Below, piece after piece: positions 1 to 64,000 of a DNA stretch of 64,000 nucleotides. The stretch spans positions 4,425-68,424 of the forward strand of contig CAYMIL010000003.1 in NCBI GenBank assembly GCA_964390845.1, written 5' to 3'. Below the pieces are notes generated by a model. That model made no database searches and had not been told where the DNA came from. It saw only the letters and a program-made list of their open reading frames with translations. The translations under genes were made by a program, and so were the position numbers. The number at the start of each line of letters is the position of its first letter. Within the stretch, counting starts at the first letter, position 1. Source of the DNA: an uncultured Candidatus Saccharibacteria bacterium. Lineage in GTDB: Bacteria > Patescibacteriota > Minisyncoccia > Phycocordibacterales > CALRHW01.

Positions 1-1
1 T

Positions 2-1363
2 GTGTATCAGGAGGTTATCCGCAAAGAGCGCAATCTTGAATATAAAGGAAAGACAGTAGAGGTTGTGCCAGATGTTCCACTCGAAGCTATTCGTCGCATC
101 GAGCAGGCTGCAAAAAATGCCGACGCTGATGTTACGGTCATCGAAATTGGTGGCACAATTGGTGAGTATCAAAACGTGCTCTTTGTCGAAGCGGCTCGTA
201 TGATGAAGGCGCGAAACCCTCGCAGTGTTGCTGTCGTGATGGTGTCGTATCTGCCGATGCCGTCGATGATCGGCGAGATGAAGACAAAGCCCACGCAACA
301 CGCGGCACGCTCACTCAACAGTGTTGGTGTGCAGGCGGATATTATTATCGCCCGCAGTCATGTGCACCTCGACCAAAAACGAAAAGAAAAAATCGCAATT
401 TTCTGCAACATTCCCGCACAGCAGGTTATTTCAGCTCCCGATGTTGAAAGTATTTACGATGTGCCTATCAATTTTGAAAAAGACAAGCTCAGCTCGCGCC
501 TCTGCGACATCCTCGACCTCAAGCCGAAAAAACGCGTTGCCGATCTCGCGCCATGGAAACAATTGCTCAAGCGCGTGCGCAACGGTTCGACAGATGTTCG
601 CATCGCAATCGTTGGAAAATATTTTGATTCTGGCAATTTCTCTCTTTCCGACGCATATATTTCTGTTATTCATGCAATAAAATTTTCCGCATACAAACTC
701 GGCGTGAAGCCGGTGATTGAATACTTAAGTGCCCGCGATTTTGAAACAGGGAAGCGTGCACTTTCAGACCTCGATGCATATGATGGTATTTTGGTGCCCG
801 GTGGTTTTGGCTCCACAGGCATAGAGGGGAAGCTGAAGGTGATTGAATACGCGCGCACAAAGGGCATTCCATACTTCGGTATTTGCTACGGCATGCAACT
901 TGCTGTCATAGAGTACGCGCGCAATGTTGCAAAACTTTCTGGTGCACACACGACCGAAGTTAACCCAAAAACTCCTTATCCAGTGATATACATCATGCCT
1001 GAGCAGAAAGAGAACCTTGCTGAAAACCGCTATGGTGGCACAATGCGCCTCGGTGCATACCCTGCGGTTCTCAAGAAAGACACCATCGCGCGTGCGGCGT
1101 ATGGCAGTGAAAAAATCTCAGAGCGTCATCGACATCGCTATGAAGTAAATCCGGCATATGTTGAAAAACTAGAAAAAGCCGGCCTTGTCTTTTCAGGTGT
1201 ATCGCCGAGTCGTACGCTTATGGAAATTGCAGAGCTTCCACGCGAAGTGCATCCATTTTTTGTCGGCGCGCAGTTTCACCCAGAATTTCAGGCGCGACCA
1301 CTTGCTCCACACCCGCTTTTTACCGCGTTTGTAGAGGCTTCACTTAAGAGGAAGAGAAAATAA
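2..1363 (+). CDS. pyrG: CTP synthase, 5'-truncated at window edge (C-terminal synthetase part plus glutamine amidotransferase domain)
   Basis: GATase motifs GICYGMQ and HRHRYEVN; continuous frame from the window edge; stop at 1361-1363. Confidence 0.9.
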   Translation: MYQEVIRKERNLEYKGKTVEVVPDVPLEAIRRIEQAAKNADADVTVIEIGGTIGEYQNVLFVEAARMMKARNPRSVAVVMVSYLPMPSMIGEMKTKPTQHAARSLNSVGVQADIIIARSHVHLDQKRKEKIAIFCNIPAQQVISAPDVESIYDVPINFEKDKLSSRLCDILDLKPKKRVADLAPWKQLLKRVRNGSTDVRIAIVGKYFDSGNFSLSDAYISVIHAIKFSAYKLGVKPVIEYLSARDFETGKRALSDLDAYDGILVPGGFGSTGIEGKLKVIEYARTKGIPYFGICYGMQLAVIEYARNVAKLSGAHTTEVNPKTPYPVIYIMPEQKENLAENRYGGTMRLGAYPAVLKKDTIARAAYGSEKISERHRHRYEVNPAYVEKLEKAGLVFSGVSPSRTLMEIAELPREVHPFFVGAQFHPEFQARPLAPHPLFTAFVEASLKRKRK

Positions 1364-1378
1364 AGGCGTTTCAGTCTG

Positions 1379-2929
1379 TTAATACGCCTCAGGAGTCTTT
1401 TCTTTGAGGTATGAGATGAACTGATTTGAGAAGTTGAGCACGAGCTTAAACGGCGTTTCGATGATGAAGTCCATGATGAGGACAAAGACGTTGATCGATG
1501 CAAATGTCTGACTAAGCCAACGACCGGTGCGGATGATCGGCACGGTAAAGATACTTCCGATAAGTGAGAGTGCGCTGTCGCGTGTTGTGATCTTCCATCG
1601 TCGCGCATTGTATCGGATACGGAATGCGAAGTAGCTTACGAGGGCAAGGAAGAAGAGGAATATTGCGATACTGATTGCATTGAAATGGATTGCGTGGAGG
1701 CCCGCGACGATACCGCCAAAGACAACACCAAGAAGTGTGAAATATACAAGACTAAAGACGTAGGTGAGCGCTGTGTTGCCAGTGCGAATCTTTACACGTT
1801 CAACCTTTCCTTCATAAAACACTTCACGCATACCTCGTATAATAAGCTCGCTGTTTTTCTCTCCAAATGTTCCCACACCTCGTGTCGCGAGCAAGAGTAG
1901 GAGAGGGTGAAACACGATGTTGATACCAAGCGATAGGTAGCTGATGGCATTAAAGAAGATAAGCTCGTACGGCAACTCAATTCCGATTGCAAAGATTGCT
2001 TTGGTAAAGAAGAGGTAGAGCACTGCGCGGATACCGCTTGAGCGAATGCGCGCGTTTTCTTTTGCGTACTTCTCCTCAAGAAGGCCTTTTGTAAACGACT
2101 CAAGCTCTGCTTCGTTTTCGAGGATGTGCCCAGATTGTGTACCGTATTTGTGCACCAGCTCTCGGATAATCAGGAAATAGATTGTGTAATTGCGGAGGCG
2201 CTGAACAAGTTTCCATTGCACGGTGTTTTTTATCGCAGTATCGATAGCATCAACAATAGAAGACAAGCGTGCATCCACCTCCTGAATCTTTTCATCAGAG
2301 ATGTCTTTCCACTCAGGCACCATTTTAAGCCAGAGGGCATATGAGAGGGCTTCGTCGTCTGAGCGCAAAAGTGCTCGATGGCATGCGCAGTAGAGCATGA
2401 GATCTATTTCTCGCTCTGGTATGCCGGGGAGCACGATACTGCTTCGCATTGTTTCGTAAAACGCATCAACAAGGCTGTGATCGGCGGTGTGCTCAAGGGG
2501 GTGAATAGCGTGTTCGATTTCTGTCGCCGCAAAAGAGATAAGGCGTTTTCTGTCGCGACTCGAGATCTCGTTTGGCGCTTTTTCAAGACGAACAAATCGG
2601 GAGATGATTGCGTCGATAGCTCGCCCCATTTCCTCTGTAACAATTTCTTCGCCGATATACTGACCGCTTGCAAGCTCTTGCAGCAGAGAGATACCAGAGG
2701 CCTCACCACCTTCAATAACGGTTTTTCGTTTGATGATGCGCTCGAGTGCATTGCGACGCACCATGTGGTCTTCTTTGAAATCCACAAGATAGCGTACTTT
2801 CTCGTAATAGGTTGCCGCCTTGGCCACAAGGCGGTTTACATCAAAGACGGTCTTACCACTCTCGAGGGCGCCATTACCGCTAAACTCGGCCAGTTTTTGG
2901 CTGAATTTGCTCATTGGTTGAGTTAACAT
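1379..2929 (-). CDS. hypothetical membrane protein (about 300 aa soluble N-terminal region followed by multiple TM helices)
   Basis: 516-aa ORF; hydrophobic helices in the C-terminal half; no motif I recognise. Confidence 0.55.
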   Translation of the reverse strand: MLTQPMSKFSQKLAEFSGNGALESGKTVFDVNRLVAKAATYYEKVRYLVDFKEDHMVRRNALERIIKRKTVIEGGEASGISLLQELASGQYIGEEIVTEEMGRAIDAIISRFVRLEKAPNEISSRDRKRLISFAATEIEHAIHPLEHTADHSLVDAFYETMRSSIVLPGIPEREIDLMLYCACHRALLRSDDEALSYALWLKMVPEWKDISDEKIQEVDARLSSIVDAIDTAIKNTVQWKLVQRLRNYTIYFLIIRELVHKYGTQSGHILENEAELESFTKGLLEEKYAKENARIRSSGIRAVLYLFFTKAIFAIGIELPYELIFFNAISYLSLGINIVFHPLLLLLATRGVGTFGEKNSELIIRGMREVFYEGKVERVKIRTGNTALTYVFSLVYFTLLGVVFGGIVAGLHAIHFNAISIAIFLFFLALVSYFAFRIRYNARRWKITTRDSALSLIGSIFTVPIIRTGRWLSQTFASINVFVLIMDFIIETPFKLVLNFSNQFISYLKEKTPEAY

Positions 2930-2962
2930 AAGGGGTATTATACCAGAAAAAAGCCGCCTCCC

Positions 2963-3589
2963 TCAATAGTGTCGAGGGGGCGGCTGGTCGAACCATGCGA
3001 AGAGGAGCGCGACGGCTCCAACGGTGAAGATGGCGATTTCCGCCACAAACCACGTGCTGATCAGGTACTTCCTGAGCCAGTTCTTGTCGCCGTGGCTCTT
3101 GATGCGCTCATGAAGCACTGCAGGCTCCCACGCAGTAACCCACGCCATCGGGTTTTTGTGGACATACGGCGTGTTGTATGTGTCCACAAAGAACTTGTAT
3201 GCCTTGTTGGAAAATGGCCAGAGCCATTTCACACCCCACCCAACACCAAACGAGTCGTTGACGAAGTGGGTACTGGTGCAGGCACATGCAAGCAGGGCGC
3301 TGATGATCCCTGTCCGCACCGAGCCGTCGACAACTCCGCCAAGTGCCCCCGCAACGAGCGCGAGCGCCGGCAGGAAGACGAGGGGGTAGTGGAAGAGGTC
3401 CCGGTGGTTGTGCGGGTTGTCCTTGTGGGCCGTGATGCCACCCAAGAACAGTGCGTCGAAGTCTGGAAGCACGGAGCACATGAGTGCAAGCGCGAGGAGT
3501 CCCCAGTGCGTGTGAAGGGGCACATCGAATGCGTTGCACATCACCGAGGTCCAGAGCATGGCAAAACCTAGGTCTGAAATGAACAACAT
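2963..3589 (-). CDS. membrane-bound metal-dependent hydrolase, YdjM/DUF457-like
   Basis: LPDFD and HNHRDLFHYP motifs resemble the E. coli YdjM LPDIDHP/HRGFTHS motifs; AGGAGG SD 6 nt before the internal ATG (M73 of the track ORF); the upstream part of the track ORF overlaps tRNA-Gln; GC-rich. Confidence 0.6.
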   Translation of the reverse strand: MLFISDLGFAMLWTSVMCNAFDVPLHTHWGLLALALMCSVLPDFDALFLGGITAHKDNPHNHRDLFHYPLVFLPALALVAGALGGVVDGSVRTGIISALLACACTSTHFVNDSFGVGWGVKWLWPFSNKAYKFFVDTYNTPYVHKNPMAWVTAWEPAVLHERIKSHGDKNWLRKYLISTWFVAEIAIFTVGAVALLFAWFDQPPPRHY

Positions 3590-3715
3590 GACGCGCCTCC
3601 TTTCTCTATGGGTAATGGGCGTCTTGGAGGATAAAATATCTAAAAAAAGATTGGTTGTCAAGGAGGTATTGAATAATTGGACTTTTTGAAGTATCGTAAA
3701 GAACGTTTGAAGTAT

Positions 3716-3789
3716 TGCCGATTCGTCTAATGGTAGGACGACCGCCTCTGGAGCGGTTAATTGGGGTTCGAGTCCCTGATCGGCAGCCA
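3716..3789 (+). tRNA. tRNA-Gln (anticodon CTG), CCA encoded
   Basis: Cloverleaf built by hand: acceptor TGCCGAT/ATCGGCA, D stem GTCT/GGAC, anticodon stem ACCGC/GCGGT with loop CUCUGGA, T stem plus TTCGAGT loop, discriminator G followed by CCA. Confidence 0.8.
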
Positions 3790-3840
3790 AGTCATGCGGG
3801 GTCATCGCGCTCGAGGTGCGTGAGAATGTATAATTGTTAT

Positions 3841-4152
3841 ATGGAACTACTCTGGGATATTTATGAAATACAAAGTGATGCCGACAAATTGCACGGAGTA
3901 ATGCTTCGCGGACGTATCCGTAAATTCACTATCGAGAATGACATTGTCTGTCTTGCAGAAAATGCTTCTGATAAAGAGAATGCGGTTCGCTTTGCTTTGT
4001 TGGCAAACACGGATCCAGCCAAGGTTGCGGGCATCATCCAGCAACTTATTCCTGGCTCGTCTGTATCGAAAGTGTTGGAGTCAGTAAAGAATCCGGTACT
4101 CTCAAAATTGAAAGTAAACGACCTTTCTCGCTACCCTCTTGAGAATTCTTAG
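3841..4152 (+). CDS. hypothetical protein (about 100 aa, possible small alpha/beta domain)
   Basis: The track ORF 3715..4152 overlaps the tRNA at its 5' end; an internal ATG at 3841 is preceded by a TATAAT-like box at 3827-3832; no recognisable motif. Confidence 0.35.
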   Translation: MELLWDIYEIQSDADKLHGVMLRGRIRKFTIENDIVCLAENASDKENAVRFALLANTDPAKVAGIIQQLIPGSSVSKVLESVKNPVLSKLKVNDLSRYPLENS

Positions 4153-4390
4153 GTGCACGAGACGCGTTGTTTCGAACTAGGTCAAACACACCAAATGGAC
4201 TAAGCGGGGCTTGGTCGACCACGGTTCTAACACGAGACGGCCAGCTAATTTGAGATAGGCTATCGCACTCGAGATATGTCGACAGTCTTTCAGAAATCTA
4301 TAAGGTTAAGTTTCTAAAAATAGTGGAATTAGTTACATCAATCACTGTTTAGACTTAGTGGGGTCGCTGAAAGGGGTATATAATGACTGT

Positions 4391-4780
4391 ATGAAAGAGC
4401 AGGAAGATGCAATTAGAGAATATCTGACTGAGCGGGGGTGGGACCAGCTTCGTCCAGGTGATTTAGCAAAATCAATTTCAATAGAAGCAGCAGAACTTCT
4501 CGAACTTTTCCAATGGAATAATCAGAGTCTGGCTGAAGTAAAATCTGATAAAGAGAAAGTGGAGGCGATAAAGAAAGAGCTTGCAGATGTTCTAATCTAT
4601 TGCCTAGATTTGAGTGTTTTGCTTGAGCTAGACACCGCTGATATTGTTAGACAGAAACTAGAGAAAGTTAAATTGAAATATCCAGCACATCTTTTTAAGG
4701 ACAAAAACAAAGCGAAAGATGCAGAAAACGAGGGTATTTATTGGAAAATCAAAAAAGAGCATCGGATGAAGGGCGAATAA
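4391..4780 (+). CDS. MazG-like nucleotide pyrophosphohydrolase (all-alpha NTP-PPase)
   Basis: EAAELLE...W...KEELADVLIYCLDL signature of the MazG/dCTPase family; TATAAT at 4375-4380 immediately upstream of the ATG at 4391 (a GTG at 4358 is an alternative start); AT-rich gene. Confidence 0.7.
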   Translation: MKEQEDAIREYLTERGWDQLRPGDLAKSISIEAAELLELFQWNNQSLAEVKSDKEKVEAIKKELADVLIYCLDLSVLLELDTADIVRQKLEKVKLKYPAHLFKDKNKAKDAENEGIYWKIKKEHRMKGE

Positions 4781-4815
4781 AGTGGCTTAAGCTAGAAAAT
4801 CTTCTATAAAAAAAT

Positions 4816-4840
4816 CAGCGCACCCTTGCGGGGTGCGCTG
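4816..4840. terminator. bidirectional rho-independent terminator between convergent genes
   Basis: GCGCACCC-ttgc-GGGTGCGC hairpin flanked by an A7 run upstream and T-rich sequence on the opposite strand. Confidence 0.7.
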
Positions 4841-4869
4841 TGTGGCGACATTACGGTGGTTGCGCCACG

Positions 4870-5352
4870 TTACCACATCTTCGAAGAGCTGTGCGGACGA
4901 AGCAGGGCATTGAGCATCTTCACTGGCTCGATCCGCAGGTCCGCCCAATGAGCTTCCTTCCAGGAGATTCCGACCTTCACGAACTTCATTCGGGTGAGCC
5001 AAAGCCACCAGATGCGCGGGGTGTGGTACCACGTGGAAACTGCAATCGCCCGAGGGGTCTTGTAGTTGTTGTGGTACCGTGCCAGTGTGAGAAATGCATC
5101 CGTCTCACCGGCAGTGTTTCGTCCGATTGGCTCGAAAACGATGTCCACCTCCGGAACCTTCTGGTCGAGGAAGAATTGCTTCATTCCTTGACCCATGTAG
5201 ATCCCGCGCTTTTTGGCTGAAACCGTGATGAAGATCTTCTGAATCTTGCCCTTTCGGTAGAGCTCCAGAGCTTTTTCGCACCGTCCAGTCGTCTGACCAT
5301 CAATGCGTCCGTTGCACAGCTGTCCGTATCCGTAGACAAGGCCAAAGACCAT
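4870..5352 (-). CDS. YdcF/DUF218 (SanA/ElyC-like) family protein
   Basis: G..DG..T.RC..A..LY..G....I..SG pattern typical of DUF218; preceded by a TTGACA-17-ATAATA promoter and an AAGGAGG SD. Confidence 0.7.
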   Translation of the reverse strand: MVFGLVYGYGQLCNGRIDGQTTGRCEKALELYRKGKIQKIFITVSAKKRGIYMGQGMKQFFLDQKVPEVDIVFEPIGRNTAGETDAFLTLARYHNNYKTPRAIAVSTWYHTPRIWWLWLTRMKFVKVGISWKEAHWADLRIEPVKMLNALLRPHSSSKMW

Positions 5353-5371
5353 GAGTCCTCCTTCTGACGGC

Positions 5372-5400
5372 TATTATGCTATATTTTGGTGATATGTCAA
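5372..5400 (-). promoter_or_regulatory. sigma70-type promoter for the YdcF-like gene
   Basis: Minus-strand TTGACA, 17-nt spacer, ATAATA, then AAGGAGG-actc-ATG. Confidence 0.6.
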
Positions 5401-5408
5401 GGTATCTC

Positions 5409-5436
5409 TTGAATTAGTTTGTGGGACGGGTAGTAT
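5409..5436 (+). promoter_or_regulatory. sigma70-type promoter for the HTH-Nudix gene
   Basis: TTGAAT-16 nt-TAGTAT followed by an AGGAAGGA SD and the ATG at 5461. Confidence 0.5.
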
Positions 5437-5460
5437 GGGTAGGAAGGATATATTGCAGAC

Positions 5461-6177
5461 ATGCTTCACAACTTTTCACCAATTCAAAACCACATTCTCT
5501 CCAAACTTAAGAACGCACACGTTCTTCGGTATAGCGAACTGCATCCAGACAAGGTGCCCAATGATTTGTTCAACTACCATTTGCAGTATTTGGTGAAAAA
5601 AGATTTTGTGTTGAAGTCCGACGATGGCTATTCTTTGTCTGAAACAGGTATCAAACATGTTGCTGACCCGTATCCTACCAACGATGCTATTACGAGCTTG
5701 TTTAAGATAAATGTCATTACGATTGTATCGAGGGTTGTCGACGGGCGCATCGAGATTTTGAATCAGGTGAGAAAATCCAACCCATCGTATGGAAAGGTGG
5801 GTGTGATGGGTGGTGTGGTGCTCAAGGGTGAGCTCATTGAGCCCGCGGCGACACGAAAACTAAAACAAGAAACAGGTCTTGATGCGCAGTTTAGACTACT
5901 GGGTGCGGAGCGAAGAATTATGTATAAAGGTGGCGAGTTGTTTTCTGATGTGTTGTTTCCAATCGCATATGCAGATTCGTATAGCGGAGAGCTTATTGAA
6001 GACTCGGATTTTGGTCACAATATGTGGGTATCTATCGATGAGGCGCTTCGCAATGAATCATCCGAGTTTGATTCTATACACAGTATTACTACTGTGCTGA
6101 CAGCTATTAAAAACAAGGCGGTGGCAACACTCCCTGTGTTTTTCAAAGAAGAAATACAGAGCGATATAATTGAGTAA
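5461..6177 (+). CDS. winged-helix DNA-binding domain fused to a Nudix-fold domain with a degenerate Nudix box (putative regulator)
   Basis: N-terminal wHTH-like sequence ILSKLKNAHVLRYSEL...NYHLQYLVKKDFV; C-terminal GGVVLKGELIEPAATRKLKQETGL matches Gx5Ex7REUxEExGU with K/Q substitutions at the catalytic Glu positions. Confidence 0.6.
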   Translation: MLHNFSPIQNHILSKLKNAHVLRYSELHPDKVPNDLFNYHLQYLVKKDFVLKSDDGYSLSETGIKHVADPYPTNDAITSLFKINVITIVSRVVDGRIEILNQVRKSNPSYGKVGVMGGVVLKGELIEPAATRKLKQETGLDAQFRLLGAERRIMYKGGELFSDVLFPIAYADSYSGELIEDSDFGHNMWVSIDEALRNESSEFDSIHSITTVLTAIKNKAVATLPVFFKEEIQSDIIE

Positions 6178-6291
6178 TATCACCACGTAGTGGGATATGT
6201 ATCTACCGAGGACCTCCTCGCTTTTTTTGTATATACAGATGCGTAGACTAATGGATGGGATTATCAACGTAACCCTTACAAAGGAAAAGCA

Positions 6292-7122
6292 ATGAACACA
6301 CACATAAGCGAGCTTAAGACCACAGGATTCGTCATGCTGGATTATCCATCTGACCTCAGGTCTGCGGTGGAGAAGACCGTGGAGTTGTGGAAGCGTTTTT
6401 GTGCTTTGCCTGTTGAGGTGAAGAAGGGGCTTCCGTACAGCAACGGTGGCGATGGTGTCGGGTACGAACTCAAAGAAGGCATTGGCAACAAGGCCGATCG
6501 AAAGGAGAATTTCGACATCACGACGGAAGGCGAAGCGTGGTTTCTCAAGAACATCGACACAATCGAAAATCCAGTTGCGATTGAGTTTGTGAAGAGTGCC
6601 ACAGCTCTTGTTGCGGTGATGAAGCCAACAATTCTCGAGTTTGCGTCGCAGGCCGAAGCCGAGTTTGGACTCGAAGGTTTCGCGAAGGAGGTCGAGGAAA
6701 GTGAGGCTGGGTTCTTTACGAGATTTATCCACTACTTCGGTGACAGGGATGTTGGCGAAGAGACTGCGACGGCACACACGGATCAGAGCGGATTCACTCT
6801 GCATTTGTTTGAGAACGCAGAGGGTCTGCAGTGTCTGACGTATGACATGAAGTGGATAGATATGCCGGTGTCGAGCGGTAGGACGGTGATTATTCCGTCT
6901 ATGCAGATGCAACTGCGCTCACGTGGTGAGCTCACTGCGCTGTGCCACAGGGTCATCGCGACCGAACGCACTGCGCACGAGGGACGGTATTCCGCTGTCT
7001 GCTTTGTGCAGTTGAAGCGCACACCACGATACGACAAGGAAAAGGGGGGTCGACTTCAGGAAAAGGAGCCGGGCTTCAACTACGGCATGACACATGAGGA
7101 GTTCGCGACGTTGTTTAAGTAG
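6292..7122 (+). CDS. 2-oxoglutarate/Fe(II)-dependent oxygenase family protein
   Basis: HTD (HxD)...H(RV)...RYS facial-triad/2OG-binding pattern; AAGGAAA SD. Confidence 0.7.
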   Translation: MNTHISELKTTGFVMLDYPSDLRSAVEKTVELWKRFCALPVEVKKGLPYSNGGDGVGYELKEGIGNKADRKENFDITTEGEAWFLKNIDTIENPVAIEFVKSATALVAVMKPTILEFASQAEAEFGLEGFAKEVEESEAGFFTRFIHYFGDRDVGEETATAHTDQSGFTLHLFENAEGLQCLTYDMKWIDMPVSSGRTVIIPSMQMQLRSRGELTALCHRVIATERTAHEGRYSAVCFVQLKRTPRYDKEKGGRLQEKEPGFNYGMTHEEFATLFK

Positions 7123-7142
7123 AACTCATGTGTGCGTATACC

Positions 7143-7172
7143 AAGGGCGGCCGATTACTCGGCCGCCCTTTC
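7143..7172 (+). terminator. rho-independent terminator
   Basis: GGGCGGCCGA-ttact-CGGCCGCCC followed by TTTCTG. Confidence 0.6.
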
Positions 7173-7345
7173 TGCGTGTTTGAGAGTATTCACATTACAA
7201 ACTATTCACAACTCCGCGTGTGATTGGACCGAAGAAACCAATTGCTGGAGAAATGGTGCGCGCGCCGTATGAAATGATGCTCCATATGCAGAGATTGCAA
7301 TGAATAAGGCTATAACAATAGATGAATATAGTTTATGCATAGCGT

Positions 7346-8173
7346 TTAGTATAACACTGAGGTGTGTGCTGAAGTAAGCTCAACAACCACAATGCGTCCG
7401 TCTGATGTGTATTTTCCAACAGTAAACGCGCCCGCCTCGTATTCTTTGACGCGCTCGACACATCCTGCGCGCACGAGGTCTGCGACGAGGCGGGCGCGCT
7501 CAGAATCTATGTTTGTATCGACGCGGTGAGAAATTTGAAATGTGAGTTGTGTAAAACCGAAACCAATATCTTTTGTCGCAGAGCCAAGCCATAGCGTTGC
7601 AGGTTCTGTGGGTGTTGGCTGTGTGTTGCTCCAAAAACGCGGGTCTGCAGGGTCGGGAAGTGTGTGCGCATGAAGTCCCCAGAAACGCACATGATGACGT
7701 CGGCGCGGACTATTACCGATTGGCTTTTCAAAACCAACATCTGCGGGACGACCAAAAAGAAGGAGTGTGCTAAACGGCGCTCGTGGATAAGGACGATTGA
7801 ATAAAAAAGCGATTGTCATGCGCCAGCCTGTACGGAGGGTGAGTCTGTCGGCAAGAAACCACCCAGCACGAGCAAACGCTTCTTCGAGTGCTTTTCGAGA
7901 ACCAATAACAGCAATGTTGACGGGGTCGCCAGGGATGCCGTCTTTTGCTCGTGTAAAGCGGGGGATTCTTCCTTTTCTCACAATGAGAAGCCAGAGCTCG
8001 ATAATGCCGGGTAGTAGAATGTATGCGAGCGCGGCGTAGGAAGAAAATAATGCAAGAAATAAAAGGAGTTGGTGGTCAAAATGGTTTGATACCACGACCG
8101 CTGAAAACCACAACAGTGCGATAGCCACAGCAAACCCGCCTATTCGCTGAAGGATACGGGCAAGAATATTCAT
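7346..8173 (-). CDS. membrane protein, tentatively LssY C-terminal-like domain
   Basis: N-terminal TM helices, then a GDPVN...GW..AD region that I recall from LssY_C-type proteins; low certainty. Confidence 0.45.
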   Translation of the reverse strand: MNILARILQRIGGFAVAIALLWFSAVVVSNHFDHQLLLFLALFSSYAALAYILLPGIIELWLLIVRKGRIPRFTRAKDGIPGDPVNIAVIGSRKALEEAFARAGWFLADRLTLRTGWRMTIAFLFNRPYPRAPFSTLLLFGRPADVGFEKPIGNSPRRRHHVRFWGLHAHTLPDPADPRFWSNTQPTPTEPATLWLGSATKDIGFGFTQLTFQISHRVDTNIDSERARLVADLVRAGCVERVKEYEAGAFTVGKYTSDGRIVVVELTSAHTSVLY

Positions 8174-8267
8174 GTGTTAATGATAGCGCAGGGTTCTCGT
8201 CTTTTGTGTGGATAAGAACACCCCTCGCCGACAATGTCGACGAGGGGTGCGGTGCCTTGGGTCTGCT

Positions 8268-8927
8268 TCACGCGATGACTTCGTGCCACAGTTTGACGAT
8301 CTCGCCGACGACTTGGTCGACGCTCATCATGGTGGTATCGATGATGATTGCTCCCCGGGCGGTGGTGAGTGGGGCACACTCGCGCTTCTTGTCTCGCTCA
8401 TCCCGTTCGATGATGGCGGTGCGGATAGCGAAGAGTGATCCCTGATGTGTGCGCCGGGCGTCGCTCGCGATTCTCATGGCACGAGTGTCTTCGCTTGCGT
8501 CCATGTAGATCTTGAGCTTCGCTTCTGGGAAGACCACGCTCCCCATGTCGCGCCCTTCAGCAACGATGCCTTGGGTGCCGACCTGGCTCTGCAGGATGTG
8601 GTTGACGTCTCGGCGCACCGCGGGAATCTTGCCGATTTCCGAGGCACGCTTGCCCATCTCCTCACTCCAGAGCCTCTGTGGCGGCTCGCTTCCGCTGATG
8701 AGCAGTTGGTCGCCGTTGAAGCTGATGCGCGTCACGTCGAAGCGTGACTGGTCCTTGTTGTGTATGGACGCGCCCTGGTTTTGCAGATACGCCGCGGCGC
8801 GATAGACCACGCCGGAGTGCAGAACACGGAAGCCGAGCTTCTGTGCGACAAGTTTGCTCACGGTGCTCTTGCCAACACCGGCGGGACCATCGATCGTGAT
8901 CACGCGTTCCTTCGGTGTCAAATTCAT
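8268..8927 (-). CDS. cmk: cytidylate kinase
   Basis: ITIDGPAGVGKSTV P-loop and the LHSGVVYR motif; GC-rich compared with its neighbours. Confidence 0.9.
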   Translation of the reverse strand: MNLTPKERVITIDGPAGVGKSTVSKLVAQKLGFRVLHSGVVYRAAAYLQNQGASIHNKDQSRFDVTRISFNGDQLLISGSEPPQRLWSEEMGKRASEIGKIPAVRRDVNHILQSQVGTQGIVAEGRDMGSVVFPEAKLKIYMDASEDTRAMRIASDARRTHQGSLFAIRTAIIERDERDKKRECAPLTTARGAIIIDTTMMSVDQVVGEIVKLWHEVIA

Positions 8928-9013
8928 GAAGTGACTCCTGTTTTTGTGGTGCGATTCTACAATCTTTGTATATCAGAATGGATGAGGAGTCAAATGTATG
9001 TATAATATGTCTC

Positions 9014-10435
9014 ATGGATACGTTTTATGTCACAACCCCGATTTACTACGTCAACGACAAGCCCCACATTGGCCATGCGTATACCACGCTGATTGCCGAT
9101 GTCTATGCGCGCTTTTATCGTGAGCGTCTTGGTGCCGAAAATGTCTTTTTCCTTACGGGTACAGACGAGCACGGTGCGAAAGTTGCACAGTCTGCTGAAA
9201 AAAATGGCATCGCTCCTCAGGAATTTACCGATAAAGTCTCTGCGGAATACAAAGCAGTGTGGAAGATGCTTGGTATTAGTTATGACGAATTTTTCCGAAC
9301 AACAGATCCTCGGCACAAAGAAACGGTGCAGGCATTTTTACAGAACCTCTATGACAAAGGCTATATCTACAAAGCGGCATACAAGGGCACATATTGTATC
9401 GGATGTGAGAAGTTTCTTTCGTTTGAAGAGATTGTAAATGGTGCGTGCGCGCTTCATCCCAACCTCAAACTTGTTGAGCAAGAAGAAGAAAATTATTTTT
9501 TCAAAATGAAGGAGATGTCTGCGCGCGTACTGGAAAAGCTTGAGGCTGGCGCGTATTCTGTTTTTCCAGAAGAGCGAAAGAATGAAATTATTGGGAAAAT
9601 GAAGCAGGGCATCGAGGATATTTCTATTTCTCGTGTTGGCGTGACATGGGGCGTGCCGGTGCCGTGGGACCCAGCGCACACGGTGTATGTGTGGGTTGAT
9701 GCGCTTATCAACTACTATTCCGCAACTCGAATTTATCCGGGACGTGAAGGTTTTTGGCCACCAACATTGCATCTTATGGCAAAAGATATTTTGTGGTTCC
9801 ATGCACTTGTCTGGGAGGGTCTACTTCTCGCACACGATCTTGAATTGCCAAAAACAGTCTTTGCGCACGGTTTCTTTACTATCGACGGGCAAAAGATGTC
9901 GAAATCTTTGGGCAATGTTATCAATCCTGTTGATATCGTGACAGAATATGGTGTCGACGGCGCGCGATATTTGCTTGCGAGCGCGTTTCAATTTGGAAGT
10001 GATGGTGATATTTCACTCGCGCGATTCAAAGAAAAATTTAATAGTGATTTGGCAAACGGTATTGGTAATCTCGTATCGCGTATTGCCAAGCTCGCGGAAA
10101 AATTGGAAGTAAATCCGGCAGACATAGAGCGTGCACGGTTGCTTGCAACACAAGACGAGACAATACTGCGTCATTTTGAGTCGCATCGACCAGATGAAGC
10201 GCTTCGGTATGTGTGGTCAAAGATAGCGGTCCTTGACGCGCGCATGGCGACAGATAAGCCGTGGGAGATTGCAGATACGGGCACACTTTCACAGACACTC
10301 ACAAGTTATATTGAATCGTTGATTACCATTGGCACACTCTTGCGACCGTTCTTACCTGAGACATCAGAAAAGATTCTCAGTATCTTTACTGCACAAAAAA
10401 TCACAAAACCTGAGCCATTGTTTTTGAGAAAATAG
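9014..10435 (+). CDS. metG: methionyl-tRNA synthetase (short form)
   Basis: HIGH motif PHIGHAYTT and KMSKS motif KMSKSLGN; TATAAT box 8 nt upstream of the ATG (near-leaderless). Confidence 0.9.
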   Translation: MDTFYVTTPIYYVNDKPHIGHAYTTLIADVYARFYRERLGAENVFFLTGTDEHGAKVAQSAEKNGIAPQEFTDKVSAEYKAVWKMLGISYDEFFRTTDPRHKETVQAFLQNLYDKGYIYKAAYKGTYCIGCEKFLSFEEIVNGACALHPNLKLVEQEEENYFFKMKEMSARVLEKLEAGAYSVFPEERKNEIIGKMKQGIEDISISRVGVTWGVPVPWDPAHTVYVWVDALINYYSATRIYPGREGFWPPTLHLMAKDILWFHALVWEGLLLAHDLELPKTVFAHGFFTIDGQKMSKSLGNVINPVDIVTEYGVDGARYLLASAFQFGSDGDISLARFKEKFNSDLANGIGNLVSRIAKLAEKLEVNPADIERARLLATQDETILRHFESHRPDEALRYVWSKIAVLDARMATDKPWEIADTGTLSQTLTSYIESLITIGTLLRPFLPETSEKILSIFTAQKITKPEPLFLRK

Positions 10436-10447
10436 CTGTGGTATACT

Positions 10448-10630
10448 TGGGGCGAACCAATGAACCGGCTGACACCGGTGAGGTGAAGAAAGAACGCCCC
10501 ACGGGCAAGTAGACTCTTCCGGCCCTGCTCCGACAAGCAGATAATCGAGCAAAAAACAGGGTGGCACCGCGATAAAATCGCCCCTGCGAATTTATTAACA
10601 CTAATGAATTCGGAGGGGTGTTTTTATTTC
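10448..10630 (+). promoter_or_regulatory. T-box riboswitch leader (Asp specifier candidate) controlling aspS
   Basis: T-box sequence AGGGUGGCACCGCG at 10558-10571; antiterminator AGGG[UGGCACC]GCG-auaaaau-CGCCCCU; alternative terminator CGCCCCUGCGAAUUUAUU/AAUGAAUUCGGAGGGGUG plus U-run at 10579-10629; Stem I base UGGGGCG/CGCCCCA (10448-10454/10495-10501); GAC-A in the loop of the ACCGG/CCGGU hairpin (10469-10474). Confidence 0.8.
10579..10629 (+). terminator. T-box terminator hairpin with U-tract immediately upstream of aspS
   Basis: About 17-bp imperfect stem, loop AACACU, then UUUUUAUUU; shares its 5' arm with the antiterminator. Confidence 0.75.
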
Positions 10631-10646
10631 TCCGAACACATGTGCC

Positions 10647-12041
10647 ATGGAACGAACATATATAAAAGATTTGCAGAATAACAAGGGAAGTGAGGTCCGC
10701 ATTTCTTGTTGGGTTGAAGTGCGTCGAGATCAGGGGAAAATGGTCTTTTTTGATTTTCGTGATATGACCGGCAAAGTGCAGGGTGTGGTGCTTCCGGGCA
10801 ACACCACCGCTCTTGAAGCGTCGCGCGAGATTCGTGCAGAATGGGTGCTTGATATTACTGCAAAAGTAAACGAACGGCCAGAGAAAAATAAGCAGGCAGA
10901 CAAGCAAAACGGTGACATTGAGCTTGAGGTGCTTGGTATTGCAGTGCTCAACAAGGCAGACACACCTGTGTTTGATGTTTCGACAGACACACGCGTCGTC
11001 GGAGAAGACACACGCCTTGAGTATCGCTACCTCGATTTGCGCAGTGATCGTATGCAGAAAAACATTCGCAACAGACATCGCGTTATCAAGGGTATTCGCG
11101 ACTACTTAGACGCGGAAGGATTTATTGAAGTTGAAACACCTATTTTGACGAAATCAACGCCGGAGGGTGCGCGTGATTATGTGGTGCCATCTCGCATTGA
11201 TCAGGGTAAGTTTTACGCTCTTCCGCAGTCGCCACAACAGTACAAGCAACTTCTCATGACATCTGGTGTTGAAAAATATTTTCAGATTGCCCGATGTATG
11301 CGCGATGAAGACACACGCGGCGACCGTCAGCCAGAATTTACTCAGCTCGATATCGAAATGAGCTTTGTGAAAGAAGAAGATATTTTGCAACTCATCGAGG
11401 GAATGCTTATCAAGCTTGTGCAGACGCAGTATCCTGAAAAAAGGATTCAGGCGATTCCGTTTCCACGTATCACCTACAAAGAAGCGATGGAAACGTATGG
11501 TAGTGACCGACCAGACATCCGCGAAAACAAAGAAGATCCAAACCTACTTGCATTCTGCTGGGTCGTGGATTTTCCATTCTTTGAGAAAACCCCAGAAGGT
11601 GGTTGGACATTTACGCACAATCCATTTTCTGCTGCAAAGCCAGAACACCACGAGCGTCTCATGAAGGGTGAATCAATCGGGGATATTGTCGCGGCTCAGT
11701 ACGATATCTGCCTCAATGGTTATGAGATCGGTGGTGGTTCGATTCGCAACCATGATCCTGAAGCGCTCATCAAAGTGTTCGAGATTATGGGATATCCGCG
11801 CGAAAAGGTTGAGCAAAATTTCGGCCACATGCTTCATGCGTTTCGCTCTGGCACACCACCGCATGGCGGTATTGCATGGGGTCTTGATCGTCTGATGATG
11901 CTTTTGCAAAACGAAGCATCAATCCGTGAAGTGATTGCGTTTCCAAAAACAGGAGAAGGTCGCGACCTCATGATGAAATCTCCGTCCGATATTTCACTCG
12001 AGCAGTTGCGGGAGCTTGGTCTTTCGGTAAAAAAGCAATAA
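10647..12041 (+). CDS. aspS: aspartyl-tRNA synthetase (compact, lacks the GAD insertion domain)
   Basis: Class II motifs (FRDE-like QLDIEMSF, GGSIRNHD, GLDRLMM); OB-fold N-terminal domain; 464 aa. Confidence 0.9.
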   Translation: MERTYIKDLQNNKGSEVRISCWVEVRRDQGKMVFFDFRDMTGKVQGVVLPGNTTALEASREIRAEWVLDITAKVNERPEKNKQADKQNGDIELEVLGIAVLNKADTPVFDVSTDTRVVGEDTRLEYRYLDLRSDRMQKNIRNRHRVIKGIRDYLDAEGFIEVETPILTKSTPEGARDYVVPSRIDQGKFYALPQSPQQYKQLLMTSGVEKYFQIARCMRDEDTRGDRQPEFTQLDIEMSFVKEEDILQLIEGMLIKLVQTQYPEKRIQAIPFPRITYKEAMETYGSDRPDIRENKEDPNLLAFCWVVDFPFFEKTPEGGWTFTHNPFSAAKPEHHERLMKGESIGDIVAAQYDICLNGYEIGGGSIRNHDPEALIKVFEIMGYPREKVEQNFGHMLHAFRSGTPPHGGIAWGLDRLMMLLQNEASIREVIAFPKTGEGRDLMMKSPSDISLEQLRELGLSVKKQ

Positions 12042-12069
12042 TATTAGTACATCTATAACATATAGAACT

Positions 12070-12504
12070 ATGCAAAAAATTCACGCGCTTATTCATCGGT
12101 TACACAATCCAGACTTCGGAATCTTGCTTGTGCGCATTGTGCTTGGACTCGCGTTCATGCATGCGGGTTGGTTTAAGATTACTCATGTAGATATGATTGT
12201 TGGTGGGTTTGCAATGATGGGAATTCCTGCGGTACTCGCATATTTTGTAACCTATGCAGAGTTTGTCTGCGGATTGCTCATGATTATTGGAATTTTTGTG
12301 CGTTATGCGGGCATTGTTCTTGCGTCAATTATGGTCGTTGCTATCGCAAAGGTTCATTTCCCAAATGGATACGGCATGATGAACGGTGTGCTTGAAGGCA
12401 AGGGGGGTGGCTATGAATATGTCCTCGCGCTTTTGTTGCTCTCTGTTGCCATGGTTACGTTTGGTGCGGGCGCATACTCACTTGCGCGGGTGTTGAAAAA
12501 ATAG
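12070..12504 (+). CDS. DoxX family membrane protein
   Basis: Four TM segments and the characteristic DoxX ...LLVRIVLGLAFMHAGWFK... N-terminus. Confidence 0.75.
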   Translation: MQKIHALIHRLHNPDFGILLVRIVLGLAFMHAGWFKITHVDMIVGGFAMMGIPAVLAYFVTYAEFVCGLLMIIGIFVRYAGIVLASIMVVAIAKVHFPNGYGMMNGVLEGKGGGYEYVLALLLLSVAMVTFGAGAYSLARVLKK

Positions 12505-12539
12505 CACACAGCCTCTGTTTGGTTTGCTATACTATATGT

Positions 12540-13736
12540 ATGAAGAAATATAGTTTTATCATCATTATTATTGCCACTGTGCTATGGTATGGTTTTGGTG
12601 CGCTTTCGGTACATGCGGCGCAGTGTACATTTGATAGAAATCTTGATGTAGGTGACGAGGGAGAGGATGTTCGCTGTTTGCAAAAGTTTTTGAATTCTGC
12701 TGGCTTCGTGATTACGACAACAGGAGGTGGAGCGCCAGGTAATGAAACAACCAAGTTTGGTGAGCTTACACGTCAGGCGCTTGCAAAATGGCAGAGTGCG
12801 CAGGGCCTTACTCCACCAATAGGCTATTTCGGCACGCTTTCTCGTCAAAAATATGGCGCGCTGTCGGGTTCGTCGAGCACATCAGGCTCTTCCGGTTCCG
12901 GAGATCTCACATATCTTCAAGAGCGATTGGCGCAATTGCGAGAGCAACTCAATAATGCCCAATCATCATCACAGCAGGTTGTTGTAAATGCGACAGAGAG
13001 TAGTGCGCGCGCCGCTATAGAAAAAGCTGTCGATGGAATTATCGACGCAGAGAAAAAGGTTGATGATGGCAACGAGGACGATGACGACATTATGGCCGCT
13101 CACGACAACCTTGATGATGCGCGCGAATCCTTTGTACGCGCAATACGCTCATATTTCCGTGGCGACTATAATGGTGCAGTGCAATATGCACAGAAAGCGG
13201 TGGACGATGCACTCGATGCATATTCTGACGCTGGTGGAAAAACTGATGAAGATAAGGCAGATGCCCTCATAGATAAAGTGCAGGAAAAGATTGACGATGC
13301 TCACGATACAATTGATGCCGCAGATGATGACGGCGAGGATATTGATGAAGCAGAAGATATTTTGTCTGAAGCAGAGGACAAGCTTGATGAGGCTGATGAT
13401 GCCTTTGACGATGCCGACTACGAGCGGTCAATAGAGCTTGCTGAGGAAGCAGAAGACCTTGTGCGAGATGCTATCGATGCTATTGGAAACTCAGACAAGA
13501 GTGACGCACAAGAGGAAATAGATGATGCTCAGGAGATGATTGATGATGCCGAAGAGGAGATTCAGGACGCCGAAGACGATGGTGATGATGTCGATGATGC
13601 GTGGGACCTGCTTGATGATGCAAAAAAGTATCTTGATGATGCTCAGGATGAGTATGACGACAAAAATTACAGCGCCGCAAAGAACCTTGCTAAAAAAGCT
13701 CAAAACAAGGTCGACGACGCTCTCGACGAGATTTAA
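12540..13736 (+). CDS. secreted peptidoglycan-binding-domain protein with three acidic tandem repeats
   Basis: Signal/TM IIIIIATVLWYGFGALSVHA; PG_binding_1-like DVGDEGEDVRCLQKFLNSAGF...LTRQALAKWQ; C-terminal roughly 250 aa very D/E-rich with three repeats of about 60 aa (DDG.EDD.D...LDDA...DY...A..AVDDALD). Confidence 0.65.
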   Translation: MKKYSFIIIIIATVLWYGFGALSVHAAQCTFDRNLDVGDEGEDVRCLQKFLNSAGFVITTTGGGAPGNETTKFGELTRQALAKWQSAQGLTPPIGYFGTLSRQKYGALSGSSSTSGSSGSGDLTYLQERLAQLREQLNNAQSSSQQVVVNATESSARAAIEKAVDGIIDAEKKVDDGNEDDDDIMAAHDNLDDARESFVRAIRSYFRGDYNGAVQYAQKAVDDALDAYSDAGGKTDEDKADALIDKVQEKIDDAHDTIDAADDDGEDIDEAEDILSEAEDKLDEADDAFDDADYERSIELAEEAEDLVRDAIDAIGNSDKSDAQEEIDDAQEMIDDAEEEIQDAEDDGDDVDDAWDLLDDAKKYLDDAQDEYDDKNYSAAKNLAKKAQNKVDDALDEI

Positions 13737-13742
13737 TCAGCC

Positions 13743-14324
13743 GTGAAAAACATACTCCTCATACTGTGCTGTGTGGTGATACTCGCGTTTGGTATACATG
13801 CAGTTGTGTTTTATGTGAGTGAAAAGAATGTGGTTGCGTCGATACAAACGTTTGAGGAGTGTGAAAAAAACGGTTACCCTGTTGCAGAGTCTCTTCCGCG
13901 CCAGTGTCGAACGCCAGATGACAGGGTGTTTGTGGAAGATGTGCAGCGCGCGCATCCTGTTGGCGATATTGCTGATATGATTCGGGTGGACATGCCACAT
14001 GCGCACGCGACCATTACAAGTCCGCTTACAGTGACAGGTGTGGCGCGTGGTCAGTGGTATTTTGAGGCATCATTTCCGGTAACATTGCTTGATGCGTCTG
14101 GAAATGAACTCGCTACTGTTCCCGCGCAGGCACAGGGTGAATGGATGACCGAAGATTTTGTGCCTTTTGAAGCGGTGCTTGAATTTACCCCTCCTTCAGA
14201 TAAGATGGGTACACTCGTATTTAAAAAGGACAATCCTTCTGGCCTCCCAGAGTATGATCGAAGCTTTTCTATACCAGTATCCTTTACTACTCACACAACA
14301 GATGAAGAACATGAAGAAGAATGA
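13743..14324 (+). CDS. Gmad2 immunoglobulin-like domain protein with N-terminal TM anchor (GTG start)
   Basis: SPLTVTGVARGQWYFEASFPVTLLDASGNELATVPAQAQGEWMTEDFVPFEA matches the Gmad2/GerMN-associated Ig-like domain pattern. Confidence 0.6.
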   Translation: MKNILLILCCVVILAFGIHAVVFYVSEKNVVASIQTFEECEKNGYPVAESLPRQCRTPDDRVFVEDVQRAHPVGDIADMIRVDMPHAHATITSPLTVTGVARGQWYFEASFPVTLLDASGNELATVPAQAQGEWMTEDFVPFEAVLEFTPPSDKMGTLVFKKDNPSGLPEYDRSFSIPVSFTTHTTDEEHEEE

Positions 14325-15066
14325 TACATCGTGGGGAGGTGTTGCCGACTGGTACGACAAACACCTCACAGACGACACAGATTCATATCACACACAAGTT
14401 ATCCTCCCACACCTTACACGCCTGATGGATATTTCACCTACACATCGTGTGCTTGACCTCGCGTGTGGAACAGGTTTTTTTACTCGTGCATGGCGCGAGC
14501 ATACAGAGCACGTTCTCGGTGCGGATATTTCCCCGGAGCTCATTTCAATCGCGCGAGAACACAGTAAAGATGTGCAATATATTGTGACCTCCTCACATGA
14601 GCTTTCAGCTATCGCGGATGCGTCATACGACCGCATCTCGTGTGTCTTGGCAATACAGAATATTGAAAAAGTAAAAGAAACATTTGCGGAGTGCGCGCGC
14701 ATCTTGGCGCCAGGTGGCTCGGTGTTTCTAGTGATGAATCATCCAGCATTTCGTATCCCACACATGTCTTCGTGGGGATGGGATGAGGAGGGGCGACAGT
14801 ACCGCCGTATTGATGCGTACACCTCAGAATCAAAAGCGTATATCGACGCGCATCCAGGAAAAAAGAAAAAACAGGAAACAATTTCGTTTCATCGACCGTT
14901 GCAATATTATGCAAAAGCATGCGCCGCTTCAGGGCTTGCTATTGCGCGCCTTGAAGAATGGAGTTCTCATAGAAAAAGCCAGAGTGGCCCTCGCCAAAAA
15001 GAAGAGGATCGTATGCGAAAAGAGATCCCACTCTTTATGTGTCTTGAGCTCAAGCGCCTCTCCTAG
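14302..15066 (+). CDS. class I SAM-dependent methyltransferase
   Basis: Motif I VLDLACGTGFFT; start ATG at 14302 overlaps the end of the upstream gene by 23 nt. Confidence 0.7.
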   Translation: MKNMKKNDTSWGGVADWYDKHLTDDTDSYHTQVILPHLTRLMDISPTHRVLDLACGTGFFTRAWREHTEHVLGADISPELISIAREHSKDVQYIVTSSHELSAIADASYDRISCVLAIQNIEKVKETFAECARILAPGGSVFLVMNHPAFRIPHMSSWGWDEEGRQYRRIDAYTSESKAYIDAHPGKKKKQETISFHRPLQYYAKACAASGLAIARLEEWSSHRKSQSGPRQKEEDRMRKEIPLFMCLELKRLS

Positions 15067-16245
15067 CTACTTTGTGTCTTTCAGAGAAAAACTCCACAGC
15101 GCTCCCGTGAGCGTGATGATACCGAGTATTGAAAACGTGTAGCTGTATGGGGCATGTGAGATTGTTGTGCAGTATGCCGCAAGACTCACCACTGCTGGGG
15201 TAATAATGTATGACAGCGGTCGTGTTGCTCGAAAGAGGCTAATGAAGCCAGCGTTTTTGTCGGTAACGTGTTTGAAAAAATACGACTCTGATGACACTTC
15301 AACAAAGCTTGCTCCAACGCGTGTCAAAAAGAGAAACAGCGCCCACAATACAAGGTCTGAACTACGGAGGGCGGGTATGCAGAATGTTGTTACGGACATG
15401 ATACAGAAACCGGTGATGAGTATTTCTTTCTCACCGATTTTTTTGTCCGCGAGCGCGCCTAGTGGAAGCTCAAAAAGCATAAAAGGGAGTAGCATAATGG
15501 TGAAGATGACACCGATATGAGACCATGAAAATCCTATGTGGTTGTGCAAATACAGTGGCATGTAGATGACCATCCATGCGTAAAAGAATTGGAGAACGCA
15601 CTGTCCAGCGAGCGCTCCGCGGATGTCTCGGTTGCTCCACGCATCTCGAAGTGTGCCACGGATGTCGATGGTGCGCACTCGGCTTCCCGTTGCACCTCGT
15701 AGATAGTGTCGTACAACAAAAAAGAGAGGGAAGAGAAAGAGGAGAGAAACGAGGTATACATTGCCGTAGTGTCCGCTTGCGAGAAGTATGCCGGTAAGAA
15801 GTGGCGATACGACGAGTGTGATATTTCCAAGTGTGAGATAAAGTCCGCGCGCTACGCCAGTGTGCTTTTCGTTTTTAAGTGATCCTTCGAGAAATACATC
15901 GAGGCCGAATGTCGCGAGAGGGATGATCGCTTGGTGTGTGATAAATGCCAAGGCGACTGTCATGGGCGTTGAGCCAACCGCAAGTCCCACAAGCGCCGAC
16001 GCCTCAAGCACCAGTGCCCACAGGGTATACTTGTGGTTTCCAATACGCGACAAAATACGTGGAGTACAAAAAAGCAGGATAGTAGTAATCACGGATCCTA
16101 CCATATACAGAAGTCCAAGTGTATCTGCTGAGAAAAAAGTGCCGAGGTACGAGGAGTTGACGTAAATGATCAGGAAAAAATGGAATGAAAGCAGAAGGTT
16201 TGAAAGGTAGATTGCGATAAGGCGATGTGATGGTGTGTGTGACAT
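15067..16245 (-). CDS. MFS transporter
   Basis: 12-TM-like hydrophobic profile; internal ATG (MSHTPSH) with an AGGAG SD and an upstream TATACT -10 box; the longer track ORF has no signal upstream of this ATG. Confidence 0.7.
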   Translation of the reverse strand: MSHTPSHRLIAIYLSNLLLSFHFFLIIYVNSSYLGTFFSADTLGLLYMVGSVITTILLFCTPRILSRIGNHKYTLWALVLEASALVGLAVGSTPMTVALAFITHQAIIPLATFGLDVFLEGSLKNEKHTGVARGLYLTLGNITLVVSPLLTGILLASGHYGNVYLVSLLFLFPLFFVVRHYLRGATGSRVRTIDIRGTLRDAWSNRDIRGALAGQCVLQFFYAWMVIYMPLYLHNHIGFSWSHIGVIFTIMLLPFMLFELPLGALADKKIGEKEILITGFCIMSVTTFCIPALRSSDLVLWALFLFLTRVGASFVEVSSESYFFKHVTDKNAGFISLFRATRPLSYIITPAVVSLAAYCTTISHAPYSYTFSILGIITLTGALWSFSLKDTK

Positions 16246-16380
16246 GTACGCTCCTAAGTATACCTCGAGGAAGGAGCTCTTGACAGTGGAAAAATAAAGG
16301 CATATGGTAATGAGGAATCGCACCTTGGAATATTGCTCGACATGTTGTCGGCTCTTCGGTGCTCTGTCAAGGAGGTGTTT

Positions 16381-17055
16381 ATGCGTCGCATGTGCATGCT
16401 CCCGTTTCTGCTGATGATCGCTTGTGCGGTGACCTTGGTTGCCGCGGGCGACAAGAACACCGGCGACACGTCGTCGCCGAGCAAGTCGGAACACCGCGAC
16501 ATCTTCCGCGGGGGTCGTGTGACTCCCGACGAAATGGCAACCATCGCGCAGACCTTCTGCGCCGATGGCTACGCGGTGACGCAGTCCCGCGTGGTGGTTC
16601 CGAACGACGGTTCGGCGCTGTTCGTGGTTGGTGTCCTGACTACCAAGTCGGGGCGCCAGTACAACTTCGGCGACATCTTGCCTCCGGGCGAGGTGATCGT
16701 GTCCGGCATGGCGTGGGTCATGCCGCGTGGTCCTGATGCGTTCATGGACTACGACGGGTACAACGGCGTTCTCGAAGTCGCCGCTGGCGAGATGGTGGTC
16801 GTCGGGGACGTCCTCGACACCAGCGCCGACGGAGGCACTCCGGCGTCCACGGGACCGCAGACCTGCACGGTGACGTGTGGTACGTCAGCGTACTACGCCT
16901 GCTGCAGTTACCGGCCCGATGGTTACCCCACCTGCCACTGCAAGAAGCAGACGGAGAACGCCTCCTGCGCTTCCGGTGGCCCTGGGGCGAGCCAGTGCTC
17001 GCTGTCGCAGTCGCCTCCCGGCTCGAGTCAGCCGGGCAACAAGCCGCAGAACTAG
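16381..17055 (+). CDS. secreted cysteine-rich hypothetical protein (GC-rich island)
   Basis: AGGAGG SD 6 nt before the ATG; signal peptide MRRMCMLPFLLMIACAVTLVAAG; 10 Cys clustered in the last 50 aa; strongly GC-enriched third codon positions. Confidence 0.6.
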   Translation: MRRMCMLPFLLMIACAVTLVAAGDKNTGDTSSPSKSEHRDIFRGGRVTPDEMATIAQTFCADGYAVTQSRVVVPNDGSALFVVGVLTTKSGRQYNFGDILPPGEVIVSGMAWVMPRGPDAFMDYDGYNGVLEVAAGEMVVVGDVLDTSADGGTPASTGPQTCTVTCGTSAYYACCSYRPDGYPTCHCKKQTENASCASGGPGASQCSLSQSPPGSSQPGNKPQN

Positions 17056-17074
17056 CCCCTGCGGCACAACAAAA

Positions 17075-17112
17075 CCGGCCAGCACCCTTGAGGTGCTGGC
17101 CGGCTCTTTTTT
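17075..17112 (+). terminator. rho-independent terminator
   Basis: CCGGCCAGCACC-cttga-GGTGCTGGCCGG followed by CTCTTTTTTATT. Confidence 0.8.
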
Positions 17113-17144
17113 ATTTACTTTTTTCTACTTACACGCCCCACGAC

Positions 17145-19028
17145 TTAGACTCCAAGTACCACAGGGATAACAATTGGCTTCTTTGCGGTGCGCTGGAAGA
17201 GGAAGCGAGTAACTGAATCAGCAATATTTTCCTTTACGTAATCGAAGTTGATTGGATTCATGCCGACAGTCGTGTCTTCCACGGTCTTTTTGATAAGTGT
17301 GCGTGCCTCCTGAAGCAAATCCTGAGATTCGCGCAAATAAATGAATCCTCGAGAAATGATGTCGGGGGACTTTCGGAGCTTTCCTGTCTTGAGGTTGACG
17401 CTTGCGATGATGACAAACATGCCGTCTTCCGCGAGCATTTTTCTGTCACGCATCACAACTTCCTGCACGTCTCCGACAGAGAATCCATCTACCATCACCA
17501 TACTGTTTGGGGCAGACTCTTTGAGCTTTACGATTTTTTCACCCTTGTCCTGTATTTCAATAATAGAGCCGTTGTCTGGTACAACAATATGGTCTTCTGG
17601 CATGCCAAGTGATTCTACGAGCTGAGCATGAAGACGTAGGCGATAGTGGTTGCCGTGAATAGGCATAAAGAATTTCGGATTGATCTTCTTAAACATCCAT
17701 TCAAGCTCGCCGCGGTTGCCGTGGCCTGTGGAGTGGATGTACACATCGGATGTTCGATAGTGAATGATTTTGGCACCCTGTCGCGCGATATTGTCTTTGA
17801 GTTTTTCTACCTTCTTTTCATTGCCAGGAACGATAGATGAAGAGAGCAACACGGTATCACGTTTCGTAAGTTGGAAGTTTTTGTGGTTTTTTGTCGCCAT
17901 GCGCATAAGACCAGAAAACTCTTCTCCCTGTGCACCCGTTGCGAGAATAACAATCTTGTCTGGTGGGTACTTTTCCACGTCTTCGGTAGGAATCATCGTT
18001 TCCTTTTTAGGGTTAAACATTCCTGCCGCCTTTGCGATTTCAAGATTTGTTTTCATGCTTCGGCCTTCTACGGCGACACGTTTTCCATAGTGTTCTGACA
18101 CTTCGATAATTTTGATGAGGCGCTCGAGGGTAGAAGCAAAGGTGCCGATAATAAGACGCCCTTTAATATTTTTAATGATATCCTCGAGATTTTTGTGAAC
18201 GATTTTTTCTGGTGTTGAAAAACCAGGGTTTTCAACGTTTGTTGAGTCGTTCATAAAGAGAAGTACCTTTTCTTTTTCAAATCGTTTGTACTCTTTCTCT
18301 TCTGCTTCTGTTGGCATGCCGTCATTGTGGTCGAGTTTTGGGTCGCCGGCATTGACGATGCATCCGTATGGAGTTTCGATAATTACACCCATTGAGTCTG
18401 GAATCGTGTGGGACACTGAAAAGAATCGGACAGGGAGATTGCCGAGGCGGATGCGCTCTTCTTTTTCCACGGTAACGATTTCAAACGGTGGAAACTGAGG
18501 AAACTCTTCCTGTCGCTTTTTGATCATGAGTGTCGTGAGCTGACGGGAGTAGAGTGGCGGGTTGCCGATACGTGGCATGATAAATGGAATACCGCCGATA
18601 TGATCGAGGTGGCCGTGAGTGATGATGACCGCGCGGATTTTATCTTTTCGATCTTCGAGGTACTTTGTGTTTGGGAGAATGTAGTCTACGCCCGGAGTAC
18701 CTTCTTCTTTAAATTGAAAGCCCATATCGATGACAATGATGTCATTGCCAAACTCTACGGCTGTCATGTTTCGGCCGATTTCTTCAACGCCTCCAAGTGG
18801 GATGATGCGCACATTGTCACCAAGTGGTGGAATGGTGTCTTCGTGTTTTCTTTGCTGAGGACGTTGTCCGCCCGCGTCTCGTCGCATAGCGCTTGGGCTT
18901 CCGCGCATACCAGCGACGGGTCGTCGTCCCATATTACCTCCGCGAGATCGTCGGCGAGGTCGTTCTCCGCGTGATCGCGGTGCGGACGAAGAAAATGCTC
19001 GTCGCGGTGTTTCTTGTGATTGTTCCAT
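17145..19028 (-). CDS. rnj: ribonuclease J with an Arg-rich N-terminal extension
   Basis: Metallo-beta-lactamase HGHLDHIGG motif, beta-CASP and C-terminal domain; about 70-aa R/G/P-rich N-terminus. Confidence 0.9.
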   Translation of the reverse strand: MEQSQETPRRAFSSSAPRSRGERPRRRSRGGNMGRRPVAGMRGSPSAMRRDAGGQRPQQRKHEDTIPPLGDNVRIIPLGGVEEIGRNMTAVEFGNDIIVIDMGFQFKEEGTPGVDYILPNTKYLEDRKDKIRAVIITHGHLDHIGGIPFIMPRIGNPPLYSRQLTTLMIKKRQEEFPQFPPFEIVTVEKEERIRLGNLPVRFFSVSHTIPDSMGVIIETPYGCIVNAGDPKLDHNDGMPTEAEEKEYKRFEKEKVLLFMNDSTNVENPGFSTPEKIVHKNLEDIIKNIKGRLIIGTFASTLERLIKIIEVSEHYGKRVAVEGRSMKTNLEIAKAAGMFNPKKETMIPTEDVEKYPPDKIVILATGAQGEEFSGLMRMATKNHKNFQLTKRDTVLLSSSIVPGNEKKVEKLKDNIARQGAKIIHYRTSDVYIHSTGHGNRGELEWMFKKINPKFFMPIHGNHYRLRLHAQLVESLGMPEDHIVVPDNGSIIEIQDKGEKIVKLKESAPNSMVMVDGFSVGDVQEVVMRDRKMLAEDGMFVIIASVNLKTGKLRKSPDIISRGFIYLRESQDLLQEARTLIKKTVEDTTVGMNPINFDYVKENIADSVTRFLFQRTAKKPIVIPVVLGV

Positions 19029-19058
19029 TGTCAGTTGTTCTTTATGTCTTACTAATGA

Positions 19059-20759
19059 TTAATTATTTGATGAAAATATTTTCCACACCCGATTTGTTTC
19101 TATATACCACTCGTACACATTCATAAATCGTTCTGCCGGACTGATTGCTTGACCGAGTTTCAGATTTTTGACCTTTGAAGGTACCAAGTATATGAAGTCG
19201 GGTGAATATGTAAACACCGCAGGCATGTCTTCCTTGAGAAGATCGACGAATGCATCGTACTTCTCTTCACGCAAAGCTGGGTCTGTAATTGCTCGCATTT
19301 CCTCAAGCAATCTGTCGGCTTTGATATTTGCGTAGAGTGCAATATTGAGGCCGGGGTCGTTGCGTTGAGATGCATGCCAGAACGGATACAGGTCCGAATC
19401 TCGGCCAATCACTTCACCAAACAAGAGTGCGTCGTACTTTCGTGGGCGAATGATGTTTTGATTGAGATCACTTGTTTCAAATACGCGAATCTCAACATCT
19501 GCGCCGATTTTTTCCCATGCTTCTTTGATGAGTACAGCCGCTTCTTTAAGCTCTGGCGCATCGCCTGTAGAGATAGAGAAGGCGAGTGATACTGTTTCAT
19601 TTCCGCTTTTCTTCTCCATAATACCCGTGTCTGGATTTTGTTTCCAGCCGTTGCGTGTGAGTATGTCTCGTGCCTGTTGCGCGCGCTCCTCACTCGATGA
19701 TGCGGTTTCCGCAACGGAATTTGAGGATGGTCCGTCTATTGGTGTTCCGTATCCGCTCAATACCTCGCCGACAATGCGGTCTCGGTCGATCGCTGTATCG
19801 AGTGCAATGCGTACTTCACGGCGTGTAAAGAGAGGTGCTTGGTTTTGGTTGAAAAATACACCAAAGACGCGTGGAAGCGGCGCGTGCATAATTGTCGTAT
19901 CTTTTCGGACAATCGAATCAACTTGCTGTGGCGGAACGCCATGGACGCTGTCGACAGATCCGTCGGTGTATGCCTCAAGTGCATCTTCTTCGTTCATGTA
20001 AAAGCGAAGGGTGATGTGCTCTATGTATGGTTCTCCCAGAGTATACTTACTAAATGGCACGAGGTCGTAGTATACAGGAAGGCCTCCAGAATTTCTTTTT
20101 ACTTTCTTAAGTTTGTATGGACCAGAACCGATGGGTTCGGTGTTAAGAAGACTTGCGACAAACTGATCAGAATCAAGGCTACCCCACATGTGCTGAGGGA
20201 GAATACCCATGGTGAGATTTTCGATAAAAGGAGCGTATGGTTGTTTGAGGGTAAACTTTATTGTCTTCTCATCTATTTTTTGCACGAGCACGCCGTCCCA
20301 GTTGACTCGCTTCGGGCTTTTGATGCTATTGTCCTGTGCTTTGCGTACGGTAAATTCTACATCGCTCGCGGTCACTGGTGTGCCATCATGGAACACTGCG
20401 TCGTCTCGAATAACGACAGTGTACTCAAGGCCGTCTGGGGAGATAGTGTATTCCTTGCTGAGGTCATTGATGATACCGCCTTCTGGTGTTGCACGAAGCA
20501 GGCCTGAATATATGAGAGAGGTGAGGTCTTCGTCTGCGTCAGAGAGTGCAAGTATTGGGTTGATAAAGCGAGGTGATCCGACAACCGCTTCTTGAAGTGA
20601 GCCACCACGGCGCGGTACTTTTGTGAGAATATGCGAATTGAGACCCCATACAATCAAAAAGCCGGTAATGCACAGAAGGGCAAAAAAGAATACAAACAAG
20701 AGGCGTTCTGTGGTTGAGAACGTTCGTACTGCGTGAAATATTTTTTTTGAGAAGGGCAT
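19059..20759 (-). CDS. ABC transporter substrate-binding protein, family 5 (peptide/nickel type)
   Basis: N-terminal TM/signal sequence, SBP_bac_5-like length and motifs (for example IRVFETSD); start taken at M9 of the track ORF. Confidence 0.75.
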   Translation of the reverse strand: MPFSKKIFHAVRTFSTTERLLFVFFFALLCITGFLIVWGLNSHILTKVPRRGGSLQEAVVGSPRFINPILALSDADEDLTSLIYSGLLRATPEGGIINDLSKEYTISPDGLEYTVVIRDDAVFHDGTPVTASDVEFTVRKAQDNSIKSPKRVNWDGVLVQKIDEKTIKFTLKQPYAPFIENLTMGILPQHMWGSLDSDQFVASLLNTEPIGSGPYKLKKVKRNSGGLPVYYDLVPFSKYTLGEPYIEHITLRFYMNEEDALEAYTDGSVDSVHGVPPQQVDSIVRKDTTIMHAPLPRVFGVFFNQNQAPLFTRREVRIALDTAIDRDRIVGEVLSGYGTPIDGPSSNSVAETASSSEERAQQARDILTRNGWKQNPDTGIMEKKSGNETVSLAFSISTGDAPELKEAAVLIKEAWEKIGADVEIRVFETSDLNQNIIRPRKYDALLFGEVIGRDSDLYPFWHASQRNDPGLNIALYANIKADRLLEEMRAITDPALREEKYDAFVDLLKEDMPAVFTYSPDFIYLVPSKVKNLKLGQAISPAERFMNVYEWYIETNRVWKIFSSNN

Positions 20760-20801
20760 ATGCGCCCGATTTCGAGAGGTCATAAGCCGATATGGCTGAT
20801 C

Positions 20802-21032
20802 CTACACAAACAGAGAGAAGAACGCTGAGGCGATGAAAAGGCCAGCTATAACGATGGTTGAGTTAAACAAGACTTTTTCGAGTCCTCGTCGAGCATGGTG
20901 GCCAGATGAGAATCCATCTCCGCCAAACGCACTTCCGAGCCCTGCTTCCGATCGCTGTACGACAACAAGCGCGACAAGAACGATTGAAAGCACAATCTGT
21001 ATATAGGGAAGTATTGAAGCAATAAAGCTCAT
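20802..21032 (-). CDS. secG: preprotein translocase subunit SecG
   Basis: GLGSAFGG...RRG motif and two TM helices; extended -10 box TGTATAAT 7 nt upstream of the internal ATG (leaderless-like); upstream part of the track ORF rejected. Confidence 0.75.
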   Translation of the reverse strand: MSFIASILPYIQIVLSIVLVALVVVQRSEAGLGSAFGGDGFSSGHHARRGLEKVLFNSTIVIAGLFIASAFFSLFV

Positions 21033-21141
21033 TCCAGAGATTATACAAGCTTGGTTGAAAAAAGCAACTATCTCGGAACCTACCACTTCGGTGAACTTTT
21101 TGGTACTATAGTGCCACATTATAAGTAATATGTTCACTGCT

Positions 21142-21462
21142 ATGGCAAAAAAGACCAAGGCAATAACGAAGATCATGCCGCTCGGCGACCGTGTCCTCGT
21201 GCGGCCGTTTACTGCAGATGATATGGCGCCAAAGAAGTCCTTCGGCATCATTATCCCGGACACTGTTCAGAAAGAAAAACCGGAGCAGGGTGAGGTGGTT
21301 GCTGTAGGCGAAGGGCGTCGTGAAGACGGCAAGCTGATCCCCGTTCGCGTAAAGGTGGGCGATACAATACTTTTTTCCCGATATGGTTTTGAAGATGTTC
21401 GTGTTGATGATAAGGAGTTTTATATTCTCAAAGAAGAAAATATTTTAGCGATTATTAAATAA
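21142..21462 (+). CDS. groES: co-chaperonin GroES
   Basis: IMPLGDRVLV...GEVVAVG GroES signature. Confidence 0.9.
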   Translation: MAKKTKAITKIMPLGDRVLVRPFTADDMAPKKSFGIIIPDTVQKEKPEQGEVVAVGEGRREDGKLIPVRVKVGDTILFSRYGFEDVRVDDKEFYILKEENILAIIK

Positions 21463-23112
<1,650 letters not shown>

Positions 23113-23114
23113 AT

Positions 23115-23675
23115 ATGACTACATACATTATTCTCGGCGTTGTTGCTATCGTTGCCATCTGGTTTGTTGTTGCATATAACGGCTTCGTGAGGCTCGTACA
23201 TCGCGCGAAAGAAGCGTGGTCGGATATCGAGGTCCAGCTCAAACGTCGCTACGATCTTATTCCAAATCTTGTCAGCACGGTGCAGGGATACGCAGAACAT
23301 GAAAAAGGTGCGTTTGAAAATGTGACGAAAGCGCGAGCGGCCGCTTTGGGCGCGAGCGCGGGCTCTATGGCGCAAAAAGGTCAGGCGGAAAATATGCTCA
23401 CGGATGCACTCAAAAGTGTGTTTGCTGTTGCAGAAGCATACCCAGACTTGAAAGCAAATCAAAACTTCCTTGAGCTTCAGCGTGAGCTTTCTGATACGGA
23501 AAATAAAATTCAGGCGGCGCGACGTTTCTACAATACCAACGTACGCGATCTCAATATCGGAATTGAATCATTCCCAGGCAATGTCATCGCTGGCATCTTC
23601 AAATTTTCCAAGATGGAACTTTTTGATCTACCAGATAGTGCTCCTGCGCAAGAGCCTGTGTCAGTAAAATTCTAA
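23115..23675 (+). CDS. lemA: LemA family protein
   Basis: N-terminal TM helix and the LemA WSDIEVQLKRRYDLIPNLV motif. Confidence 0.85.
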   Translation: MTTYIILGVVAIVAIWFVVAYNGFVRLVHRAKEAWSDIEVQLKRRYDLIPNLVSTVQGYAEHEKGAFENVTKARAAALGASAGSMAQKGQAENMLTDALKSVFAVAEAYPDLKANQNFLELQRELSDTENKIQAARRFYNTNVRDLNIGIESFPGNVIAGIFKFSKMELFDLPDSAPAQEPVSVKF

Positions 23676-23716
23676 CAACAAAACACACTCTCGACAGAGA
23701 GTGTGTTTTGTTGTAG
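23676..23716 (+). terminator. rho-independent terminator
   Basis: CAACAAAACACACTCTC-gaca-GAGAGTGTGTTTTGTTG long perfect palindrome. Confidence 0.8.
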
Positions 23717-23799
23717 TATTCCTCGTCAGAACGTAGGAGTGTGTGCACGTGGCTTCGTGGTCTGTGCATACTACTCACCTAATAGTGAAGGAGGAACTC

Positions 23800-24375
23800 A
23801 TGTCTTTTCTAGACCGAGTGGCGCCGTCCATGCGACGCATGATTGCATGTGGCCGTGTCCCAAGAAGGCTCGTCTATGAGTACGCGCGACGCCGTGGTGT
23901 CGACGCAGATCTGATGCTTCGCTACGATAGGTGGTTGCGCTTCTACAGCGCGCTTCACCTGCCCGTGTCACTGCTGAAGCCCTTTGCGTGCTTGGATACC
24001 GTGCGCACGTGGAGAGCGTGCATCGATGACCTGCTCGTGATGTACTGCTTGCTTGAGATTCCTCTCGGCAAGCCCGTCAACTTCACGCAGATTGACAATG
24101 CTGTCGAGGAGAGTCTCGTCAACAACCGTGTCGCTGTCCTTGTACACGGTCGTCTCGCTCGTGAGAAGGAGCTCGCGTCGAAACATGAGGATGTCGTCAA
24201 GGTTCTCGATAATGAATTCAGTGAGCGCTACGCACTCTATCAGTCGTTCAGTCTCGTTGGTGATATGGGTTGCTACGCTCACAGGGCGCGAATCGTGTTT
24301 TGGCAGAACCCCGATGACCCTGGGGGCAGGCTCACGGATTTGCTCAAGGAAGAAATCAACCGCAAGGTCAACTAA
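23800..24375 (+). CDS. hypothetical protein (GC-rich island)
   Basis: GAAGGAGG SD plus spacer before the ATG at 23800; no recognisable domain; followed by a hairpin plus T-run. Confidence 0.5.
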   Translation: MSFLDRVAPSMRRMIACGRVPRRLVYEYARRRGVDADLMLRYDRWLRFYSALHLPVSLLKPFACLDTVRTWRACIDDLLVMYCLLEIPLGKPVNFTQIDNAVEESLVNNRVAVLVHGRLAREKELASKHEDVVKVLDNEFSERYALYQSFSLVGDMGCYAHRARIVFWQNPDDPGGRLTDLLKEEINRKVN

Positions 24376-24376
24376 T

Positions 24377-24414
24377 CCCCATTGTCGCAGAAGCGGCAAT
24401 GGGGTTCTCTTTTG
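24377..24414 (+). terminator. probable rho-independent terminator
   Basis: CCCCATTG...CAATGGGG stem followed by TTCTCTTTTG. Confidence 0.5.
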
Positions 24415-24446
24415 TATTTTCAAAACAGGTGCTCTATAATTCCCGC

Positions 24447-25343
24447 ATGAACATCTATAAACACCAGAGTTCCAATGTGCTCAAAACATGGGCGCTCATG
24501 ACAGTGTTTTTCATTGTCATCATCGCGCTCGGTTGGTTTTTTGGCGTCGCATACAATAGTCCAGGTATTTTATATGTCGCTGTCTTCTTTAGTATCGCGA
24601 TGAACATTGGCGCGTATTGGTTTTCAGACAAACTTGTGCTCAAGATGTATCGTGCTGTACCAGCGACGCGTGAAGAACATCGCGAGTTGTGGAATATTGT
24701 TGAAAATCTATCTATCACTGCCGGCTTGCCTATGCCGAAGGTCTATATTATTCCTGACGTATCACCAAATGCTTTTGCAACTGGTCGAAATAAAGAGCAT
24801 GCGGTTGTCGCGGTAACGAGTGGTTTGTTGCAGATTCTTGAGCGCAATGAGCTTGAGGGTGTAATCGCACACGAGTTGTCCCATATTGGCAATCGAGACA
24901 TGCTACTCTCTACGGTGGTGGTCGTGCTTGTCGGTTTCATTTCAATTCTGTCGGATATGTTTTTGCGCGCGAGAATGTTTGGTGTGGGACATCGTGATAG
25001 TGATCGTGGCAACGTGGGCGGTATTATTGTATTGCTCGGCATCGTGTTTTCGATTGTCTCACCGATTGTTGCTCTTCTTATTCAGCTCGCTATTTCTCGC
25101 AAGCGAGAATTTCTCGCTGATGCTTCGGCTGCACTCCTTACACGGTATCCAGAAGGTCTTGCGTCCGCACTTCTAAAAATTTCTGCGTATGGCGCGCGCG
25201 CACCAATGCGTCGCGCTACCAATGCGACAGCCCACCTCTTTATTGCAAATCCTTTTGGTGCGCGCGCTCATGCACTAGGTAAACTTTTTATGACACATCC
25301 GCCTGTAGAAGAGCGTGTTGCTGTGTTGCGGGGAATGAAGTAA
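24447..25343 (+). CDS. htpX: protease HtpX (M48 family)
   Basis: HELSH zinc motif, four TM segments, typical HtpX length from the internal ATG. Confidence 0.9.
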   Translation: MNIYKHQSSNVLKTWALMTVFFIVIIALGWFFGVAYNSPGILYVAVFFSIAMNIGAYWFSDKLVLKMYRAVPATREEHRELWNIVENLSITAGLPMPKVYIIPDVSPNAFATGRNKEHAVVAVTSGLLQILERNELEGVIAHELSHIGNRDMLLSTVVVVLVGFISILSDMFLRARMFGVGHRDSDRGNVGGIIVLLGIVFSIVSPIVALLIQLAISRKREFLADASAALLTRYPEGLASALLKISAYGARAPMRRATNATAHLFIANPFGARAHALGKLFMTHPPVEERVAVLRGMK

Positions 25344-25357
25344 GTGTAATAAAAAAC

Positions 25358-25393
25358 GAGACCCCTCCGCGATGTCCGCGGTAGGGGTCTTTG
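25358..25393. terminator. bidirectional terminator hairpin between convergent genes
   Basis: GAGACCCCT-ccgcgatgtccgcgg-TAGGGGTCT with an A-run upstream and TTTGTGTG downstream. Confidence 0.65.
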
Positions 25394-25408
25394 TGTGAGA
25401 TGTGATGC

Positions 25409-25972
25409 TCACTGCTGAGCACGAATGATGGCCGCGTCAACCGTCTGCTGGAGGGTCCGCACTCGAGGCCAGCACTCCGGGCTCTCTCGCACGGCCTCTC
25501 GGAAGTTGTGCGTGATCTCGCGCTGGCCCGGAAAGTCCTCCTCCATGCCGATGACGACACGTCTGTGGTGTTCGAACATCAGGTGTCCACGCCACTCGCC
25601 GAGTTCGCCTCGGGTGTCCTGCGCGTATGGGCCTTCTGCTGGGTCGCGTGGGACGGTCTTGGACTCGCAGGGGAGCCAGAACATGAGGCACCCCTTGCGA
25701 GACGCAAACTCCATCCACCGACGCTCCCACTTGATGTGGTGCACCGGCTCAGGGTTTGAGTTTGGGGTGATCTCGTGTGCACGGATCGGATGGTCACTCG
25801 GATAGGAAACGGGGATCACGAGCGTGCACGAAAGCGAGTACCGCGAGAAGATCTTGTGACACTCGCTCTGCCAGTCGTTGCCTCCGCGCACAGGCCCAGC
25901 CAGGAAAAAGACATGACCAGGCGGGTTGATCGATTCGGGCATCGTCTTCGGAAGAACAATTTTCGCCGACAT
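25409..25972 (-). CDS. nucleoside 2-deoxyribosyltransferase-like (DNPH1/Rcl-type fold) protein, tentative
   Basis: VFFLAGPVRG...W N-terminal motif and a downstream VVIGMEED region resemble the N-deoxyribosyltransferase-like superfamily; GC-rich. Confidence 0.4.
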   Translation of the reverse strand: MSAKIVLPKTMPESINPPGHVFFLAGPVRGGNDWQSECHKIFSRYSLSCTLVIPVSYPSDHPIRAHEITPNSNPEPVHHIKWERRWMEFASRKGCLMFWLPCESKTVPRDPAEGPYAQDTRGELGEWRGHLMFEHHRRVVIGMEEDFPGQREITHNFREAVRESPECWPRVRTLQQTVDAAIIRAQQ

Positions 25973-26107
25973 GGTGCTCCCTTCGAAAGTGGTGAACGGG
26001 TGGGGATTGCGTGTCAGAAACCAGTGTCTACCGTAGCATACGTGCAGTAGCGCGTCTATAGTATTGTGTTGTCTGTGAGTTGATTTCGCGCTATTGTTGT
26101 CTGCATT

Positions 26108-26197
26108 GGAAAGATGCCAGAGCGGTCGAATGGGCCACCCTGGAAAGGTGGTATATCCGAAAGGGTATCGAGGGTTCGAATCCCTCTCTTTCCGCCA
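26108..26197 (+). tRNA. tRNA-Ser (anticodon GGA), long variable arm, CCA encoded
   Basis: Acceptor GGAAAGA/TCTTTCC, anticodon loop CUGGAAA, 18-nt variable arm, GGTTCGAATCC T-arm, G-CCA end. Confidence 0.85.
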
Positions 26198-26288
26198 ATT
26201 TCGTATCTATTGAACAAAACCCGCCTTTGCGGTACTGTGTTTTTGGAAGTTTGTACGAGCTAAACCCAATACGAGGAGGTGATGTAAC

Positions 26289-26843
26289 ATGTCGACGCCC
26301 AAGAAGCTTCGCATCCGTCTGCTTGGCGACCCTGTTCTGCGCAGTGTCGCACAGCGTGTCAAAAGTCCACGTCATCCAACAATCCGCAAGATTGTCCGCG
26401 ATCTCGTGCACACCTTTGAGGTGTACGGCGGCGGCGGTCTTTCCGCGCCACAAGTCGGGCACTCTCTGCGCATCATTGTGGTCGGCATTCGGTCATCGCC
26501 GCGCTATCCAGACATCATGCCGACTAGGCGTCACGTCATGATCAACCCTGTATTCCTGACGAAGTCTTACTCTGTGGAGGATGGACCAGAGGGGTGCGTG
26601 AGCTTGCCGGGGCTCATTGCGTTGAAGGTGCCACGTCACGCCAGTGTGCGCATTCAGTGGACGACGCCTGGGGGTCGTGTCCTGGAAGGCTGTTTTACGG
26701 GCACGTTTGCCCGTATCATCCAGCATGAGATGGACCACCTTGACGGACTCATGTTCACGGACCGCCTCAAGAACAACAAGTCGCTCGTCTCGTGGAAGGG
26801 GTATGAGAAGCTTTGCGCCACCGACAACGTGTCGCAGAAGTGA
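26289..26843 (+). CDS. def: peptide deformylase
   Basis: GLSAPQVG, EGCVSLPG and QHEMDHLDG motifs; GAGGAGG SD; GC-rich. Confidence 0.9.
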   Translation: MSTPKKLRIRLLGDPVLRSVAQRVKSPRHPTIRKIVRDLVHTFEVYGGGGLSAPQVGHSLRIIVVGIRSSPRYPDIMPTRRHVMINPVFLTKSYSVEDGPEGCVSLPGLIALKVPRHASVRIQWTTPGGRVLEGCFTGTFARIIQHEMDHLDGLMFTDRLKNNKSLVSWKGYEKLCATDNVSQK

Positions 26844-26861
26844 TCTTCTTCGCTCAGCGCC

Positions 26862-26904
26862 AACCCGCCTCGCGTCTCTGACGTTGAGGCGGGTTTCTTT
26901 TATT
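26862..26904 (+). terminator. rho-independent terminator
   Basis: AACCCGCCTC-loop-GAGGCGGGTT followed by TCTTTTATT. Confidence 0.75.
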
Positions 26905-26996
26905 GACGCTTATATGCCTCGGGTATACGATGAACTATGAGAATTCTTGGCGCGTTGCCGAGGATATGTTCCTTACCAGATCAGAAGGAGGAGGGT

Positions 26997-27959
26997 ATGG
27001 CAAAAAAGAACCCACTGAGTAGCCCGGTGTTCATGGGCCGCCCATTCCGCATGGCTGTGAAGGGAGGAATGCTTCGGCCTTTCTGCAAGAGCGTCGAGGT
27101 GTTGCCGAAGATTCAGAAGGAGGGAAGGTTTTACACCCTCCATCTCTGCATCAACAAGGGACGCAAGACGCTCTCGTACACCCCAGTCTTGTACCAGTGC
27201 GACCTCGTCGCGCTGTGGCGGAGTGCGCAGGTCATCGAGCGGTTTCGCTCCATTTCGTCTGAGGACATGATGTACGCGTACTGTGCTGTCTACTGGGCAT
27301 CGTACAACGAAGCCTCGGGCATCACGCACGCCAACGACGCACAGTGTGTCACCGAAGTCCGCAAGGTCATCGGCGACGATGAGTTTGTGCGGATCATGCA
27401 AACCCCACCGCCAGAGGACATCATCAAGGCAATCGTGATGGGTGCCGGCGTCAAGAGGAGCCTTTCTCTGACGCCGCTCACCTACGAGTGCAAGCGTGGC
27501 ACGATTTTGTGGAGGAATACGTTTGCTCAGGTGTGCGTCCTGCACCCTGAGACATGGGAAGCTCGACGAGAGAGTCTCAAGGAAATCCTCTACAAGTACG
27601 AACCCGACCTGCACAACTGTGCGGTGGAGGTGCTCGAATCGTTCTCGCGCGACATCAACTGCGTGCCGATGCTTGAGGTGGTCGCTGGAGACATCATCTT
27701 CGACGCGCCCTACGCATCGATCACTCCGCACGTTCTCTGCGCCGCGTCGGCGATTGTGCTTGGGCTTCGTCTTCACACCCAGCGCAAGATCGACAAGGGC
27801 CAGAATGTGAGTGAGCTCGGGTTTCAGGAGGCCGTGCACGCACGCCTCTATGAACGTGCGGTGCTCTGGCTCAAAAGCCGCACTGAACGAAAGGATGAGG
27901 AACGAGTGTTCAAGGAACTCGACTTCGTCTTGGAGCAGACGGTCGCGTGCTCCATCTAG
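26997..27959 (+). CDS. hypothetical protein, 321 aa (GC-rich island)
   Basis: GAAGGAGGAGGG SD before the ATG at 26997; Cys-containing; no recognisable domain. Confidence 0.5.
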   Translation: MAKKNPLSSPVFMGRPFRMAVKGGMLRPFCKSVEVLPKIQKEGRFYTLHLCINKGRKTLSYTPVLYQCDLVALWRSAQVIERFRSISSEDMMYAYCAVYWASYNEASGITHANDAQCVTEVRKVIGDDEFVRIMQTPPPEDIIKAIVMGAGVKRSLSLTPLTYECKRGTILWRNTFAQVCVLHPETWEARRESLKEILYKYEPDLHNCAVEVLESFSRDINCVPMLEVVAGDIIFDAPYASITPHVLCAASAIVLGLRLHTQRKIDKGQNVSELGFQEAVHARLYERAVLWLKSRTERKDEERVFKELDFVLEQTVACSI

Positions 27960-27972
27960 GTTCTCCTTCGAG

Positions 27973-28016
27973 GGGCCGCCACCAGATCGTTTGGTGGCGG
28001 CCCTTTTCTTTTTTCT
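27973..28016 (+). terminator. rho-independent terminator
   Basis: GGGCCGCCACC-agatcgttt-GGTGGCGGCCC followed by a TTTTCTTTTTTC run. Confidence 0.8.
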
Positions 28017-28030
28017 GTTATACTAACGTC

Positions 28031-28741
28031 ATGAAAAACATACTCCTTAGTCTCATCGTATTTGTGTTAGCGGGTCTTGGAACATTTTTTTACTTTACAC
28101 ACCCTGTTGAACAGCCAACACAAGATATTTCTGAAACAAGTGCAGACGCACAGCTTGAAGTTGTCTACACAGACACGCAAGCACTGTACCGCATAGCTTC
28201 AGAGCGTTCTGTCGCAACATTTCGTATTGGAGAAACATTGCGTGGAGAACCGTTTACTGCAGTGGGTACGACAAGTCAGGTGTCGGGTGATGTTGTGATA
28301 CAGAAAGGTGTTGTGGATGCAACAACATCACCTCCTGTATTGTTCACGATAGGCGAGGTTCGTCTTGATGCGCGAACATTTACAACGGATAGTCAGCAAC
28401 GCGATACTGCACTCAAGCGTTTTATTCTACAAACAGAAACGCCGGGTAATGAGTTTATGGTGTTTGTGCCGAGCGATGTTGTTGATGTTCCTGAGCAGAT
28501 TGTTTTGGGCGAACCCTTTACCGCGACTCTCAAAGGTAACATGACGATTGCCGGCATAACACATCCTGTTGAGTTCGCTCTTACTGCAACACAAACACCA
28601 GACACATTGTCATTGCATGTTGAGGGTGTGCTCAAACGCTCCGATTTCAATCTCACGATTCCAAACATTCCGTTTGTTGCAGATGTTGATGATGTTATTG
28701 AGGTGAGTGTAGATGCTATTGCATATATTGTGCACCCATAA
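28031..28741 (+). CDS. YceI-like domain protein with N-terminal TM anchor
   Basis: YceI family pattern (…VDATTSPPVLFTIGEV…NMTIAGITHPVEF…LKRSDF) after a signal/TM helix. Confidence 0.75.
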   Translation: MKNILLSLIVFVLAGLGTFFYFTHPVEQPTQDISETSADAQLEVVYTDTQALYRIASERSVATFRIGETLRGEPFTAVGTTSQVSGDVVIQKGVVDATTSPPVLFTIGEVRLDARTFTTDSQQRDTALKRFILQTETPGNEFMVFVPSDVVDVPEQIVLGEPFTATLKGNMTIAGITHPVEFALTATQTPDTLSLHVEGVLKRSDFNLTIPNIPFVADVDDVIEVSVDAIAYIVHP

Positions 28742-28743
28742 AC

Positions 28744-29376
28744 GTGTGTATGAAGCGGGGCATGCACACAAGAGAAAAAAGGCGATGCGGATGGGTGAGC
28801 GGGGATGCGCTCTATCAAAAATATCATGATGAAGAGTGGGGTGTGCCGGTGCACGATGACAGAAAACTTTTTGAGGCAGTCATTCTCGATACATTTCAGG
28901 CTGGACTCTCGTGGTTTACTATTTTAAAGAAGCGCGAAAACTTTCGCCGTGCCTTCGATAATTTTGACGCACAAAAGATTGCTCGCTATGATGCGCGCAA
29001 ACGCGTAGCGCTTATGCGCGATGTCGGCATTGTCCGCAACCGTCTAAAAATTCAAGCCGCGATTGCCAACGCGCAGGCATTTCTGAGGGTCCAAAAAGAA
29101 TTTGGTACATTTGATACATATATATGGCAGTTTGTGGGTGGAAAGCCGAAAGTAAATGCGTGGAAAACACACACAGAGCTTCCGCCTCGCAGTGTCGAGT
29201 CTGACGCTATGAGTGCTGACCTTAAAAAACGCGGGTTTAAATTTGTCGGCTCTACAATTTGCTATGCGTTTATGCAGGCCGTGGGCATGATACATGACCA
29301 CACAATAGATTGTTTCAGGTATAATAAGACATATAAAAGGCGTATAGATCATGCACGACGAACTTCCAAAAAATAA
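28744..29376 (+). CDS. tag: DNA-3-methyladenine glycosylase I
   Basis: RCGWV...YHDEEWGVP...LFE...FQAGLSW signature; start ambiguous (several in-frame ATGs); 3' end overlaps msrB by 26 nt. Confidence 0.85.
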   Translation: MCMKRGMHTREKRRCGWVSGDALYQKYHDEEWGVPVHDDRKLFEAVILDTFQAGLSWFTILKKRENFRRAFDNFDAQKIARYDARKRVALMRDVGIVRNRLKIQAAIANAQAFLRVQKEFGTFDTYIWQFVGGKPKVNAWKTHTELPPRSVESDAMSADLKKRGFKFVGSTICYAFMQAVGMIHDHTIDCFRYNKTYKRRIDHARRTSKK

Positions 29377-29752
29377 TGAGGAATGGCGAAGTAAGCTGAC
29401 CCCAGAGCAGTATGCTGTTATGCGTGAGAAGGGTACAGAAGCACCTTTTTCGGGCAAATATGTGCACACCAAGGACAAGGGTGTGTACAAATGTGCCGCA
29501 TGTGGTCAGGAATTGTTTTCTTCTGATACAAAATTCGACTCTGGTACAGGGTGGCCGAGTTTTGATGATGTTGTATCAAACAACAACATAGAGACGCGTG
29601 AAGACCGAGAGTTTGGTATGCATCGTGTAGAGGTGTTGTGCAAAAAATGTGGTGCTCACCTCGGGCATGTATTTCACGATGGTCCGACCCCAACAGGCAA
29701 GCGCTACTGTATCAACTCCGTCTGTCTCGACCTAGATTCGGGCAACTCTTGA
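29351..29752 (+). CDS. msrB: peptide methionine sulfoxide reductase MsrB
   Basis: Two CxxC zinc pairs and the RYCINS catalytic motif. Confidence 0.9.
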   Translation: MHDELPKNNEEWRSKLTPEQYAVMREKGTEAPFSGKYVHTKDKGVYKCAACGQELFSSDTKFDSGTGWPSFDDVVSNNNIETREDREFGMHRVEVLCKKCGAHLGHVFHDGPTPTGKRYCINSVCLDLDSGNS

Positions 29753-29776
29753 CTTTTTTCTTAAATCGAGTATGAT
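29749..29776 (+). promoter_or_regulatory. sigma70-type promoter with a roughly 120-nt leader for the RRM-protein gene
   Basis: TTGACT-16 nt-TATGAT; the downstream ORF starts at 29907. Confidence 0.5.
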
Positions 29777-29906
29777 AGCGGCAGTAAGTTTTCTCAGCAT
29801 TCGACGGGTGAGGCAGTGGGCGATGTTTATCGAAACACGATCTCCAGAAGAACATGAGAGTACCAGTCGCTTACGAATTTAAAAGCCAAAGACTGGTGTA
29901 TCATAG

Positions 29907-30179
29907 ATGGCTACAAAGCTCTATGTGGGTGGCATTCCTTACAGCTCAACAGAGAACTCTCTCCGAGATGCATTCTCAAAGGCTGGTGAGGTTGTGTCAG
30001 CTACTATTATCAACGACAAAGTAACTGGACGATCCCGAGGATTTGGTTTCGTCGAGATGGCATCTGCAGAAGGCGCGCAAGCAGCAATCGAGATGTATCA
30101 CGACAAGCCATTTGAAGGACGAACACTCACAGTGAACGAAGCTCGACCAATGGAAGAGCGACCTCCACGACGAATGTAA
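29907..30179 (+). CDS. RNA-binding protein (RRM domain)
   Basis: RNP-2 LYVGGI and RNP-1 RGFGFVEM motifs. Confidence 0.85.
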   Translation: MATKLYVGGIPYSSTENSLRDAFSKAGEVVSATIINDKVTGRSRGFGFVEMASAEGAQAAIEMYHDKPFEGRTLTVNEARPMEERPPRRM

Positions 30180-30186
30180 GTTGAAC

Positions 30187-30218
30187 AAAAAGACCCCTCA
30201 CGGGGTCTTTTTGTTTTG
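30187..30218 (+). terminator. rho-independent terminator
   Basis: AAAAAGACCCC-tcac-GGGGTCTTTTTGTTTT. Confidence 0.85.
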
Positions 30219-30232
30219 GTATACTGATATAC

Positions 30233-30673
30233 ATGAAGAGAAATTTTTTTATTGAAATTGTATGCCTTGTTGTGGTCGTGTTGCTGTTTATTAATGCGTT
30301 TACATCACGAACTATTCCACCCACACAGACAATTTCGGTCGGAGGCGCCCTCGTATCTGTCGAAGTTGCCGACACAATAGCATCGCGCACGCAAGGACTT
30401 TCTGGTCGCGACAGTCTTGGTATCAATTCTGGGTTGTTGTTTGTGTTTGATGAGCCCGAAGAGGTGGGTATTTGGATGAAGGATATGAAATTTCCGATTG
30501 ATATTATTTGGATAGATGAAGAAGGGGTTGTGATTGATGTTGTTGAAGGTGCAACGCCAGAATCGTATCCAACAGTGTACACGCCGTATCGTGATGCTAC
30601 GTATGTGCTTGAAGTAAACAGTGGTTTTGCATCAACACATCGCATTCGTTCGGGTACACGCGTCACTTTTTAG
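30233..30673 (+). CDS. DUF192 domain protein (membrane-anchored)
   Basis: GLLFVFDEPEEVGIWMKDMKFPIDIIWIDEEG...ATYVLEVNSG matches the DUF192/COG1430 pattern. Confidence 0.7.
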   Translation: MKRNFFIEIVCLVVVVLLFINAFTSRTIPPTQTISVGGALVSVEVADTIASRTQGLSGRDSLGINSGLLFVFDEPEEVGIWMKDMKFPIDIIWIDEEGVVIDVVEGATPESYPTVYTPYRDATYVLEVNSGFASTHRIRSGTRVTF

Positions 30674-30943
30674 TATTTTTTGCGAAAAAACCGCATTTTT
30701 TTGAAAAAAATGTGGAAAAGTCAAAAACTTTTTTCAATTTTTCTCTAAAAAATTGAAACGAGGTGTCAATTTTACTCCCTTTTTAAGGGGCATTTTGTCT
30801 TGTTGTCGGGCGCGCTCTTTACAGTCTCTTTTTTTTATTTCATGACCCCTAAAAATGGCTTTATCCACTGTTCTGCTCGCTATCTTTTTCGGGTAAAATG
30901 AGGAAACGACTTTAGAAGATTTTTATTAGCACCATATCCGAGT

Positions 30944-33613
30944 ATGAGCATCACTATAAAAAAGACGGACGGCACAAAAGAAGCGTTTAACGCTGATAAA
31001 ATCAATCGATCGATTGAGCGTGCGTGTAAGGGAATGCTTGATCCTATCAGCATGGTGACGCAAATTGCGACCGAAACTCGATTTACGTTGTTTGATGGCA
31101 TCACCACAGATGAAATTGATCAGGCAACGATCAACGCCGCACTTCAAAACGTCAAAGATGATCCGGATTATGACAAGGTGGCTACTCGACTCCTCCTCAA
31201 AACGATTTATCGAAAGGTGCTCGGTGATTATGATAAAGATGATGTCGAAGAACTCAAGAAAAAACATCGAGAAACATTTCCAGCGTACATAAAATCTGCT
31301 GTTGCCGACGGACGCATGCATCAAAACATGATCGACAAGTTTAATCTTGCCGATCTTGCTGGCGCGCTCAACATCGATCGCGATGAATTTTTCCAGTACG
31401 CAGGTCTTTCGGGATTCCTCAATCGATATGCTCTCAAAAATCTCGATCAATCTGTTCGGGAAACACCGCAATACTTCTTTATGCGTGTCGCGATGGGGCT
31501 TTCATACAATGAAAAAGATCCAACAGCCGCTGCAAAAAAGTTTTATCACAAGATGTCAAAGTTTGAGTACATCGCTGGTGGCTCGACAAACCTCGGTGCT
31601 GGCTCTGTGCGTCCCGCTCTCTCAAATTGTTTCTTGCTTGAGGTGCACGACGATCTCGATCATATCGCAAAATCTGTTTCCGACATTATGCGATTGTCGA
31701 AATCATCTGGCGGTATCGGCGCGTCGATGACAAAATTGCGCGCGGCGGGCTCACCACTGCTTACAAACCCAGGTACATCAACCGGCCCGACTCCGTTTGC
31801 AAAAATTATCGACACAGCAATCCGAGCTATTCAGCGTGGAGGAAAGAAAAAAGGTGCACTCGCATTTTACATGGAAAATTGGCATCTCGACTTCCCGGAG
31901 TTTATTGATTGGAAGCACAATGCGGGCGATGACTACATGCGCATGCGCACCGCCAACACTGCCGCGTTTTTGTCTGATGAGTTTATGAAGCGCGTGCAGT
32001 CGGGTGGAGACTGGTACATGTTTGATCCAAAGGAAACTCCAGACCTCAACGAGCTCTATGGCAAGAAGTTTAGCGAACGATACGCTCAGTATATTCAGAT
32101 GGCGGAAGAGGGAAAGCTCCGGATTTTCAAAAAAGTTCCTGCTCGCGAGCAAATGCGTCAGATTCTTGTTGCGCTTCAGTCGACATCTCACCCATGGCTT
32201 GTGTGGAAAGATTCTATCAATCTTCGAGCACTCAACAACAATACGGGCACGATCCATATGTCCAATTTGTGTACGGAAATTTGTCTTCCTCAGGACAGAA
32301 ACAATATCGCCGTATGTAACCTCATCTCTGTAAACATTGTTGCGCACATCAACAACAAAGAAGTAAATTGGGGAAGGCTCGAAGAGAGTGTGCGACTCGC
32401 TGTCCGACAGCTCGACAATCTTGTCGACATCAACGAGCTTCCACTCCCAGAAGCAAATCGTTCGGATAAAGAAAACAGAGCAATCGGTCTTGGCGTGATG
32501 GGATTTGCGGATGCCGTTGAGCGACTCGGCCTCTCATATGATAGTCCGCATGCGTGGGATTTTGCCGACAGAATTTTTGAATTCATTAGCTACATGGCTA
32601 TTGATGAAAGCGCAAATCTCGCACAAGAGCGCGGAAGCTACACGCATTTTGATGGCTCTGAGTGGTCCAAGGGACACGTTCCGTTTGATACTATCGCAAA
32701 GCTCGAGCGTGACAGAGGCGTTATGCTCAGTGTTTCAAAAGAAAGCAAGCACCGAGGTCTCAATTGGGATGTCCTTCGGGAAAAGGTAAAGAAAGGAATG
32801 CGAAACGCAACATTGATGGCGGTCGCTCCAAATGCAAACATCGGTTTGCTCGCCGCAACAACTCCAGGTATCGACCCGCGTTTTGCTCAAGTATTTTCTC
32901 GAAACAAAATTTCTGGAAAGTATCTCGACATCAACCACAATCTTGTGAAAGATCTCAAAAATATGGGTATTTGGGAAAAAACTCGTGAAATAATTATCGA
33001 GCGACAAGGAGATATCTCAGAGATTGCGGAGATTCCACAACACGTTCGCGATGTCTACAAAACAGCATTCACCACTTCACCGCACGCATTCGTTGAGGTT
33101 GCCGCTCGTGCTCAGAAATGGGTCGACCAAGCGATTTCTCGAAACATGTACCTTGAGACTCGCGACATCGACGAGACAATGAGTGTCTATATGGGCGCGT
33201 GGGAGAAGGGTCTCAAGTCTACATATTACTTGCACATGAAGCCGCGACACACAGCAGAGCAAAGTACTGTTGCGGTCAATAAAGCACAGAAGATTGGTAA
33301 GGTTGGTTTTGCTGCGATAGGTTCAATGAAGTCTGCGCCACTTCAAACTCCTGCGTTTGCCGCTGTCGGCGCGGTGACCGCTCCACTTCCGCTCGGCAAA
33401 ACAGTTCCTGTTGCTGAAGAGGTGAAGACTGTTGCGCCACAGCCTGTTCATACACCCGCTCCGGAGCCTGTGGCTGTCTCGGCGCCTATGCCAGAACATA
33501 AGCAGGGAGGTTTTGCTTCTGTTGCGGTAGCTACGGCAGAACCCCGGCGTGAATTCAAAGTGCATGGCCCAGTAGATCCAGCAGACGCAAATATTTGTGA
33601 TAGTTGCCAGTAG
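30944..33613 (+). CDS. nrdA: class Ia ribonucleoside-diphosphate reductase alpha subunit with ATP-cone and a low-complexity C-terminal linker
   Basis: ATP-cone N-terminus, catalytic NLCTEI motif, C-terminal CDSCQ redox pair after an A/P/V-rich stretch of about 90 aa. Confidence 0.9.
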   Translation: MSITIKKTDGTKEAFNADKINRSIERACKGMLDPISMVTQIATETRFTLFDGITTDEIDQATINAALQNVKDDPDYDKVATRLLLKTIYRKVLGDYDKDDVEELKKKHRETFPAYIKSAVADGRMHQNMIDKFNLADLAGALNIDRDEFFQYAGLSGFLNRYALKNLDQSVRETPQYFFMRVAMGLSYNEKDPTAAAKKFYHKMSKFEYIAGGSTNLGAGSVRPALSNCFLLEVHDDLDHIAKSVSDIMRLSKSSGGIGASMTKLRAAGSPLLTNPGTSTGPTPFAKIIDTAIRAIQRGGKKKGALAFYMENWHLDFPEFIDWKHNAGDDYMRMRTANTAAFLSDEFMKRVQSGGDWYMFDPKETPDLNELYGKKFSERYAQYIQMAEEGKLRIFKKVPAREQMRQILVALQSTSHPWLVWKDSINLRALNNNTGTIHMSNLCTEICLPQDRNNIAVCNLISVNIVAHINNKEVNWGRLEESVRLAVRQLDNLVDINELPLPEANRSDKENRAIGLGVMGFADAVERLGLSYDSPHAWDFADRIFEFISYMAIDESANLAQERGSYTHFDGSEWSKGHVPFDTIAKLERDRGVMLSVSKESKHRGLNWDVLREKVKKGMRNATLMAVAPNANIGLLAATTPGIDPRFAQVFSRNKISGKYLDINHNLVKDLKNMGIWEKTREIIIERQGDISEIAEIPQHVRDVYKTAFTTSPHAFVEVAARAQKWVDQAISRNMYLETRDIDETMSVYMGAWEKGLKSTYYLHMKPRHTAEQSTVAVNKAQKIGKVGFAAIGSMKSAPLQTPAFAAVGAVTAPLPLGKTVPVAEEVKTVAPQPVHTPAPEPVAVSAPMPEHKQGGFASVAVATAEPRREFKVHGPVDPADANICDSCQ

Positions 33614-33661
33614 TACCAGACAACACAATCCGTTTTTACCAACCACTAACCACACATCATT

Positions 33662-34687
33662 ATGTTGATAGGCAAAGCATCCCCAGAAGACATGAATCTT
33701 CACCCACTCAATTATCGGTGGGCATACGATCTCTACAATCAAGCAGTACGAAATACATGGTTTCCACACGAAATTGCTCTTAAAGAAGATCTCGAGGACT
33801 GGGAGAAGATGACAGAAGATGAGCGTCATGCGGTCAAGTTTTTGATGGCGTTCTTTAACCCTGCTGAGTTGATAGTTAATCGATCGATTGCGCTCGGTAT
33901 TTATCCATACTTAAAGTCGCCAGAGTGTCATTTGTATCTCGCAAAGCAAATGTGGGAGGAGGCAAATCATTGTGTTGCGTTTGAGTATGTGCTCGAGACA
34001 TTCCCTTTTGATCGAGAAAAGATTTTTGACCTTCATTTGCAGGTTCCATCGATGCAGGCAAAAGAGGTGTATATCAACAAGTATATGAAGCGTATGACAG
34101 AAGATACGCTCGACATCTCTACTGTTGAAGGAAAGAAAGATTTTATTCGAAACCTTGTCGCGACAAATATTGTGATGGAAGGCGTGTGGTTTTACAGTGG
34201 TTTTATGGTGGCGCTTTCATTCCGTCAGCGCAACCAACTTCGAAATTTTGGCTCAATGATCAACTGGGTTCTCCGTGATGAGAGTCTTCACTTGAAATTT
34301 GGTATTAACCTTATTCACAATATTCTTGAGGAAAATCAGGAATTGCTCACTGAAGATTTTGCATCAGAGATTCGCGATATTATTATTGAGGGCGTAAATC
34401 TTGAAACTGGTTACAACAAAGACTTGTTCCCAAATGGTATTCTCGGTCTCAATGCAGACTACGTCAACCAGTATGTGCAGTATGTTGCAGATCGCCGTCT
34501 TGAGGAGCTTGGTCTTCCAAAGCATTACAATGTTACAAATCCTGCAAAATGGATGAGTACAGCAACAGATGTGTTTGAGTTGGTAAACTTCTTTGAGGCG
34601 CAGAATACGAGTTATGAAGTGGATGCGCGCGCACACAGTGCTGGTGCCGAGAAAAAAGAAGGGGAGATAGCTCCCGCGAGCGAATAA
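33662..34687 (+). CDS. nrdB: ribonucleoside-diphosphate reductase beta subunit
   Basis: Di-iron/tyrosyl-radical ferritin-like motifs (EEANHC, ...VMEGVWFYSGF...). Confidence 0.9.
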   Translation: MLIGKASPEDMNLHPLNYRWAYDLYNQAVRNTWFPHEIALKEDLEDWEKMTEDERHAVKFLMAFFNPAELIVNRSIALGIYPYLKSPECHLYLAKQMWEEANHCVAFEYVLETFPFDREKIFDLHLQVPSMQAKEVYINKYMKRMTEDTLDISTVEGKKDFIRNLVATNIVMEGVWFYSGFMVALSFRQRNQLRNFGSMINWVLRDESLHLKFGINLIHNILEENQELLTEDFASEIRDIIIEGVNLETGYNKDLFPNGILGLNADYVNQYVQYVADRRLEELGLPKHYNVTNPAKWMSTATDVFELVNFFEAQNTSYEVDARAHSAGAEKKEGEIAPASE

Positions 34688-34716
34688 TACCCCCACACGG
34701 GTGATATACTAACAGT

Positions 34717-35742
34717 ATGAAAAAGATTAAAGTTGCAATAAATGGCGCGGGCCGAATCGGAAGAGCGTTTATCAAAGTAGCACACGGACGAAAAGAGCTT
34801 GAGGTTGTTGCGATAAATGACCTAGGAAATATCGATAATATTGCGTATTTACTCAAATACGATACAGCCTATGGCGTAACGCCGTTTGATGTAACTGTAT
34901 CTGCTGACAAAAAAGAACTTATCGTAGATGGTCAGAAGATTGCGTATTGTAGTGAAAAAGATCCTGCGATGTTGCCATGGAGCGACCTTGGTGTGGATGT
35001 TGTTGTCGAATCAACAGGCCTCTTCACAAGCTTCGAGGCGTCTCGAGCGCACATAAAAGCAGGCGCGAAGAAAGTGGTAATCAGCGCTCCAGCAAAAGAC
35101 GATGCTCCAGCTGACGGCGCGACAATTCTCATGGGTATCAACGAGGAAAAATTTGCGACATGCGCAATCACCTCAAATGCATCGTGCACCACAAACTCTG
35201 CAAGTCCGCTCATTGCGATTTTGCATGAGGCGCTTGGTATCGAGAAAGCAATGCTCAATACGGTCCATGCCTACACAGCAAGCCAGGGAATTGTCGATGG
35301 TCCAAATAAAAAAGATTTTCGTGAAGGTCGCGCGGCGGCGATGAATATTGTGCCGTCGTCAACGGGTGCGGCGATTGCTGTTACAAAAGCATTCCCAGAA
35401 CTCGCAGGAAAGTTTGATGGTATCTCAATGCGCGTACCAGTGGTTGTTGGTTCTATTGCAGACATCACCTTTATTTCAAAGCGCGACACAACTGCTGAAG
35501 AGGTAAATGATATTTTGAAAAAAGCTGCAGGCGAAAAGCGATGGCAGAATATTTTTGCTGTTACTGAAGAAGATCTCGTGTCTTCTGATATTAAGGGAAG
35601 TAAGTATGCTTCAATTGCCGACCTCTCCTTTACGCGTGTTGTTGGTGGAAATCTTGTAAAAGTCCTTGCGTGGTACGACAACGAAATGGGGTACACCCAT
35701 ACTCTCGTTGATCATGTGGTAAAAGCGGGGCAGGCGGCGTAG
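34717..35742 (+). CDS. gap: glyceraldehyde-3-phosphate dehydrogenase
   Basis: NGAGRIGR NAD-binding motif and ASCTTN active site. Confidence 0.9.
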   Translation: MKKIKVAINGAGRIGRAFIKVAHGRKELEVVAINDLGNIDNIAYLLKYDTAYGVTPFDVTVSADKKELIVDGQKIAYCSEKDPAMLPWSDLGVDVVVESTGLFTSFEASRAHIKAGAKKVVISAPAKDDAPADGATILMGINEEKFATCAITSNASCTTNSASPLIAILHEALGIEKAMLNTVHAYTASQGIVDGPNKKDFREGRAAAMNIVPSSTGAAIAVTKAFPELAGKFDGISMRVPVVVGSIADITFISKRDTTAEEVNDILKKAAGEKRWQNIFAVTEEDLVSSDIKGSKYASIADLSFTRVVGGNLVKVLAWYDNEMGYTHTLVDHVVKAGQAA

Positions 35743-35753
35743 TTTGTACAGAA

Positions 35754-35800
35754 AACCCACCACTCCGACAGGTAGCAGGCTTCCTGTTGTGTGGTGGGTT
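35754..35800. terminator. hairpin between convergent gap and a minus-strand gene (T-run on the minus strand)
   Basis: CCCACCAC...GTGGTGGG with an inner stem; on the minus strand it is followed by TTTTCTGT. Confidence 0.5.
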
Positions 35801-36293
35801 AGTCGCCGACTTGGATTCGGCGATGCGCTCCAGAGAGGAGGGGTTGGATCTCGTCAAACTCCTTCTGGCTGAGGACGACCACCTCCTTGGTGCCGTTCTC
35901 CTTCTTGACGAGGCGGACGATCTTGCGCTTGTCGATCTCGCCGTTTGCCTTGGTGGTGTACCAGTGGATGTCGGAAGGGCTGTTCACCCAGTGCTTGCCG
36001 CCGACGATGATCGGCACAAAGTTGCGCTGGATCTTGACCTTCGTCTTGATGAGCGCGTGGGCGACCTCGATGGCTTCGGCGTGGAACTCCTTCCATGAAC
36101 CACCCTTGAGGCGCTCGCAGAGCTTCTCGAAACCACCAGAGAGCCCAAGCTCGCAGGACTCGTAGATGAAATCGACGTCGTCGATCTCCCGGTCGCCACG
36201 GACGATGTCCGCGATGGTGTTCTCAAGACCGATGCCGATCTTGGGCTGGGCCTCATTGAGGCCTGGGACAGGAATGGGCGCGTTGTCAGACAT
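35799..36293 (-). CDS. hypothetical protein, 164 aa (GC-rich island)
   Basis: GC-rich ORF with a GGAG-containing SD-like sequence (GGAGATTCGACCCATG); no recognisable domain. Confidence 0.5.
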   Translation of the reverse strand: MSDNAPIPVPGLNEAQPKIGIGLENTIADIVRGDREIDDVDFIYESCELGLSGGFEKLCERLKGGSWKEFHAEAIEVAHALIKTKVKIQRNFVPIIVGGKHWVNSPSDIHWYTTKANGEIDKRKIVRLVKKENGTKEVVVLSQKEFDEIQPLLSGAHRRIQVGD

Positions 36294-36414
36294 GGGTCGA
36301 ATCTCCTTTTCCCCGGAGGGGTGTATAGGCTTGACGTAGAGGAACGTTCAGGAAATACAGTACAATATATACATATTTTAATCAATCCCTTAGGGTACGT
36401 GGTACAATATATTC

Positions 36415-36903
36415 ATGCAACAGATTTTTATCGCGTCCGATCATGCAGGATTTGAACTCAAACAAGAACTTGTTTCTTTTTTGCGTGGTATGGGATATGA
36501 CGTCAAAGATTTTGGCGCTCACGAATTTAATGCAGACGATGATTATCCAGATTTTATTGCTCCGCTTGCGCGTGAAATATCACAGAGTGCTTTACGTGGT
36601 GAGGATGTAAAGGGGATTATTCTTGGTGGTTCGGGCCAAGGTGAAGCAATTGTCGCCAACAGGTTTCCACATGTCCGCGCGGTGGTGTTTAATGGTCAGT
36701 ATGCGCCCACAGATGGTCGCCAGGTTCCGCACGAAATCATAACATCGCGCGAACACAATGACGCAAACATTTTGTCGCTTGGCGCGCGCTTTATTTCATC
36801 TCAAGAAGCACGAGACGCTGTTGAGGTTTGGCTTGCGACAAAGTTTTCGGGCGAAGAGCGTCATGTGCGTCGCATACAAAAGATAAACGATATCACTATC
36901 TAA
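36415..36903 (+). CDS. rpiB: ribose-5-phosphate isomerase B
   Basis: RpiB/LacAB family N-terminus IFIASDHAGFELK and the GGSGQGEAI motif; TACAAT box 7 nt upstream of the ATG. Confidence 0.85.
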   Translation: MQQIFIASDHAGFELKQELVSFLRGMGYDVKDFGAHEFNADDDYPDFIAPLAREISQSALRGEDVKGIILGGSGQGEAIVANRFPHVRAVVFNGQYAPTDGRQVPHEIITSREHNDANILSLGARFISSQEARDAVEVWLATKFSGEERHVRRIQKINDITI

Positions 36904-36907
36904 TTAT

Positions 36908-37609
36908 ATGACTGAGATTATTCCCGCAATTATGCCGACAAGCTTTTCCGACCTTGAGGATAAGCTCGGCCTTGTTGCTTCACACGTATCTCTTGTGCAG
37001 ATAGATGTTATGGATGGCCGACTTACTCCTGCAAAGACGTGGCCATATGCGACCGGCGAGCTCGATAAAAATTTTGTGAAAATAATACAGGAAGAAGAGG
37101 GGTTTCCTTTTTGGAATGATGTCGATTTTGAAGCAGATCTCATGGTGCGCGAGCCGGAAAAGATTTGGCGTGATTGGGTGAGTGCCGGTGCAAAGCGACT
37201 CATTTTCCATCTTGAGTCGCTTGCTCAGCCAGAAGAATTTCTCGACATGATGAGAAAAAATGCTGTCGCAAAGGATTCTCCACTCTACACAGAGATTGGG
37301 TTGGCGATACGGATTAGCACTGACAACGATGTGTTGTATCCACTTATTCCACATATCGATTTTGTGCAGTGTATGGGTATTATGGAAATTGGTGTGCAGG
37401 GGTCTGCATTTGATGAACGTGTACTTGAGAAGGTTGCGGATTTGCGTGCGAAGTTTCCTGAACTTATAATAAGTGTTGATGGTGGTGTAAATATGGAGAC
37501 CGTGCCACGACTCATCGAAGCGGGAGTTAATCGTCTCGCGATTGGTTCTGCAATATTTGCCGCAGAACATCCAGAAGACGCGCTGAAAGCTTTTCAACAC
37601 AATGAGTGA
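36908..37609 (+). CDS. rpe: ribulose-phosphate 3-epimerase
   Basis: DVMDG motif and TIM-barrel epimerase pattern. Confidence 0.85.
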   Translation: MTEIIPAIMPTSFSDLEDKLGLVASHVSLVQIDVMDGRLTPAKTWPYATGELDKNFVKIIQEEEGFPFWNDVDFEADLMVREPEKIWRDWVSAGAKRLIFHLESLAQPEEFLDMMRKNAVAKDSPLYTEIGLAIRISTDNDVLYPLIPHIDFVQCMGIMEIGVQGSAFDERVLEKVADLRAKFPELIISVDGGVNMETVPRLIEAGVNRLAIGSAIFAAEHPEDALKAFQHNE

Positions 37610-38471
37610 GCTCACTGATACAAAAATACAAGAACTACAATTACAAGCAAACGATATTCGTCAGTCGATTATCAAGATGCTTGTTGAAGCGGGTTCTGGT
37701 CATACTGCCGGCCCCCTTGGTATGGCTGACATTTTTACCGCGCTCTATTTTCATATACTCAAACACGATCCCAAAAAACCAGATTGGCCAGAGCGTGACC
37801 GCGTGGTCCTTTCCAATGGTCACATTTGTCCGGTGCTCTATGCAACAATGGCGCACGCGGGATATTTTCCTGTAAAAGAGCTTTCGACACTGCGAAAGTT
37901 TGGTTCACGTTTGCAAGGACACCCGCATCGAGAATATTTGCCCATGCTTGAGACAAGCTCGGGTCCGCTTGGTTCGGGTCTTTCGCAGGCTGTTGGTATG
38001 GCACTCGCTGATAGGATAGACCGCGGTGTTTCAAGCGACCGCTATGTGTACTGCCTTATGAGCGATGGCGAACTCAACGAAGGTCAGCCGTGGGAAGCGG
38101 CGATGCTTGCCGGTAAAAACAGGTTGCGCAATCTTATTGGCATTATCGACAGAAACAATATTCAGATAGATGGTTTTACCGAAGATGTAATGCCCCTTGA
38201 GCCACTTGCAGATAAATGGCGGTCTTGGAATTGGCACGTTATTGAAATCGATGGACACAATTTTGAGGAAATTGTTGATGCTGTACAGCAAGCAAAAGCG
38301 GTGTTTGAAAAGCCGACGGTTATTATCGCGCACACAATTCCAGGTAAAGGTGTTCCAGAATTTGAGCGAAAGTTTGAATGGCATGGCAAACCACCAAACA
38401 AAGATGAAGCCGACATGGCACTTGCCGCGTTACGCACGCTTGGAGGGAAAATAAAGAGTGAGCATGAATAA
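37602..38471 (+). CDS. transketolase, N-terminal subunit (split form)
   Basis: GHTAGPLGMADI thiamine-diphosphate motif; overlaps rpe by 8 nt. Confidence 0.9.
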   Translation: MSELTDTKIQELQLQANDIRQSIIKMLVEAGSGHTAGPLGMADIFTALYFHILKHDPKKPDWPERDRVVLSNGHICPVLYATMAHAGYFPVKELSTLRKFGSRLQGHPHREYLPMLETSSGPLGSGLSQAVGMALADRIDRGVSSDRYVYCLMSDGELNEGQPWEAAMLAGKNRLRNLIGIIDRNNIQIDGFTEDVMPLEPLADKWRSWNWHVIEIDGHNFEEIVDAVQQAKAVFEKPTVIIAHTIPGKGVPEFERKFEWHGKPPNKDEADMALAALRTLGGKIKSEHE

Positions 38472-39465
38472 TATGACGCACGATACGCTCAACAAAAAAA
38501 TATTTGATACAGATGTCGAGCAGGTGCCTATCCGAAAAGGGTTTGGCGAGGGCTTGCTTATTGCGGGCGCACAGCACGAGGGCGTTGTCGGCTTATGTGC
38601 CGACCTTGTCGAGTCTACGCAGATGCATCTCTTTGCGCAGAAATTTCCAAAGCGTTTTATAGAAATAGGAGTCGCAGAGCAAAACCTCGCATCGGTTGCA
38701 TCTGGTATGGCGGCGATGGGGAAGATTCCATTTATCACATCCTACGCAATGTTTTCTCCGGGCCGAAACTGGGAGCAGATTCGTACAACGATTGCATACA
38801 ATGATCAGCCGGTAAAAATTGCTGGATCGCACGCCGGTATCTCCGTCGGTCCCGACGGTGGTACGCATCAGGCAGTAGAAGACATCGCGCTTATGCGTGT
38901 TATACCACACATGGTAGTCCTTTCTCCGTGCGATGCAATTGAAGCAAAAAAGGCGACAGTCGCCGCGGCGAAAATAAACAAACCTGTATACATACGTCTT
39001 GCTCGAGAGAAAACACCAGTCATTACTACAGAAGATACGCCATTTGAAATTGGTAAGGCACAAACCTTTTTTGCTCCACAGAAAGGAAACGCATCTGTCG
39101 GCATTATCGCAACGGGCGCCCTTGTGCACAAAGCACTTGTTGTTGCGCGCGCGTTTGAGAAGAAAGGGGTTGCTATAAAGGTGATTAATCTTGCGACAAT
39201 AAAACCACTTGATGAAGAGGCCATACGAGCTCTTGCTGAAGAAACGGGTGCAATTGTGACCGTGGAAGAACACCAGATTGCTGGTGGAATGGGAAGTGCT
39301 GTTGCTGAGTGTCTTGCACAGCATCAGCCGGTGCCAATCGAGTTTGTGGGTGTTCGAGATATGTTTGGCCAGTCTGGTACTCCGGCGGAGCTTATTGAGC
39401 ATTACGGCATGGGAGAGTCTGCGATATCAGAGGCTGTTGAGCGTGTGCTGTCTCGTAAACACTAG
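38458..39465 (+). CDS. transketolase, C-terminal subunit (split form)
   Basis: Pyrimidine-binding and C-terminal transketolase domains; overlaps the upstream subunit by 14 nt. Confidence 0.9.
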   Translation: MSMNNMTHDTLNKKIFDTDVEQVPIRKGFGEGLLIAGAQHEGVVGLCADLVESTQMHLFAQKFPKRFIEIGVAEQNLASVASGMAAMGKIPFITSYAMFSPGRNWEQIRTTIAYNDQPVKIAGSHAGISVGPDGGTHQAVEDIALMRVIPHMVVLSPCDAIEAKKATVAAAKINKPVYIRLAREKTPVITTEDTPFEIGKAQTFFAPQKGNASVGIIATGALVHKALVVARAFEKKGVAIKVINLATIKPLDEEAIRALAEETGAIVTVEEHQIAGGMGSAVAECLAQHQPVPIEFVGVRDMFGQSGTPAELIEHYGMGESAISEAVERVLSRKH

Positions 39466-39628
39466 TTTGCATACGTGAGGAAAAAAGACTTGAAGAGTTG
39501 TATTGGTGTGTTAGCATAAAAGTTGGGTCAGTTCTGTTACGTTGCTGACTGGAGGCACCCTATTGTGTCTCGCCACTTTCACAATTTGCGTGGGTGATAG
39601 GACGCCACGCACCATTCCCAGTGTTGGG

Positions 39629-40066
39629 ATGGAGAGTATGCTTATGACTACGGCAGTACTCGTGGAGGAAGCAGAGATCGAGCGGTCGCGGTGCGCGATT
39701 CGTGAGAAGCTCTGCAAGCACGGTCTCGGCCCTGCGGAGGCTGAGGAGGTCATGTCCGAGGCGACCCCGCGTCTTGCGGAGGAGGTCTTCGCCTGGACGG
39801 AGCGTGCCACCAAGCTGATGAAGCGGAGTGTGCGCGACAAGTTCAAGCGGGTTCGGCCTGCACGCATCATGCGCATCACGTTGCGCTGGCTGCGTCTGCT
39901 CAGCACGTCCATCGCCAACGTGGACGCGCTCTACTCCAAGTGCTTGCGGCGTCTCAACCAGCTCAAGCTGGACATCAGCGCTCGCAACGTGACCGAGATG
40001 AGGCGCTTCGCGCGTGGCATCATCGTGGCGCTCAAGATCAAGGAGCGCAAGATGGTTCCCGCGTAG
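39629..40066 (+). CDS. hypothetical basic alpha-helical protein (GC-rich island); start uncertain (39629 or 39647)
   Basis: GC-rich ORF; GGAGAG SD-like sequence 7 nt before the third ATG; R/K-rich; followed by a strong hairpin terminator. Confidence 0.4.
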   Translation: MESMLMTTAVLVEEAEIERSRCAIREKLCKHGLGPAEAEEVMSEATPRLAEEVFAWTERATKLMKRSVRDKFKRVRPARIMRITLRWLRLLSTSIANVDALYSKCLRRLNQLKLDISARNVTEMRRFARGIIVALKIKERKMVPA

Positions 40067-40086
40067 GGGGCATCGTCACAGTCAGG

Positions 40087-40130
40087 AAAAAGGGGGTTCG
40101 ACTCGCGTCGAACCCCCTTCCTTTTTTATT
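40087..40130. terminator. bidirectional rho-independent terminator
   Basis: GGGGGTTCGAC-tcgc-GTCGAACCCCC flanked by an A-run and TTCCTTTTTTATT. Confidence 0.85.
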
Positions 40131-41130
40131 AAATTTCCCGAGGAGTGTATTCTTTTGGTGCGTTTTCTAGAAAATGTTCCACCTCTTTTCTGGAGAGTAG
40201 TCCTTTCTGTGCACCGATCTGCTGAACAACAGACATTGAATTAATTGGTCCCCATGATAGCGCCACATCAAGTGGTTTACCGAGGGCGAGTGCCGCCGTA
40301 ACGGTAGAGGCAAACGCATCTCCTGCTCCCGTGCGTTCGTATGGTGGTTTTGGATCGGGATAAGGAGGCATGAACCACGCCGTTGTTCCGTCATATGCGT
40401 ATGCGCCCTTTGGACCGTCGGTAATGCAAATAATTTTTGGCCCGAGACCGTGCATTTGTATAAGGAGTTCTTTGATGCCAGCATGGCTGTCCGCTGGGAT
40501 TCCAAGGATGCGCTTCGATTCTTCAACATTACAGAAGAAAATTTCACAGCGTTTATATAATTCGCGCAATTTCTCCACGCCCAACTTCATCTGAAACGTG
40601 CCGGGCTGGAATGCCAGTTTTATTTCTGGATGCGCGCGAATGTATTCCATAATCTGTGTGTGATATGGGAGAGAGTTTTGGCCAAGTGAGCTTAGGTAGA
40701 GCCAACGAGGAGAACCGATGCGCGGTAGAGAGTATGGATATTCTTGATGCTTTACCAAAATGGTGCGCTCATCTTCAAACCACAGTACATAATGATAGTT
40801 TGTCTGCATGTGTTTGTGGCGGGCAACAAATTTTGTGGAGACCCCTTGTTTTTTTAGTTCAGCAATGCACTCTGCGCCATTTTGATCGCCACCTAGATCC
40901 GTCACAAGCCCCGAAGACAGACCGAGACGTGCGGCGGATACTGCCGCGTTTGCGCTGTTACCAACCGCTTTTACAACTTCTACAAACTCATAGGGAATTT
41001 TTTCAGCAAAGGGCATGCAGAGTTCACATTGCTCGTGGTTGATGTTGCAATGAACGCTCGCCGTATCCAAACGAATAAACGCATCGACAACGGTATCACC
41101 GATTGCCAAGAAATCTATTTTTCTAAACAT
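40129..41130 (-). CDS. PfkB-family carbohydrate kinase (ribokinase-like)
   Basis: GAGDAF anion-hole motif and N-terminal GG-like motif. Confidence 0.8.
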   Translation of the reverse strand: MFRKIDFLAIGDTVVDAFIRLDTASVHCNINHEQCELCMPFAEKIPYEFVEVVKAVGNSANAAVSAARLGLSSGLVTDLGGDQNGAECIAELKKQGVSTKFVARHKHMQTNYHYVLWFEDERTILVKHQEYPYSLPRIGSPRWLYLSSLGQNSLPYHTQIMEYIRAHPEIKLAFQPGTFQMKLGVEKLRELYKRCEIFFCNVEESKRILGIPADSHAGIKELLIQMHGLGPKIICITDGPKGAYAYDGTTAWFMPPYPDPKPPYERTGAGDAFASTVTAALALGKPLDVALSWGPINSMSVVQQIGAQKGLLSRKEVEHFLENAPKEYTPREI

Positions 41131-41172
41131 ATGGTTTAGTATATCACGGCACTTTTTGGCTGTGATAGAATA

Positions 41173-42048
41173 ATGTGCATGAAAACATTACGCGAAACGG
41201 TTGCTGACGCGATGAGCAAGGGTGTCGCTGTTGGTCATTTCAATATTTCAAACCTTGAAGCACTGTGGGGTATTTTCAATGCCGCCCGAACACTTGATGT
41301 GCCAGTTATTATCGGTGTCTCTGAGGGTGAGCGGGATTTTATCGGCGTACGGCAGACAGCGGCGTTGGTGCGTAGTATTCGAGAGCAATTTTCATATCCA
41401 ATCTTTCTTAATGCCGATCACACATATTCTATAGAGCGTGTAAAAGAGGCCATTGATGCAGGCTTTGATTCAGTCATTTTTGATGGCGCCAAACTTCCAT
41501 TTGATGAAAATGTGCGTATGGCAAAAGAGTGTGTTGAATATGCCCGAGCATCGGGACGTGATGTGGTTATAGAAGGTGAGCTCGGCTATATCGGCCAGTC
41601 TTCAAAAATCCTCGACGATATTCCAGAAGGAGTAAATCTCAATGACGATATGCTCACAAGTGCAGAAGAGGCCAAAAAGTTTGTTGAAATGACGGGTGTC
41701 GATATGCTTGCGCCAGCAGTCGGCAATATTCACGGCATGCTTCGTGGAGGAAGTGATCCAAAGCTTAACATCGAGCGCATCAAAGAAATTGCTGAGGCAA
41801 CAGGTGTGCCACTTGTGCTTCACGGTGGTTCTGGTAATAGCGCAGAAGATTTTCAGGCGGGTATCGACGCGGGTGTTGGTATCGTGCATATCAATACCGA
41901 ACTACGCGTTGCATATCGCGATGCGCTTAAGCTCGCGCTCCAGGAACATCCCGACGAAGTTGCGCCATATAAAATTCTCAAGGGTGCTGTAGTTGCTGTA
42001 GAAAAAGTGGCGGAAGCAAAACTTAAAACGTTTAATAAGTTGGCGTAA
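41173..42048 (+). CDS. fba: class II fructose/tagatose-bisphosphate aldolase
   Basis: Class II aldolase metal-binding His pattern (LNADH, LHGGSG). Confidence 0.85.
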   Translation: MCMKTLRETVADAMSKGVAVGHFNISNLEALWGIFNAARTLDVPVIIGVSEGERDFIGVRQTAALVRSIREQFSYPIFLNADHTYSIERVKEAIDAGFDSVIFDGAKLPFDENVRMAKECVEYARASGRDVVIEGELGYIGQSSKILDDIPEGVNLNDDMLTSAEEAKKFVEMTGVDMLAPAVGNIHGMLRGGSDPKLNIERIKEIAEATGVPLVLHGGSGNSAEDFQAGIDAGVGIVHINTELRVAYRDALKLALQEHPDEVAPYKILKGAVVAVEKVAEAKLKTFNKLA

Positions 42049-42062
42049 TTTGAGCGAGGCAT

Positions 42063-43712
42063 ATGAATCTTAAAGAACAGATCTCGTCGATTATAGAAGG
42101 TGAGTGTGCAGATGATGCAGAAACGCTTACGAAGTATAGCCATGACGCAAGCCTCCTTGAGGTGTGCCCAAAGCTCGTTGTTTTTCCAAAGCACGCGCGA
42201 GACATAGAGGCGCTCACGGCGTTTGTCGCGGACCCTGTCAACAGAGCGAAAGACCCGACGCTGTCGCTTACTGTCCGAGCAGCGGGAAGTTGTATGTCCG
42301 GTGGTTCACTCAACGAATCAATTATTGCGGATGTATCAAAGTATATGGGAGGAATTGTTGGTTTTGAGGGTGAGAGTGCGCGTGTACTTCCCGGCACATT
42401 TTACCGAGACTTTGAGCCAGAAACTTTGAAACGGGGTCTCATTTTGCCCTGTTTCACTGCGTCTAAAAATTTGTGCGCACTTGGTGGAATGATCGGTAAC
42501 AATGCTGCTGGAGAAAAAACACTTCGCTATGGAAAGATGGAACATTTCGTGCAGGAATTACGCGTTGTGTTTGCCGATGGTAAGGAGTACGAGGTGCGAC
42601 CACTTACGCGTGCAGAGCTTGATGCAAAAATGGCGCAAGGGGATTTTGAAGGAAATCTCTACAAAGAAATATTTGAACTCGTGACAACGCACGCAGAAAA
42701 ACTTCGTTCTGCAAAACCACGTGTGTCAAAAAATTCTGCGGGCTACTATTTGTGGAATGTGTGGGATGAAAAGACGGGCGTGTTTGATCTTACGAAGCTT
42801 ATCGTTGGATCGCAGGGAACGCTCGGTATCGTGACGGAAGCAAAACTTCGCCTCGTTCCCGTTGAAAAGACATCAAAGTTATTTGTTGTATTTTTAAGAG
42901 ACCTATCTCGCCTTGGCGACTTGGTAAAGGAGTGCCTCGAACTCAACCCTGAAACAGTTGAATCGTACGATGACAGTACGATGAAGCTCGCGGTACGTTT
43001 TTTGCCAGAAATGCTTCGCACAATGAAGACGGGCAACTTCTTTCGTCTGATGTTGAGTTTTATTCCGGAAGCATTCATGATGCTCACGGGCGGTATTCCA
43101 AAGCTTATTTTGCTCGTAGAGTTTTCGGGCAATGACGAGCGCGCGATTGATGAGCGCATGAAAGCGCTTCGAGCAAAAATCGCGCACTTTGGTTTTGCGA
43201 TGCGTGCAACAAAATCAGCACGTGAATCTGAAAAATATTGGACAATCCGCCGCGAGAGTTTCAATCTTCTTCGCAAACACGTGCACGGTATGCGTACTGC
43301 GCCATTTGTTGATGATGTCGTGGTGCGCCCGGAATTTCTGCCCGAATTTCTCCCAAAGATGCGCGCAATCCTCGACAAACACAACCTCATCTACACAATC
43401 GCCGGCCACGCGGGCAACGGCAATTTTCACATCATTCCGCTGATGGACATGACGAAAGAGGAAAATCGAGCCCTCATCCCTGTTGTATCTGAAGAAATCT
43501 TTGATCTGGTGAAATCATTTGACGGCTCATTTACCGGCGAGCACAACGACGGCATTATTCGTACACCATATCTTCCAAAAATGTTTGCGCCGGATATCAT
43601 TGAGCTCTTTGAGCGCACCAAGCATATCTTTGATCCACTCACACTCTTTAATCCTGGCAAAAAGGTGGGGGGTAGTATTGAATACATGGTTTCTCACCTC
43701 GCTCGTAACTAA
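42063..43712 (+). CDS. FAD-linked oxidase (GlcD/D-lactate dehydrogenase-like)
   Basis: FAD_binding_4-like N-terminal domain and C-terminal FAD-oxidase domain; 549 aa. Confidence 0.8.
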   Translation: MNLKEQISSIIEGECADDAETLTKYSHDASLLEVCPKLVVFPKHARDIEALTAFVADPVNRAKDPTLSLTVRAAGSCMSGGSLNESIIADVSKYMGGIVGFEGESARVLPGTFYRDFEPETLKRGLILPCFTASKNLCALGGMIGNNAAGEKTLRYGKMEHFVQELRVVFADGKEYEVRPLTRAELDAKMAQGDFEGNLYKEIFELVTTHAEKLRSAKPRVSKNSAGYYLWNVWDEKTGVFDLTKLIVGSQGTLGIVTEAKLRLVPVEKTSKLFVVFLRDLSRLGDLVKECLELNPETVESYDDSTMKLAVRFLPEMLRTMKTGNFFRLMLSFIPEAFMMLTGGIPKLILLVEFSGNDERAIDERMKALRAKIAHFGFAMRATKSARESEKYWTIRRESFNLLRKHVHGMRTAPFVDDVVVRPEFLPEFLPKMRAILDKHNLIYTIAGHAGNGNFHIIPLMDMTKEENRALIPVVSEEIFDLVKSFDGSFTGEHNDGIIRTPYLPKMFAPDIIELFERTKHIFDPLTLFNPGKKVGGSIEYMVSHLARN

Positions 43713-43771
43713 TTTCGCCAGAAAGGGGCTCAAGCTATTGATTTTTTCAAGCTCATATATATAATGGTGAA

Positions 43772-44428
43772 ATGCTTAGTTTAAACGTAGAAAACCGAAC
43801 AACGTCAGATAATCTGGCACACCTCCGAAAAAATGGCTTTATTCCTGCTGTTTTTTACGGAAAAAAGGAGGAATCAACTCCAATTTCTATCAAGTTTGCT
43901 GACTTCCTTAAGGTATGGAAGAAGGCTGGAGAGTCATCTGTCGTTACACTAAAGCGACAAGGTGGCGAAGATCTTGAGGCGCTCATTCACGATGTTGACC
44001 TCGATCCAGTTACCGACGCTCCTCGTCACGCAGATTTCTATGTCTTCGAGAAAGGGCATAAAATCAAAGTTGATATCCCTATCGAATTCGTTGGTGTTGC
44101 ACCAGCGGCGAAAGATTTGGGCGGTATTCTCGTCAAAGTTATGCGAGAAGTAAAGATTGAGGCAATGCCTAAGGATCTCCCTCATGAGATTAAGGTTGAT
44201 GTCTCTTCACTCACTACATTCGACAGTCAAATTCTCGCAAAAGATATCGTTCTTCCAGCAGGTGTTACTCTCGTAGAGTCTCCAGAAGAAGTGGTAGCGC
44301 TCGTATCCGAGGCAAAAGAAGAGTCCGAAGAGCCAGCGGCTCCAGTTGACCTCTCTGCTATTGAGGTAGAAAAGAAAGGAAAGAAAGAGGAGGAGGGTGC
44401 AGCAGAAGGCGAAGCAAAGCCAGAGTAA
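43772..44428 (+). CDS. rplY: ribosomal protein L25/general stress protein Ctc
   Basis: L25 beta-barrel N-terminus and acidic C-terminal tail. Confidence 0.85.
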   Translation: MLSLNVENRTTSDNLAHLRKNGFIPAVFYGKKEESTPISIKFADFLKVWKKAGESSVVTLKRQGGEDLEALIHDVDLDPVTDAPRHADFYVFEKGHKIKVDIPIEFVGVAPAAKDLGGILVKVMREVKIEAMPKDLPHEIKVDVSSLTTFDSQILAKDIVLPAGVTLVESPEEVVALVSEAKEESEEPAAPVDLSAIEVEKKGKKEEEGAAEGEAKPE

Positions 44429-44451
44429 TACGGTCTGCGGGTTGGTGCGGT

Positions 44452-45873
44452 ATGTGGTCGGTAGTTCTATATATGCGCATAGTTAACATCCCAGTCTTCA
44501 TACTAGTCCTAAGTACGCTCCTCGTGAGCGTATACAAAATCACCTTGCCGGGTGATTTTGTTTTTGCCGCTGATTCGGCATGTACTGACCAGACAGATGG
44601 TAAAAGCCGTTCACAGCTTGAGCAAGAGCTCGCCGCGTGTGAGGCGGAAATGGCACAATGGACACAACAGCTCAATCAGGCACGTTCTATGAGTGCGGGT
44701 TTCAAAACAGATATCAATGTTCTCACGGCAAAAATTAATGCCGCGAAGGCAAATATTAATGGGAAAAATATCGCCATTAACAACCTCACAAAAGACATTA
44801 CGGTAAAGCAGTCGGAGATTGCAAAACTTGATTCTCGTCTTGAGCGCGGTCGAGAAGTCCTTGCTGAAATCCTCCGAAAGACAAATGTAATCACATCAGC
44901 ATCGCTTGTTGAGACAATGCTTTCAAACAAAGATCTCTCAGACTTTTTTGCAGATGTAGATGCATACTCTTCCACGGAGCGAGAACTGTCTGATTTGTTC
45001 AATGAATTGCGCCAAACTCGAAGTGTCGCCGATTCTGAGCGTGCTATTCTCGATAAAAAACGAGAACAAGAGGCCTCTGCACGAGCAGCTCTTGAGGCGT
45101 CAAAAAAAGAGGTAGAAGTTGATCAGGCAGAAAAACAGCGCCTGCTTGCTATAAGTCAGAAAAACGAAAAGACGTATGCGCAGGAGGTTGCGGAGCGTCA
45201 GGCAAAGGCAGCTCAGATTAAGGCTGTGCTGTTCCCATTGCGAGACTCTGCGGCGATTCCATTTGGTACCGCACTTCAGTATGCGCAGGAGGCGAGTGCA
45301 AAAACAGGTGTTCATGCGGCACTTATCCTCGCCATCCTTCAGCAAGAGTCTAACCTTGGTGCAAACGTTGGTTCGTGTGTGATCACCGATCTCGGATCTG
45401 GTCAGACACGAAGCGTCAATTCTGGCCTCGTCTATTCAAACGGTATTCATCCAACTCGAGATTTACCTCCGCTAAAAACATTGCTTGCCGAGCTTGGCCG
45501 CGACCCTCTTCAAACACGGGTATCGTGTCCGATTGCTGGCGTTGCCGGCTATGGTGGTGCGATGGGACCAGCTCAGTTTATCCCTTCAACATGGAATATC
45601 ATCAAGGGCACAGTAGCATCATTTCTTGGAAAATCCGTACCAGATCCTTGGAACCCAGCAGATGCTATTATGGCTTCGGCAACCTTGCTTCGAGACCTTG
45701 TGGGCACGACGGGAGACCGCTATACCGACGACAGAACGGCGGCATGTCGATACTATTCTGGGCGTACCTGCTATGTGGGAGGAAAGGCTGGTCCAGGCCT
45801 CAGTTATGGTACTCAGGTTATGAACCGAGTAGCGGCTATCCAGCGTGATATCGACTTTTTGCGGGATAACTAG
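44452..45873 (+). CDS. secreted coiled-coil protein with C-terminal lytic transglycosylase (SLT/MltB-like) domain
   Basis: N-terminal TM/signal sequence, long coiled coil, [12 protein letters not shown] and [12 protein letters not shown] motifs. Confidence 0.65.
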
Positions 45874-45917
45874 TCTTGTATTTGCATAAAACCCCTTTTA
45901 CTGCTATAGTATCGCCC

Positions 45918-46169
45918 ATGAAGAAAGAAATACATCCTGAATATTTCCCACAAGCAACCGTCGTGTGCGCGTGTGGAAATACCTTTACCCTCGGCTCAAC
46001 AAAAGAGAAAATCGAGGTTGAAATTTGTAGCGCCTGCCATCCGTTCTACACTGGAGCAGAGAAGGTGCTTGATACTGCAGGACGAGTAGAGAAATTCAAG
46101 TCTCGACAGACAAAGTCTGCGGCTCTCCCAAAGAAAACAAAGAAGGCGAAAGCTTCGAAAGAAGAGTAA
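45918..46169 (+). CDS. rpmE: ribosomal protein L31
   Basis: MKKEIHPEY...C..C...HPFYTG signature. Confidence 0.9.
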
Positions 46170-46181
46170 CTTTCACCCGCC

Positions 46182-47144
46182 TTGGATATTGAGAAGTACA
46201 AACAAAATCCCAAGACAAGCTATCTCGCGGATCACTACCTGAACCTCCTTAAGGAAGAAGAACACACTAAAGCTCTGTCTGCGTCTGACCCTGCGATGCA
46301 GGAGCTTGCTCTCGATGAGCTTAAAAATCTTTCAGCTCAAAAAGAAGCCGTCCTTAAACAGATGGACGACATTTTGACTGCTGAAAAAGAAGAGGACGAG
46401 TTTCCCAATGAGATTATTCTTGAAGTACGTGCTGGCGCTGGTGGCGACGAGGCATCTCTTTTTGCTCGGGAGCTTGCTGAAATGTATGAAAAATATGCTG
46501 AGCGTCGAGGGTGGAGTTTTAAAAAAATAGATGAATCCCAGAATGCGCTCGGAGGCTACAAAGAAGCTTCTTTTGAGGTGCGAGGGCAGGATGTATACAA
46601 AGATTTACGATTTGAAACAGGTGTTCACCGTATCCAGCGTATCCCAGCAACGGAGAAAATGGGGCGAGTGCACACGTCGACCGCGTCGCTGGCTATTATG
46701 CCAATGCGAAAGAAGGTTCATGTCGAAATCAACCCCGCCGACCTTGAAATCGAGTTTTCTCGATCTGGAGGTGCGGGCGGACAGAACGTCAACAAAGTGG
46801 AAACTGCTGTGCGTATTATTCACAAACCGACAGGTATCGATGTGCGCTCAACTGCCGAGCGAAGTCAGCTCAAAAATCGAGAAAAAGCGATGAGTATTCT
46901 TTCGGCAAAGCTTGAAATGCTCGCCGAAGAAGAGGCAGCAAAGAAGCTTTCAGCAAACCGCAAGGACCAGATCGGCACAGCAGACCGTTCCGAGAAGATT
47001 CGTACCTACAATATCTTGCAGGACCGTGTGACAGACCACCGTATCAAGGAGTCATGGCACAATATTGAGCAAATTTTCCTTGGAAACCTCGATCCCATCA
47101 TCGACGCCATCAGGGCACGTGAGGCAGGGGAGGTATCCGTTTAA
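46182..47144 (+). CDS. prfA: peptide chain release factor 1 (TTG start)
   Basis: GGQ motif [11 protein letters not shown] and PAT tripeptide. Confidence 0.9.
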
Positions 47145-47206
47145 GCCATTGCGCTGTCACCCATAATCTGATAGACTCTCACATTGTATCTATGCAAGCA
47201 CAGAAT

Positions 47207-47899
47207 ATGTCAAAAAACACGATAGAAAGTCTCTTTAAAGCAGGAGCGCATTTTGCCTATACAAAAGCACGACGACACCCGTCTGCTAAACCGTTTATCT
47301 TCGGTGTAAAGAACCGAGTTGAGATTTTTGATCTCGAAAAGACAAGCGAACAGCTTGAGAAGGCAAAGCAGTTTGTGCAGTCTATTGCCGCTACAGGAGG
47401 TTCAATCCTTTTTGTGGGCGGAAAGAGTGAGGCTCGAGAAGCGATTCGAAATGCCGCTCAGTCACTTGGTATGCCGTTTGTCGCAAGCCGATGGATTGGT
47501 GGAACTCTCACTAATTTCCCAGAGATTCGAAAGCGCGTTACAAAGCTCGAACAGCTTCTTTCTCAGAAAGAAAAAGGTGAGCTTGTGAAGTACACAAAGA
47601 AGGAGCGTCTTCTTATCGACCGAGAAATCGTTCGACTTCAGGAAAACTTCTCAGGACTCGTGCCGATGAAGGAATTTCCAAAGGCTATGTTTGTTGTGGA
47701 TCTCAAGCGAGAGCACATTGCAGTAAAAGAAGCTCAGGCTCACAATATCCCTATCATCAGCCTTTCTGGTTCTGATTGTAATCTTGGTGAGGTAGAGTAC
47801 GCGATTCCAGGCAATGATGCGTCAATGCAGAGCATCGCGTATGTTGTAGGACAAATCGCTACTGCGTACAAAGAAGGAGCATCTTCAAAGAAGCAGTAA
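47207..47899 (+). CDS. rpsB: ribosomal protein S2
   Basis: LFKAGAHF...RWIGGTLTN signature. Confidence 0.9.
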   Translation: MSKNTIESLFKAGAHFAYTKARRHPSAKPFIFGVKNRVEIFDLEKTSEQLEKAKQFVQSIAATGGSILFVGGKSEAREAIRNAAQSLGMPFVASRWIGGTLTNFPEIRKRVTKLEQLLSQKEKGELVKYTKKERLLIDREIVRLQENFSGLVPMKEFPKAMFVVDLKREHIAVKEAQAHNIPIISLSGSDCNLGEVEYAIPGNDASMQSIAYVVGQIATAYKEGASSKKQ

Positions 47900-47941
47900 G
47901 CGGACACTGTTGGTTTATTAGTTTTTATTCTTTCACACATC

Positions 47942-48532
47942 ATGGATATCACTACGAATCAGATTAAAGATTTACGAGATAAGACAGGTGTCTCTGTGAT
48001 GCAGTGTAAGAAGGCCCTCGAAGAGGCGGGTGGAGATACAGAAAAGGCGCTCATGATTCTTCAGAAGAATAGTAAAGCGACTGCTCTCAAAAAACTCGAC
48101 CGAACACTTGGTTCGGGCGTGGTGCAGGCATACATCCACTCTACAGGCACAGTTGGCTCTATGGTTGAGCTTCTCTGCGAAACTGATTTCGTAGCAAAGA
48201 ATGAGGATTTCAAGGTTCTTGCGTATGATGTTGCACTTCATATCGCGGCCGCTGATCCTCAGTATCTCTCTCGAGAGCATGTGCCCGCTGAGGATGTACA
48301 GCGTGCAACAGAGATGTTTCAGGCTGACATCGAAGGAAAGCCTGAAGATTTGAAGGCAAAGATTCTTGAAGGAAAGCTTTCTGCATATTTTGCAGAGCGT
48401 TCTCTTCTCGATCAGCCGTTCGTGAAGAATCCAGACCTTACCATTCGCAACCTCGTCGAAGGTGCAGTTCAGAAGTTCGGAGAGAAAACTGAGATCGGCA
48501 GATTTGCTCGATTCTCTGTTCTTCAAAAATAA
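47942..48532 (+). CDS. tsf: elongation factor Ts (short form)
   Basis: UBA-like N-terminus IKDLRDKTGVSVMQCKKALEE; 196 aa. Confidence 0.9.
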   Translation: MDITTNQIKDLRDKTGVSVMQCKKALEEAGGDTEKALMILQKNSKATALKKLDRTLGSGVVQAYIHSTGTVGSMVELLCETDFVAKNEDFKVLAYDVALHIAAADPQYLSREHVPAEDVQRATEMFQADIEGKPEDLKAKILEGKLSAYFAERSLLDQPFVKNPDLTIRNLVEGAVQKFGEKTEIGRFARFSVLQK

Positions 48533-48538
48533 ACACGT

Positions 48539-48934
48539 ATGACTCTTTCATTGTTTGCCGTATCGCTCGCGATGTGTGCACTCATGATTGCAACGCGACT
48601 CGCTGAGCTTAAACGACAGAAGACGTTTGCTCCGACAGAGTTTATCAACCGTTGGAACACAGATGTTGAGGCGTATCTTGCCAAGGCGAAAGCGTTTGCG
48701 CTTAAAGCAAAGCAGGAGGGTGTGTTTTTTGTAACGCACTACGTTCCATTTTATGCATGGAATCAGGCTCGACACCTGACTTCTGGTTTGCGCCGACATT
48801 ATGATAAGATTGAGCGTACGGTTCGGGGTCGAAATATGATTCGACAGACCGGCGAAGCGTCTGAGTTTATCAAACACATCGCGCGGCACAAAGAGTCTCT
48901 TTCGGCTACAGTGCAGGAAGAGCGAGTAGAGTAA
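48539..48934 (+). CDS. hypothetical small membrane-anchored protein
   Basis: N-terminal TM helix; no recognisable motif. Confidence 0.45.
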   Translation: MTLSLFAVSLAMCALMIATRLAELKRQKTFAPTEFINRWNTDVEAYLAKAKAFALKAKQEGVFFVTHYVPFYAWNQARHLTSGLRRHYDKIERTVRGRNMIRQTGEASEFIKHIARHKESLSATVQEERVE

Positions 48935-48938
48935 CAAC

Positions 48939-49011
48939 GCCACCTTAGCTCAGTTGGTAGAGCAGCTGTTTTGTAAACAGCAGGTCGTCAGTTCAAGCCT
49001 GACAGGTGGCT
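48939..49011 (+). tRNA. tRNA-Thr (anticodon TGT), CCA not encoded
   Basis: Acceptor GCCACCT/AGGTGGC, D stem GCTC/GAGC, anticodon loop UUUGUAA, GTTCAAG T-loop. Confidence 0.85.
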
Positions 49012-49021
49012 CAAGACAAGT

Positions 49022-50566
49022 ATGGCAGAGGCCCATCATTCTCATAAACCATTTCATATCGGTCGCGCATCCGAGCTTTCAGGCTCGGACAGATTGTTGT
49101 ATCGACTTCTTGAGATACTCCCCGGTTTTCTTGCGTGGGGGACGATTCTTGGCGCGGTGCTGTTGTCGTACCTAGACCCAGTGCTTGCCGCAATTTTCAT
49201 TATCATTTTTGATTTTTACTGGCTTCTTAAGACAGTCTATCTTTCCATCTACCTTCGCCACAACTGGAAACGTATGCGACACAATATGTCGCTTGATTGG
49301 GGTGCAATGCTAACACATATCAAGTATGAGCACATTGTCCATTTGGTGATTTTGCCATTCTATAAAGAATCTTATGAGGTGGTAGAAAAAAGTATTCAGG
49401 CAATTCTTGATGCTCGGTACGACAAGAAAAAAATTGCGATTGTCATTGCCGCAGAAGAGCGTGCTGGAGAAGAAGCACAGCAGGTGATGGCACGAATAGA
49501 AGAACAGTATGCAGGGAAATTTGGATACTTCCTTAAGACAACGCATCCAAAAGATATTCCGGGCGAAATGGCTGGAAAAGGGTCAAATATCGCATATGCA
49601 ATTGAGAAGGCTCGCACTGATATTTTGGATGCGCATGAGGTTTCCTATGACGACGTAATTGTTTCTGCGTTTGATATGGATACCGTGGTGTACGAACAGT
49701 ATTTCCTCTGTGTGACATGGCACTTTATGACTGCAGAAAATCCATATCGTGTGTCGTATCAGCCTGTTCCGCTCTACAACAACAACGTGTGGGAGGCGCC
49801 AGCGCTATCGCGTGTTGTTGCTGCATCAGGCACATTTTGGCAGATGATTCAGCAGGAACGCCCAGAGAAACTCGCAACATTTTCTTCGCATGCAGTTTCT
49901 TTTAAGGCGCTCTATGAAATAGGGTATTGGCAGACAAACATGGTGTCTGAAGATTCTCGAATCTTCTGGAACGCATTTCTTGGCTACGATGGACAGTACG
50001 CGGTGTTGCCAATCTCGTACCCTGTGTCTATGGATGCAAATCTTGCGCCGACATTTTTTCAGACAGTTAAAAATATTTATAAGCAACAGCGACGATGGGG
50101 GTGGGGCGTTGAAAACGTGCCATACATTTTGTTTGGTCTGATAAAAAACCCACGTATTCGGTTGTGGAAGAAAATCAAGGTCGCCTTTGTTCAGCTTGAA
50201 GGTTTCTGGTCGCTTGCGACAAACCCGATTCTTATCTTTTTGCTCGGGTGGTTGCCATTGTGGCTGGGTGGAGGGAAATTTAATACGACAATTTTGTCGT
50301 ATAATCTTCCAATCATTACGCGTAACCTCATGATTCTCGCGATGGTTGGTTTGGTCATGTCTGCGATTATTTCTATAAGCTTTTTGCCACCGATGCCGAA
50401 GGGTTCAAAAAGGGGTCGCCGGATGATTTTTATGGTATTGCAATGGATCTTTGTGCCATTGACGATTACTATTTTTGGGTCAATTCCTGGTCTTGAAGCG
50501 CAGACTCGACTCATGCTCGGCAGGTATATGGGCTTTTGGGTTACTCCAAAGCATCGTGTGCTATAG
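49022..50566 (+). CDS. processive family-2 glycosyltransferase (cellulose/chitin-synthase-like, QxxRW)
   Basis: QQRRWGWG motif, DxD-containing cytoplasmic domain between N- and C-terminal TM bundles. Confidence 0.8.
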   Translation: MAEAHHSHKPFHIGRASELSGSDRLLYRLLEILPGFLAWGTILGAVLLSYLDPVLAAIFIIIFDFYWLLKTVYLSIYLRHNWKRMRHNMSLDWGAMLTHIKYEHIVHLVILPFYKESYEVVEKSIQAILDARYDKKKIAIVIAAEERAGEEAQQVMARIEEQYAGKFGYFLKTTHPKDIPGEMAGKGSNIAYAIEKARTDILDAHEVSYDDVIVSAFDMDTVVYEQYFLCVTWHFMTAENPYRVSYQPVPLYNNNVWEAPALSRVVAASGTFWQMIQQERPEKLATFSSHAVSFKALYEIGYWQTNMVSEDSRIFWNAFLGYDGQYAVLPISYPVSMDANLAPTFFQTVKNIYKQQRRWGWGVENVPYILFGLIKNPRIRLWKKIKVAFVQLEGFWSLATNPILIFLLGWLPLWLGGGKFNTTILSYNLPIITRNLMILAMVGLVMSAIISISFLPPMPKGSKRGRRMIFMVLQWIFVPLTITIFGSIPGLEAQTRLMLGRYMGFWVTPKHRVL

Positions 50567-50574
50567 TATCCTGT

Positions 50575-51441
50575 ATGGAACCGATGAAAGCAAAAAAGCG
50601 CGCGTTCTACTTCTATGCGTTTATCGTATGCTTTTTTGCTGTCGTGCCTCTCCTTGTGCTGTATTCTCTCGGCTATAGTTTGTCTACAGGGTATTCACTC
50701 ATAGAACGTGGTGGTTTGTATGTATTTACTCCAGAATCTGGTTCGTATATTTATGTAAACAATGAGCTCAAAAAGGAGACGGGGCTTTTCCAAAAAGAGT
50801 TGTTTCTCCAAAACCTTAAACCTCGAGAATATACGGTGATTGTCGCCAACGATTTATACTGGCCGTGGACAAAAGATATTGTGGTGCGAGAGAAAGAAGT
50901 TTCGCCTGTGTTTCCGCTACTTGTTCCACGCGATTTAGAGCTTCGAGAGATCAAAGTATCAACATCAACACCTGTAGTGCGTGGAGAGTATGAAAAAATA
51001 AATGCATTGTTTGCTCCCACATCGACATCGACTACGCCACAGAGTGCAACAGTTGGTGTTGCCTCAACTTCTCCAGAAGCTCGAGCTATAGAAAAGAAAC
51101 ATATGAAAGTATGGTCTGACGGCGCGTCTGTATTTGCGTCGTGGATAGGAAATGAGAGCAGAATACCTCCGTATTTCTGTGGAGATGGCGGTGGGGCATG
51201 TGTGCCAACAATTCGTGTTATCACCCAACCATCAACTATTCGCCATGTCGATTTTTATCCTGGTCGCGACGATGCGATTATTCTTTCTTCTGATGAAGGA
51301 GTGTTTGCGGTTGAGCTAGATATTCGCACATATCAAAATGCGTATCCGTTGTATCAAGGAAAAAATCCAGATTTTCGTGTTGAGGATGATGAGGTGTTTG
51401 TGAAAGACGGCTCGTTTATTGGGCAGTTTATGGCATTATAA
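50575..51441 (+). CDS. hypothetical membrane-anchored extracytoplasmic protein (possible partner of the GT2 enzyme)
   Basis: Single N-terminal TM helix, then a roughly 250-aa soluble part; ATG 9 nt after the GT2 stop. Confidence 0.5.
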   Translation: MEPMKAKKRAFYFYAFIVCFFAVVPLLVLYSLGYSLSTGYSLIERGGLYVFTPESGSYIYVNNELKKETGLFQKELFLQNLKPREYTVIVANDLYWPWTKDIVVREKEVSPVFPLLVPRDLELREIKVSTSTPVVRGEYEKINALFAPTSTSTTPQSATVGVASTSPEARAIEKKHMKVWSDGASVFASWIGNESRIPPYFCGDGGGACVPTIRVITQPSTIRHVDFYPGRDDAIILSSDEGVFAVELDIRTYQNAYPLYQGKNPDFRVEDDEVFVKDGSFIGQFMAL

Positions 51442-51445
51442 GAAT

Positions 51446-52183
51446 ATGGAACAGCAACAGCGGCCAGGACACCTTCATCCGATTACCCAGATCATCCGTG
51501 ACATCACGGCTATTTTTGCTGAACTCGGTTTTTCTGTCGCACGCGGTCCCGAAATAGAAAATGAGCATCATAATTTTGATGCGCTAAACATCCCGTCATA
51601 TCACCCAGCTCGTGATATGTGGGATACATTTTGGCTACAGCCGACCGCAATGAAGCAGTTGTTGCGCACACATACATCTCCTGTGCAAGTGCGTTACATG
51701 GAAACTCATACACCACCGATTCGTATTATCGCTCCGGGCAAAGTGTTTCGCCATGAGGCAACAGACGCGACACACGAAGCGCAGTTTCATCAGATTGAAG
51801 GTCTTATGGTGGGCACGGATGTTTCTCTTGCCCATCTCAAGTGGGTGCTTGAAATTTTCTTTGGAAAATTGTTTTCTCGATCTGTTTTGGTGCGCATGCG
51901 CCCGAGCTTCTTTCCCTTTGTTGAGCCGGGTGTAGAGATAGATATGTCGTGTTTTAAATGTGGTGGTACGGGATGCTCGTTGTGCAAACACACTGGCTGG
52001 ATAGAAATTATGGGCGCTGGTATGGTGCATCCGAAGGTGCTTGAAGCTGTTGGTATCGACCCGACCGTCTATCGTGGTTTTGCTTTTGGTGGCGGTATCG
52101 ATCGCCTTGCGATGTTGCTCTACGGTATCGATGATGTGCGTTTGCTGTACAGTGGTGATCTTCGGTTGATCAATCAATTCTAA
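51446..52183 (+). CDS. pheS: phenylalanyl-tRNA synthetase alpha subunit (compact)
   Basis: Class II motifs (FRHEATDATHEAQFHQIEG, GAGMVHPKVL) and the FGGGIDRLAML motif 3. Confidence 0.85.
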   Translation: MEQQQRPGHLHPITQIIRDITAIFAELGFSVARGPEIENEHHNFDALNIPSYHPARDMWDTFWLQPTAMKQLLRTHTSPVQVRYMETHTPPIRIIAPGKVFRHEATDATHEAQFHQIEGLMVGTDVSLAHLKWVLEIFFGKLFSRSVLVRMRPSFFPFVEPGVEIDMSCFKCGGTGCSLCKHTGWIEIMGAGMVHPKVLEAVGIDPTVYRGFAFGGGIDRLAMLLYGIDDVRLLYSGDLRLINQF

Positions 52184-52184
52184 T

Positions 52185-54191
52185 ATGAAACTTTCGTATA
52201 ACTGGCTTTGTAAATATGTGGCATTGGACGGATATCAGTCTCCGTCAGAGGTCGCGCAACTTCTTACAGGCCACTCTTTTGAAGTTGAATCTGTAGAGGC
52301 TGTCGACCAGGGCAGAGATTATGTATTTGATGTGAGTGTGTTGCCCAACCGCGCGCACGATTGTCTTTCTCATCGTGGTATTGCTCAAGAAATTGCAGCA
52401 CTGCTCGGCACTCGTGTGTCGTTGCCACAACACGATACGACCGCGACAATTACAAACTCTCTTTTAAGCGCATCTGTTGATGATGCGACGCTGTGTCCGC
52501 GGTACAGTGCGGCAGTGATACAGGGTGTATCTGTTGGTCCGTCGCCACAATGGCTTGTGGAGCTACTTACGGCTATTGGCCAGAAATCAATTAACAACAT
52601 TGTTGACGCGACCAACTATGTTATGTTTGCGCTCGGTCAGCCGTTACATGCATTTGATTGCGCACAACTTATCGCGCGAGAAGGTGTTGGTAGCACAACA
52701 TACTCACTACGTATTCGTGAATCCGTGAAGGGGGAATCCGTCGAAGCTCTCGATGGTAAAACATATACGCTTCCTGTGGGAACACTTGTAATAACTGATG
52801 CGCACTGCAAAGACAATAAGATTCTTGGTATCGCTGGTATCAAGGGTGGTACTGCCGCAGAAATTACCACAGACACAAGAGCTGTTGTGATAGAGTCTGC
52901 AAATTTTGATCCGATTGCTATTCGCACATCCGCAAAAGCACTTGGTTTGCGCACAGATGCGTCTGTACGTTTTGAAAATGGTATTACGCCACACCTCACC
53001 TATGATGCATTGCAAGAAGTATGTCAGTTGATTTGTGAAATTGCGGGAGGGGAGATTGTGGGGACTATTGATGTACACGAAGCACTTCCTGCGCGAACAG
53101 AAATTACACTACCTTTTGCGGATGTTGAGGGTATCCTTGGTCTTGCTATTTCTCCAGAAAAAATTATTTCCTTGCTTAAGGCATTACGGTGTGATGTGGA
53201 AGAGTGTGATGGTGGCGTTGTTGTAAGGGTTCCACATGATCGGCTTGATCTCGTGATTCCACAAGATCTTGTAGAAGAGGTGGGTCGTCTTCATGGATAC
53301 ACACAGATTCCACCGCGCAAACCAGAGGAGGCTGCGGCGACCGAGGTGACTGAGGCGGACAGCGCGGCGGCCGCATTTTCGGCGCGGGTTGAGCGTGTGC
53401 GCGACGTCCTTGCCGCGGCCGGTTTTTCTGAAGTGTACACATATACATTCCGTGATACTGGTGCGCGCGAGCTTGCAAACCCAATAGCGTCAGATAAAGC
53501 ATATGTGCGCGCCAATCTCATTGATGGTGTTATTGAAAGCATGGCTCTCAATACATACAATGCACCACTCTTGCAGATATACGATGCGGTACGGGTATTT
53601 GAAATCGGTACAGTATTTGATGAACGAAGCGAGCACGTGTCTCTTTGTTGCGCTATCGCTCCAGTAAAAAAAGTAAAAAAGGCAGACGAGGTATTTCAGG
53701 GCGAGCTCGCAACATTGTGTGCTCGGATTGCATCAACAATCGGTGCTTCAGAAATTCCATCATCCGCATACGCTATTATTGAGCGCAATGGTGTATATGC
53801 TCTTGAGATTCAGTTTGAACACGTGTGCGCGTCATTGCCTCACGATGTGTCATACACCCATACCCTCGCACCTCAGGCATCTCGAAAAACATACACCCGC
53901 ATTTCTCAGTATCCATTTATGTTGCGCGATATCGCTATCTTTGTCCCTGCAGACACAGATGAAGCACTTGTTCGGTCGGTTATTCAAAGCACCGCAGGTG
54001 ATCTTCTTGTATCACTCGCGCTTTTTGATGTCTTTACCAAACAATCTGAAGACGGCACACATAAAACATCATACGCATACAAGCTCGTGTTTCAGTCATC
54101 TGAGCGCACACTTTCAGATGTCGAGGTGGGGGAAATCATGCAACGGGTTACAGACGCACTACATGCACACCCTCAATGGCTTGTCCGATAA
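52185..54191 (+). CDS. pheT: phenylalanyl-tRNA synthetase beta subunit (compact)
   Basis: MKLSYNWL N-terminus, B3/B4 and FDX-ACB-like C-terminus. Confidence 0.9.
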   Translation: MKLSYNWLCKYVALDGYQSPSEVAQLLTGHSFEVESVEAVDQGRDYVFDVSVLPNRAHDCLSHRGIAQEIAALLGTRVSLPQHDTTATITNSLLSASVDDATLCPRYSAAVIQGVSVGPSPQWLVELLTAIGQKSINNIVDATNYVMFALGQPLHAFDCAQLIAREGVGSTTYSLRIRESVKGESVEALDGKTYTLPVGTLVITDAHCKDNKILGIAGIKGGTAAEITTDTRAVVIESANFDPIAIRTSAKALGLRTDASVRFENGITPHLTYDALQEVCQLICEIAGGEIVGTIDVHEALPARTEITLPFADVEGILGLAISPEKIISLLKALRCDVEECDGGVVVRVPHDRLDLVIPQDLVEEVGRLHGYTQIPPRKPEEAAATEVTEADSAAAAFSARVERVRDVLAAAGFSEVYTYTFRDTGARELANPIASDKAYVRANLIDGVIESMALNTYNAPLLQIYDAVRVFEIGTVFDERSEHVSLCCAIAPVKKVKKADEVFQGELATLCARIASTIGASEIPSSAYAIIERNGVYALEIQFEHVCASLPHDVSYTHTLAPQASRKTYTRISQYPFMLRDIAIFVPADTDEALVRSVIQSTAGDLLVSLALFDVFTKQSEDGTHKTSYAYKLVFQSSERTLSDVEVGEIMQRVTDALHAHPQWLVR

Positions 54192-54292
54192 GTGTCGCTC
54201 CAAAACCCTTATTTTAAGCCACAAAAATACTGTTTTGTCATAGTATACGCGCTTGGTTTATTGTGCCGTTTCTGATAGAATAGGAGAACATT

Positions 54293-56356
54293 ATGGCAGA
54301 CGAAAAGAAAAAAGGAGGCTATACAGCCGAATCCATTTCCGTCCTCGAAGGACTTGAGCCTGTACGAAAGCGTCCGGGTATGTACATCGGCACCACGGGT
54401 CCCGATGGTTTTCATCATCTCATCACAGAAATTTTCGATAACTCCCGAGACGAGGCGATGGGTGGTCATGCAAACAACATTGAAATTGTGTTGTTGCCGA
54501 ACAATCGCGTACGAGTCGTAGACAACGGCCGAGGAATTCCTGTCGACGTACACAAGCAGACAAAAGTGTCTGCGCTTGAGACAATCATGACAACGCTCCA
54601 TGCCGGAGGAAAGTTTGGTGGTGATGGATACGCGGTGTCTGGAGGTCTTCACGGTGTGGGTGCGTCTGTGGTAAACGCGCTCTCTATTTTCATGAAAGCA
54701 GAGGTCCACAAAGACGGTGGATACTACATGCAAGAATACAAGCAGGGAAAGAAAAAAGCTGCCGTAAAACGCATTGGCTCAACATCATTCAACGGCACCA
54801 TTATTTCATTTGAGCCGGATGAAGAAATTTTTGGAAAGCAGACTTTTGGTTTTGATCGTATCGTCAACCACATGCGTCAGCAAGCGTATTTGGTAAAAGG
54901 ATTGCGTATCTCTGTCATTGATGCTCGAGCATTTGAAAAAGATATTCCAGAAGGCACCACATACCTTCGTGATTTCTTTGTTGAGAAGGGGGTTGATGCG
55001 CCATCACAAACATTCTATTTCGAAGGAGGTATTCTTTCGATGGTTAAGTTTTACAATCAAACACTCAAACCAATTCATAAAAATATCTTCTACATCGAGA
55101 AGATGACCAATGAGCATGAATCTGTGGAGGTGTCGCTTCAGTATGTCGACGACATTTCAAGCAGAATTCTTGCATTTGCAAACAACATCTACAACTCTGA
55201 AGGCGGTACCCATGTTACGGGCTTTAAGACCGCGCTTACACGAACACTCAATACATACGCCCGAAAAAATAACATTGTTAAGGAAAGTGAAGACAACTTT
55301 ACTGGCGACGACGTTCTCGAGGGTTTGACAGCTGTTGTTTCTGTAAAGCTACGAGAAATTCAGTTTGAAGGACAAACAAAAGCAAAGCTCGGTACTGTCG
55401 ACGCGCGTGGTGCTGTAGAAACTATTTTTGGCGATGCGTTTACATATTTCCTCGAAGAAAATCCAGACGATGCTCGGGCGATGATTCAGAAAGTATTACT
55501 CGCTCTTAAGGCTCGAAAAGCGGCGAAGGCGGCAAAAGAAAGCGTTCTCAGAAAAGGTGCTCTTGAGGGCATGACACTTCCTGGAAAGCTTGCTGATTGT
55601 CAGACAAAAGACGCTTCAGAATCCGAGCTCTTTATTGTGGAGGGAGATTCTGCGGGTGGTACCGCAAAGTCCGGTCGCGATCGTCGCACACAAGCCATTT
55701 TGCCATTGCGCGGAAAAATCCTAAACATCGAACGCGCCCGCCTCGACAAAATGCTTGCGTCTGAGCAGATTAAAAATCTTGTTGTTGCACTCGGTACGGC
55801 AATTGGCGATACCTTCGATATTTCAAAACTCCGCTATCACAAAATTGTGCTCGCAACAGATGCCGACGTCGACGGTGCACACATCCGTACACTCATCCTC
55901 ACGTTGCTGTATCGTTTCTTTAGACCACTTATTGACGGTGGGTATGTATATATTGCTCAGCCACCACTCTACAAAATAAAGAAAGGTAAGGAGATTATCT
56001 ACGCATATACAGAAGAAGAAAAAAATCAAAAGATCGGAAAGGATATTTCTGCCGACGATATTATGGAGGTCGATAGCGGAGATGAGCTTGAGGCCGATGA
56101 GGAAGAGACTGGTGCAAAAAGCAAAACTGCTCGCAAAGACAAAATTTCTATCCAGCGTTATAAAGGTCTTGGTGAGATGAACTCAGAAGAGCTCTGGGAG
56201 ACGACAATGGATCCAAATCGCCGTATTTTGAAGCAGGTTACTATCGAAGACGGTGCCTCTGCGGATAAGGTGTTTGATATTCTTATGGGTACCGACGTCC
56301 CGTCCCGAAAGTCATTCATCCAATCAAACGCAAAGAAAGCTACTATTGATATTTAA
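54293..56356 (+). CDS. gyrB: DNA gyrase subunit B
   Basis: GHKL ATPase motifs, TOPRIM EGDSAGG, C-terminal tail; 687 aa. Confidence 0.9.
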   Translation: MADEKKKGGYTAESISVLEGLEPVRKRPGMYIGTTGPDGFHHLITEIFDNSRDEAMGGHANNIEIVLLPNNRVRVVDNGRGIPVDVHKQTKVSALETIMTTLHAGGKFGGDGYAVSGGLHGVGASVVNALSIFMKAEVHKDGGYYMQEYKQGKKKAAVKRIGSTSFNGTIISFEPDEEIFGKQTFGFDRIVNHMRQQAYLVKGLRISVIDARAFEKDIPEGTTYLRDFFVEKGVDAPSQTFYFEGGILSMVKFYNQTLKPIHKNIFYIEKMTNEHESVEVSLQYVDDISSRILAFANNIYNSEGGTHVTGFKTALTRTLNTYARKNNIVKESEDNFTGDDVLEGLTAVVSVKLREIQFEGQTKAKLGTVDARGAVETIFGDAFTYFLEENPDDARAMIQKVLLALKARKAAKAAKESVLRKGALEGMTLPGKLADCQTKDASESELFIVEGDSAGGTAKSGRDRRTQAILPLRGKILNIERARLDKMLASEQIKNLVVALGTAIGDTFDISKLRYHKIVLATDADVDGAHIRTLILTLLYRFFRPLIDGGYVYIAQPPLYKIKKGKEIIYAYTEEEKNQKIGKDISADDIMEVDSGDELEADEEETGAKSKTARKDKISIQRYKGLGEMNSEELWETTMDPNRRILKQVTIEDGASADKVFDILMGTDVPSRKSFIQSNAKKATIDI

Positions 56357-56411
56357 TGCAACACAATCGCCTTTGACTCGAGGCGATTTTTGCTTTAGAA
56401 TGCCCTGTATT

Positions 56412-56495
56412 GCGTAGATGGCGGAGTGGTCAATCGCAACAGACTGTAAATCTGTCGCCCATTGGGCTACGAAGGTTCGAATCCTTCTCTACGCA
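56412..56495 (+). tRNA. tRNA-Tyr (anticodon GTA), long variable arm
   Basis: Acceptor GCGTAGA/TCTACGC, anticodon loop CUGUAAA, variable arm of about 13 nt, GGTTCGAATCC T-arm, discriminator A. Confidence 0.85.
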
Positions 56496-56500
56496 CCCAC

Positions 56501-58336
56501 ATGACCTCATCAGTATCGCAGGAAAATTATACCCTTCAGGGGTTTTTGAGTTTTTCAAAGCTTTTTGGTACTACCAGAAAAACATTTGCCCTTGCGGGAC
56601 GTTACGAGAAATGGCGACTTGTTTTGGCTCTTGTTCTTGCTATTGCCCTCGATCTTCTTCCGTTTTTGCAGTTTGGTTCGTTTGCGCGCTTGATCGACCT
56701 TACTGTCGCATATTTGTCGGGCAGTGGAACGATGCAGGGTATTTTCACGACAACGATTGTGCTCATCTGCTCGACAGTAGCTCCCAACATTTTATCGCTC
56801 ATATACAACCTTACCCTTACGGTGTTTCGTTTTAGTCTCGACCGAAATCTCACAATCTATTTTCTTCAAAAAATTGCGTCGCTTGATATTGCGACAATTG
56901 AAACCCAACAGTATCAGGACCTTTTTCAGAAGGCAAATGAGCGTTCACTCAGGGTGTTTTATGATTTTATCTATTTTGTTATAGATAATATCGCAAACAT
57001 TTTTGGTATCGCTATCTCGCTTGCCATTCTGGCCCTTATCGATTTGCCACTGCTTGGATATGCATTTGGAGGATCAATTCTTGCGTTGTATGTACAGGTG
57101 CGATATGGCAGAGATGTGTTTTCAATATGGGATTTAAATGCAAGCAACCGTCGCCTGTATTTTAATCGCCGTTCGCATTTTCAAAATCAGACAGACCTCA
57201 CGGAGCTCAAACTCTTTCAATTGGGCCGTCGTTTCCTTGAGGAGGTGAAAAAACTTCTAAATGCTTTTGATGATGAAATGAAATCAGCCGAACGCTCAAA
57301 GTTTGTATGGGAATGTTTGGCACTCGTCGCGTTTGCACTTTGTCTGGGCTTCGGTATTTGGCGCGTGATAGGTCTTACGCTTGTTGGAGTACTTCCGGTT
57401 GGTCAGATGTTGTTTGCATACACAACATACCGCTCGTTTAAAGGAACACTTTCTGATTTCTTTAGAAAGGTTGGTTGGATGACAGAGTATATGCACTATG
57501 TGCAGTATTGGTTTTCTATCGACGATCTTCAGCCAAAGATTAGGGAAAAAGAAGACGCGCACGTGCTCAATATTTCAGAACAGCCACCACGTATTGAGTT
57601 TAAGAATGTTTCGTTTAAATATAGCCAAGAGCAGTCCTACGCTATTAAAGATTTGTCATTTGTGATTGAGCCAGGGAAAAAGGTTGCTATCGTGGGCCTT
57701 TCTGGCGCTGGAAAAACAACGCTTATTAAGCTTCTCTGTAGAGTGTATGACCCAGAGTCGGGCTCAATTCTTGTTGATGGAGTAGATCTTAGAAATATTA
57801 GCCTTGATTCATGGCAAAAGAAACTCGCGGTGTTATTTCAAGATTTTTCTTCATACCAATTTACTGCACGTGAGGCGATTGCACTCGGTGACCCTGATAT
57901 GCCCATCGATGATGAACGCGTTCGCGCTGCGGCCTCCATGGCAATGGCTCACGATTTTATCGAACGTCTTCCGAAAAAATATGACCAGTTGCTCTGGAAG
58001 GGTTTTGAAGATGGGGTAGACCTCTCAAAGGGCGAGCGACAGCGCATGGCTCTTGCTCGTACCATGTATCGTGGGTCTGCTATTACGGTTCTTGATGAGC
58101 CAACGGCGTCCGTTGATGCATTTGCAGAACAGCAGATTTTTGAAACGCTTGAACGTCTGCCAGACACTCGCACAGTGATTCTCATTTCTCACCGTTTCAG
58201 TACGGTAAAAAATGCCGACGATATTTTGGTGATTGAGCATGGTTCTCTCATCGAGCAGGGCACCCATGAGCATCTTATGCAGAAAAAAGGTCGATATGCT
58301 GAGCTTTACAAAATACAAGCAGAAAGTTATATATAA
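56501..58336 (+). CDS. ABC transporter, fused permease/ATP-binding protein (exporter type)
   Basis: Six-TM N-terminal domain, Walker A GLSGAGKTT, signature LSKGERQR and Walker B ILDEPT; start uncertain because the first ATG lies directly after the tRNA. Confidence 0.8.
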   Translation: MTSSVSQENYTLQGFLSFSKLFGTTRKTFALAGRYEKWRLVLALVLAIALDLLPFLQFGSFARLIDLTVAYLSGSGTMQGIFTTTIVLICSTVAPNILSLIYNLTLTVFRFSLDRNLTIYFLQKIASLDIATIETQQYQDLFQKANERSLRVFYDFIYFVIDNIANIFGIAISLAILALIDLPLLGYAFGGSILALYVQVRYGRDVFSIWDLNASNRRLYFNRRSHFQNQTDLTELKLFQLGRRFLEEVKKLLNAFDDEMKSAERSKFVWECLALVAFALCLGFGIWRVIGLTLVGVLPVGQMLFAYTTYRSFKGTLSDFFRKVGWMTEYMHYVQYWFSIDDLQPKIREKEDAHVLNISEQPPRIEFKNVSFKYSQEQSYAIKDLSFVIEPGKKVAIVGLSGAGKTTLIKLLCRVYDPESGSILVDGVDLRNISLDSWQKKLAVLFQDFSSYQFTAREAIALGDPDMPIDDERVRAAASMAMAHDFIERLPKKYDQLLWKGFEDGVDLSKGERQRMALARTMYRGSAITVLDEPTASVDAFAEQQIFETLERLPDTRTVILISHRFSTVKNADDILVIEHGSLIEQGTHEHLMQKKGRYAELYKIQAESYI

Positions 58337-58339
58337 AGT

Positions 58340-59485
58340 ATGACAAAGCACACTCTTGATCGTTCTGGTTTGAGGACATGGATTGAGGTTGATACTCACG
58401 CACTCAAACACAACATTGCTTCTTTGCGTTCGGCTATTCCGTCGTCTGTAAAAATGATGGCTGTTACAAAGTCTAACGCATATGGTCATGGCCTCGTGGA
58501 ATTTTCTCAACACGCTGAAGCCTGCGGTGTGGACTGGATTGGTGTGGATTCTATTACAGAGGCAATCGCACTTCGAGAGGGTGGTATTAAGGCTCCAGTG
58601 TTTGTTTTGGGCTATACATTGCCAGAAATGTTGCCACGTGCCGCGGAGCACTCTATTAGTTTGAGTGTGTCGACCTTTGAAACACTGTCTGCTATCGCCG
58701 GCACATCTTTTTCAGAGAAACTTCGCATACATATTAAGGTTGATACGGGCATGCACCGACAGGGCTTTCAGGTTCATGAGATAGATCGTGTTCTTACAGC
58801 GCTTTCCGAGCTTGGGGACAACGTTATCGTCGAAGGTCTCTTTACTCATTTTGGCGCGGCAAAAAACCCGTCGTTTCAACAGCGAGTATTTGCGCAAATT
58901 ATGCAGTTTGAGCAGTGGGTGAAGGCGTTTTCTGGAGCAGGAATACACCCCCTCAAGCACGTTGCCGCAAGTGGTGGTGCAATTGCGTTTCCTAATTCCC
59001 ATTTTGATATGGTACGCATTGGTATTGCAATGTATGGCGTATATCCTTCAAAAGAAGTGTCTGCGTTTTCTCATCATACGCTCAACCTCAAGCCCGTGTT
59101 GTCGTGGCGAACGGTTATTGGAGAAACAAAGCGTGTTGCCAAGGGTGAGCGTGTCGGGTATGACTTTACAGAAGAGCTCACACGCGACTCCGTCCTTGCG
59201 GTGTGCCCCATTGGATACTGGCATGGCTATCCACGAGCGCTCTCGAGTATAGGTGTCGTGCTTGTTCGCGGCGCGCAGGCGCGTGTTGTTGGACGTGTAT
59301 CTATGGATATGATTGTTATTGATATTACCGACATTCCTGAGGTGTCTGTTGGCGATGTTGTAACCCTCATTGGTGCGGATGGAGACGAGTATATAGGAGC
59401 TGAGACTCTTGCCGACAAGATAGATATGTCTCCGTATGAGTTTATTACCCGTCTCAACCCCCTCATAAAACGCATCTACCGCTAG
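58340..59485 (+). CDS. alr: alanine racemase
   Basis: PLP-binding AVTKSNAYGHG motif. Confidence 0.9.
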   Translation: MTKHTLDRSGLRTWIEVDTHALKHNIASLRSAIPSSVKMMAVTKSNAYGHGLVEFSQHAEACGVDWIGVDSITEAIALREGGIKAPVFVLGYTLPEMLPRAAEHSISLSVSTFETLSAIAGTSFSEKLRIHIKVDTGMHRQGFQVHEIDRVLTALSELGDNVIVEGLFTHFGAAKNPSFQQRVFAQIMQFEQWVKAFSGAGIHPLKHVAASGGAIAFPNSHFDMVRIGIAMYGVYPSKEVSAFSHHTLNLKPVLSWRTVIGETKRVAKGERVGYDFTEELTRDSVLAVCPIGYWHGYPRALSSIGVVLVRGAQARVVGRVSMDMIVIDITDIPEVSVGDVVTLIGADGDEYIGAETLADKIDMSPYEFITRLNPLIKRIYR

Positions 59486-59523
59486 CGTTGCTTTTTAGGC
59501 CCTTTTCGGGTATAGTAGCACCC

Positions 59524-59682
59524 ATGTCACAAGATAGATTGATAAAACTTGTCTGCAAGGATTGTAAGCGGGCAAATTACCAGAGCAGTAAAAACAAAAA
59601 GCTTGTAGAGCGAAAGATTGAGCTCAACAAGTTCTGTTCATGGTGCAAAAAGCGAACAGCGCATAAGGAGGCCAAGAAATAA
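59524..59682 (+). CDS. rpmG: ribosomal protein L33
   Basis: C..C...Y...KNK...C..C zinc ribbon; 52 aa. Confidence 0.85.
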   Translation: MSQDRLIKLVCKDCKRANYQSSKNKKLVERKIELNKFCSWCKKRTAHKEAKK

Positions 59683-59706
59683 GCTCTGGCCCCTGTATAG
59701 TTCTTT

Positions 59707-59778
59707 GGGCCTATAGTTTCAATGGTAAAACGTCGGTCTCCAAAACCGTTGTTCCCCGTTCGAGTCGGGGTGGGCCCG
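59707..59778 (+). tRNA. tRNA-Trp (anticodon CCA)
   Basis: Acceptor GGGCCTA/TGGGCCC, D stem GTTT/AAAC, anticodon loop CUCCAAA, GTTCGAGTC T-loop. Confidence 0.85.
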
Positions 59779-59834
59779 CCGACCCTCGCAGGTCTGTGAT
59801 ATACTTATAAGCGTTACCAAGTAATAGAATTTTT

Positions 59835-60089
59835 ATGGCAAAACCAAATTCCGCCTTTATGAAGCCGCTCAATGTCAGTGCAGATCTCGCGGCAGTAGTA
59901 GGGAACGGTCCGATGCCTCGTTCTGAAGTCGTAAAGAAGCTCTGGGCATACATTAAAGAACACAATCTTCAGGACCCAAAGAACAAGCGAAACATCAATG
60001 CTGACGATAAGCTCAAGAAGGTTTTCGCAGGCAAGTCTGTCGTAAACATGTTTGAGATGACAAAGCTCGTTGCTGCGCACCTCTCATAA
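59835..60089 (+). CDS. SWIB/MDM2 domain protein
   Basis: KLWAYIKEHNLQDPKNKRNINADDKLKKVF...MFEMTKLVAAHL matches the SWIB fold. Confidence 0.7.
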   Translation: MAKPNSAFMKPLNVSADLAAVVGNGPMPRSEVVKKLWAYIKEHNLQDPKNKRNINADDKLKKVFAGKSVVNMFEMTKLVAAHLS

Positions 60090-60097
60090 TCTACAGC

Positions 60098-61018
60098 TTA
60101 CGAAGAAAGGAAAGAAGCGACTGCAGTATGCAGCGCTTTTTTCTTTGTGAGAGGAAACCACTGTATCCGCTTGTCTCGTTTAAACCATGTCATCTGGCGC
60201 TTTGCGTATTGTTTGGTTTCAGTTAGAAGGGCGTCGTGCATCTGAGCGCGGGTTATTGTGCCCTGTAGGTGAAGCGCGAGAAATCTGTACTCCAAACCAA
60301 GTGCGTGCATGCGTTTCCATGAAAGGCCTTGTGCGTGTAGGCGCCGTGCCTCAGCAATCATGCCCTTTTTAAGGCGTATATCGATGCGTTGTTCTATGGC
60401 GTTCGCGAGGGTGTCTTTGTCGGTAAGGATGCCGATCATGTAGGTGTTGTATGGAGATGTATGGTGGGTGCGAGGCACTACGCCAAGCGCCTCCACAATC
60501 TCAAGCGCGCGAATGAGACGTGGTTTGTTGTGTGGATCTATTGTTCCGGCGCGAGATGGGTCTTTGTGTTGAAGGAGAGAAAAAAGTTCTTCTGTCGTTT
60601 TCTTTTCGAGTTTGGTTCGTAGGGGTGGGTTTGGGGGTACGTCAGGAAGCGTGACGTCATCGATAAGCGTGTGTATATAAAATCCGGTTCCACCACAGAT
60701 GATTGGCACTTTCCCGCGAGAGAGAATGTCCGCAATAGCGGCGCTCCCCATGTTTTTAAATTGTGCAACGGTAAATGGTGAGCGTGATGTTGGGCTTGCG
60801 ACATCAAGAAGATGGTGTCGCACCCCGCGCATTTCAGAGCGAGTTATTTTCCCTGTACCAAGGTTGAGGCCTCGGTATACCTGGCGAGAGTCTGCGGATA
60901 TGATTTCGCCATTAAAAGCGCGCGCGAGCTCTACGGCGAGCGCGCTTTTTCCTGATGCCGTCGGGCCGACGATGGCAATAATCTTGGGCTTGTCGATGCC
61001 GGCAATATGTGTCGTCAT
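60098..61018 (-). CDS. miaA: tRNA dimethylallyltransferase
   Basis: P-loop GPTASGKS and IPP-transferase motifs. Confidence 0.9.
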   Translation of the reverse strand: MTTHIAGIDKPKIIAIVGPTASGKSALAVELARAFNGEIISADSRQVYRGLNLGTGKITRSEMRGVRHHLLDVASPTSRSPFTVAQFKNMGSAAIADILSRGKVPIICGGTGFYIHTLIDDVTLPDVPPNPPLRTKLEKKTTEELFSLLQHKDPSRAGTIDPHNKPRLIRALEIVEALGVVPRTHHTSPYNTYMIGILTDKDTLANAIEQRIDIRLKKGMIAEARRLHAQGLSWKRMHALGLEYRFLALHLQGTITRAQMHDALLTETKQYAKRQMTWFKRDKRIQWFPLTKKKALHTAVASFLSS

Positions 61019-61034
61019 ATAGAGAAATAGACTG

Positions 61035-61116
61035 TGCCGCGGGAGAGAATCGAACTCTCATGGATTGCTCCGCACGATTTTGAGTCGTGTGCGTCTACCA
61101 ATTCCGCCACCGCGGC
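61035..61116 (-). tRNA. tRNA-Leu (anticodon CAA), long variable arm
   Basis: Minus-strand cloverleaf: acceptor GCCGCGG/CCGCGGC, anticodon loop CUCAAAA, variable arm of about 14 nt, GTTCGATTC T-loop. Confidence 0.85.
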
Positions 61117-61192
61117 ATGAGATAGAGTGTACCTGTGTTTGCATGGAAAATCAATCATGGTGTGATAAAATTACTCCATACATTACACACAT

Positions 61193-62179
61193 ATGTCACA
61201 ATACTACAACGATTCCGTATTCTGGGTTGAGCTCGATAAAATCAAACCAAACCCATTTCAGCCACGTCGCGAGTTTGACCAAGCTCAGCTCCAAAGTCTC
61301 GCCGACTCTATTCGCCAGTACGGTGTGCTTCAAGCGCTTGTTGTAACACGAAAAGAAGTACCAAAGCCAGACGGTGGTCTTGCGGTGGAGTATGAGCTCA
61401 TCGCCGGAGAGCGTCGCCTGCGCGCTTCAAAGCTCGCAGGTCTTTCTCAGGTCCCTGTGCTCATCAAGACAGGCGACGACAGCGACCTTATGAAGCTTGA
61501 GCTCGCGATTATTGAAAACATTCAGCGTGAAGACCTCAACCCCGTTGACCGTGCTCGTGCGTTTGAACGCTTGGCTGTTGAATTTAAATTTAAGCACAAT
61601 GAGATTGCGCAAAAAGTAGGGAAGAGTCGTGAGTATGTGAGCAACACATTGCGCATTTTGTCATTGCCGTCAGATATTCTTGACGCTCTTTCTGCGGGGC
61701 GAATTTCTGAAGGACACACACGCCCACTCATGATGCTTGGCGATCGTCCCGAAGAGCAGTCTACGCTGTTTAAAGAAATCATGTACAAAAAACTCACGGT
61801 CCGTGAGGCAGAAATGATTTCTCGGAAAATTGCTTTTGATAAGGTGCGCAAGAAAGATTACACTGTTGACCCAGAGCTTATTGAACTTGAGGAGAAACTA
61901 TCACAATCGCTTGGTACGCGTGTGTCTATTGAGCGTCGCGACAACGGCGGGAAACTTTCTATAGATTTCTTTTCTAATGATGATTTGCGTACTATCTTAG
62001 ATATTATCAATTCCCGAAAAGCGGGAAGTGCTACCGAAATGCTCGACAAGCATATTGCAGAACACCCACAGAGCGCTCCAGAGCCAATCGTTACATCTGA
62101 CCTTGCTGATGACCGCTCAGTAGACGAGAAGAAGTCTGATGACGAGGACCTCTATTCGATCAAGAATTTCAGTCTTTAA
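61193..62179 (+). CDS. parB: ParB/Spo0J-like partition protein
   Basis: ParB box GERRLRA, HTH region and acidic C-terminal tail; no parA in the window. Confidence 0.85.
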   Translation: MSQYYNDSVFWVELDKIKPNPFQPRREFDQAQLQSLADSIRQYGVLQALVVTRKEVPKPDGGLAVEYELIAGERRLRASKLAGLSQVPVLIKTGDDSDLMKLELAIIENIQREDLNPVDRARAFERLAVEFKFKHNEIAQKVGKSREYVSNTLRILSLPSDILDALSAGRISEGHTRPLMMLGDRPEEQSTLFKEIMYKKLTVREAEMISRKIAFDKVRKKDYTVDPELIELEEKLSQSLGTRVSIERRDNGGKLSIDFFSNDDLRTILDIINSRKAGSATEMLDKHIAEHPQSAPEPIVTSDLADDRSVDEKKSDDEDLYSIKNFSL

Positions 62180-62185
62180 TTCCTT

Positions 62186-64000
62186 CTACTTCTTCTCCAG
62201 CTTATGTGGGTTGTGATTTGGACACGTCTTGTCTGAACATCTCTCTGGAATAGTTTTGGTGCCTTCCATCATGAGTGCTGGGCAGGGGCCAGTGTCGCGC
62301 ATGTATCCGCAGATGCGACCAGTTGGTTTTGCTTTAATAGCATATTTGCAATCAGGGTAATTGCTACAACTATAGAAAAGTCCAAAACGTCCGCGACGCT
62401 CTGTCATGAAGCCCTTCTGGCAGACAGGACACCCTACACCCGTCGAGTTTTGTTTTTCGAGCTCTGCGTCTTTTTTAATATATTTGCACTTTGGGTAATT
62501 GTTGCATGCGATAAAGCGACCAAACTTTCCGTCGCGCTCAACAAGCATTCCTTTTTCACAGTTCGGACATTTTTCACCAGTTTCTTTTGGTCCCTCGAGC
62601 TCTTTGCCATCTATGGTGCGTGCACCAGTACAATCTGGGAATTTTTCACAACTCATAAACTTTCCACTGCGACTGAGTTTGATAATCATTCCACTTCCAC
62701 AGACAGGGCATTTAAATTCACTTGGCGCTTTTCCAAGGTCTGTTGCTTTTGCTAGTTTTTCTTTTGCTTTTACGTCTTTAGCGAGTGGTTTGTAATATGC
62801 AGAAAGAGTTTTTTCATAATCAGCTTTACCTTGAGCAATTTCGTCGAGCTTGTCTTCCATTTCTGCAGTAAAAGAATCATTGATGTACTCCATGAAATTG
62901 TTTTCAAGGAATGAGCTTACAACATCACCTGTGTCTGTAGGCACAAGCGCTTTGTTTTGTTTTTCTACGTATCCACGATCAACAATTGTCTTGATAATAC
63001 TTGCGTATGTAGATGGGCGACCAATGCCACGCTTTTCAAGCTCTTTAACGAGACCTGCTTCGGAATATCGTGCTGGTGGTTGTGTTTCTTTTTGCTCAGT
63101 TTTTATATCAACAAGGGTGATGCTGTCGCCAACGCTGAGTTTTGGTAGCTCAACATCTTCTTGGCGCGCGGCAGGGTCTGCGGCATACCAACCGTCAGAA
63201 AGGATGCGGGATCCGTGAATTGCGAAATCGGGAATAGAGCCCGACGCGCCAATGTTTGCGGTTACTTTTGTACGAAGAGTGTTTGCATCCGCCATCTGTG
63301 ATGCAACCGTTCGTTTCCAGATAAGGCGATATAATTTTTTCTGTTCCTCAGTAAATCCTGCGTTTTCTCGTGCGAGACTTGTGGGGCGGATTGCTTCGTG
63401 TGCCTCCTGCGCGTTCTTACTCTTTTTGCTAAATGTACGGAATTGTAAATATTGCTTACCAAATTTTTGCTCAATGATGCTCGCAATCTGACCAAGTGCC
63501 ATTTTGCTGAGCGTAGTGCTATCTGTACGCATGTAGGTGATAAGACCTGCTTCGTAGAGTTTCTGGGCGATACCCATTGTCTTTGATGGAGCAAAACCGA
63601 GGCGTGAGCTTGCCGCTTGCTGGAGTGTCGACGTGATAAATGGCGGACGCGGTGAACGTTTCACCTCTGTTTCTTTCACATCAGTGATAGTCCATGAACC
63701 CGATTTTCCCGCTGAAATAATGTGGTCTACCTGTGTGCGCTCCGTTGGTTCCTCGACACACGTAAATGTGAGCGTGTGTTCCACGGGACTTTTTTTATGT
63801 TCCGGTGGGTACTCAAAATCTGCAGTGATTGTCCAAAATGTATGGGGTGTAAAGGCGCGGATTTCTCGCTCGCGCTCCATAATGATGCGAAGCGCTGGAG
63901 ACTGTACGCGTCCAGCAGATAGGCCGTATCGAACTTTTTTCCAGATAATGCCAGAGAGATCATAGCCAACAAGGCGGTCGAGTACACGGCGTGCCTCTTG
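62186..64000 (-). CDS. topA: DNA topoisomerase I, 5'-partial (continues beyond the window end)
   Basis: YMRTDST region and C-terminal C4 zinc ribbons; the frame upstream of the track ATG reads LSGIIWKKVRYGLSAGRVQSPALR and runs open to position 64000. Confidence 0.9.
   Translation of the reverse strand, partial: QEARRVLDRLVGYDLSGIIWKKVRYGLSAGRVQSPALRIIMEREREIRAFTPHTFWTITADFEYPPEHKKSPVEHTLTFTCVEEPTERTQVDHIISAGKSGSWTITDVKETEVKRSPRPPFITSTLQQAASSRLGFAPSKTMGIAQKLYEAGLITYMRTDSTTLSKMALGQIASIIEQKFGKQYLQFRTFSKKSKNAQEAHEAIRPTSLARENAGFTEEQKKLYRLIWKRTVASQMADANTLRTKVTANIGASGSIPDFAIHGSRILSDGWYAADPAARQEDVELPKLSVGDSITLVDIKTEQKETQPPARYSEAGLVKELEKRGIGRPSTYASIIKTIVDRGYVEKQNKALVPTDTGDVVSSFLENNFMEYINDSFTAEMEDKLDEIAQGKADYEKTLSAYYKPLAKDVKAKEKLAKATDLGKAPSEFKCPVCGSGMIIKLSRSGKFMSCEKFPDCTGARTIDGKELEGPKETGEKCPNCEKGMLVERDGKFGRFIACNNYPKCKYIKKDAELEKQNSTGVGCPVCQKGFMTERRGRFGLFYSCSNYPDCKYAIKAKPTGRICGYMRDTGPCPALMMEGTKTIPERCSDKTCPNHNPHKLEKK

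Follow-up and report, generated by a model that had tools for sequence, protein, structure and literature searches.

The GC-rich single genes (islands) dispersed between positions 2963 and 40130 of the analyzed 64-kb stretch of DNA (the window) probably represent individually acquired genes, a known phenomenon, of which the chromosomal backbone would have taken up about eleven single-gene units; we assign this reading a probability of roughly 0.6. Judged from its sequence, the window is chromosome of a Paceibacteria/Parcubacteria-type member of the Patescibacteria represented by a metagenome genome. Relatives of its MetRS and RNase J reach identities of 77 and 82%, respectively, and those that carry a name belong to the Patescibacteria, Parcubacteria, or Paceibacterota; in the closest relatives RNase J is about 80% identical and the GC content is 0.39–0.40.

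Composition and anatomy of the island genes

Per-gene composition was computed for a curated set of genes. The ten strongly GC-rich ones at 2.9–40.1 kb have a GC3 of 0.67–0.84 (mean 0.755, sd 0.057), with zero overlap with the backbone genes (0.34–0.53, n = 51), and a 2OG-Fe(II) oxygenase gene is an intermediate eleventh case above the remaining backbone maximum of 0.53 (Table 1). The separation is complete (Mann–Whitney p = 6.8e-7); with the oxygenase gene included, the non-island genes number 52 (mean 0.439, sd 0.049). Measured against a binomial sd of about 0.035 for a gene of 200 codons, the islands lie 6–11 sd above the backbone. The initial annotation, which had described GC-rich single genes among AT-leaning neighbors and proposed per-gene GC3 and codon usage as a check, is confirmed in this point, and the genes it listed are islands. 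It had missed the DUF218/YdcF gene and the intermediate oxygenase gene, however, and its supposed single ORF at 25409–27959 consists of three genes and tRNA-Ser(GGA).

Since GC1 (0.587 in islands vs. 0.574 in the backbone, p = 0.26) and amino acid composition barely differ, the shift is almost purely synonymous; GC2 is slightly raised (0.429 vs. 0.386). Usage of AAG (0.90 vs. 0.40) and ATC (0.80 vs. 0.36) is high in the islands, and that of ACA is low (0.07 vs. 0.46). High GC3 is uniform along every island gene and stops sharply at the gene borders, with no gradient in the flanking genes. Island coding sequence amounts to 6.9 kb, or 19% of the region 2963–40130, and no island was found in the part of the window beyond 40.1 kb. 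The islands show the deviant composition and codon usage by which horizontally acquired genes are recognized, with the usual direction of the bias reversed, as here the accessory genes exceed the core in GC. Their preference for C over G at third positions per codon family correlates with that of the window's own backbone at r = 0.94, compared to 0.41 for Pseudomonas pWW0 and 0.72 for Sinorhizobium pSymA. The amino acid composition of the islands, which is that of the backbone and unlike that of typical organisms with 60% GC, speaks against an import.

Table 1. Island genes and neighboring tRNA genes in the window, with predicted promoter-like sites and terminator hairpins.
Feature	Position	Strand	Evidence and composition	Predicted signals
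YdjM-family (formerly DUF457) membrane hydrolase, island	2963..3589	-	PF04307 E = 1.3e-10; GC 0.58, GC3 0.75	Sigma-70-like TTGACA-17-TATTTT upstream, 3661-3633
tRNA-Gln(CTG), backbone anchor adjoining YdjM island	3716..3789	+	Also beside pyrG in L019	
DUF218/YdcF family, island	4870..5352	-	PF02698 E = 8e-11; GC3 0.69	Promoter-like TTGACA-16-CATAAT (11/12 matches), 5400-5373; 10-pair hairpin, 4840-4816
2OG-Fe(II) oxygenase, intermediate island	6292..7122	+	PF03171; GC3 0.64	
Bacterial-type (d)CMP kinase cmk (predicted), island	8268..8927	-	PF02224 E = 1.7e-56; GC 0.60, GC3 0.76	
Predicted secreted protein, Cys-rich C-terminus, island	16381..17055	+	Translation; GC 0.65, GC3 0.83	Hairpin, 17075-17103
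Orphan, 191 aa, island between LemA and M48 peptidase	23800..24375	+	GC3 0.67	Hairpin, 24377-24404
Orphan, 187 aa, island between M48 and tRNA-Ser	25409..25972	-	GC3 0.74	
tRNA-Ser(GGA), ancestral backbone gene, inserts on both sides	26108..26197	+		
Peptide deformylase def (predicted), island	26289..26843	+	PF01327 E = 6e-39; GC3 0.70	
340-aa protein, rare family found in Patescibacteria, island	26937..27959	+	GC3 0.74	Hairpin, 27970-28006
Orphan, 164 aa, island between GAPDH and RpiB	35799..36293	-	SD site, translation; GC3 0.83	
Orphan, 145 aa, island between transketolase C-terminal half and PfkB	39629..40066	+	GC3 0.84	Hairpin, 40090-40119

Profile matches uphold the earlier family assignments of YdjM, cmk, and def, while six island genes are orphans without family match; 16381–17055 and 23800–24375 had no family match in profile searches. 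The YdcF-family protein has weak matches on plasmids, and the product of 25409–25972 weakly matches two huge uncultured phages (28–32% identity, E down to 1e-10). Of the ten strongly GC-rich genes, four are missing from the public gene calls or wrongly predicted there: cmk is replaced by two short plus-strand ORFs, 26937–27959 by a minus-strand call at 26973–27839, and 35799–36293 by a plus-strand ORF of 91 aa, and there is no public call for 39629–40066. The exact proteins of cmk and 35799–36293 are absent from the protein collection. The public calls are apparently tuned to the backbone composition, so that metabolic reconstructions and protein databases under-report GC-rich island genes.

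Inspection of the sequence also bears out that strong Shine–Dalgarno (SD) sites and GC-rich hairpin terminators bracket the islands. Each is predicted to possess an SD site and a terminator hairpin of its own, and for several a good sigma-70-like promoter is predicted as well. In a scan of 2.5–41.5 kb, the five terminator-like hairpins that ranked strongest are all located at island 3' ends. No integrase or transposase is among the window's gene calls, and neither target duplications nor tRNA-derived repeats around tRNA-Ser or tRNA-Gln were found. Three types of known elements were considered and rejected. An integrative element at a tRNA gene is contradicted by the lack of an integrase and of a direct repeat that would copy the end of the tRNA at the distal border, and integron cassettes by T-tailed, terminator-like 3' hairpins that are mutually dissimilar by eye and by the lack of an intI-like gene in the window. 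As for phage morons proper, the islands do have promoter- and terminator-like sites, but they are flanked by chromosomal housekeeping genes and do not lie within a prophage.

Syntenic sites and homologs in other genomes

The closest relatives (L018, L019, L021, and L022) were compared at the junctions that hold islands in the window. At five junctions the flanking genes are directly adjacent in these relatives, which suggests that the island genes located there are insertions. The spacing between LemA and M48 is 12–136 bp in all four relatives, without 23800–24375; L021 is informative for this empty junction only. M48 and tRNA-Ser(GGA) are separated by 15–43 bp in L018, L019, and L022, without 25409–25972, and in the same three genomes the junction between tRNA-Ser and adenine glycosylase is empty, lacking def and 26937–27959. 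The junction between pyrG and tRNA-Gln is likewise empty in L019, where the two genes are 386 bp apart and YdjM is lacking, and in the window this junction holds YdjM and hyp516. These five genes are thus absent from their syntenic sites, but 16381–17055 is not, and the remaining five units lie outside the compared regions. The gene-sized acquisition proposed initially is supported by this arrangement, with gain favored over multiple losses by parsimony over four to five relatives and within the 64 kb of genome seen.

In a broader comparison, the junction between RNase J and MFS was empty in 45 of 72 relatives and held unrelated inserts in 23, nine of which are at least 0.05 GC-richer than their own genome. 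Inserts of the same kind occur in 29 of 80 relatives' loci. Among the GC-rich outlier ORFs in these 80 loci and the window, 42 of 48 are locus-specific, and none is found in five or more loci, except one at +0.09. GC-rich members of the clade exist (e.g., L059, GC3 0.72). L018 carries a GC-rich pair of a sigma-factor gene and a ParB-like gene.

The gene at 16381–17055, whose translation has a signal-peptide-like N-terminus and a Cys-rich tail, has an ortholog in L018 that is located between RNase J and MFS in the same orientation, with 47–48% amino acid identity and a GC3 of 0.77. Identity at the 60 four-fold sites of the pair is 0.30, close to the 0.32 expected by composition, and synonymous sites are therefore saturated. 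GC4 of the gene is 0.77 in both genomes, compared to a backbone GC4 of about 0.40 here and 0.19–0.38 in L018. A Jukes–Cantor-type estimate from the residual identity of the backbone leaves at most about 35% of an ancestral GC excess, capping GC4 at about 0.51 in L018. By this estimate, the observed pattern is incompatible with one ancient acquisition and subsequent neutral amelioration, and the non-ameliorated pair offers a concrete test case for gene-by-gene GC maintenance in bacteria.

A full-length match above the curated cutoff characterizes cmk as a predicted bacterial-type (d)CMP kinase (TIGR00017, 163 bits vs. a cutoff of 135.55; positions 1–210 of the 211 of the PF02224 profile). Three relatives carry the archaeal-type CMP kinase (TIGR02173). 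The best homologs of cmk are 41–44% identical, and no Patescibacteria are among the named ones. A full-length match and metal-binding motifs (GGLSAPQ, EGCVS, and HEMDH in the translation) likewise point to peptide deformylase for def, which scores 139.5 bits against NF001159 (cutoff 125) and 102.7 against TIGR00079, just under the equivalog cutoff of 103.95. Its best homologs are 42% identical, and a member of one of the top four clusters seemingly lies on a Parcubacteria contig of this clade (L023), so that a distant foreign source is not indicated. For 26937–27959, 43 distant relatives were found among 1.84 billion representatives, one of them a named Parcubacteria, and no close relatives in GTDB representatives, IMG/VR, and JGI metagenomes. 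The def and 26937–27959 families include low-GC Patescibacteria members and, by these matches, appear to point to other Patescibacteria. Xenologous replacement, as suggested by the initial annotation, is only partly supported: the type of cmk differs from that in three relatives, and the closest relatives of def include one seemingly of this clade. The higher-GC donor lineage that had also been suggested was not found. Searches of GTDB representatives, IMG/VR, JGI metagenomes, and 5.8 billion protein clusters yielded no donor or close homolog of any island; public gene calls fail for four of these genes here and may do so for others elsewhere. The best identities were 44% for cmk and 42% for def, whereas no family match was obtained for six genes.

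Probable acquisition and alternative explanations

A conserved syntenic backbone (GC3 about 0.44) may thus have taken up the islands one by one, as putative autonomous expression cassettes, each with an SD site and a strong, GC-rich terminator hairpin and frequently also with a good sigma-70-like promoter, at intergenic junctions that include both sides of tRNA-Ser and the site beside tRNA-Gln. Their GC-rich codon usage would reflect an origin outside this chromosome's mutational regime, and the likeliest source would be a higher-GC gene pool, largely other Patescibacteria or their mobile elements. Entry could have occurred through DNA uptake and illegitimate or flank-homology recombination, of which neither an integrase nor a repeat signature remains. 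Saccharibacteria are reported to be naturally competent (PMC10633639), and genes transferred one at a time, in most cases among Patescibacteria, have been described (PMC12455944). The bacterial-type cmk, whose enzyme function is predicted, would add to or replace the archaeal-type CMP kinase of the clade, and def would be a divergent Patescibacteria-like gene among those acquired. Single-gene horizontal gain is considered a means by which Patescibacteria fill gaps in their reduced metabolism; in the present case it would include nucleotide-salvage and translation housekeeping functions (cmk and def) and be unusually dense.

That the GC-rich state is instead actively maintained, with small accessory Paceibacteria genes held at a GC4 of about 0.75–0.8 in genomes at 0.2–0.4, is rather unlikely, but would account for 16381–17055 and its L018 ortholog, which share junction, orientation, and a GC4 well above the calculated cap at saturated four-fold sites. 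Such a state could be due to selection acting on GC-ending codons or on properties of the mRNA, or else to GC-biased conversion that is locus-specific and tied to recombination or insertion hot spots, and the island genes may then be old residents, in line with the codon "dialect" and amino acid composition that they share with the host and with the low-GC members of the def and 26937–27959 families. To our knowledge, no mechanism of such strength acts at the scale of single genes in bacteria. The case moreover comes from one gene pair, whose pattern would also have arisen if there had been two separate insertion events or if cassettes had been swapped at a demonstrated hot spot, and the five other testable islands, being absent in the closest relatives, would be insertions whatever keeps their GC high. 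Under maintenance, the composition would persist beyond synonymous saturation, and the islands would represent a maintained state rather than the fading footprint of an import.

An origin as moron-like or other cargo of GC-rich Patescibacteria phages or plasmids, left behind as single genes, is quite improbable. The promoter–ORF–terminator anatomy seems to resemble that of phage morons, and the phage matches of 25409–25972 and the sigma-factor and ParB-like pair of L018 would fit, but the window lacks an integrase, att repeats, and backbone genes of phages or plasmids, the orphans have zero PHROG matches, 26937–27959 has no relatives in IMG/VR, and plasmid matches are weak and confined to the YdcF family. 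Translational selection, by which GC-rich codons would be the optimal codons of highly expressed native genes, could draw on the strong SD and promoter-like sites at the islands; it is very improbable in view of a GC3 of only 0.38–0.44 in the genes of ribosomal proteins S2, L25, and L31, EF-Ts, GroEL, and GAPDH and of the absence of island genes from close relatives. That the contig is a composite into which assembly or binning introduced sequence of a GC-richer organism is very unlikely, even though the sequence stems from a metagenome. The limits of all eleven inserts coincide exactly with intergenic borders and come with an SD site and a terminator, the same neighbors recur in six or seven contigs of three sources (ENA, NCBI, and Logan), and a Logan contig, made with a different assembler, spans def, 26937–27959, and backbone. 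An orthologous GC-rich insert in the unrelated assembly L018 and the similar inserts in the other relatives' loci also argue against a chimera, the check for which had been advised at the outset.

Comparison with known systems

As probable individually acquired genes, the islands can be compared with several known systems. Like integron gene cassettes, they are single-ORF units, many of them without known function, but they lack an integrase and an array, end in ordinary terminator hairpins, and are dispersed in both orientations. A phage moron is a lone gene, equipped with a promoter and a terminator, that has been inserted among conserved genes, and the islands resemble such morons as self-contained promoter–ORF–terminator units of deviant GC between conserved syntenic genes; the backbone here, however, consists of chromosomal housekeeping genes (GroEL, RNase J, NrdAB, and pentose-phosphate genes) and not of a prophage.

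In the picture drawn by Lawrence and Ochman, horizontally acquired genes reportedly have an atypical GC3 and ameliorate over time. The islands agree with it in GC3 as the most deviant position, gene-level borders, and absence in relatives. Genes that are acquired or orphan usually exceed their host in AT, whereas the islands exceed it in GC, and the pair shared with L018 is unameliorated after synonymous saturation.

Like the islets of Patescibacteria (PMC12455944), the islands are single genes or short stretches that deviate in composition and are located in genomes of the class Paceibacteria. Those islets are mostly exchanged within the phylum, and their donors are often unrecovered (PMC12455944). 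The islands differ from them in their density (11 units, 19% of 37 kb), in that all are GC-shifted and no donor is detectable, and in that one unit is common to L018, the closest relative found, and has been kept without amelioration.

Backbone and composition of the GC-rich genes

The window has a GC content of 0.478 and a positive GC skew over the whole 64 kb, and most of its genes are located on the plus strand. A match is scaffold_6 of the metagenomic SPIRE set WANG18-1_SAMN08389278. Its gene content is typical of Patescibacteria and includes a split transketolase (an N-terminal-half and a C-terminal-half gene, following RpiB and Rpe), RNase J, Gmad2 and RRM-domain proteins, NrdAB, and an FBA/PfkB/GAPDH core. 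Relatives were up to 77% identical for MetRS and up to 82% for RNase J, and all that are named belong to the Patescibacteria (Parcubacteria, Paceibacterota, Zambryskibacteria or Taylorbacteria). Some records recovered with RNase J are titled 'uncultured Candidatus Saccharibacteria' and cluster with the Parcubacteria/Paceibacterota by identity and gene order.

Within this backbone, ten small genes (islands; see table) have GC3 values of 0.67–0.84 as compared to 0.34–0.53 in the 51 backbone genes of a curated gene list. The two ranges do not overlap (Mann-Whitney p = 6.8e-7), and the 2OG-Fe(II) oxygenase gene is intermediate (GC3 0.64). Codon usage differs accordingly (islands versus backbone: AAG 0.90 vs 0.40, ATC 0.80 vs 0.36, ACA 0.07 vs 0.46). 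GC1 is the same in both groups, GC2 is just slightly higher in the islands, and the amino acid composition is that of the backbone, apart from higher shares of Cys (2.4% vs 0.8%), Trp, and Arg in the islands; the shift therefore resides in synonymous codon choice. Each island gene is GC3-rich over its full length, and the adjoining genes show no gradient. Translational selection was rejected as a cause of the GC-rich codons, since a high GC3 is not seen in highly expressed genes of the backbone. The initial annotation had described GC-rich genes set apart from their neighbours, and this is confirmed by the per-gene GC3 values, which separate the two groups completely. Its list lacked the DUF218 and 2OG genes, and the single ORF proposed at 25409–27959 turned out to be three genes and a tRNA-Ser.

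Six of the island genes are orphans with no match in Pfam, NCBIfam, PHROGs or PADLOC, although strong three-base periodicity and sensible translations indicate real coding sequences. AlphaFold single-sequence models of two of them (25409–25972 and 35799–36293) were unusable (pLDDT 35–40). The analysis also has a by-product for annotation, as four GC-rich genes of the contig are missed or mis-called in the public gene calls, where two short plus-strand ORFs replace cmk, a call at 26973–27839 on the wrong strand replaces 26937–27959, a 91-aa ORF on the opposite strand replaces 35799–36293 (164 aa), and nothing is called at 39.5–40.1 kb (gene 39629–40066). Their proteins are therefore absent from protein collections. 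The gene finder was probably misled by the atypical GC3.

Window proteins recur on four to seven contigs (NCBI, ENA, Logan) of up to 302 kb. Three sources contributed six or seven contigs on which def, 25409–25972 or AspRS have the same neighbours, and a Logan contig, produced by another assembler, spans tRNA-Ser, def, 26937–27959, and then four backbone genes. Moreover, an unrelated assembly (L018, a locus of a close relative) has the 16381–17055 island in the corresponding position. Judging from these recurrences, an assembly artefact is unlikely.

Coordinates of island genes and associated features (window positions unless a related locus is named)
Feature	Coordinates	Assignment or context
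YdjM	2963-3589	Family assignment; with a 516-aa orphan between pyrG and tRNA-Gln (386 bp apart in L019)
Terminator-like hairpin	4816-4840	
DUF218/YdcF	4870-5352	Family assignment
2OG-Fe(II) oxygenase	6292-7122	
Bacterial-type cmk	8268-8927	TIGR00017, 163 bits (cutoff 135.55)
RNase J / MFS junction	16246-17144	L018 11807-12700; L019 11708-13560
Orphan	16381-17055	
Terminator-like hairpin	17075-17103	
GroES/GroEL	21130-23112	
Orphan	23800-24375	Between LemA and M48 (12-136 bp apart in relatives)
Terminator-like hairpin	24377-24404	
Orphan	25409-25972	Between M48 and tRNA-Ser(GGA) (15-43 bp apart in three of four relatives)
def	26289-26843	NF001159, 139.5 bits (cutoff 125); between tRNA-Ser and adenine glycosylase (adjacent in relatives)
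Orphan	26937-27959	Same junction as def
Terminator-like hairpin	27970-28006	
YceI	28031-28741	Same junction as def; AT-leaning (GC3 0.35)
Orphan	35799-36293	
Split transketolase	37602-39465	
Orphan	39629-40066	
Terminator-like hairpin	40090-40119	
Chromosomal ParB	61193-62179	

Probable insertion sites and cassette anatomy

Scanned with RNase J, the GTDB representative genomes yielded 80 related loci, of which L018, L019, L021, and L022 are the closest (RNase J 80–82% identical, GC 0.39–0.40). Their gene order is Gmad2 - methyltransferase - MFS - RNase J - SBP - SecG - (GroES/EL) - LemA - M48 - tRNA-Ser - adenine glycosylase - SelR - DUF192 - NrdAB. At four junctions, genes that flank islands in the window lie next to each other in relatives (see table), and tblastn with the island proteins of these junctions found none of them in the 80 loci. 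Gain in the lineage of the window is therefore the more parsimonious reading, and the synteny supports the gene-sized acquisition that had been proposed in the initial annotation. For the cmk junction, the synteny with the MetRS-based relatives (loci L005–L009) was too slight for a comparison.

The YceI gene is likewise missing at the syntenic site of the relatives, yet is AT-leaning; lineage-specific inserts are thus not all GC-rich. In the window and L019, SecG and LemA are separated by GroES/GroEL, whereas they are adjacent in L018, L021, and L022, which lack the chaperonin genes at that position; close relatives therefore differ in where this operon is located. Next to DUF192, L018 (3726–4736) and L019 (908–1894) encode a membrane protein that resembles fatty acid desaturases, has histidine-box motifs, and is absent from the window; its GC3 values, 0.55 and 0.44, respectively, are elevated versus about 0.30.

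All islands carry an AGGAGG-like Shine-Dalgarno site and, at the 3' end, a GC-rich hairpin, so that the bracketing noticed earlier for most of them holds for every one. In a consensus scan of 2.5–41.5 kb, the five strongest terminator-like hairpins were all located at island 3' ends; no common motif of the 3' hairpins was evident by eye. Several of the best sigma-70-like sites lie directly upstream of islands (DUF218, YdjM, and 16381–17055), but their total number does not exceed the shuffle expectation, and the case for promoters is one of position only. No integrase, transposase or target duplication was found in the window, and no tRNA-end, tRNA-derived or other repeats in the island flanks.

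Affiliation of the island genes

The best of 3,449 matches to cmk were 41–44% identical, and those named belong to the Syntrophales, Synergistales, Chromatiaceae, and similar groups, with no Patescibacteria among them. Three related loci (L096, L094, and L076) encode a short archaeal-type (d)CMP kinase instead of the bacterial type (TIGR02173; L096 15267–15800, 103.4 bits vs cutoff 102.1), and the window cmk therefore differs in kind from that usual in the clade. For def, the best match (42% identical) resides on a contig of 42.6% GC where its composition is unremarkable, the fourth-best cluster shows 38% identity, and the family context appears to be patescibacterial. The xenologous replacement suggested in the initial annotation is only partly supported for cmk and def.

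For 26937–27959, no close relatives were found in GTDB representatives, IMG/VR or JGI metagenomes, and only 43 distant ones (25–35% identity; one named Parcubacteria) among 1.84 billion representatives. One homolog has a native low GC3 (0.27); its genome, with 38% GC, carries genes for murein synthesis and FtsZ. The homologs in the related loci L013 and L015 sit amid GC-richer genes. For the 25409–25972 protein, matches of 28–32% identity (E down to 1e-10) occur in the genomes of two huge uncultured phages (LR756500.1 and LR756502.1), whose records are unannotated. A search of phage and plasmid collections with a concatenate of eight island proteins gave weak matches only, for this protein (huge phages) and the YdcF family.

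The C-over-G third-position preference per codon family, soft evidence resting on eight families, correlates between the islands and their own backbone with r = 0.94 and with most clade members at 0.75–0.99, as compared to 0.72 for Sinorhizobium pSymA, 0.41 for Pseudomonas pWW0, and only 0.25 for L059, a GC-rich clade member. The source thus seems to be a gene pool of higher GC, within or near the Patescibacteria, rather than, for example, an actinobacterial host, and we infer a higher-GC donor as proposed in the initial annotation. Single-gene HGT, mostly between Patescibacteria, has been reported (PMC12455944), and natural competence has been demonstrated in Saccharibacteria (PMC10633639); the island genes could have entered the window's organism by transformation.

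The acquisition reading is poorly fitted by one gene. In L018, apparently the closest recovered relative (M48 87%, NrdB 95% identical), an ortholog of 16381–17055 occupies the RNase J / MFS junction in the same orientation (proteins 48% identical), with GC 0.61 and GC3 0.77 in a genome of GC3 about 0.30; an HMM of the family detected L018 only among all fetched loci. Backbone orthologs are near saturation at the four-fold sites of conserved residues (identity 0.24–0.40 vs 0.24–0.29 expected), and this single gene pair, compared over 60 sites, is fully saturated (0.30 vs 0.32). GC4 nevertheless is 0.77 in both copies, as compared to backbone values of about 0.40 in the window and 0.19–0.38 in L018. 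According to a Jukes-Cantor-type estimate from the residual backbone identity, at most about one third of an ancestral GC excess is kept per lineage, so that even an ancestor with a GC4 of 1.0 would leave only about 0.5 in L018. Homologous cassettes from a GC-rich pool may have been (re-)acquired by each genome at a hot spot, repeated replacement of the cassette may be at work, or some force may keep the gene GC-rich.

GC-rich single genes across the clade

In 45 of 72 relatives, no more than 180 bp separate RNase J from MFS; in 23 of the 72, this junction holds inserts of 0.4–1.9 kb with unrelated small ORFs, nine of these inserts being at least 0.05 GC-richer and two poorer than their own genome. 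By this comparison of sequences the junction is a recurrent insertion hot spot. In L019, it encodes a secreted, Cys-rich, Pro-tailed protein that resembles the 16381–17055 product in architecture without detectable similarity.

Across the 80 loci and part of the window, 48 of 1,208 ORFs exceed the median GC of their locus by more than 0.08, and for 42 of these 48 none of the other loci has a homolog. Among the ORFs conserved in at least five loci, a single one lies above the threshold, and barely so (+0.09). At least one such outlier occurs in 29 of the 80 loci. GC-rich, lineage-specific single genes are hence recurrent in the clade, with an unusually high density in the window. That the GC-rich outliers in the relatives are due to rRNA or other RNA genes was rejected, since only tRNAs were found.

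Locus L015 (GCA_034680565.1, JAXOUH010028519.1, 1–20978), which holds the distant 26937–27959 homolog, also has a two-class composition, with about 16 mostly uncharacterised genes of GC3 0.61–0.76, adjoining genes (G6PD, FolD, and others) of 0.48–0.49, and one GC-rich aminotransferase gene interleaved among the latter. In L018, a sigma-70-family factor and a ParB-like protein (18039–19904; GC3 0.53 and 0.63 in a 0.30 genome) look like part of a mobile element; the latter shares 30% identity with the chromosomal ParB of the window.

The window backbone is itself much GC-richer than the four closest loci, also at four-fold sites of orthologs; GC has risen genome-wide in its lineage, and this rise may or may not be linked to the many GC-rich inserts. 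Taken together, the islands are of a kind already known, genes that were acquired individually and are atypical in composition; they are notable for how densely the inserts lie, for a bias that runs toward GC, for their cassette-like anatomy, and for one ortholog pair that has not ameliorated.

Follow-up and report, generated by a model that had tools for sequence, protein, structure and literature searches.

A winged helix-Nudix protein of Patescibacteria, a neighboring 2OG oxygenase and a candidate operator between their genes

NrtR and AraR are repressors, and ADP-ribose (or arabinose) is the effector through which the NrtR family controls NAD metabolism (or arabinose use). The winged-helix proteins AspA, hsRosR, Sso10a and ArsR bind double-stranded DNA, mostly as dimers on inverted repeats. 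Genomes of the Patescibacteria (the candidate phyla radiation) are tiny, and the host-dependent members of the group must scavenge nucleotides from their hosts. Few Patescibacteria transcription factors are known to have an assigned binding site, and a literature search for transcription factor-operator pairs in these bacteria found none. The inactive NrtR and AraR regulators show loss of catalytic glutamates of the RK..QE type, and AraR has been crystallized on a 27-bp operator duplex, with the dimer covering 25 bp (PMC4666351). In one paper (PMC12735969), the NrtR of Streptococcus sobrinus is described as “N-terminal wHTH, C-terminal Nudix”, which is at odds with how the family is defined. 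Literature searches turned up no paper on DUF7347, on regulators in which a winged helix precedes a Nudix domain, or on Patescibacteria regulons of such a kind.

Here we describe, in silico, a gene pair from the window, that is, the whole 64,000-nucleotide stretch of Candidatus Saccharibacteria DNA that was analyzed. An earlier note had read one open reading frame as a winged helix-turn-helix (wHTH) followed by a degenerate Nudix domain, the reverse of the NrtR order, and had suggested that it forms a small regulator-enzyme module with the 2OG-Fe(II) oxygenase gene downstream. The features of the regulator gene are as follows.

5461..6177, + strand: regulator open reading frame, 238 aa, ATG start
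5479..5664, + strand: winged helix-turn-helix, residues 7-68 (Pfam DUF7347, AlphaFold2 secondary structure, profile matches)
5560-5598, + strand: predicted recognition helix NDLFNYHLQYLVK, residues 34-46 (AlphaFold2)
5701..6060, + strand: Nudix-fold domain, residues about 81-200 (Pfam NUDIX, Foldseek, profile against PDB)
5809-5880, + strand: Nudix box GGVVLKGELIEPAATRKLKQETGL, residues 117-140, aligned to GX5EX7REUXEEXGU

Architecture of the regulator and its degenerate Nudix box

Both halves of the protein are matched in Pfam above the respective cutoffs, residues 11-65 by the DUF7347 winged helix (E 3.4e-7; 30.9 bits vs a cutoff of 27.6) and residues 94-198 by NUDIX (E 3.2e-8; 34.1 bits vs 21.1). 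In the AlphaFold2 model (pLDDT 94, pTM 0.86), residues 7-59 fold as H-H-H-beta-beta, that is, a winged helix-turn-helix, which is followed by the alpha/beta/alpha fold of Nudix proteins; the Pfam coordinates and the model agree on the domain order opposite to that of NrtR. The elements of the winged helix (H7-17, H24-27, H34-46, E50-53 and E56-59) form a three-helix bundle with a beta-hairpin wing, and the family HMM matched is ArsR/PadR-like. At E values up to 1, Pfam reports for the N-terminus DUF7347 plus a weak HTH_45 match and nothing further. The best matches of the N-terminal profile in PDB are solely DNA-binding winged helices, weakly matched (AspA with E 0.004, then hsRosR, Sso10a and ArsR, in the range of 0.004 to 0.1). 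Residues H40, L44, K52, Y57 and G63 of the winged helix are invariant in the family. The DUF family, the weak PDB matches (E about 0.004) and the AlphaFold2 model together support the winged-helix assignment.

The C-terminal half matches MTH1/MutT, the NrtR Nudix domain and AraR in Foldseek (E about 1e-8 to 1e-9), with a probability of 1.00 to MTH1 and MutT; 3gz8 and 5dd4 are also among the matches. When the family Nudix profile was compared with PDB, AraR (5bs6) was the best match (E 1.1e-12, 51 bits), followed by MTH1 (E 3.9e-9, 39.5 bits), and Shewanella NrtR was not among the top sequence matches. The Nudix homology that is common to NrtR and AraR thus extends to this family.

In the Nudix box, which reads RKLKQE at its center, two of the three catalytic glutamates are replaced, as the earlier note had recognized: E53 by K133 and E56 by Q136 (MutT numbering). 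Positions E44 (E124), R52 (R132) and E57 (E137) are kept, so that residual hydrolase activity may persist. The RK..QE replacement of both glutamates holds throughout the clade, and the full RE..EE box occurs in just 21 of the 122 clusters (50% identity) of the wider family. The regulator has the Nudix fold and lacks the intact box of catalytically active Nudix hydrolases, and its RKLKQE box shows the impaired signature of the NrtR family. Given this similar degeneracy and the proximity of the family profile to AraR, the parallel with the Nudix sensor of NrtR holds, and the C-terminal domain is probably an effector-binding module, as in NrtR and AraR.

Relatives of the regulator number more than 1500 at 90% clustering and come almost entirely from Patescibacteria, including both Paceibacteria/Taylorbacteria and Saccharimonadia; public annotations label them NUDIX hydrolase or MutT. 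An apparent MazF-regulator fusion (P0012, P0040) was dismissed as an in-frame run-through of the open reading frame, with the regulator's own promoter still inside. Searches of defense-system and phage libraries gave no relevant match.

The downstream oxygenase and conservation of the gene pair

The gene that follows the regulator encodes a protein of the DIOX_N/2OG-FeII_Oxy class, with the following features.

6292..7122, + strand: Fe(II)/2-oxoglutarate oxygenase, DIOX_N/IPNS-like, 276 aa (Pfam, invariant residues, AlphaFold2, Foldseek)
6775-6777, 6781-6783 and 6946-6948, + strand: metal triad H162, D164 and H219 (alignment of orthologs)
R232-x-S234 of the same protein: 2OG-binding motif (alignment of orthologs)
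7143..7170, + strand: strong intrinsic terminator after the oxygenase gene, 12-bp stem, -25.0 kcal/mol (RNAfold)

The oxygenase matches 2OG-FeII_Oxy (E 1.7e-9) and, weakly, DIOX_N in Pfam. Across 32 orthologs, H162, D164, H219 and R232 are invariant, and S234 is replaced by Ala in four. The protein thus carries the facial triad and the 2OG-binding Arg of Fe(II)/2-oxoglutarate oxygenases (PF03171), and with triad and 2OG motif intact, it is predicted to be catalytically competent; the Asp in the triad indicates a hydroxylase-type enzyme, not a halogenase. The best Foldseek matches of the AlphaFold2 model (pLDDT 90) are SO_2589 (3on7), thymine-7-hydroxylase (5c3p), an AdaV-type nucleotide halogenase (7w5t, 7v54) and ACC oxidase, with E values from 6e-14 to 1e-11 and identity of 17-23%. 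The window enzyme shares the fold and the HxD...H and RxS motifs with the IPNS-like oxygenases but is only this distantly related to them. Because of the low identity, an uncharacterized best match and the very different substrates of the characterized neighbors, a substrate is not assignable, and we abandoned assignment from fold neighbors as too diverse. No Rfam family matched in the intergenic regions; sub-threshold CsrC and L20-leader matches fall on the post-oxygenase terminator, and that to CsrC spans just the hairpin at 7143..7170.

Both genes lie on the + strand, as described in the earlier note, and the gap between them is 114 nt. An oxygenase gene lies directly 3' of the regulator in 72 of 101 Patescibacteria loci, and none of the other window neighbors of the pair is conserved across the same loci, so that the regulator and the oxygenase are a conserved module. 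In about 29% of the loci, other genes follow the regulator (HD/YfbR-like, HIT, CYTH and orphans). With both domains confirmed and the neighbor conserved, the module proposed in the earlier note stands.

A palindrome downstream of the regulator gene and the adjoining promoter

Two promoters and a palindrome between the two genes bear on how the pair might be controlled.

5409..5436, + strand: regulator promoter, -35 TTGAAT at 5409-5414, 16-nt spacer, -10 TAGTAT at 5431-5436 (sequence read, regex; L001 -52)
6206..6221, + strand: predicted operator CCGAGGACCTCCTCGC, a 16-bp imperfect palindrome (Gibbs motif, conservation)
6222..6228, + strand: T7 run directly 3' of the palindrome, at the -35 position of the oxygenase promoter (terminator-like match, 5-bp stem)
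6244..6249, + strand: predicted -10 box TAGACT of the oxygenase promoter (TANNNT spacing; predicted start near 6257)

The regulator's own TTGAAT/TAGTAT promoter, which the earlier note had pointed out, is present, with a predicted leader of about 17 nt; it scores 8/12, under the promoter-scan threshold. The arrangement TTGNNN-16..18-TANNNT recurs 5' of the regulator in 28 of 41 related loci; from shuffled sequences, 4.9 would be expected. Of the two intervals in which the earlier note had proposed a search for operators, the one upstream of the regulator (5353-5460) yielded nothing beyond this promoter: Gibbs sampling over the 41 loci gave about 7 bits and just the sigma-70-like signal, and on this result an upstream operator was rejected. 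With no site upstream of the gene, autoregulation, typical of such factors, is not evident.

The interval downstream of the regulator (6178-6291) contains a conserved palindrome at 6206-6221, the only copy in the window, with the family consensus TTA-CCGAGG-N4-CCTCGC and an information content of 21 bits (Gibbs). About 85-95% of loci have the palindrome 3' of the regulator gene, also where protein identity is as low as 37-39%. Sites of at least 20 bits lie within 320 nt of the regulator stop codon in 85 of 105 loci and in none of up to 3000 random stretches, with stretches within 3.5 kb of a regulator skipped. Nearly all sites (104 of 105) are downstream of the regulator, 88 of them within 200 nt and 16 at 200-3000 nt, and 101 of the 105 share one orientation. 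No palindrome was found away from the regulator in about 1 Mb of flanks, and the exact sequence TACCGAGG-N4-CCTCGCTTTTT (core with the flanking TA and T-run) had no match in a viral contig collection. The genes behind the sites encode the 2OG oxygenase, HD/YfbR-like, HIT and CYTH proteins, a methyltransferase and orphans; no NAD or arabinose genes were found there. The constant partner of the palindrome is the regulator, not the oxygenase.

Across sites, the GAGG/CCTC core is nearly invariant rather than covarying, and the palindrome is consistently asymmetric, position 16 being C, not G. Residue 42, in the recognition helix, tracks the variant of the site: it is Q with all 75 CC-type cores, and K or R at this position occurs solely with G[T/A]-type cores (10 of 10, including the phylogenetically separate L058). 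About two independent events underlie the correlation, and GT or CA cores occur with four Q-proteins.

Several other candidates were examined and set aside. Weaker PWM matches at 39777 and 54529 are intragenic, have no -10 box at +39 and were judged to be chance. An inverted repeat at 6178-6197 is specific to the window, conserved in no relative, and was rejected as functional. Palindromes picked by eye just 5' of the oxygenase start in several loci gave no common motif and were not reproduced by motif search; a “ATTATTAAC”-like similarity was seen among them.

The spacing between the palindrome and the predicted -10 box is rigid. A TANNNT starts at +39/+40 from the first base of the palindrome at 84 of 95 primary and 14 of 16 secondary sites, including sites without a T-run, and this position-specific -10 signal is accompanied by purine enrichment at +52/+53. 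The palindrome is thus centered at about -43.5 of the predicted oxygenase start, in a promoter without a TTG -35 box, the -35 position being taken across sites by a T-run or TAGAAG. In class II activator-dependent promoters, the activator site is centered near -41.5 and abuts or replaces a poor -35 element. The combination of a conserved palindrome, its co-localization with the regulator gene and its position in a promoter is what comparative genomics looks for in a cognate operator.

A possible regulatory mechanism and its relation to known systems

We consider it fairly likely that the protein is a small-molecule-sensing, NrtR-like regulator, an independent fusion in reverse order that acts locally through the downstream palindrome. 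The product of 5461-6177, probably a dimer, would bind CCGAGG-N4-CCTCGC 3' of its own gene through the N-terminal ArsR/PadR-like winged helix, and its Nudix domain, with two of the three catalytic glutamates lost, would bind an effector, conceivably a nucleotide-like one. A promoter with a good -10 box and no TTG -35 box would drive the downstream gene (the oxygenase gene here; an HD 5'-nucleotidase-like, HIT, CYTH or orphan gene in other lineages), and ligand binding might alter the affinity for DNA or its geometry and so switch this gene. Activation is slightly favored, given the missing -35 box. In addition, the palindrome and its T-run would probably form a weak terminator or roadblock and so shield the target gene from the promoter of the regulator.

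Much of the same evidence could be read differently. The palindrome with its T-run does resemble a weak intrinsic terminator that would end the regulator transcript: the 6206-6228 element is a terminator-like match with a U7 tract and a 5-bp stem, 79 of 95 primary sites carry the T-run, in every case in the sense orientation, and so resemble intrinsic terminators, and in multi-site loci sites directly follow the stop codons of other genes. The outer stem also has a few G-T wobble and compensatory changes of the kind expected from an RNA hairpin, with some such changes at pairs 1-16, 2-15, 5-12 and 6-11. If the element were a plain regulator terminator, the -10 box an ordinary constitutive promoter and any operator elsewhere, the oxygenase would be linked but not a target. 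We regard this as unlikely. The stem is of 4-5 bp and the hairpin has -6.8 kcal/mol vs -20.7 and -25.0 for the other terminators in the window; the fold of the entire intergenic region is unremarkable (z -1.0); and GAGG/CCTC remains invariant down to 37% protein identity, a constancy that pairing alone does not require. Many family sites have no tract, among them about half of the secondary sites and L050, L091 and L113, yet they keep the +39/+40 spacing; L091 has a separate long hairpin 5' of the site; and no other gene uses the hairpin sequence, either within the window or across about 1 Mb of flanks. A related reading, in which the protein binds the nascent RNA hairpin in a ligand-dependent manner and tunes termination or read-through, as a PyrR-like, enzyme-derived attenuation protein, appears highly improbable. 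It would accommodate a hairpin and T-run located directly between two co-directional genes, a stem weak enough that stabilization by protein could be needed, several tolerated G-T pairs, and the matches of the N-terminal profile to ribosomal RNA-binding winged-helix proteins (eS19, S10/plectin domain). However, the rigid -10 spacing and the purine-rich start 3' of the element point to initiation, not attenuation, sites that have no T-run cannot terminate, the best winged-helix matches (AspA, hsRosR, Sso10a and ArsR) are binders of double-stranded DNA, and the 6-4-6 layout of the palindrome fits binding of B-DNA by a dimeric HTH protein.

It is also quite unlikely that the protein is primarily a Nudix hydrolase, or an enzyme of altered chemistry, that is tethered to nucleic acid by the winged helix and shares a pathway with the oxygenase instead of regulating it. 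The kept E124, R132 and E137, the full box in distant family clusters, the public annotations and the nucleotide-phosphate enzymes (HD, HIT and CYTH) next to the regulator in other loci all agree with such a role, but two metal-binding or catalytic glutamates are replaced clade-wide, as in the inactive NrtR and AraR (PMC4666351), the nearest solved Nudix relative is the regulator AraR, and a purely enzymatic role would leave unexplained why a palindrome and a promoter go with the gene. The local, ligand-sensing regulator thus remains our preferred reading. A more specific and speculative version of it, which we put forward with considerable doubt, is a Patescibacteria-specific circuit in which a sensor of a scavenged or damaged nucleotide-derived metabolite activates an otherwise silent, -35-less promoter for a nucleobase- or nucleotide-hydroxylating oxygenase, or for an HD, HIT or CYTH nucleotide enzyme elsewhere, with a single 16-bp element acting as operator, terminator stem and roadblock. 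Such a circuit would be among the few transcription factor-operator pairs known in these uncultivated, host-dependent bacteria and would point to an unrecognized step of nucleotide salvage or detoxification. Together with the HD, HIT and CYTH targets that take its place elsewhere, the oxygenase hints at a function related to nucleotides, which would bear on organisms that scavenge host nucleotides. More generally, a widespread regulator family now has a precise predicted operator, promoter architecture and target gene, and synthetic DNA together with recombinant protein would suffice to test these predictions in vitro, without cultivation.

Like NrtR and AraR, the window regulator is a two-domain protein that combines a winged helix with a Nudix-like effector domain, in which two or three catalytic glutamates of the Nudix signature are replaced, and its predicted palindromic site adjoins the target gene, for local control of an adjacent metabolic gene. 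The differences are substantial. The order of the domains, winged helix (7-68) then Nudix (81-200), is reversed relative to NrtR, and the winged helix belongs to the ArsR/PadR-like DUF7347, with neither NrtR nor AraR among its profile matches; because this winged helix is unrelated to that of NrtR, we infer an independent fusion rather than a rearranged NrtR. A disabled Nudix domain would then have been recruited as an effector module on at least two occasions, joined to different winged helices in opposite orders. The predicted site is the 16-bp CCGAGG-N4-CCTCGC, in contrast to the 27-bp operator duplex of AraR, and it is located 3' of the regulator gene, centered at about -43.5 in a promoter that has no -35 box. 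Unlike those of NrtR and AraR, the regulon contains no NAD or arabinose genes, and the family is confined almost entirely to Patescibacteria. With the ArsR/SmtB and PadR types (AspA, 4rs8; hsRosR, 6qfd; Sso10a, 1r7j; ArsR, 1y0u), the window regulator shares the H-H-H-wing topology of the N-terminal 70 residues and the “HL..L...G(L/F)V” pattern of the recognition helix, but none of these proteins has a Nudix or comparable C-terminal effector domain.

The regulator family and its oxygenase neighbor

The following features of the window are used below:
5461-6177, + strand, regulator gene, 238 aa
6206-6221, palindrome followed by T7, the only copy in the 64 kb window
6244-6249, predicted downstream -10 box, TAGACT
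near 6257, predicted transcription start, with a predicted 35-nt leader containing AAGGA
6292-7122, + strand, oxygenase gene (ATG at 6292), 276 aa, Pfam 2OG-FeII_Oxy and weak DIOX_N

The regulator combines an N-terminal winged helix (Pfam DUF7347, residues 11-65, 30.9 bits, cutoff 27.6) with a C-terminal NUDIX domain (residues 94-198, 34.1 bits, cutoff 21.1), that is, in the order opposite to that of NrtR, as proposed in the earlier note. The AlphaFold2 model, for which the input was an alignment of 57 family sequences, is consistent with this assignment (pLDDT 94, pTM 0.86), with a helix-helix-helix-hairpin arrangement in residues 7-59 followed by the alpha/beta/alpha fold of Nudix proteins. 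The Foldseek matches in the PDB (MTH1/MutT, the Nudix domain of NrtR, and AraR) cover the C-terminal half only, and no solved structure with the entire architecture was found in that search. The profile of the N-terminal 72 residues matches, weakly, dsDNA-binding winged helices exclusively (AspA, E 0.004, then hsRosR, Sso10a, and ArsR), and the nearest solved relative of the family Nudix-half profile is, by a clear margin, the NrtR-family regulator AraR (E 1.1e-12, 51 bits), MTH1 being second (39.5 bits). In Pfam, the N-terminal domain has no more than a DUF entry, and NCBIfam has no model for the regulator, yielding only marginal matches to NadM-Nudix models. The Nudix box, GGVVLKGELIEPAATRKLKQETGL, is degenerate as previously noted, with E53 replaced by K and E56 by Q (MutT numbering) and E44, R52, and E57 retained.

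An exact copy of the regulator is present on contigs of up to ~300 kb, along with hundreds of relatives at 54-82% identity which, where named, are MAG proteins of Patescibacteria, Paceibacterota, Taylorbacteria, or Saccharibacteria labeled 'NUDIX hydrolase' or 'MutT'. Searched exhaustively, the representatives of 50%-identity clusters yielded 298 clusters (E<1e-10), nearly all of 230-245 aa and aligned end to end, so that the two-domain architecture defines the family. The canonical RE..EE box is found in only 21 of the 122 full-length representatives and RK..EE in 37; RK..QE is the form in the window's own clade. This graded decay, in which a probable enzyme became a non-enzyme, mirrors the Nudix decay described for NrtR and AraR (PMC4666351). 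No account of the family turned up in full-text literature searches.

Deeper branches differ in gene context: at locus L046 (5069-7749), the gene of a 44% identical relative (P0145) overlaps the end of an APH-like kinase gene by 16 nt; cupin and CYTH genes come next, in convergent orientation, and the oxygenase is absent. At locus L007 (6456-7694; P0012 and P0040), a PemK/MazF-like ORF runs on into the regulator gene in the same frame with no intervening stop, and the 412-aa 'fusion' is annotated as a toxin; given that the regulator's own promoter (TTGTCA-17-TAATAT) is still present inside this ORF, it is probably an ORF-calling run-through rather than a genuine fusion.

The oxygenase follows the regulator on the same strand after a gap of 114 nt; the pairing agrees with the earlier note, which was confirmed in all particulars and the overall interpretation of which is supported. 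It is located directly 3' of the regulator, on the same strand, in most of the 43 species-representative genome loci, whereas the other window neighbors (DUF218, MazG-like, LssY_C, cytidylate kinase, and MetRS) recur in none of the 43. Pooling these with 80 metagenome loci gave 101 non-redundant loci with enough downstream DNA, and in 72 of these (71%) the oxygenase is the next gene (41/51 where the regulator is at least 70% identical to that of the window, 16/30 at 60-70%, and 15/19 at 50-60%). Elsewhere, the next gene encodes a YfbR-like HD phosphohydrolase, a HIT or CYTH protein, a methyltransferase, or one of several orphan proteins. At locus L042 (8782-9678), where the oxygenase seems to be missing, the 298-aa downstream protein has an oxygenase-like N-terminus (WDAYCKLPEEEK vs WKRFCALPVEVK) but no Pfam match and no obvious HxD...H motif, and may be a degenerate oxygenase relative.

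Because H162-x-D164, H219, and R232 are invariant in all 32 aligned orthologs (S234 is Ala in four), the oxygenase should be active. The oxygenase model (pLDDT 90) matches the uncharacterized SO_2589 best; at sequence identities of 13-23% throughout, thymine-7-hydroxylase, an AdaV-type nucleotide halogenase, ACC oxidase, and the ethylene-forming enzyme come next. A hint of a nucleotide theme, and no more, comes from two of the characterized fold neighbors, whose substrate is a nucleobase or nucleotide, and from the alternative targets, which are nucleotide-phosphate enzymes. The gene at 4358-4780 (+), the second one upstream from the regulator, encodes a MazG-like nucleotide pyrophosphohydrolase and fits this theme, but is conserved beside the regulator in none of the relatives. 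Further upstream is a tRNA-Gln(CTG) gene (3716-3789, +); the mechanical ORF 3715-4152, which overlaps this gene, is probably not a true coding sequence, or at least not in its 5' part. The oxygenase gene is followed by a strong terminator hairpin (7143-7170, -25 kcal/mol), where a sub-threshold Rfam match to CsrC (24 bits vs the 61-bit gathering score) covers the hairpin alone and is a chance resemblance.

A conserved palindrome downstream of the regulator gene

Motif sampling of the regulator-oxygenase spacers identified a sole strong motif, CCGAGG-N4-CCTCGC (16 nt, 21 bits), in most cases with TTA in front of it and a T-run behind; in the window, it falls within 6178-6291, one of the two spans that the earlier note had proposed to search for operator sites. 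The palindrome reaches at least 20 bits within 320 nt of the regulator stop in 85 of the 105 loci, and most of the remaining 20 carry a GTGAG...CTCAC variant that the position matrix under-weights. None of up to 3000 random stretches far from the regulator (draws within 3.5 kb being skipped) reached even 14 bits. Scanning flanks of up to 10 kb per side of each locus, ~1 Mb altogether, we found 105 sites, 88 located 0-200 nt and 16 located 200-3000 nt downstream of the regulator, one upstream and none elsewhere, and 101 are co-oriented with the regulator. The palindrome is kept where another gene stands downstream in place of the oxygenase, and with regulators 37-39% identical to that of the window (L113, L091), and thus is tied to the regulator; at the sequence level, it is far better conserved than the regulator protein itself. 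The core with the flanking TA and T-run (TACCGAGG-N4-CCTCGCTTTTT) has no exact match among 2.9 million viral contigs.

Nine loci (L012, L022, L033, L050, L062, L083, L102, L117, and L124) contain two or three tandem units of palindrome and -10 box, each before a different gene; in L033, two identical copies, at 8746 and 9820, lie ahead of two paralogous repeat-rich proteins. Such units suggest small local multi-gene regulons or duplication of a promoter-gene cassette. An inverted repeat directly after the regulator stop (TATCACCAC-GTA-GTGGGATA, 6178-6197), a hairpin in the predicted fold, is found in none of the related loci and hence is probably incidental.

Promoters, and a probable operator rather than a mere terminator

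The promoter that the earlier note had assigned to the regulator, TTGAAT-16-TAGTAT, is present at 5409-5436, and the equivalent TTGNNN-16..18-TANNNT precedes the regulator gene in 28 of 41 relatives vs 4.9 expected. In most relatives (L005-L040), the -35 box starts 34-44 nt before the ATG and ~6 nt separate the -10 box from the start codon, implying mRNAs that lack a leader; the window copy (upstream region 5409-5460) is exceptional, with a ~17-nt leader containing GGAAGGA. A near-consensus promoter on the - strand (TTGACA-16-CATAAT, 11/12, 5373-5400) points towards the divergent DUF218 gene (4870-5352), so that the 108-nt spacer 5353-5460 contains two back-to-back promoters.

The palindrome could be a mere terminator, given that 6207-6220 with the T-run is terminator-like in a scan, with just the minimum of five pairs. 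The RNA hairpin, however, is weak (-6.8 kcal/mol in the window and -6.7 on average over 95 loci, vs -20.7 and -25.0 for two other terminators of the window), and the regulator-oxygenase spacer folds no better than shuffled sequences (z -1.0). Moreover, the inner GAGG/CCTC positions are Watson-Crick in 95, 95, 86, and 86 of 95 loci, almost always as the identical pair, which indicates that sequence rather than pairing is constrained; the four bases at the center are free to vary. Also against a mere terminator, a TANNNT starts at +39/+40 from the palindrome in 84 of the 95 primary sites (background ~1-7 loci per position), and at 14 of 16 secondary sites. This spacing survives where the T-run is missing, that is, at about half of the secondary sites and at L050, L091, and L113 (at L091, the palindrome is preceded by a separate long hairpin), so that the palindrome, as far as sequence can tell, is an integral, phased part of the downstream promoter. 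Purines make up 74-83% at +52/+53, where a start 7 nt beyond the -10 box would be expected, and relative to the predicted start, the palindrome spans approximately -51 to -36 (center, ~-43.5). The -35 position is occupied by the T-run or TAGAAG, without TTG, whereas the regulators' own promoters do have a TTGNNN.

A dimeric HTH protein would fit the 6-4-6 arrangement, in which the half-site centers are spaced by 10 bp. The predicted recognition helix has Q at residue 42 in each of the 75 proteins with a site starting CC, and K/R42 is found only with sites starting GT or GA (10/10), including L058, from the 75%-identity group outside the divergent Saccharimonadia-like clade; the exceptions are four Q-proteins with GT or CA sites. 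This correlation is the pattern expected for direct read-out, with few independent events.

We infer that the regulator is an effector-sensing transcription factor that would bind the palindrome after its own gene, probably as a dimer, and control the promoter immediately downstream, with the degenerate Nudix domain as the putative sensor, as in NrtR and AraR; attenuation through RNA binding by the regulator is a low-probability alternative to such DNA binding. By analogy with class II activators or PhoB, the absent -35 box and the -43.5 position would favor activation, but RNA polymerase could just as well be blocked by a site that abuts the -35 position; NrtR, AraR, and most ArsR/PadR/MarR-type proteins are repressors. 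Given that a T-run follows 79 of the 95 primary sites, the same element is probably also a weak terminator, and the occupied palindrome could serve as a roadblock shielding the target from the regulator's constitutive promoter.

Comparison with NrtR and AraR

The principle of a Nudix-derived sensor is already known; what is contributed here is a model of operator and promoter that is specific and can be tested. The reverse-order architecture, the restriction to Patescibacteria, the unassigned oxygenase pathway, and the very strongly conserved predicted operator doubling as a terminator-like element all merit experiment. According to a 2025 paper (PMC12735969), Streptococcus sobrinus NrtR carries its wHTH at the N-terminus and its Nudix domain at the C-terminus, the order being inverted in S. 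suis; this contradicts the NrtR family definition given elsewhere. The regulator resembles NrtR and AraR in its proposed function and in its Nudix domain, to which theirs are the nearest among solved structures. Unlike the NrtR family, however, it has the reversed domain order, a winged helix from another family, a different predicted operator, and no NAD or arabinose genes in its putative regulon (locus flanks of up to 10 kb). Lacking these defining features of the NrtR family, the regulator is best regarded as a reverse-order NrtR analog that was assembled independently.

Follow-up and report, generated by a model that had tools for sequence, protein, structure and literature searches.

A putative tRNA-Asp-responsive T-box of reduced architecture upstream of aspS in a patescibacterial genome

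The spacer between metG and aspS in the window (the whole 64-kb stretch of DNA analysed here) contains a leader at 10456-10629 which is very probably a T-box of reduced architecture, responding to tRNA-Asp and controlling aspS by transcription attenuation; we would give this reading, drawn from the sequence, a probability of about 0.85. In its architecture, the leader is a new variant that stands outside both of the described classes of T-boxes. The binding of the tRNA, the sensing of its charging and termination in vivo are attributed to it by homology.

Genomic context

The window belongs to a scaffold of 212,778 bp from an ENA metagenome assembly. Two genes flank the leader: metG (8966-10435) on its 5' side and aspS, the putatively regulated gene (10647-12041, with its ATG at 10647), on its 3' side, separated by a spacer of 211 nt; aspS and the parts of the leader lie on the (+) strand. 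The product of aspS is a bacterial-type AspRS of 464 amino acids without the GAD insertion, which matches the NCBIfam model NF001750 with 612 bits, in two stretches, and contains the Pfam families tRNA_anti-codon and tRNA-synt_2. No terminator of its own follows metG, so read-through transcripts toward aspS are possible. The host genome is a Paceibacteria-like member of the Patescibacteria. The 160 closest aspS loci all come from patescibacterial MAGs or metagenome contigs, in agreement with the reduced-genome lineage supposed in the preliminary description of this DNA. The 80 closest loci among GTDB species representatives correspond to Nomurabacteria, Paceibacterota, Parcubacteria and MAGs labelled 'Saccharibacteria', and their AspRS are at most 78% identical to that of the window.

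The 3' half of the leader and the mode of control

The exact T-box sequence AGGGTGGCACCGCG / AGGGUGGCACCGCG is found at 10558-10571. The 13-mer GGGTGGNACCGCG has a single exact occurrence in the 64-kb window, where about 0.008 would be expected by chance according to our own arithmetic, and the leader exactly matches the conserved T-box sequence AGGGUGGNACCGCG, which covers A1, the 7-nt bulge and A2. The antiterminator extends over 10558-10585 and is delimited by its sequence, by the alignment to the Rfam T-box model RF00230 and by the covariation of its two helices, A1 and A2, among relatives. A1 pairs AGGG (10558-61) with CCCU (10582-85) and A2 pairs GCGAU (10569-73) with AUCGC (10577-81); between them, the bulge UGGCACC (10562-68) begins with the UGGC (10562-65) that is complementary to the 3'-GCCA of the tRNA. 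Folded alone, this structure reaches -7.0 kcal/mol. A second T-box-like motif, GGGTGGTACCGCA at 55654, has one mismatch to the 13-mer; it lies inside the gyrB frame, at the EGDSAGG motif, and was rejected.

The competing structure, predicted by folding and by its equivalents in relatives, is an intrinsic terminator with its U tract (10579-10629). Its hairpin (10579-10620) comprises 18 bp, 7 + 11 around a single G/G mismatch (strands CGCCCCU/AGGGGUG and CGAAUUUAUUA/UAAUGAAUUCG, loop ACAC), with a stability between -24 and -30 kcal/mol according to where its ends are set, and the U tract UUUUUAUUU (10621-10629) follows it directly, 17 nt 5' of the aspS ATG. A single segment serves as 5' strand in the terminator and as 3' strand in the antiterminator, so that the two structures are mutually exclusive; the whole leader folds to -45.7 kcal/mol in its terminator form and to -27.3 kcal/mol in its antiterminator form, a gap of about 18 kcal/mol. 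The expression platform is thus the terminator/antiterminator pair that had been proposed, and the T-box sequence, the antiterminator, the terminator, the U tract and the GAC hairpin were all found where the preliminary description had placed them. A consensus scan whose rules exclude the loop and the stem of this terminator called no terminator.

Several levels of control may be considered for such a leader. One possibility is that it acts on translation, or on both translation and transcription, as the actinobacterial class II ileS T-boxes with an ultrashort Stem I do on translation (PMC7583486, PMC12990946, PMC7778990). Indeed, all the described T-boxes that carry their specifier in a hairpin loop are translational (PMC7583486, PMC7778990, PMC12990946), the T-boxes known to possess a truncated Stem I are translational and not transcriptional (PMC7778990, PMC12990946), and binding at equilibrium would suit an element devoid of elbow contact. 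Nevertheless, the alternative helix of the window is the G+C-rich hairpin of 18 bp followed by UUUUUAUUU, and the same design was found in 18 of the 18 relatives checked, where a hairpin starts in the antiterminator 3' strand, ends at a U run and precedes the next ORF by 20-60 nt. Moreover, no Shine-Dalgarno sequence occurs in or beside the terminator hairpin, the GGAGGGG of its 3' arm being about 30 nt away from the ATG. Control of translation therefore seems very improbable, and transcription attenuation is the preferred reading.

The 5' half of the leader

An extended -10-like element, TGgTATACT (10439-10447, with the hexamer TATACT at 10442-47), can be read in the sequence upstream of the leader and puts the likely start of transcription near 10453-10456, at the base of Stem I. 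A TAnnnT hexamer is found 13-15 nt 5' of the C-stem in eight of the nine relatives that contain Stem II; the consensus scan detected no full -35/-10 promoter.

Stem I is ultrashort (10456-10484) and is defined by the RF00230 alignment and by double-sided changes among relatives, which affect pairs of both its C-stem and its 5-bp helix. The C-stem pairs ACC (10456-58) with GGU (10482-84) and leads into a canonical K-turn (ACC-AAU-GA ... GA-GGU), made up of the bulge AAU (10459-61) and of the tandem G.A pairs formed by GA (10462-63) and GA (10480-81), which aligns to the GA motif of RF00230 and is kept in most relatives. Above it, the 5-bp helix ACCGG (10464-68)/CCGGU (10475-79) closes the hexaloop CUGACA (10469-74) at the apex of the hairpin 10464-10479, and this loop displays the putative Asp specifier GAC (10471-73) followed by the conserved purine A10474. 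Among relatives, Stem I can be parsed in 20, and in these GAC-A or AAC-A stands at the equivalent position of the loop. The 74 positions that RF00230 devotes to the distal part of Stem I are reduced to 4 nt, and the platform formed by the AG bulge and the distal loop is absent. The very short Stem I, its apical GAC specifier and the missing distal platform had already been recognised in the preliminary description, which had overlooked three points: Stem II and the S-turn it contains, the IIA/B pseudoknot, and the lack of a Stem III.

Stem II (10485-10519) aligns to its counterpart in RF00230, including the GAA and AGUA elements. It consists of a lower helix, GAAGA (10485-89)/UCUUC (10515-19), in which four of the five pairs show double-sided changes in relatives, of an S-turn (loop E) composed of AAGAA (10490-94) and AGUAGAC (10508-14), whose AAGAA and GUAGA are nearly invariant among relatives, and of an apical helix, GCCC (10496-99)/GGGC (10503-06). 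It is followed by the Stem IIA/B pseudoknot (10520-10540), where Stem IIA, CGG (10520-22)/CCG (10530-32), is aligned by RF00230, and Stem IIB, between the loop CUGCU (10525-29) and AGCAG (10536-40), is deduced from covariation. The place of Stem III is occupied by the purine-rich 17-nt linker AUAAUCGAGCAAAAAAC (10541-10557), which folds to 0.0 kcal/mol and forms no hairpin, as is also the case in nine relatives. The 19 positions of Stem III in RF00230 are replaced by 4 nt, and its flanks AAUCGAG and AAAAAC are retained without the hairpin.

Relation to the described T-box classes

RF00230 aligns end to end with the leader at 10451-10588, with an E-value of 1.6e-5 when the spacer is searched and of 0.0032 when the whole 64-kb window is. 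The model fits well at the K-turn, at Stem II with its GAA/AGUA, at Stem IIA and at the antiterminator. The leader reaches 31.6 bits where the gathering score is 93, a low value due to the absence of the distal Stem I platform and of Stem III, and at the Rfam gathering thresholds no T-box is called in the window nor in 18 related loci. The match anticipated in the preliminary description is consequently significant by its E-value and far below the gathering score. Likewise, the word 'canonical' used there suits the 3' half of the leader and does not suit its 5' half. That the leader belongs to the T-boxes is nonetheless borne out by the end-to-end alignment and by its recurrence in 21 relatives.

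The T-box features present are the T-box sequence, the competing terminator, the K-turn, the matching specifier with its purine, the correspondence between UGGC and G73, the S-turn of Stem II, as well as the pseudoknot. Among the features of class I, as represented by RF00230, the distal Stem I platform, Stem III and a score above the gathering threshold are absent. Those of class II are present as regards the specifier in a terminal loop above a K-turn, the S-turn of Stem II, as well as the IIA/B pseudoknot, and absent as regards the Shine-Dalgarno sequestrator, Stem III, an Ile specifier before ileS and an actinobacterial host. By most of its defining features and by its predicted mechanism, the leader is thus a genuine T-box, whose function is deduced from this resemblance.

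The closest known relatives are the class II ileS T-boxes, for which structures are available from Mycobacterium tuberculosis and Nocardia farcinica (PDB 6UFG/6UFH, listed in PMC12990946) and whose specifier loop has been assigned to the Stem I hairpin loop by the TBDB (bioRxiv 10.1101/2020.06.17.157016). They share with the window's leader a basal K-turn, a few base pairs and a terminal loop that displays the specifier with its purine, some 16-20 nt from the 5' end, the lack of an elbow platform, the purine string of the Stem II S-turn, a compact IIA/B pseudoknot and a UGGN bulge. They differ by a Shine-Dalgarno sequestrator where the window has an intrinsic terminator, by an AUC specifier before ileS instead of an Asp specifier (also Asn in relatives) before aspS, by their occurrence in Actinobacteria rather than in Patescibacteria and by their length to the end of the antiterminator, about 167 nt compared with about 130 nt. 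In addition, the ileS T-box of M. tuberculosis has a Stem III (PMC11297988), a hairpin missing from the window.

The class I T-boxes (RF00230; for instance those of Bacillus subtilis tyrS and glyQS) have in common with the leader the T-box sequence, the A1/bulge/A2 structure opposed to a terminator, the K-turn and the specifier with its purine; as in most non-Gly members of this class, Stem II and the pseudoknot are present and the controlled gene encodes an aminoacyl-tRNA synthetase. Contrary to class I, the leader has no S-turn side of the specifier loop, no AG bulge, no distal loop (74 positions) and no Stem III. It may therefore be described as a class II decoding module combined with a class I terminator, without Stem III.

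The matching tRNA

A tRNA-Asp(GUC) is encoded on the window's scaffold about 4.5 kb outside the window (L162 17427-17502, L162 being the stretch of this scaffold that reaches 10 kb beyond the window start). It has the acceptor stem GCGGUCG/CGACCGC, the discriminator G73, an anticodon loop CUGUCAC and no encoded CCA. Its anticodon GUC can pair with the specifier GAC and its 3'-GCCA with the bulge UGGC, as predicted beforehand for a tRNA-Asp carrying G73; a discriminator at odds with UGGC, which the preliminary description had named as a refutation, did not turn up. The window itself contains no tRNA-Asp, neither tRNA-Asp nor tRNA-Asn was detected in the 120 related loci, out of 160, that were scanned for tRNAs, and the tRNA-Asn of the window's genome was looked for and not found. 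The UGGC bulge is present in all 19 relatives with a GAC or a clear AAC specifier; the two relatives with a different or unclear specifier, L024 and L034, have UGGU.

Relatives, covariation and reduction

The same kind of leader precedes aspS in 21 other contigs of Patescibacteria. Within a sample made up of aspS loci only, a motif screen combined with the covariance model R1 recovered it in 18 of the 160 related loci, either directly before aspS or before a short ORF followed by aspS, and seven further look-ups of AspRS relatives of L005 added three T-boxes and four loci without one. R1 is a bootstrap model built from six hand-parsed, trimmed seeds and serves as a search tool, not as a curated family model; the hand-parsed seed of equal lengths was used because MAFFT, applied to the full-length leaders, put Stem II and the pseudoknot one column off register.

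Stem II is present in 12 leaders, including that of the window. In the ten relatives aligned to R1, 93.5% of the cells are paired, compared with 39-52% in slid controls, and 13 of the 25 modelled pairs show double-sided changes, figures that favour our own structure, to which the alignment was fitted; none of 500 shuffles reached the observed pairing or covariation score. For the IIB pseudoknot, whose segments were picked by eye in ten leaders, 96% of the cells are paired against 29-44% in slid controls and the five pairs all show double-sided changes, with strands such as CUGCU/AGCAG, UUUGC/GCAAA, CAUGU/ACAUG and UGCGC/GCGCG.

The architecture varies beyond this group. The leader of L170 has the same design and keeps a Stem III hairpin between equivalent flanks (AAUAAGU-hairpin-AAAAGU), and the hairpin was therefore lost in the branch of the window. 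The leaders of L005, L164, L014 and L104, of about 85 nt, are devoid of Stem II, pseudoknot and Stem III and are made up of a K-turn hairpin, 22-31 unstructured nt, an antiterminator and a terminator; the loop of their hairpin has 8-9 nt (ACUGACAAC, ACUAACAAC or GAUGACAA), and a compensatory change distinguishes the C-stems of L005 and L164 (AGCC/GGCU and AACC/GGUU, respectively). A Stem III-like hairpin persists in L168, which shares 93% AspRS identity with L005, and four relatives equally close to L005 have no T-box at all. These differences show that the architecture changes quickly and that the element is often lost; its presence in only about one ninth of the related aspS loci indicates that it is dispensable.

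Such a patchy distribution, in which close relatives lack the element, together with the absence of two modules held to be necessary (PMC7583486, PMC11404447), could be explained if the leader were a decaying, non-functional relic left by the loss of the platform and of Stem III. Yet, all the invariant T-box positions are intact, compensatory changes uphold six helices and the pseudoknot across AspRS that are only 53-78% identical, both the specifier and the base in the bulge correspond to the tRNA, and the terminator is kept in every copy examined (18 relatives). Since a strong terminator before an essential gene would not persist in a relic, decay appears highly unlikely, and a functional attenuator is favored. 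Even less credible is the fold of the preliminary description, a longer Stem I closed by UGGGGCG (10448-54) and CGCCCCA (10495-10501) with the GAC hairpin inside and no Stem II. This helix does appear when RNAfold folds the entire spacer to its minimum free energy without constraints, and it could form in metG read-through transcripts. However, no relative shows comparable complementarity at that position, and the -10-like hexamer and the likely start site enclose UGGGGCG. The helix would also break up Stem II, a stem with a conserved and covarying helix and S-turn; CGCCCC is the apex of Stem II, and the closing role falls to the K-turn.

R1 had no match beyond aspS in about 1 Mb of DNA from Patescibacteria, although the T-box of L024, which is built differently, escaped it as well. 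On the scaffold, R1 found no leader for metG, pheS, pheT and serS (80 kb), and Rfam likewise found none for metG, pheS and pheT. These results hint that aspS may be the only gene under T-box control.

Proposed mechanism

Transcription would begin at about 10453-56. In the nascent RNA, the K-turn hairpin would form and display GAC-A in its terminal loop, followed by Stem II, with S-turn purines that would dock on the codon-anticodon helix, and by the IIA/B pseudoknot; tRNA-Asp(GUC) would then bind the specifier. If the tRNA-Asp is uncharged, its 3'-GCCA would pair with UGGC (10562-65) and stabilise the weak antiterminator, allowing the polymerase to read into aspS. If it is charged or absent, the far more stable terminator (10579-10620) would form with its U tract and transcription would stop 17 nt before the start codon. 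This would be achieved with no Stem I platform for the tRNA elbow and with only the purine flanks of Stem III. A leader lacking Stem III might be poor at binding the tRNA's 3' end, Stem III being a hairpin that a 2020 review called indispensable for this binding (PMC7583486).

Implications for the evolution of T-boxes

In the papers searched, T-boxes are recorded from Firmicutes, Actinobacteria, Chloroflexi and Deinococcus-Thermus, as well as some Proteobacteria (PMC2494555, TBDB papers), and the class II model of the TBDB was searched in Actinobacteria only (PMC7778990). In the literature searched, no paper links T-boxes with Patescibacteria, the Candidate Phyla Radiation or Parcubacteria. 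The present leaders would extend the T-boxes to this group, and the fact that the whole family is missed at routine Rfam thresholds implies that riboswitch censuses of such genomes undercount.

The combination of a hairpin-loop specifier with transcription termination could define a T-box lineage of Patescibacteria that loses its accessory domains piecemeal, a lineage not found described in the literature searched and to which we would give even odds. A precedent of modular loss for L005, L164, L014 and L104 is provided by the glyQS T-boxes, which naturally lack Stem II and the pseudoknot; these, however, keep a long Stem I platform and Stem III, of which the minimal leaders of Patescibacteria have neither, and rely on a codon-anticodon helix made up entirely of G/C pairs (PMC7583486). 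If these elements work, they would contradict three views: that no T-box lacks Stem III, that a truncated Stem I makes Stem II essential, and that a long Stem I is required by transcriptional T-boxes for the timely capture of the tRNA. According to the TBDB paper (PMC7778990), Stem I is longer in transcriptional T-boxes than in translational ones. The fast capture of a tRNA by a co-transcriptional switch without elbow contact would then be a kinetic puzzle. The leaders, some of which lack Stem III and some of which lack Stem II and the pseudoknot too, would also offer natural deletion series for the minimal needs of recognising a tRNA and sensing its charge, in which the elements of about 85 nt, if they work, would be the smallest natural T-boxes; as short modular tRNA sensors, they are of practical interest as engineering parts.

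Aspartate and asparagine specificity

Although the organism has few regulators and lacks amino-acid biosynthesis, it would still monitor the charging of its tRNA-Asp. Four relatives, L063, L084, L097 and L104, have an AAC (Asn) specifier instead of GAC, still combined with UGGC. Genes for GatC and for a GatA of the amidase family lie on the window's scaffold, 6.4-8.1 kb past the window start, and the ten large ORFs of the window that were scanned included neither an AsnRS nor a Gat gene. GatC and GatA fit a non-discriminating AspRS acting with transamidation; in that case, some lineages would monitor tRNA-Asn through aspS, and the charging of tRNA-Asn may be what is sensed in the relatives that probably use the AspRS/GatCAB route. 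In Clostridium acetobutylicum, the aspS2-gatCAB-asnB operon is reportedly preceded by a T-box with an Asn specifier (Saad et al. 2012, cited in PMC4206432). It resembles the four AAC-bearing relatives in placing an Asn codon before an AspRS gene, contrary to the window's own GAC. The clostridial T-box has a full-length Stem I. The specifier loop of the window with its closing base, CUGACA(C), is identical to the anticodon loop of the tRNA-Asp with its middle base complemented.

Minimal and variable aspS leaders

The smallest aspS leaders were found in four related loci from other Patescibacteria contigs (L005 2345-2429, L164 615-707, L014 778-863 and L104 1064-1153). In these leaders, about 85 nt long, a K-turn hairpin with a specifier loop of 8-9 nt is joined to the antiterminator and terminator by a linker (22-31 nt) that has no structure, and there are no other parts: Stem II, the pseudoknot and Stem III are all absent from the four of them. 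If functional, these predicted leaders would be the smallest natural T-boxes. The leader architecture differs even between the members of a single AspRS clade (L165 to L170, 83-93% identical to the L005 protein). The L168 leader (752-876) has the minimal form plus a Stem III-like hairpin and the L170 leader (974-1127) has both Stem II and Stem III, while the other four loci have no leader and their trpS directly adjoins aspS.

Asn specifiers and transamidation genes

In four lineages an AAC (Asn) specifier replaces GAC before aspS (L063 ~2288, L084 ~2650, L097 ~2790 and L104 ~1085) and the bulge stays UGGC. The presence of AAC suggests that these lineages sense tRNA-Asn via a non-discriminating AspRS. 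The AspRS of the window (10647-12041) and all of its 160 relatives are only 460-480 aa long, and their match to the bacterial-type family comes in two stretches. The GAD insertion (~125 aa), which normally separates bacterial-type from archaeal-type AspRS (PMC4206432), is missing from all of these proteins.

The scaffold of the window extends beyond the window start (L162) and carries, 6.4-8.1 kb beyond window position 1, the genes of GatC (95 aa) and of an amidase-family protein of 483 aa that is probably GatA (L162 19293-21039), adjoined by a DNA ligase gene. Thus, the tRNA-dependent transamidation pathway is at least partly encoded in this genome. The same scaffold bears tandem tRNA-Met(CAU) and tRNA-Asp(GUC) genes (L162 17309-17502). 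The latter does not encode CCA, and its anticodon loop, CUGUCAC, mirrors the specifier loop of the T-box, CUGACA(C).

Two further leaders have a UGGU bulge. In L034 (191-303), the loop AAAACA provides a specifier that reads AAC, or possibly AAA, and the bulge would mismatch a G73 tRNA-Asn; an ORF of 196 aa (554-1144) lies between this T-box and aspS. The T-box of L024 (~2040-2270) is built differently, with Stem II, a pseudoknot (strands UAAGC/GCUUA), a Stem III of 7 bp and a terminator, and is followed by an ORF of 51 aa with a CxxC...CxxC pattern (2291-2446) and then by aspS. R1, the covariance model bootstrapped from six hand-parsed, trimmed leader seeds, gave no match to it.

Read-through from metG

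In the window (10436-10455), metG has no terminator 3' of it, and read-through transcripts from this gene would include UGGGGCG. This segment has two possible partners, CGCCCCA at the Stem II apex and CGCCCCU, the 3' strand of the antiterminator; therefore, transcripts from an upstream promoter might behave unlike those begun at the predicted promoter of the leader itself.

In the L070 leader, one hairpin of ~28 nt, GCCCUGCUUCGC...GCAGG, is present twice (~30-60 and ~135-165), one copy being the Stem II apex and the other lying just 5' of helix A1. This hairpin seems to be a short element that was duplicated or inserted.
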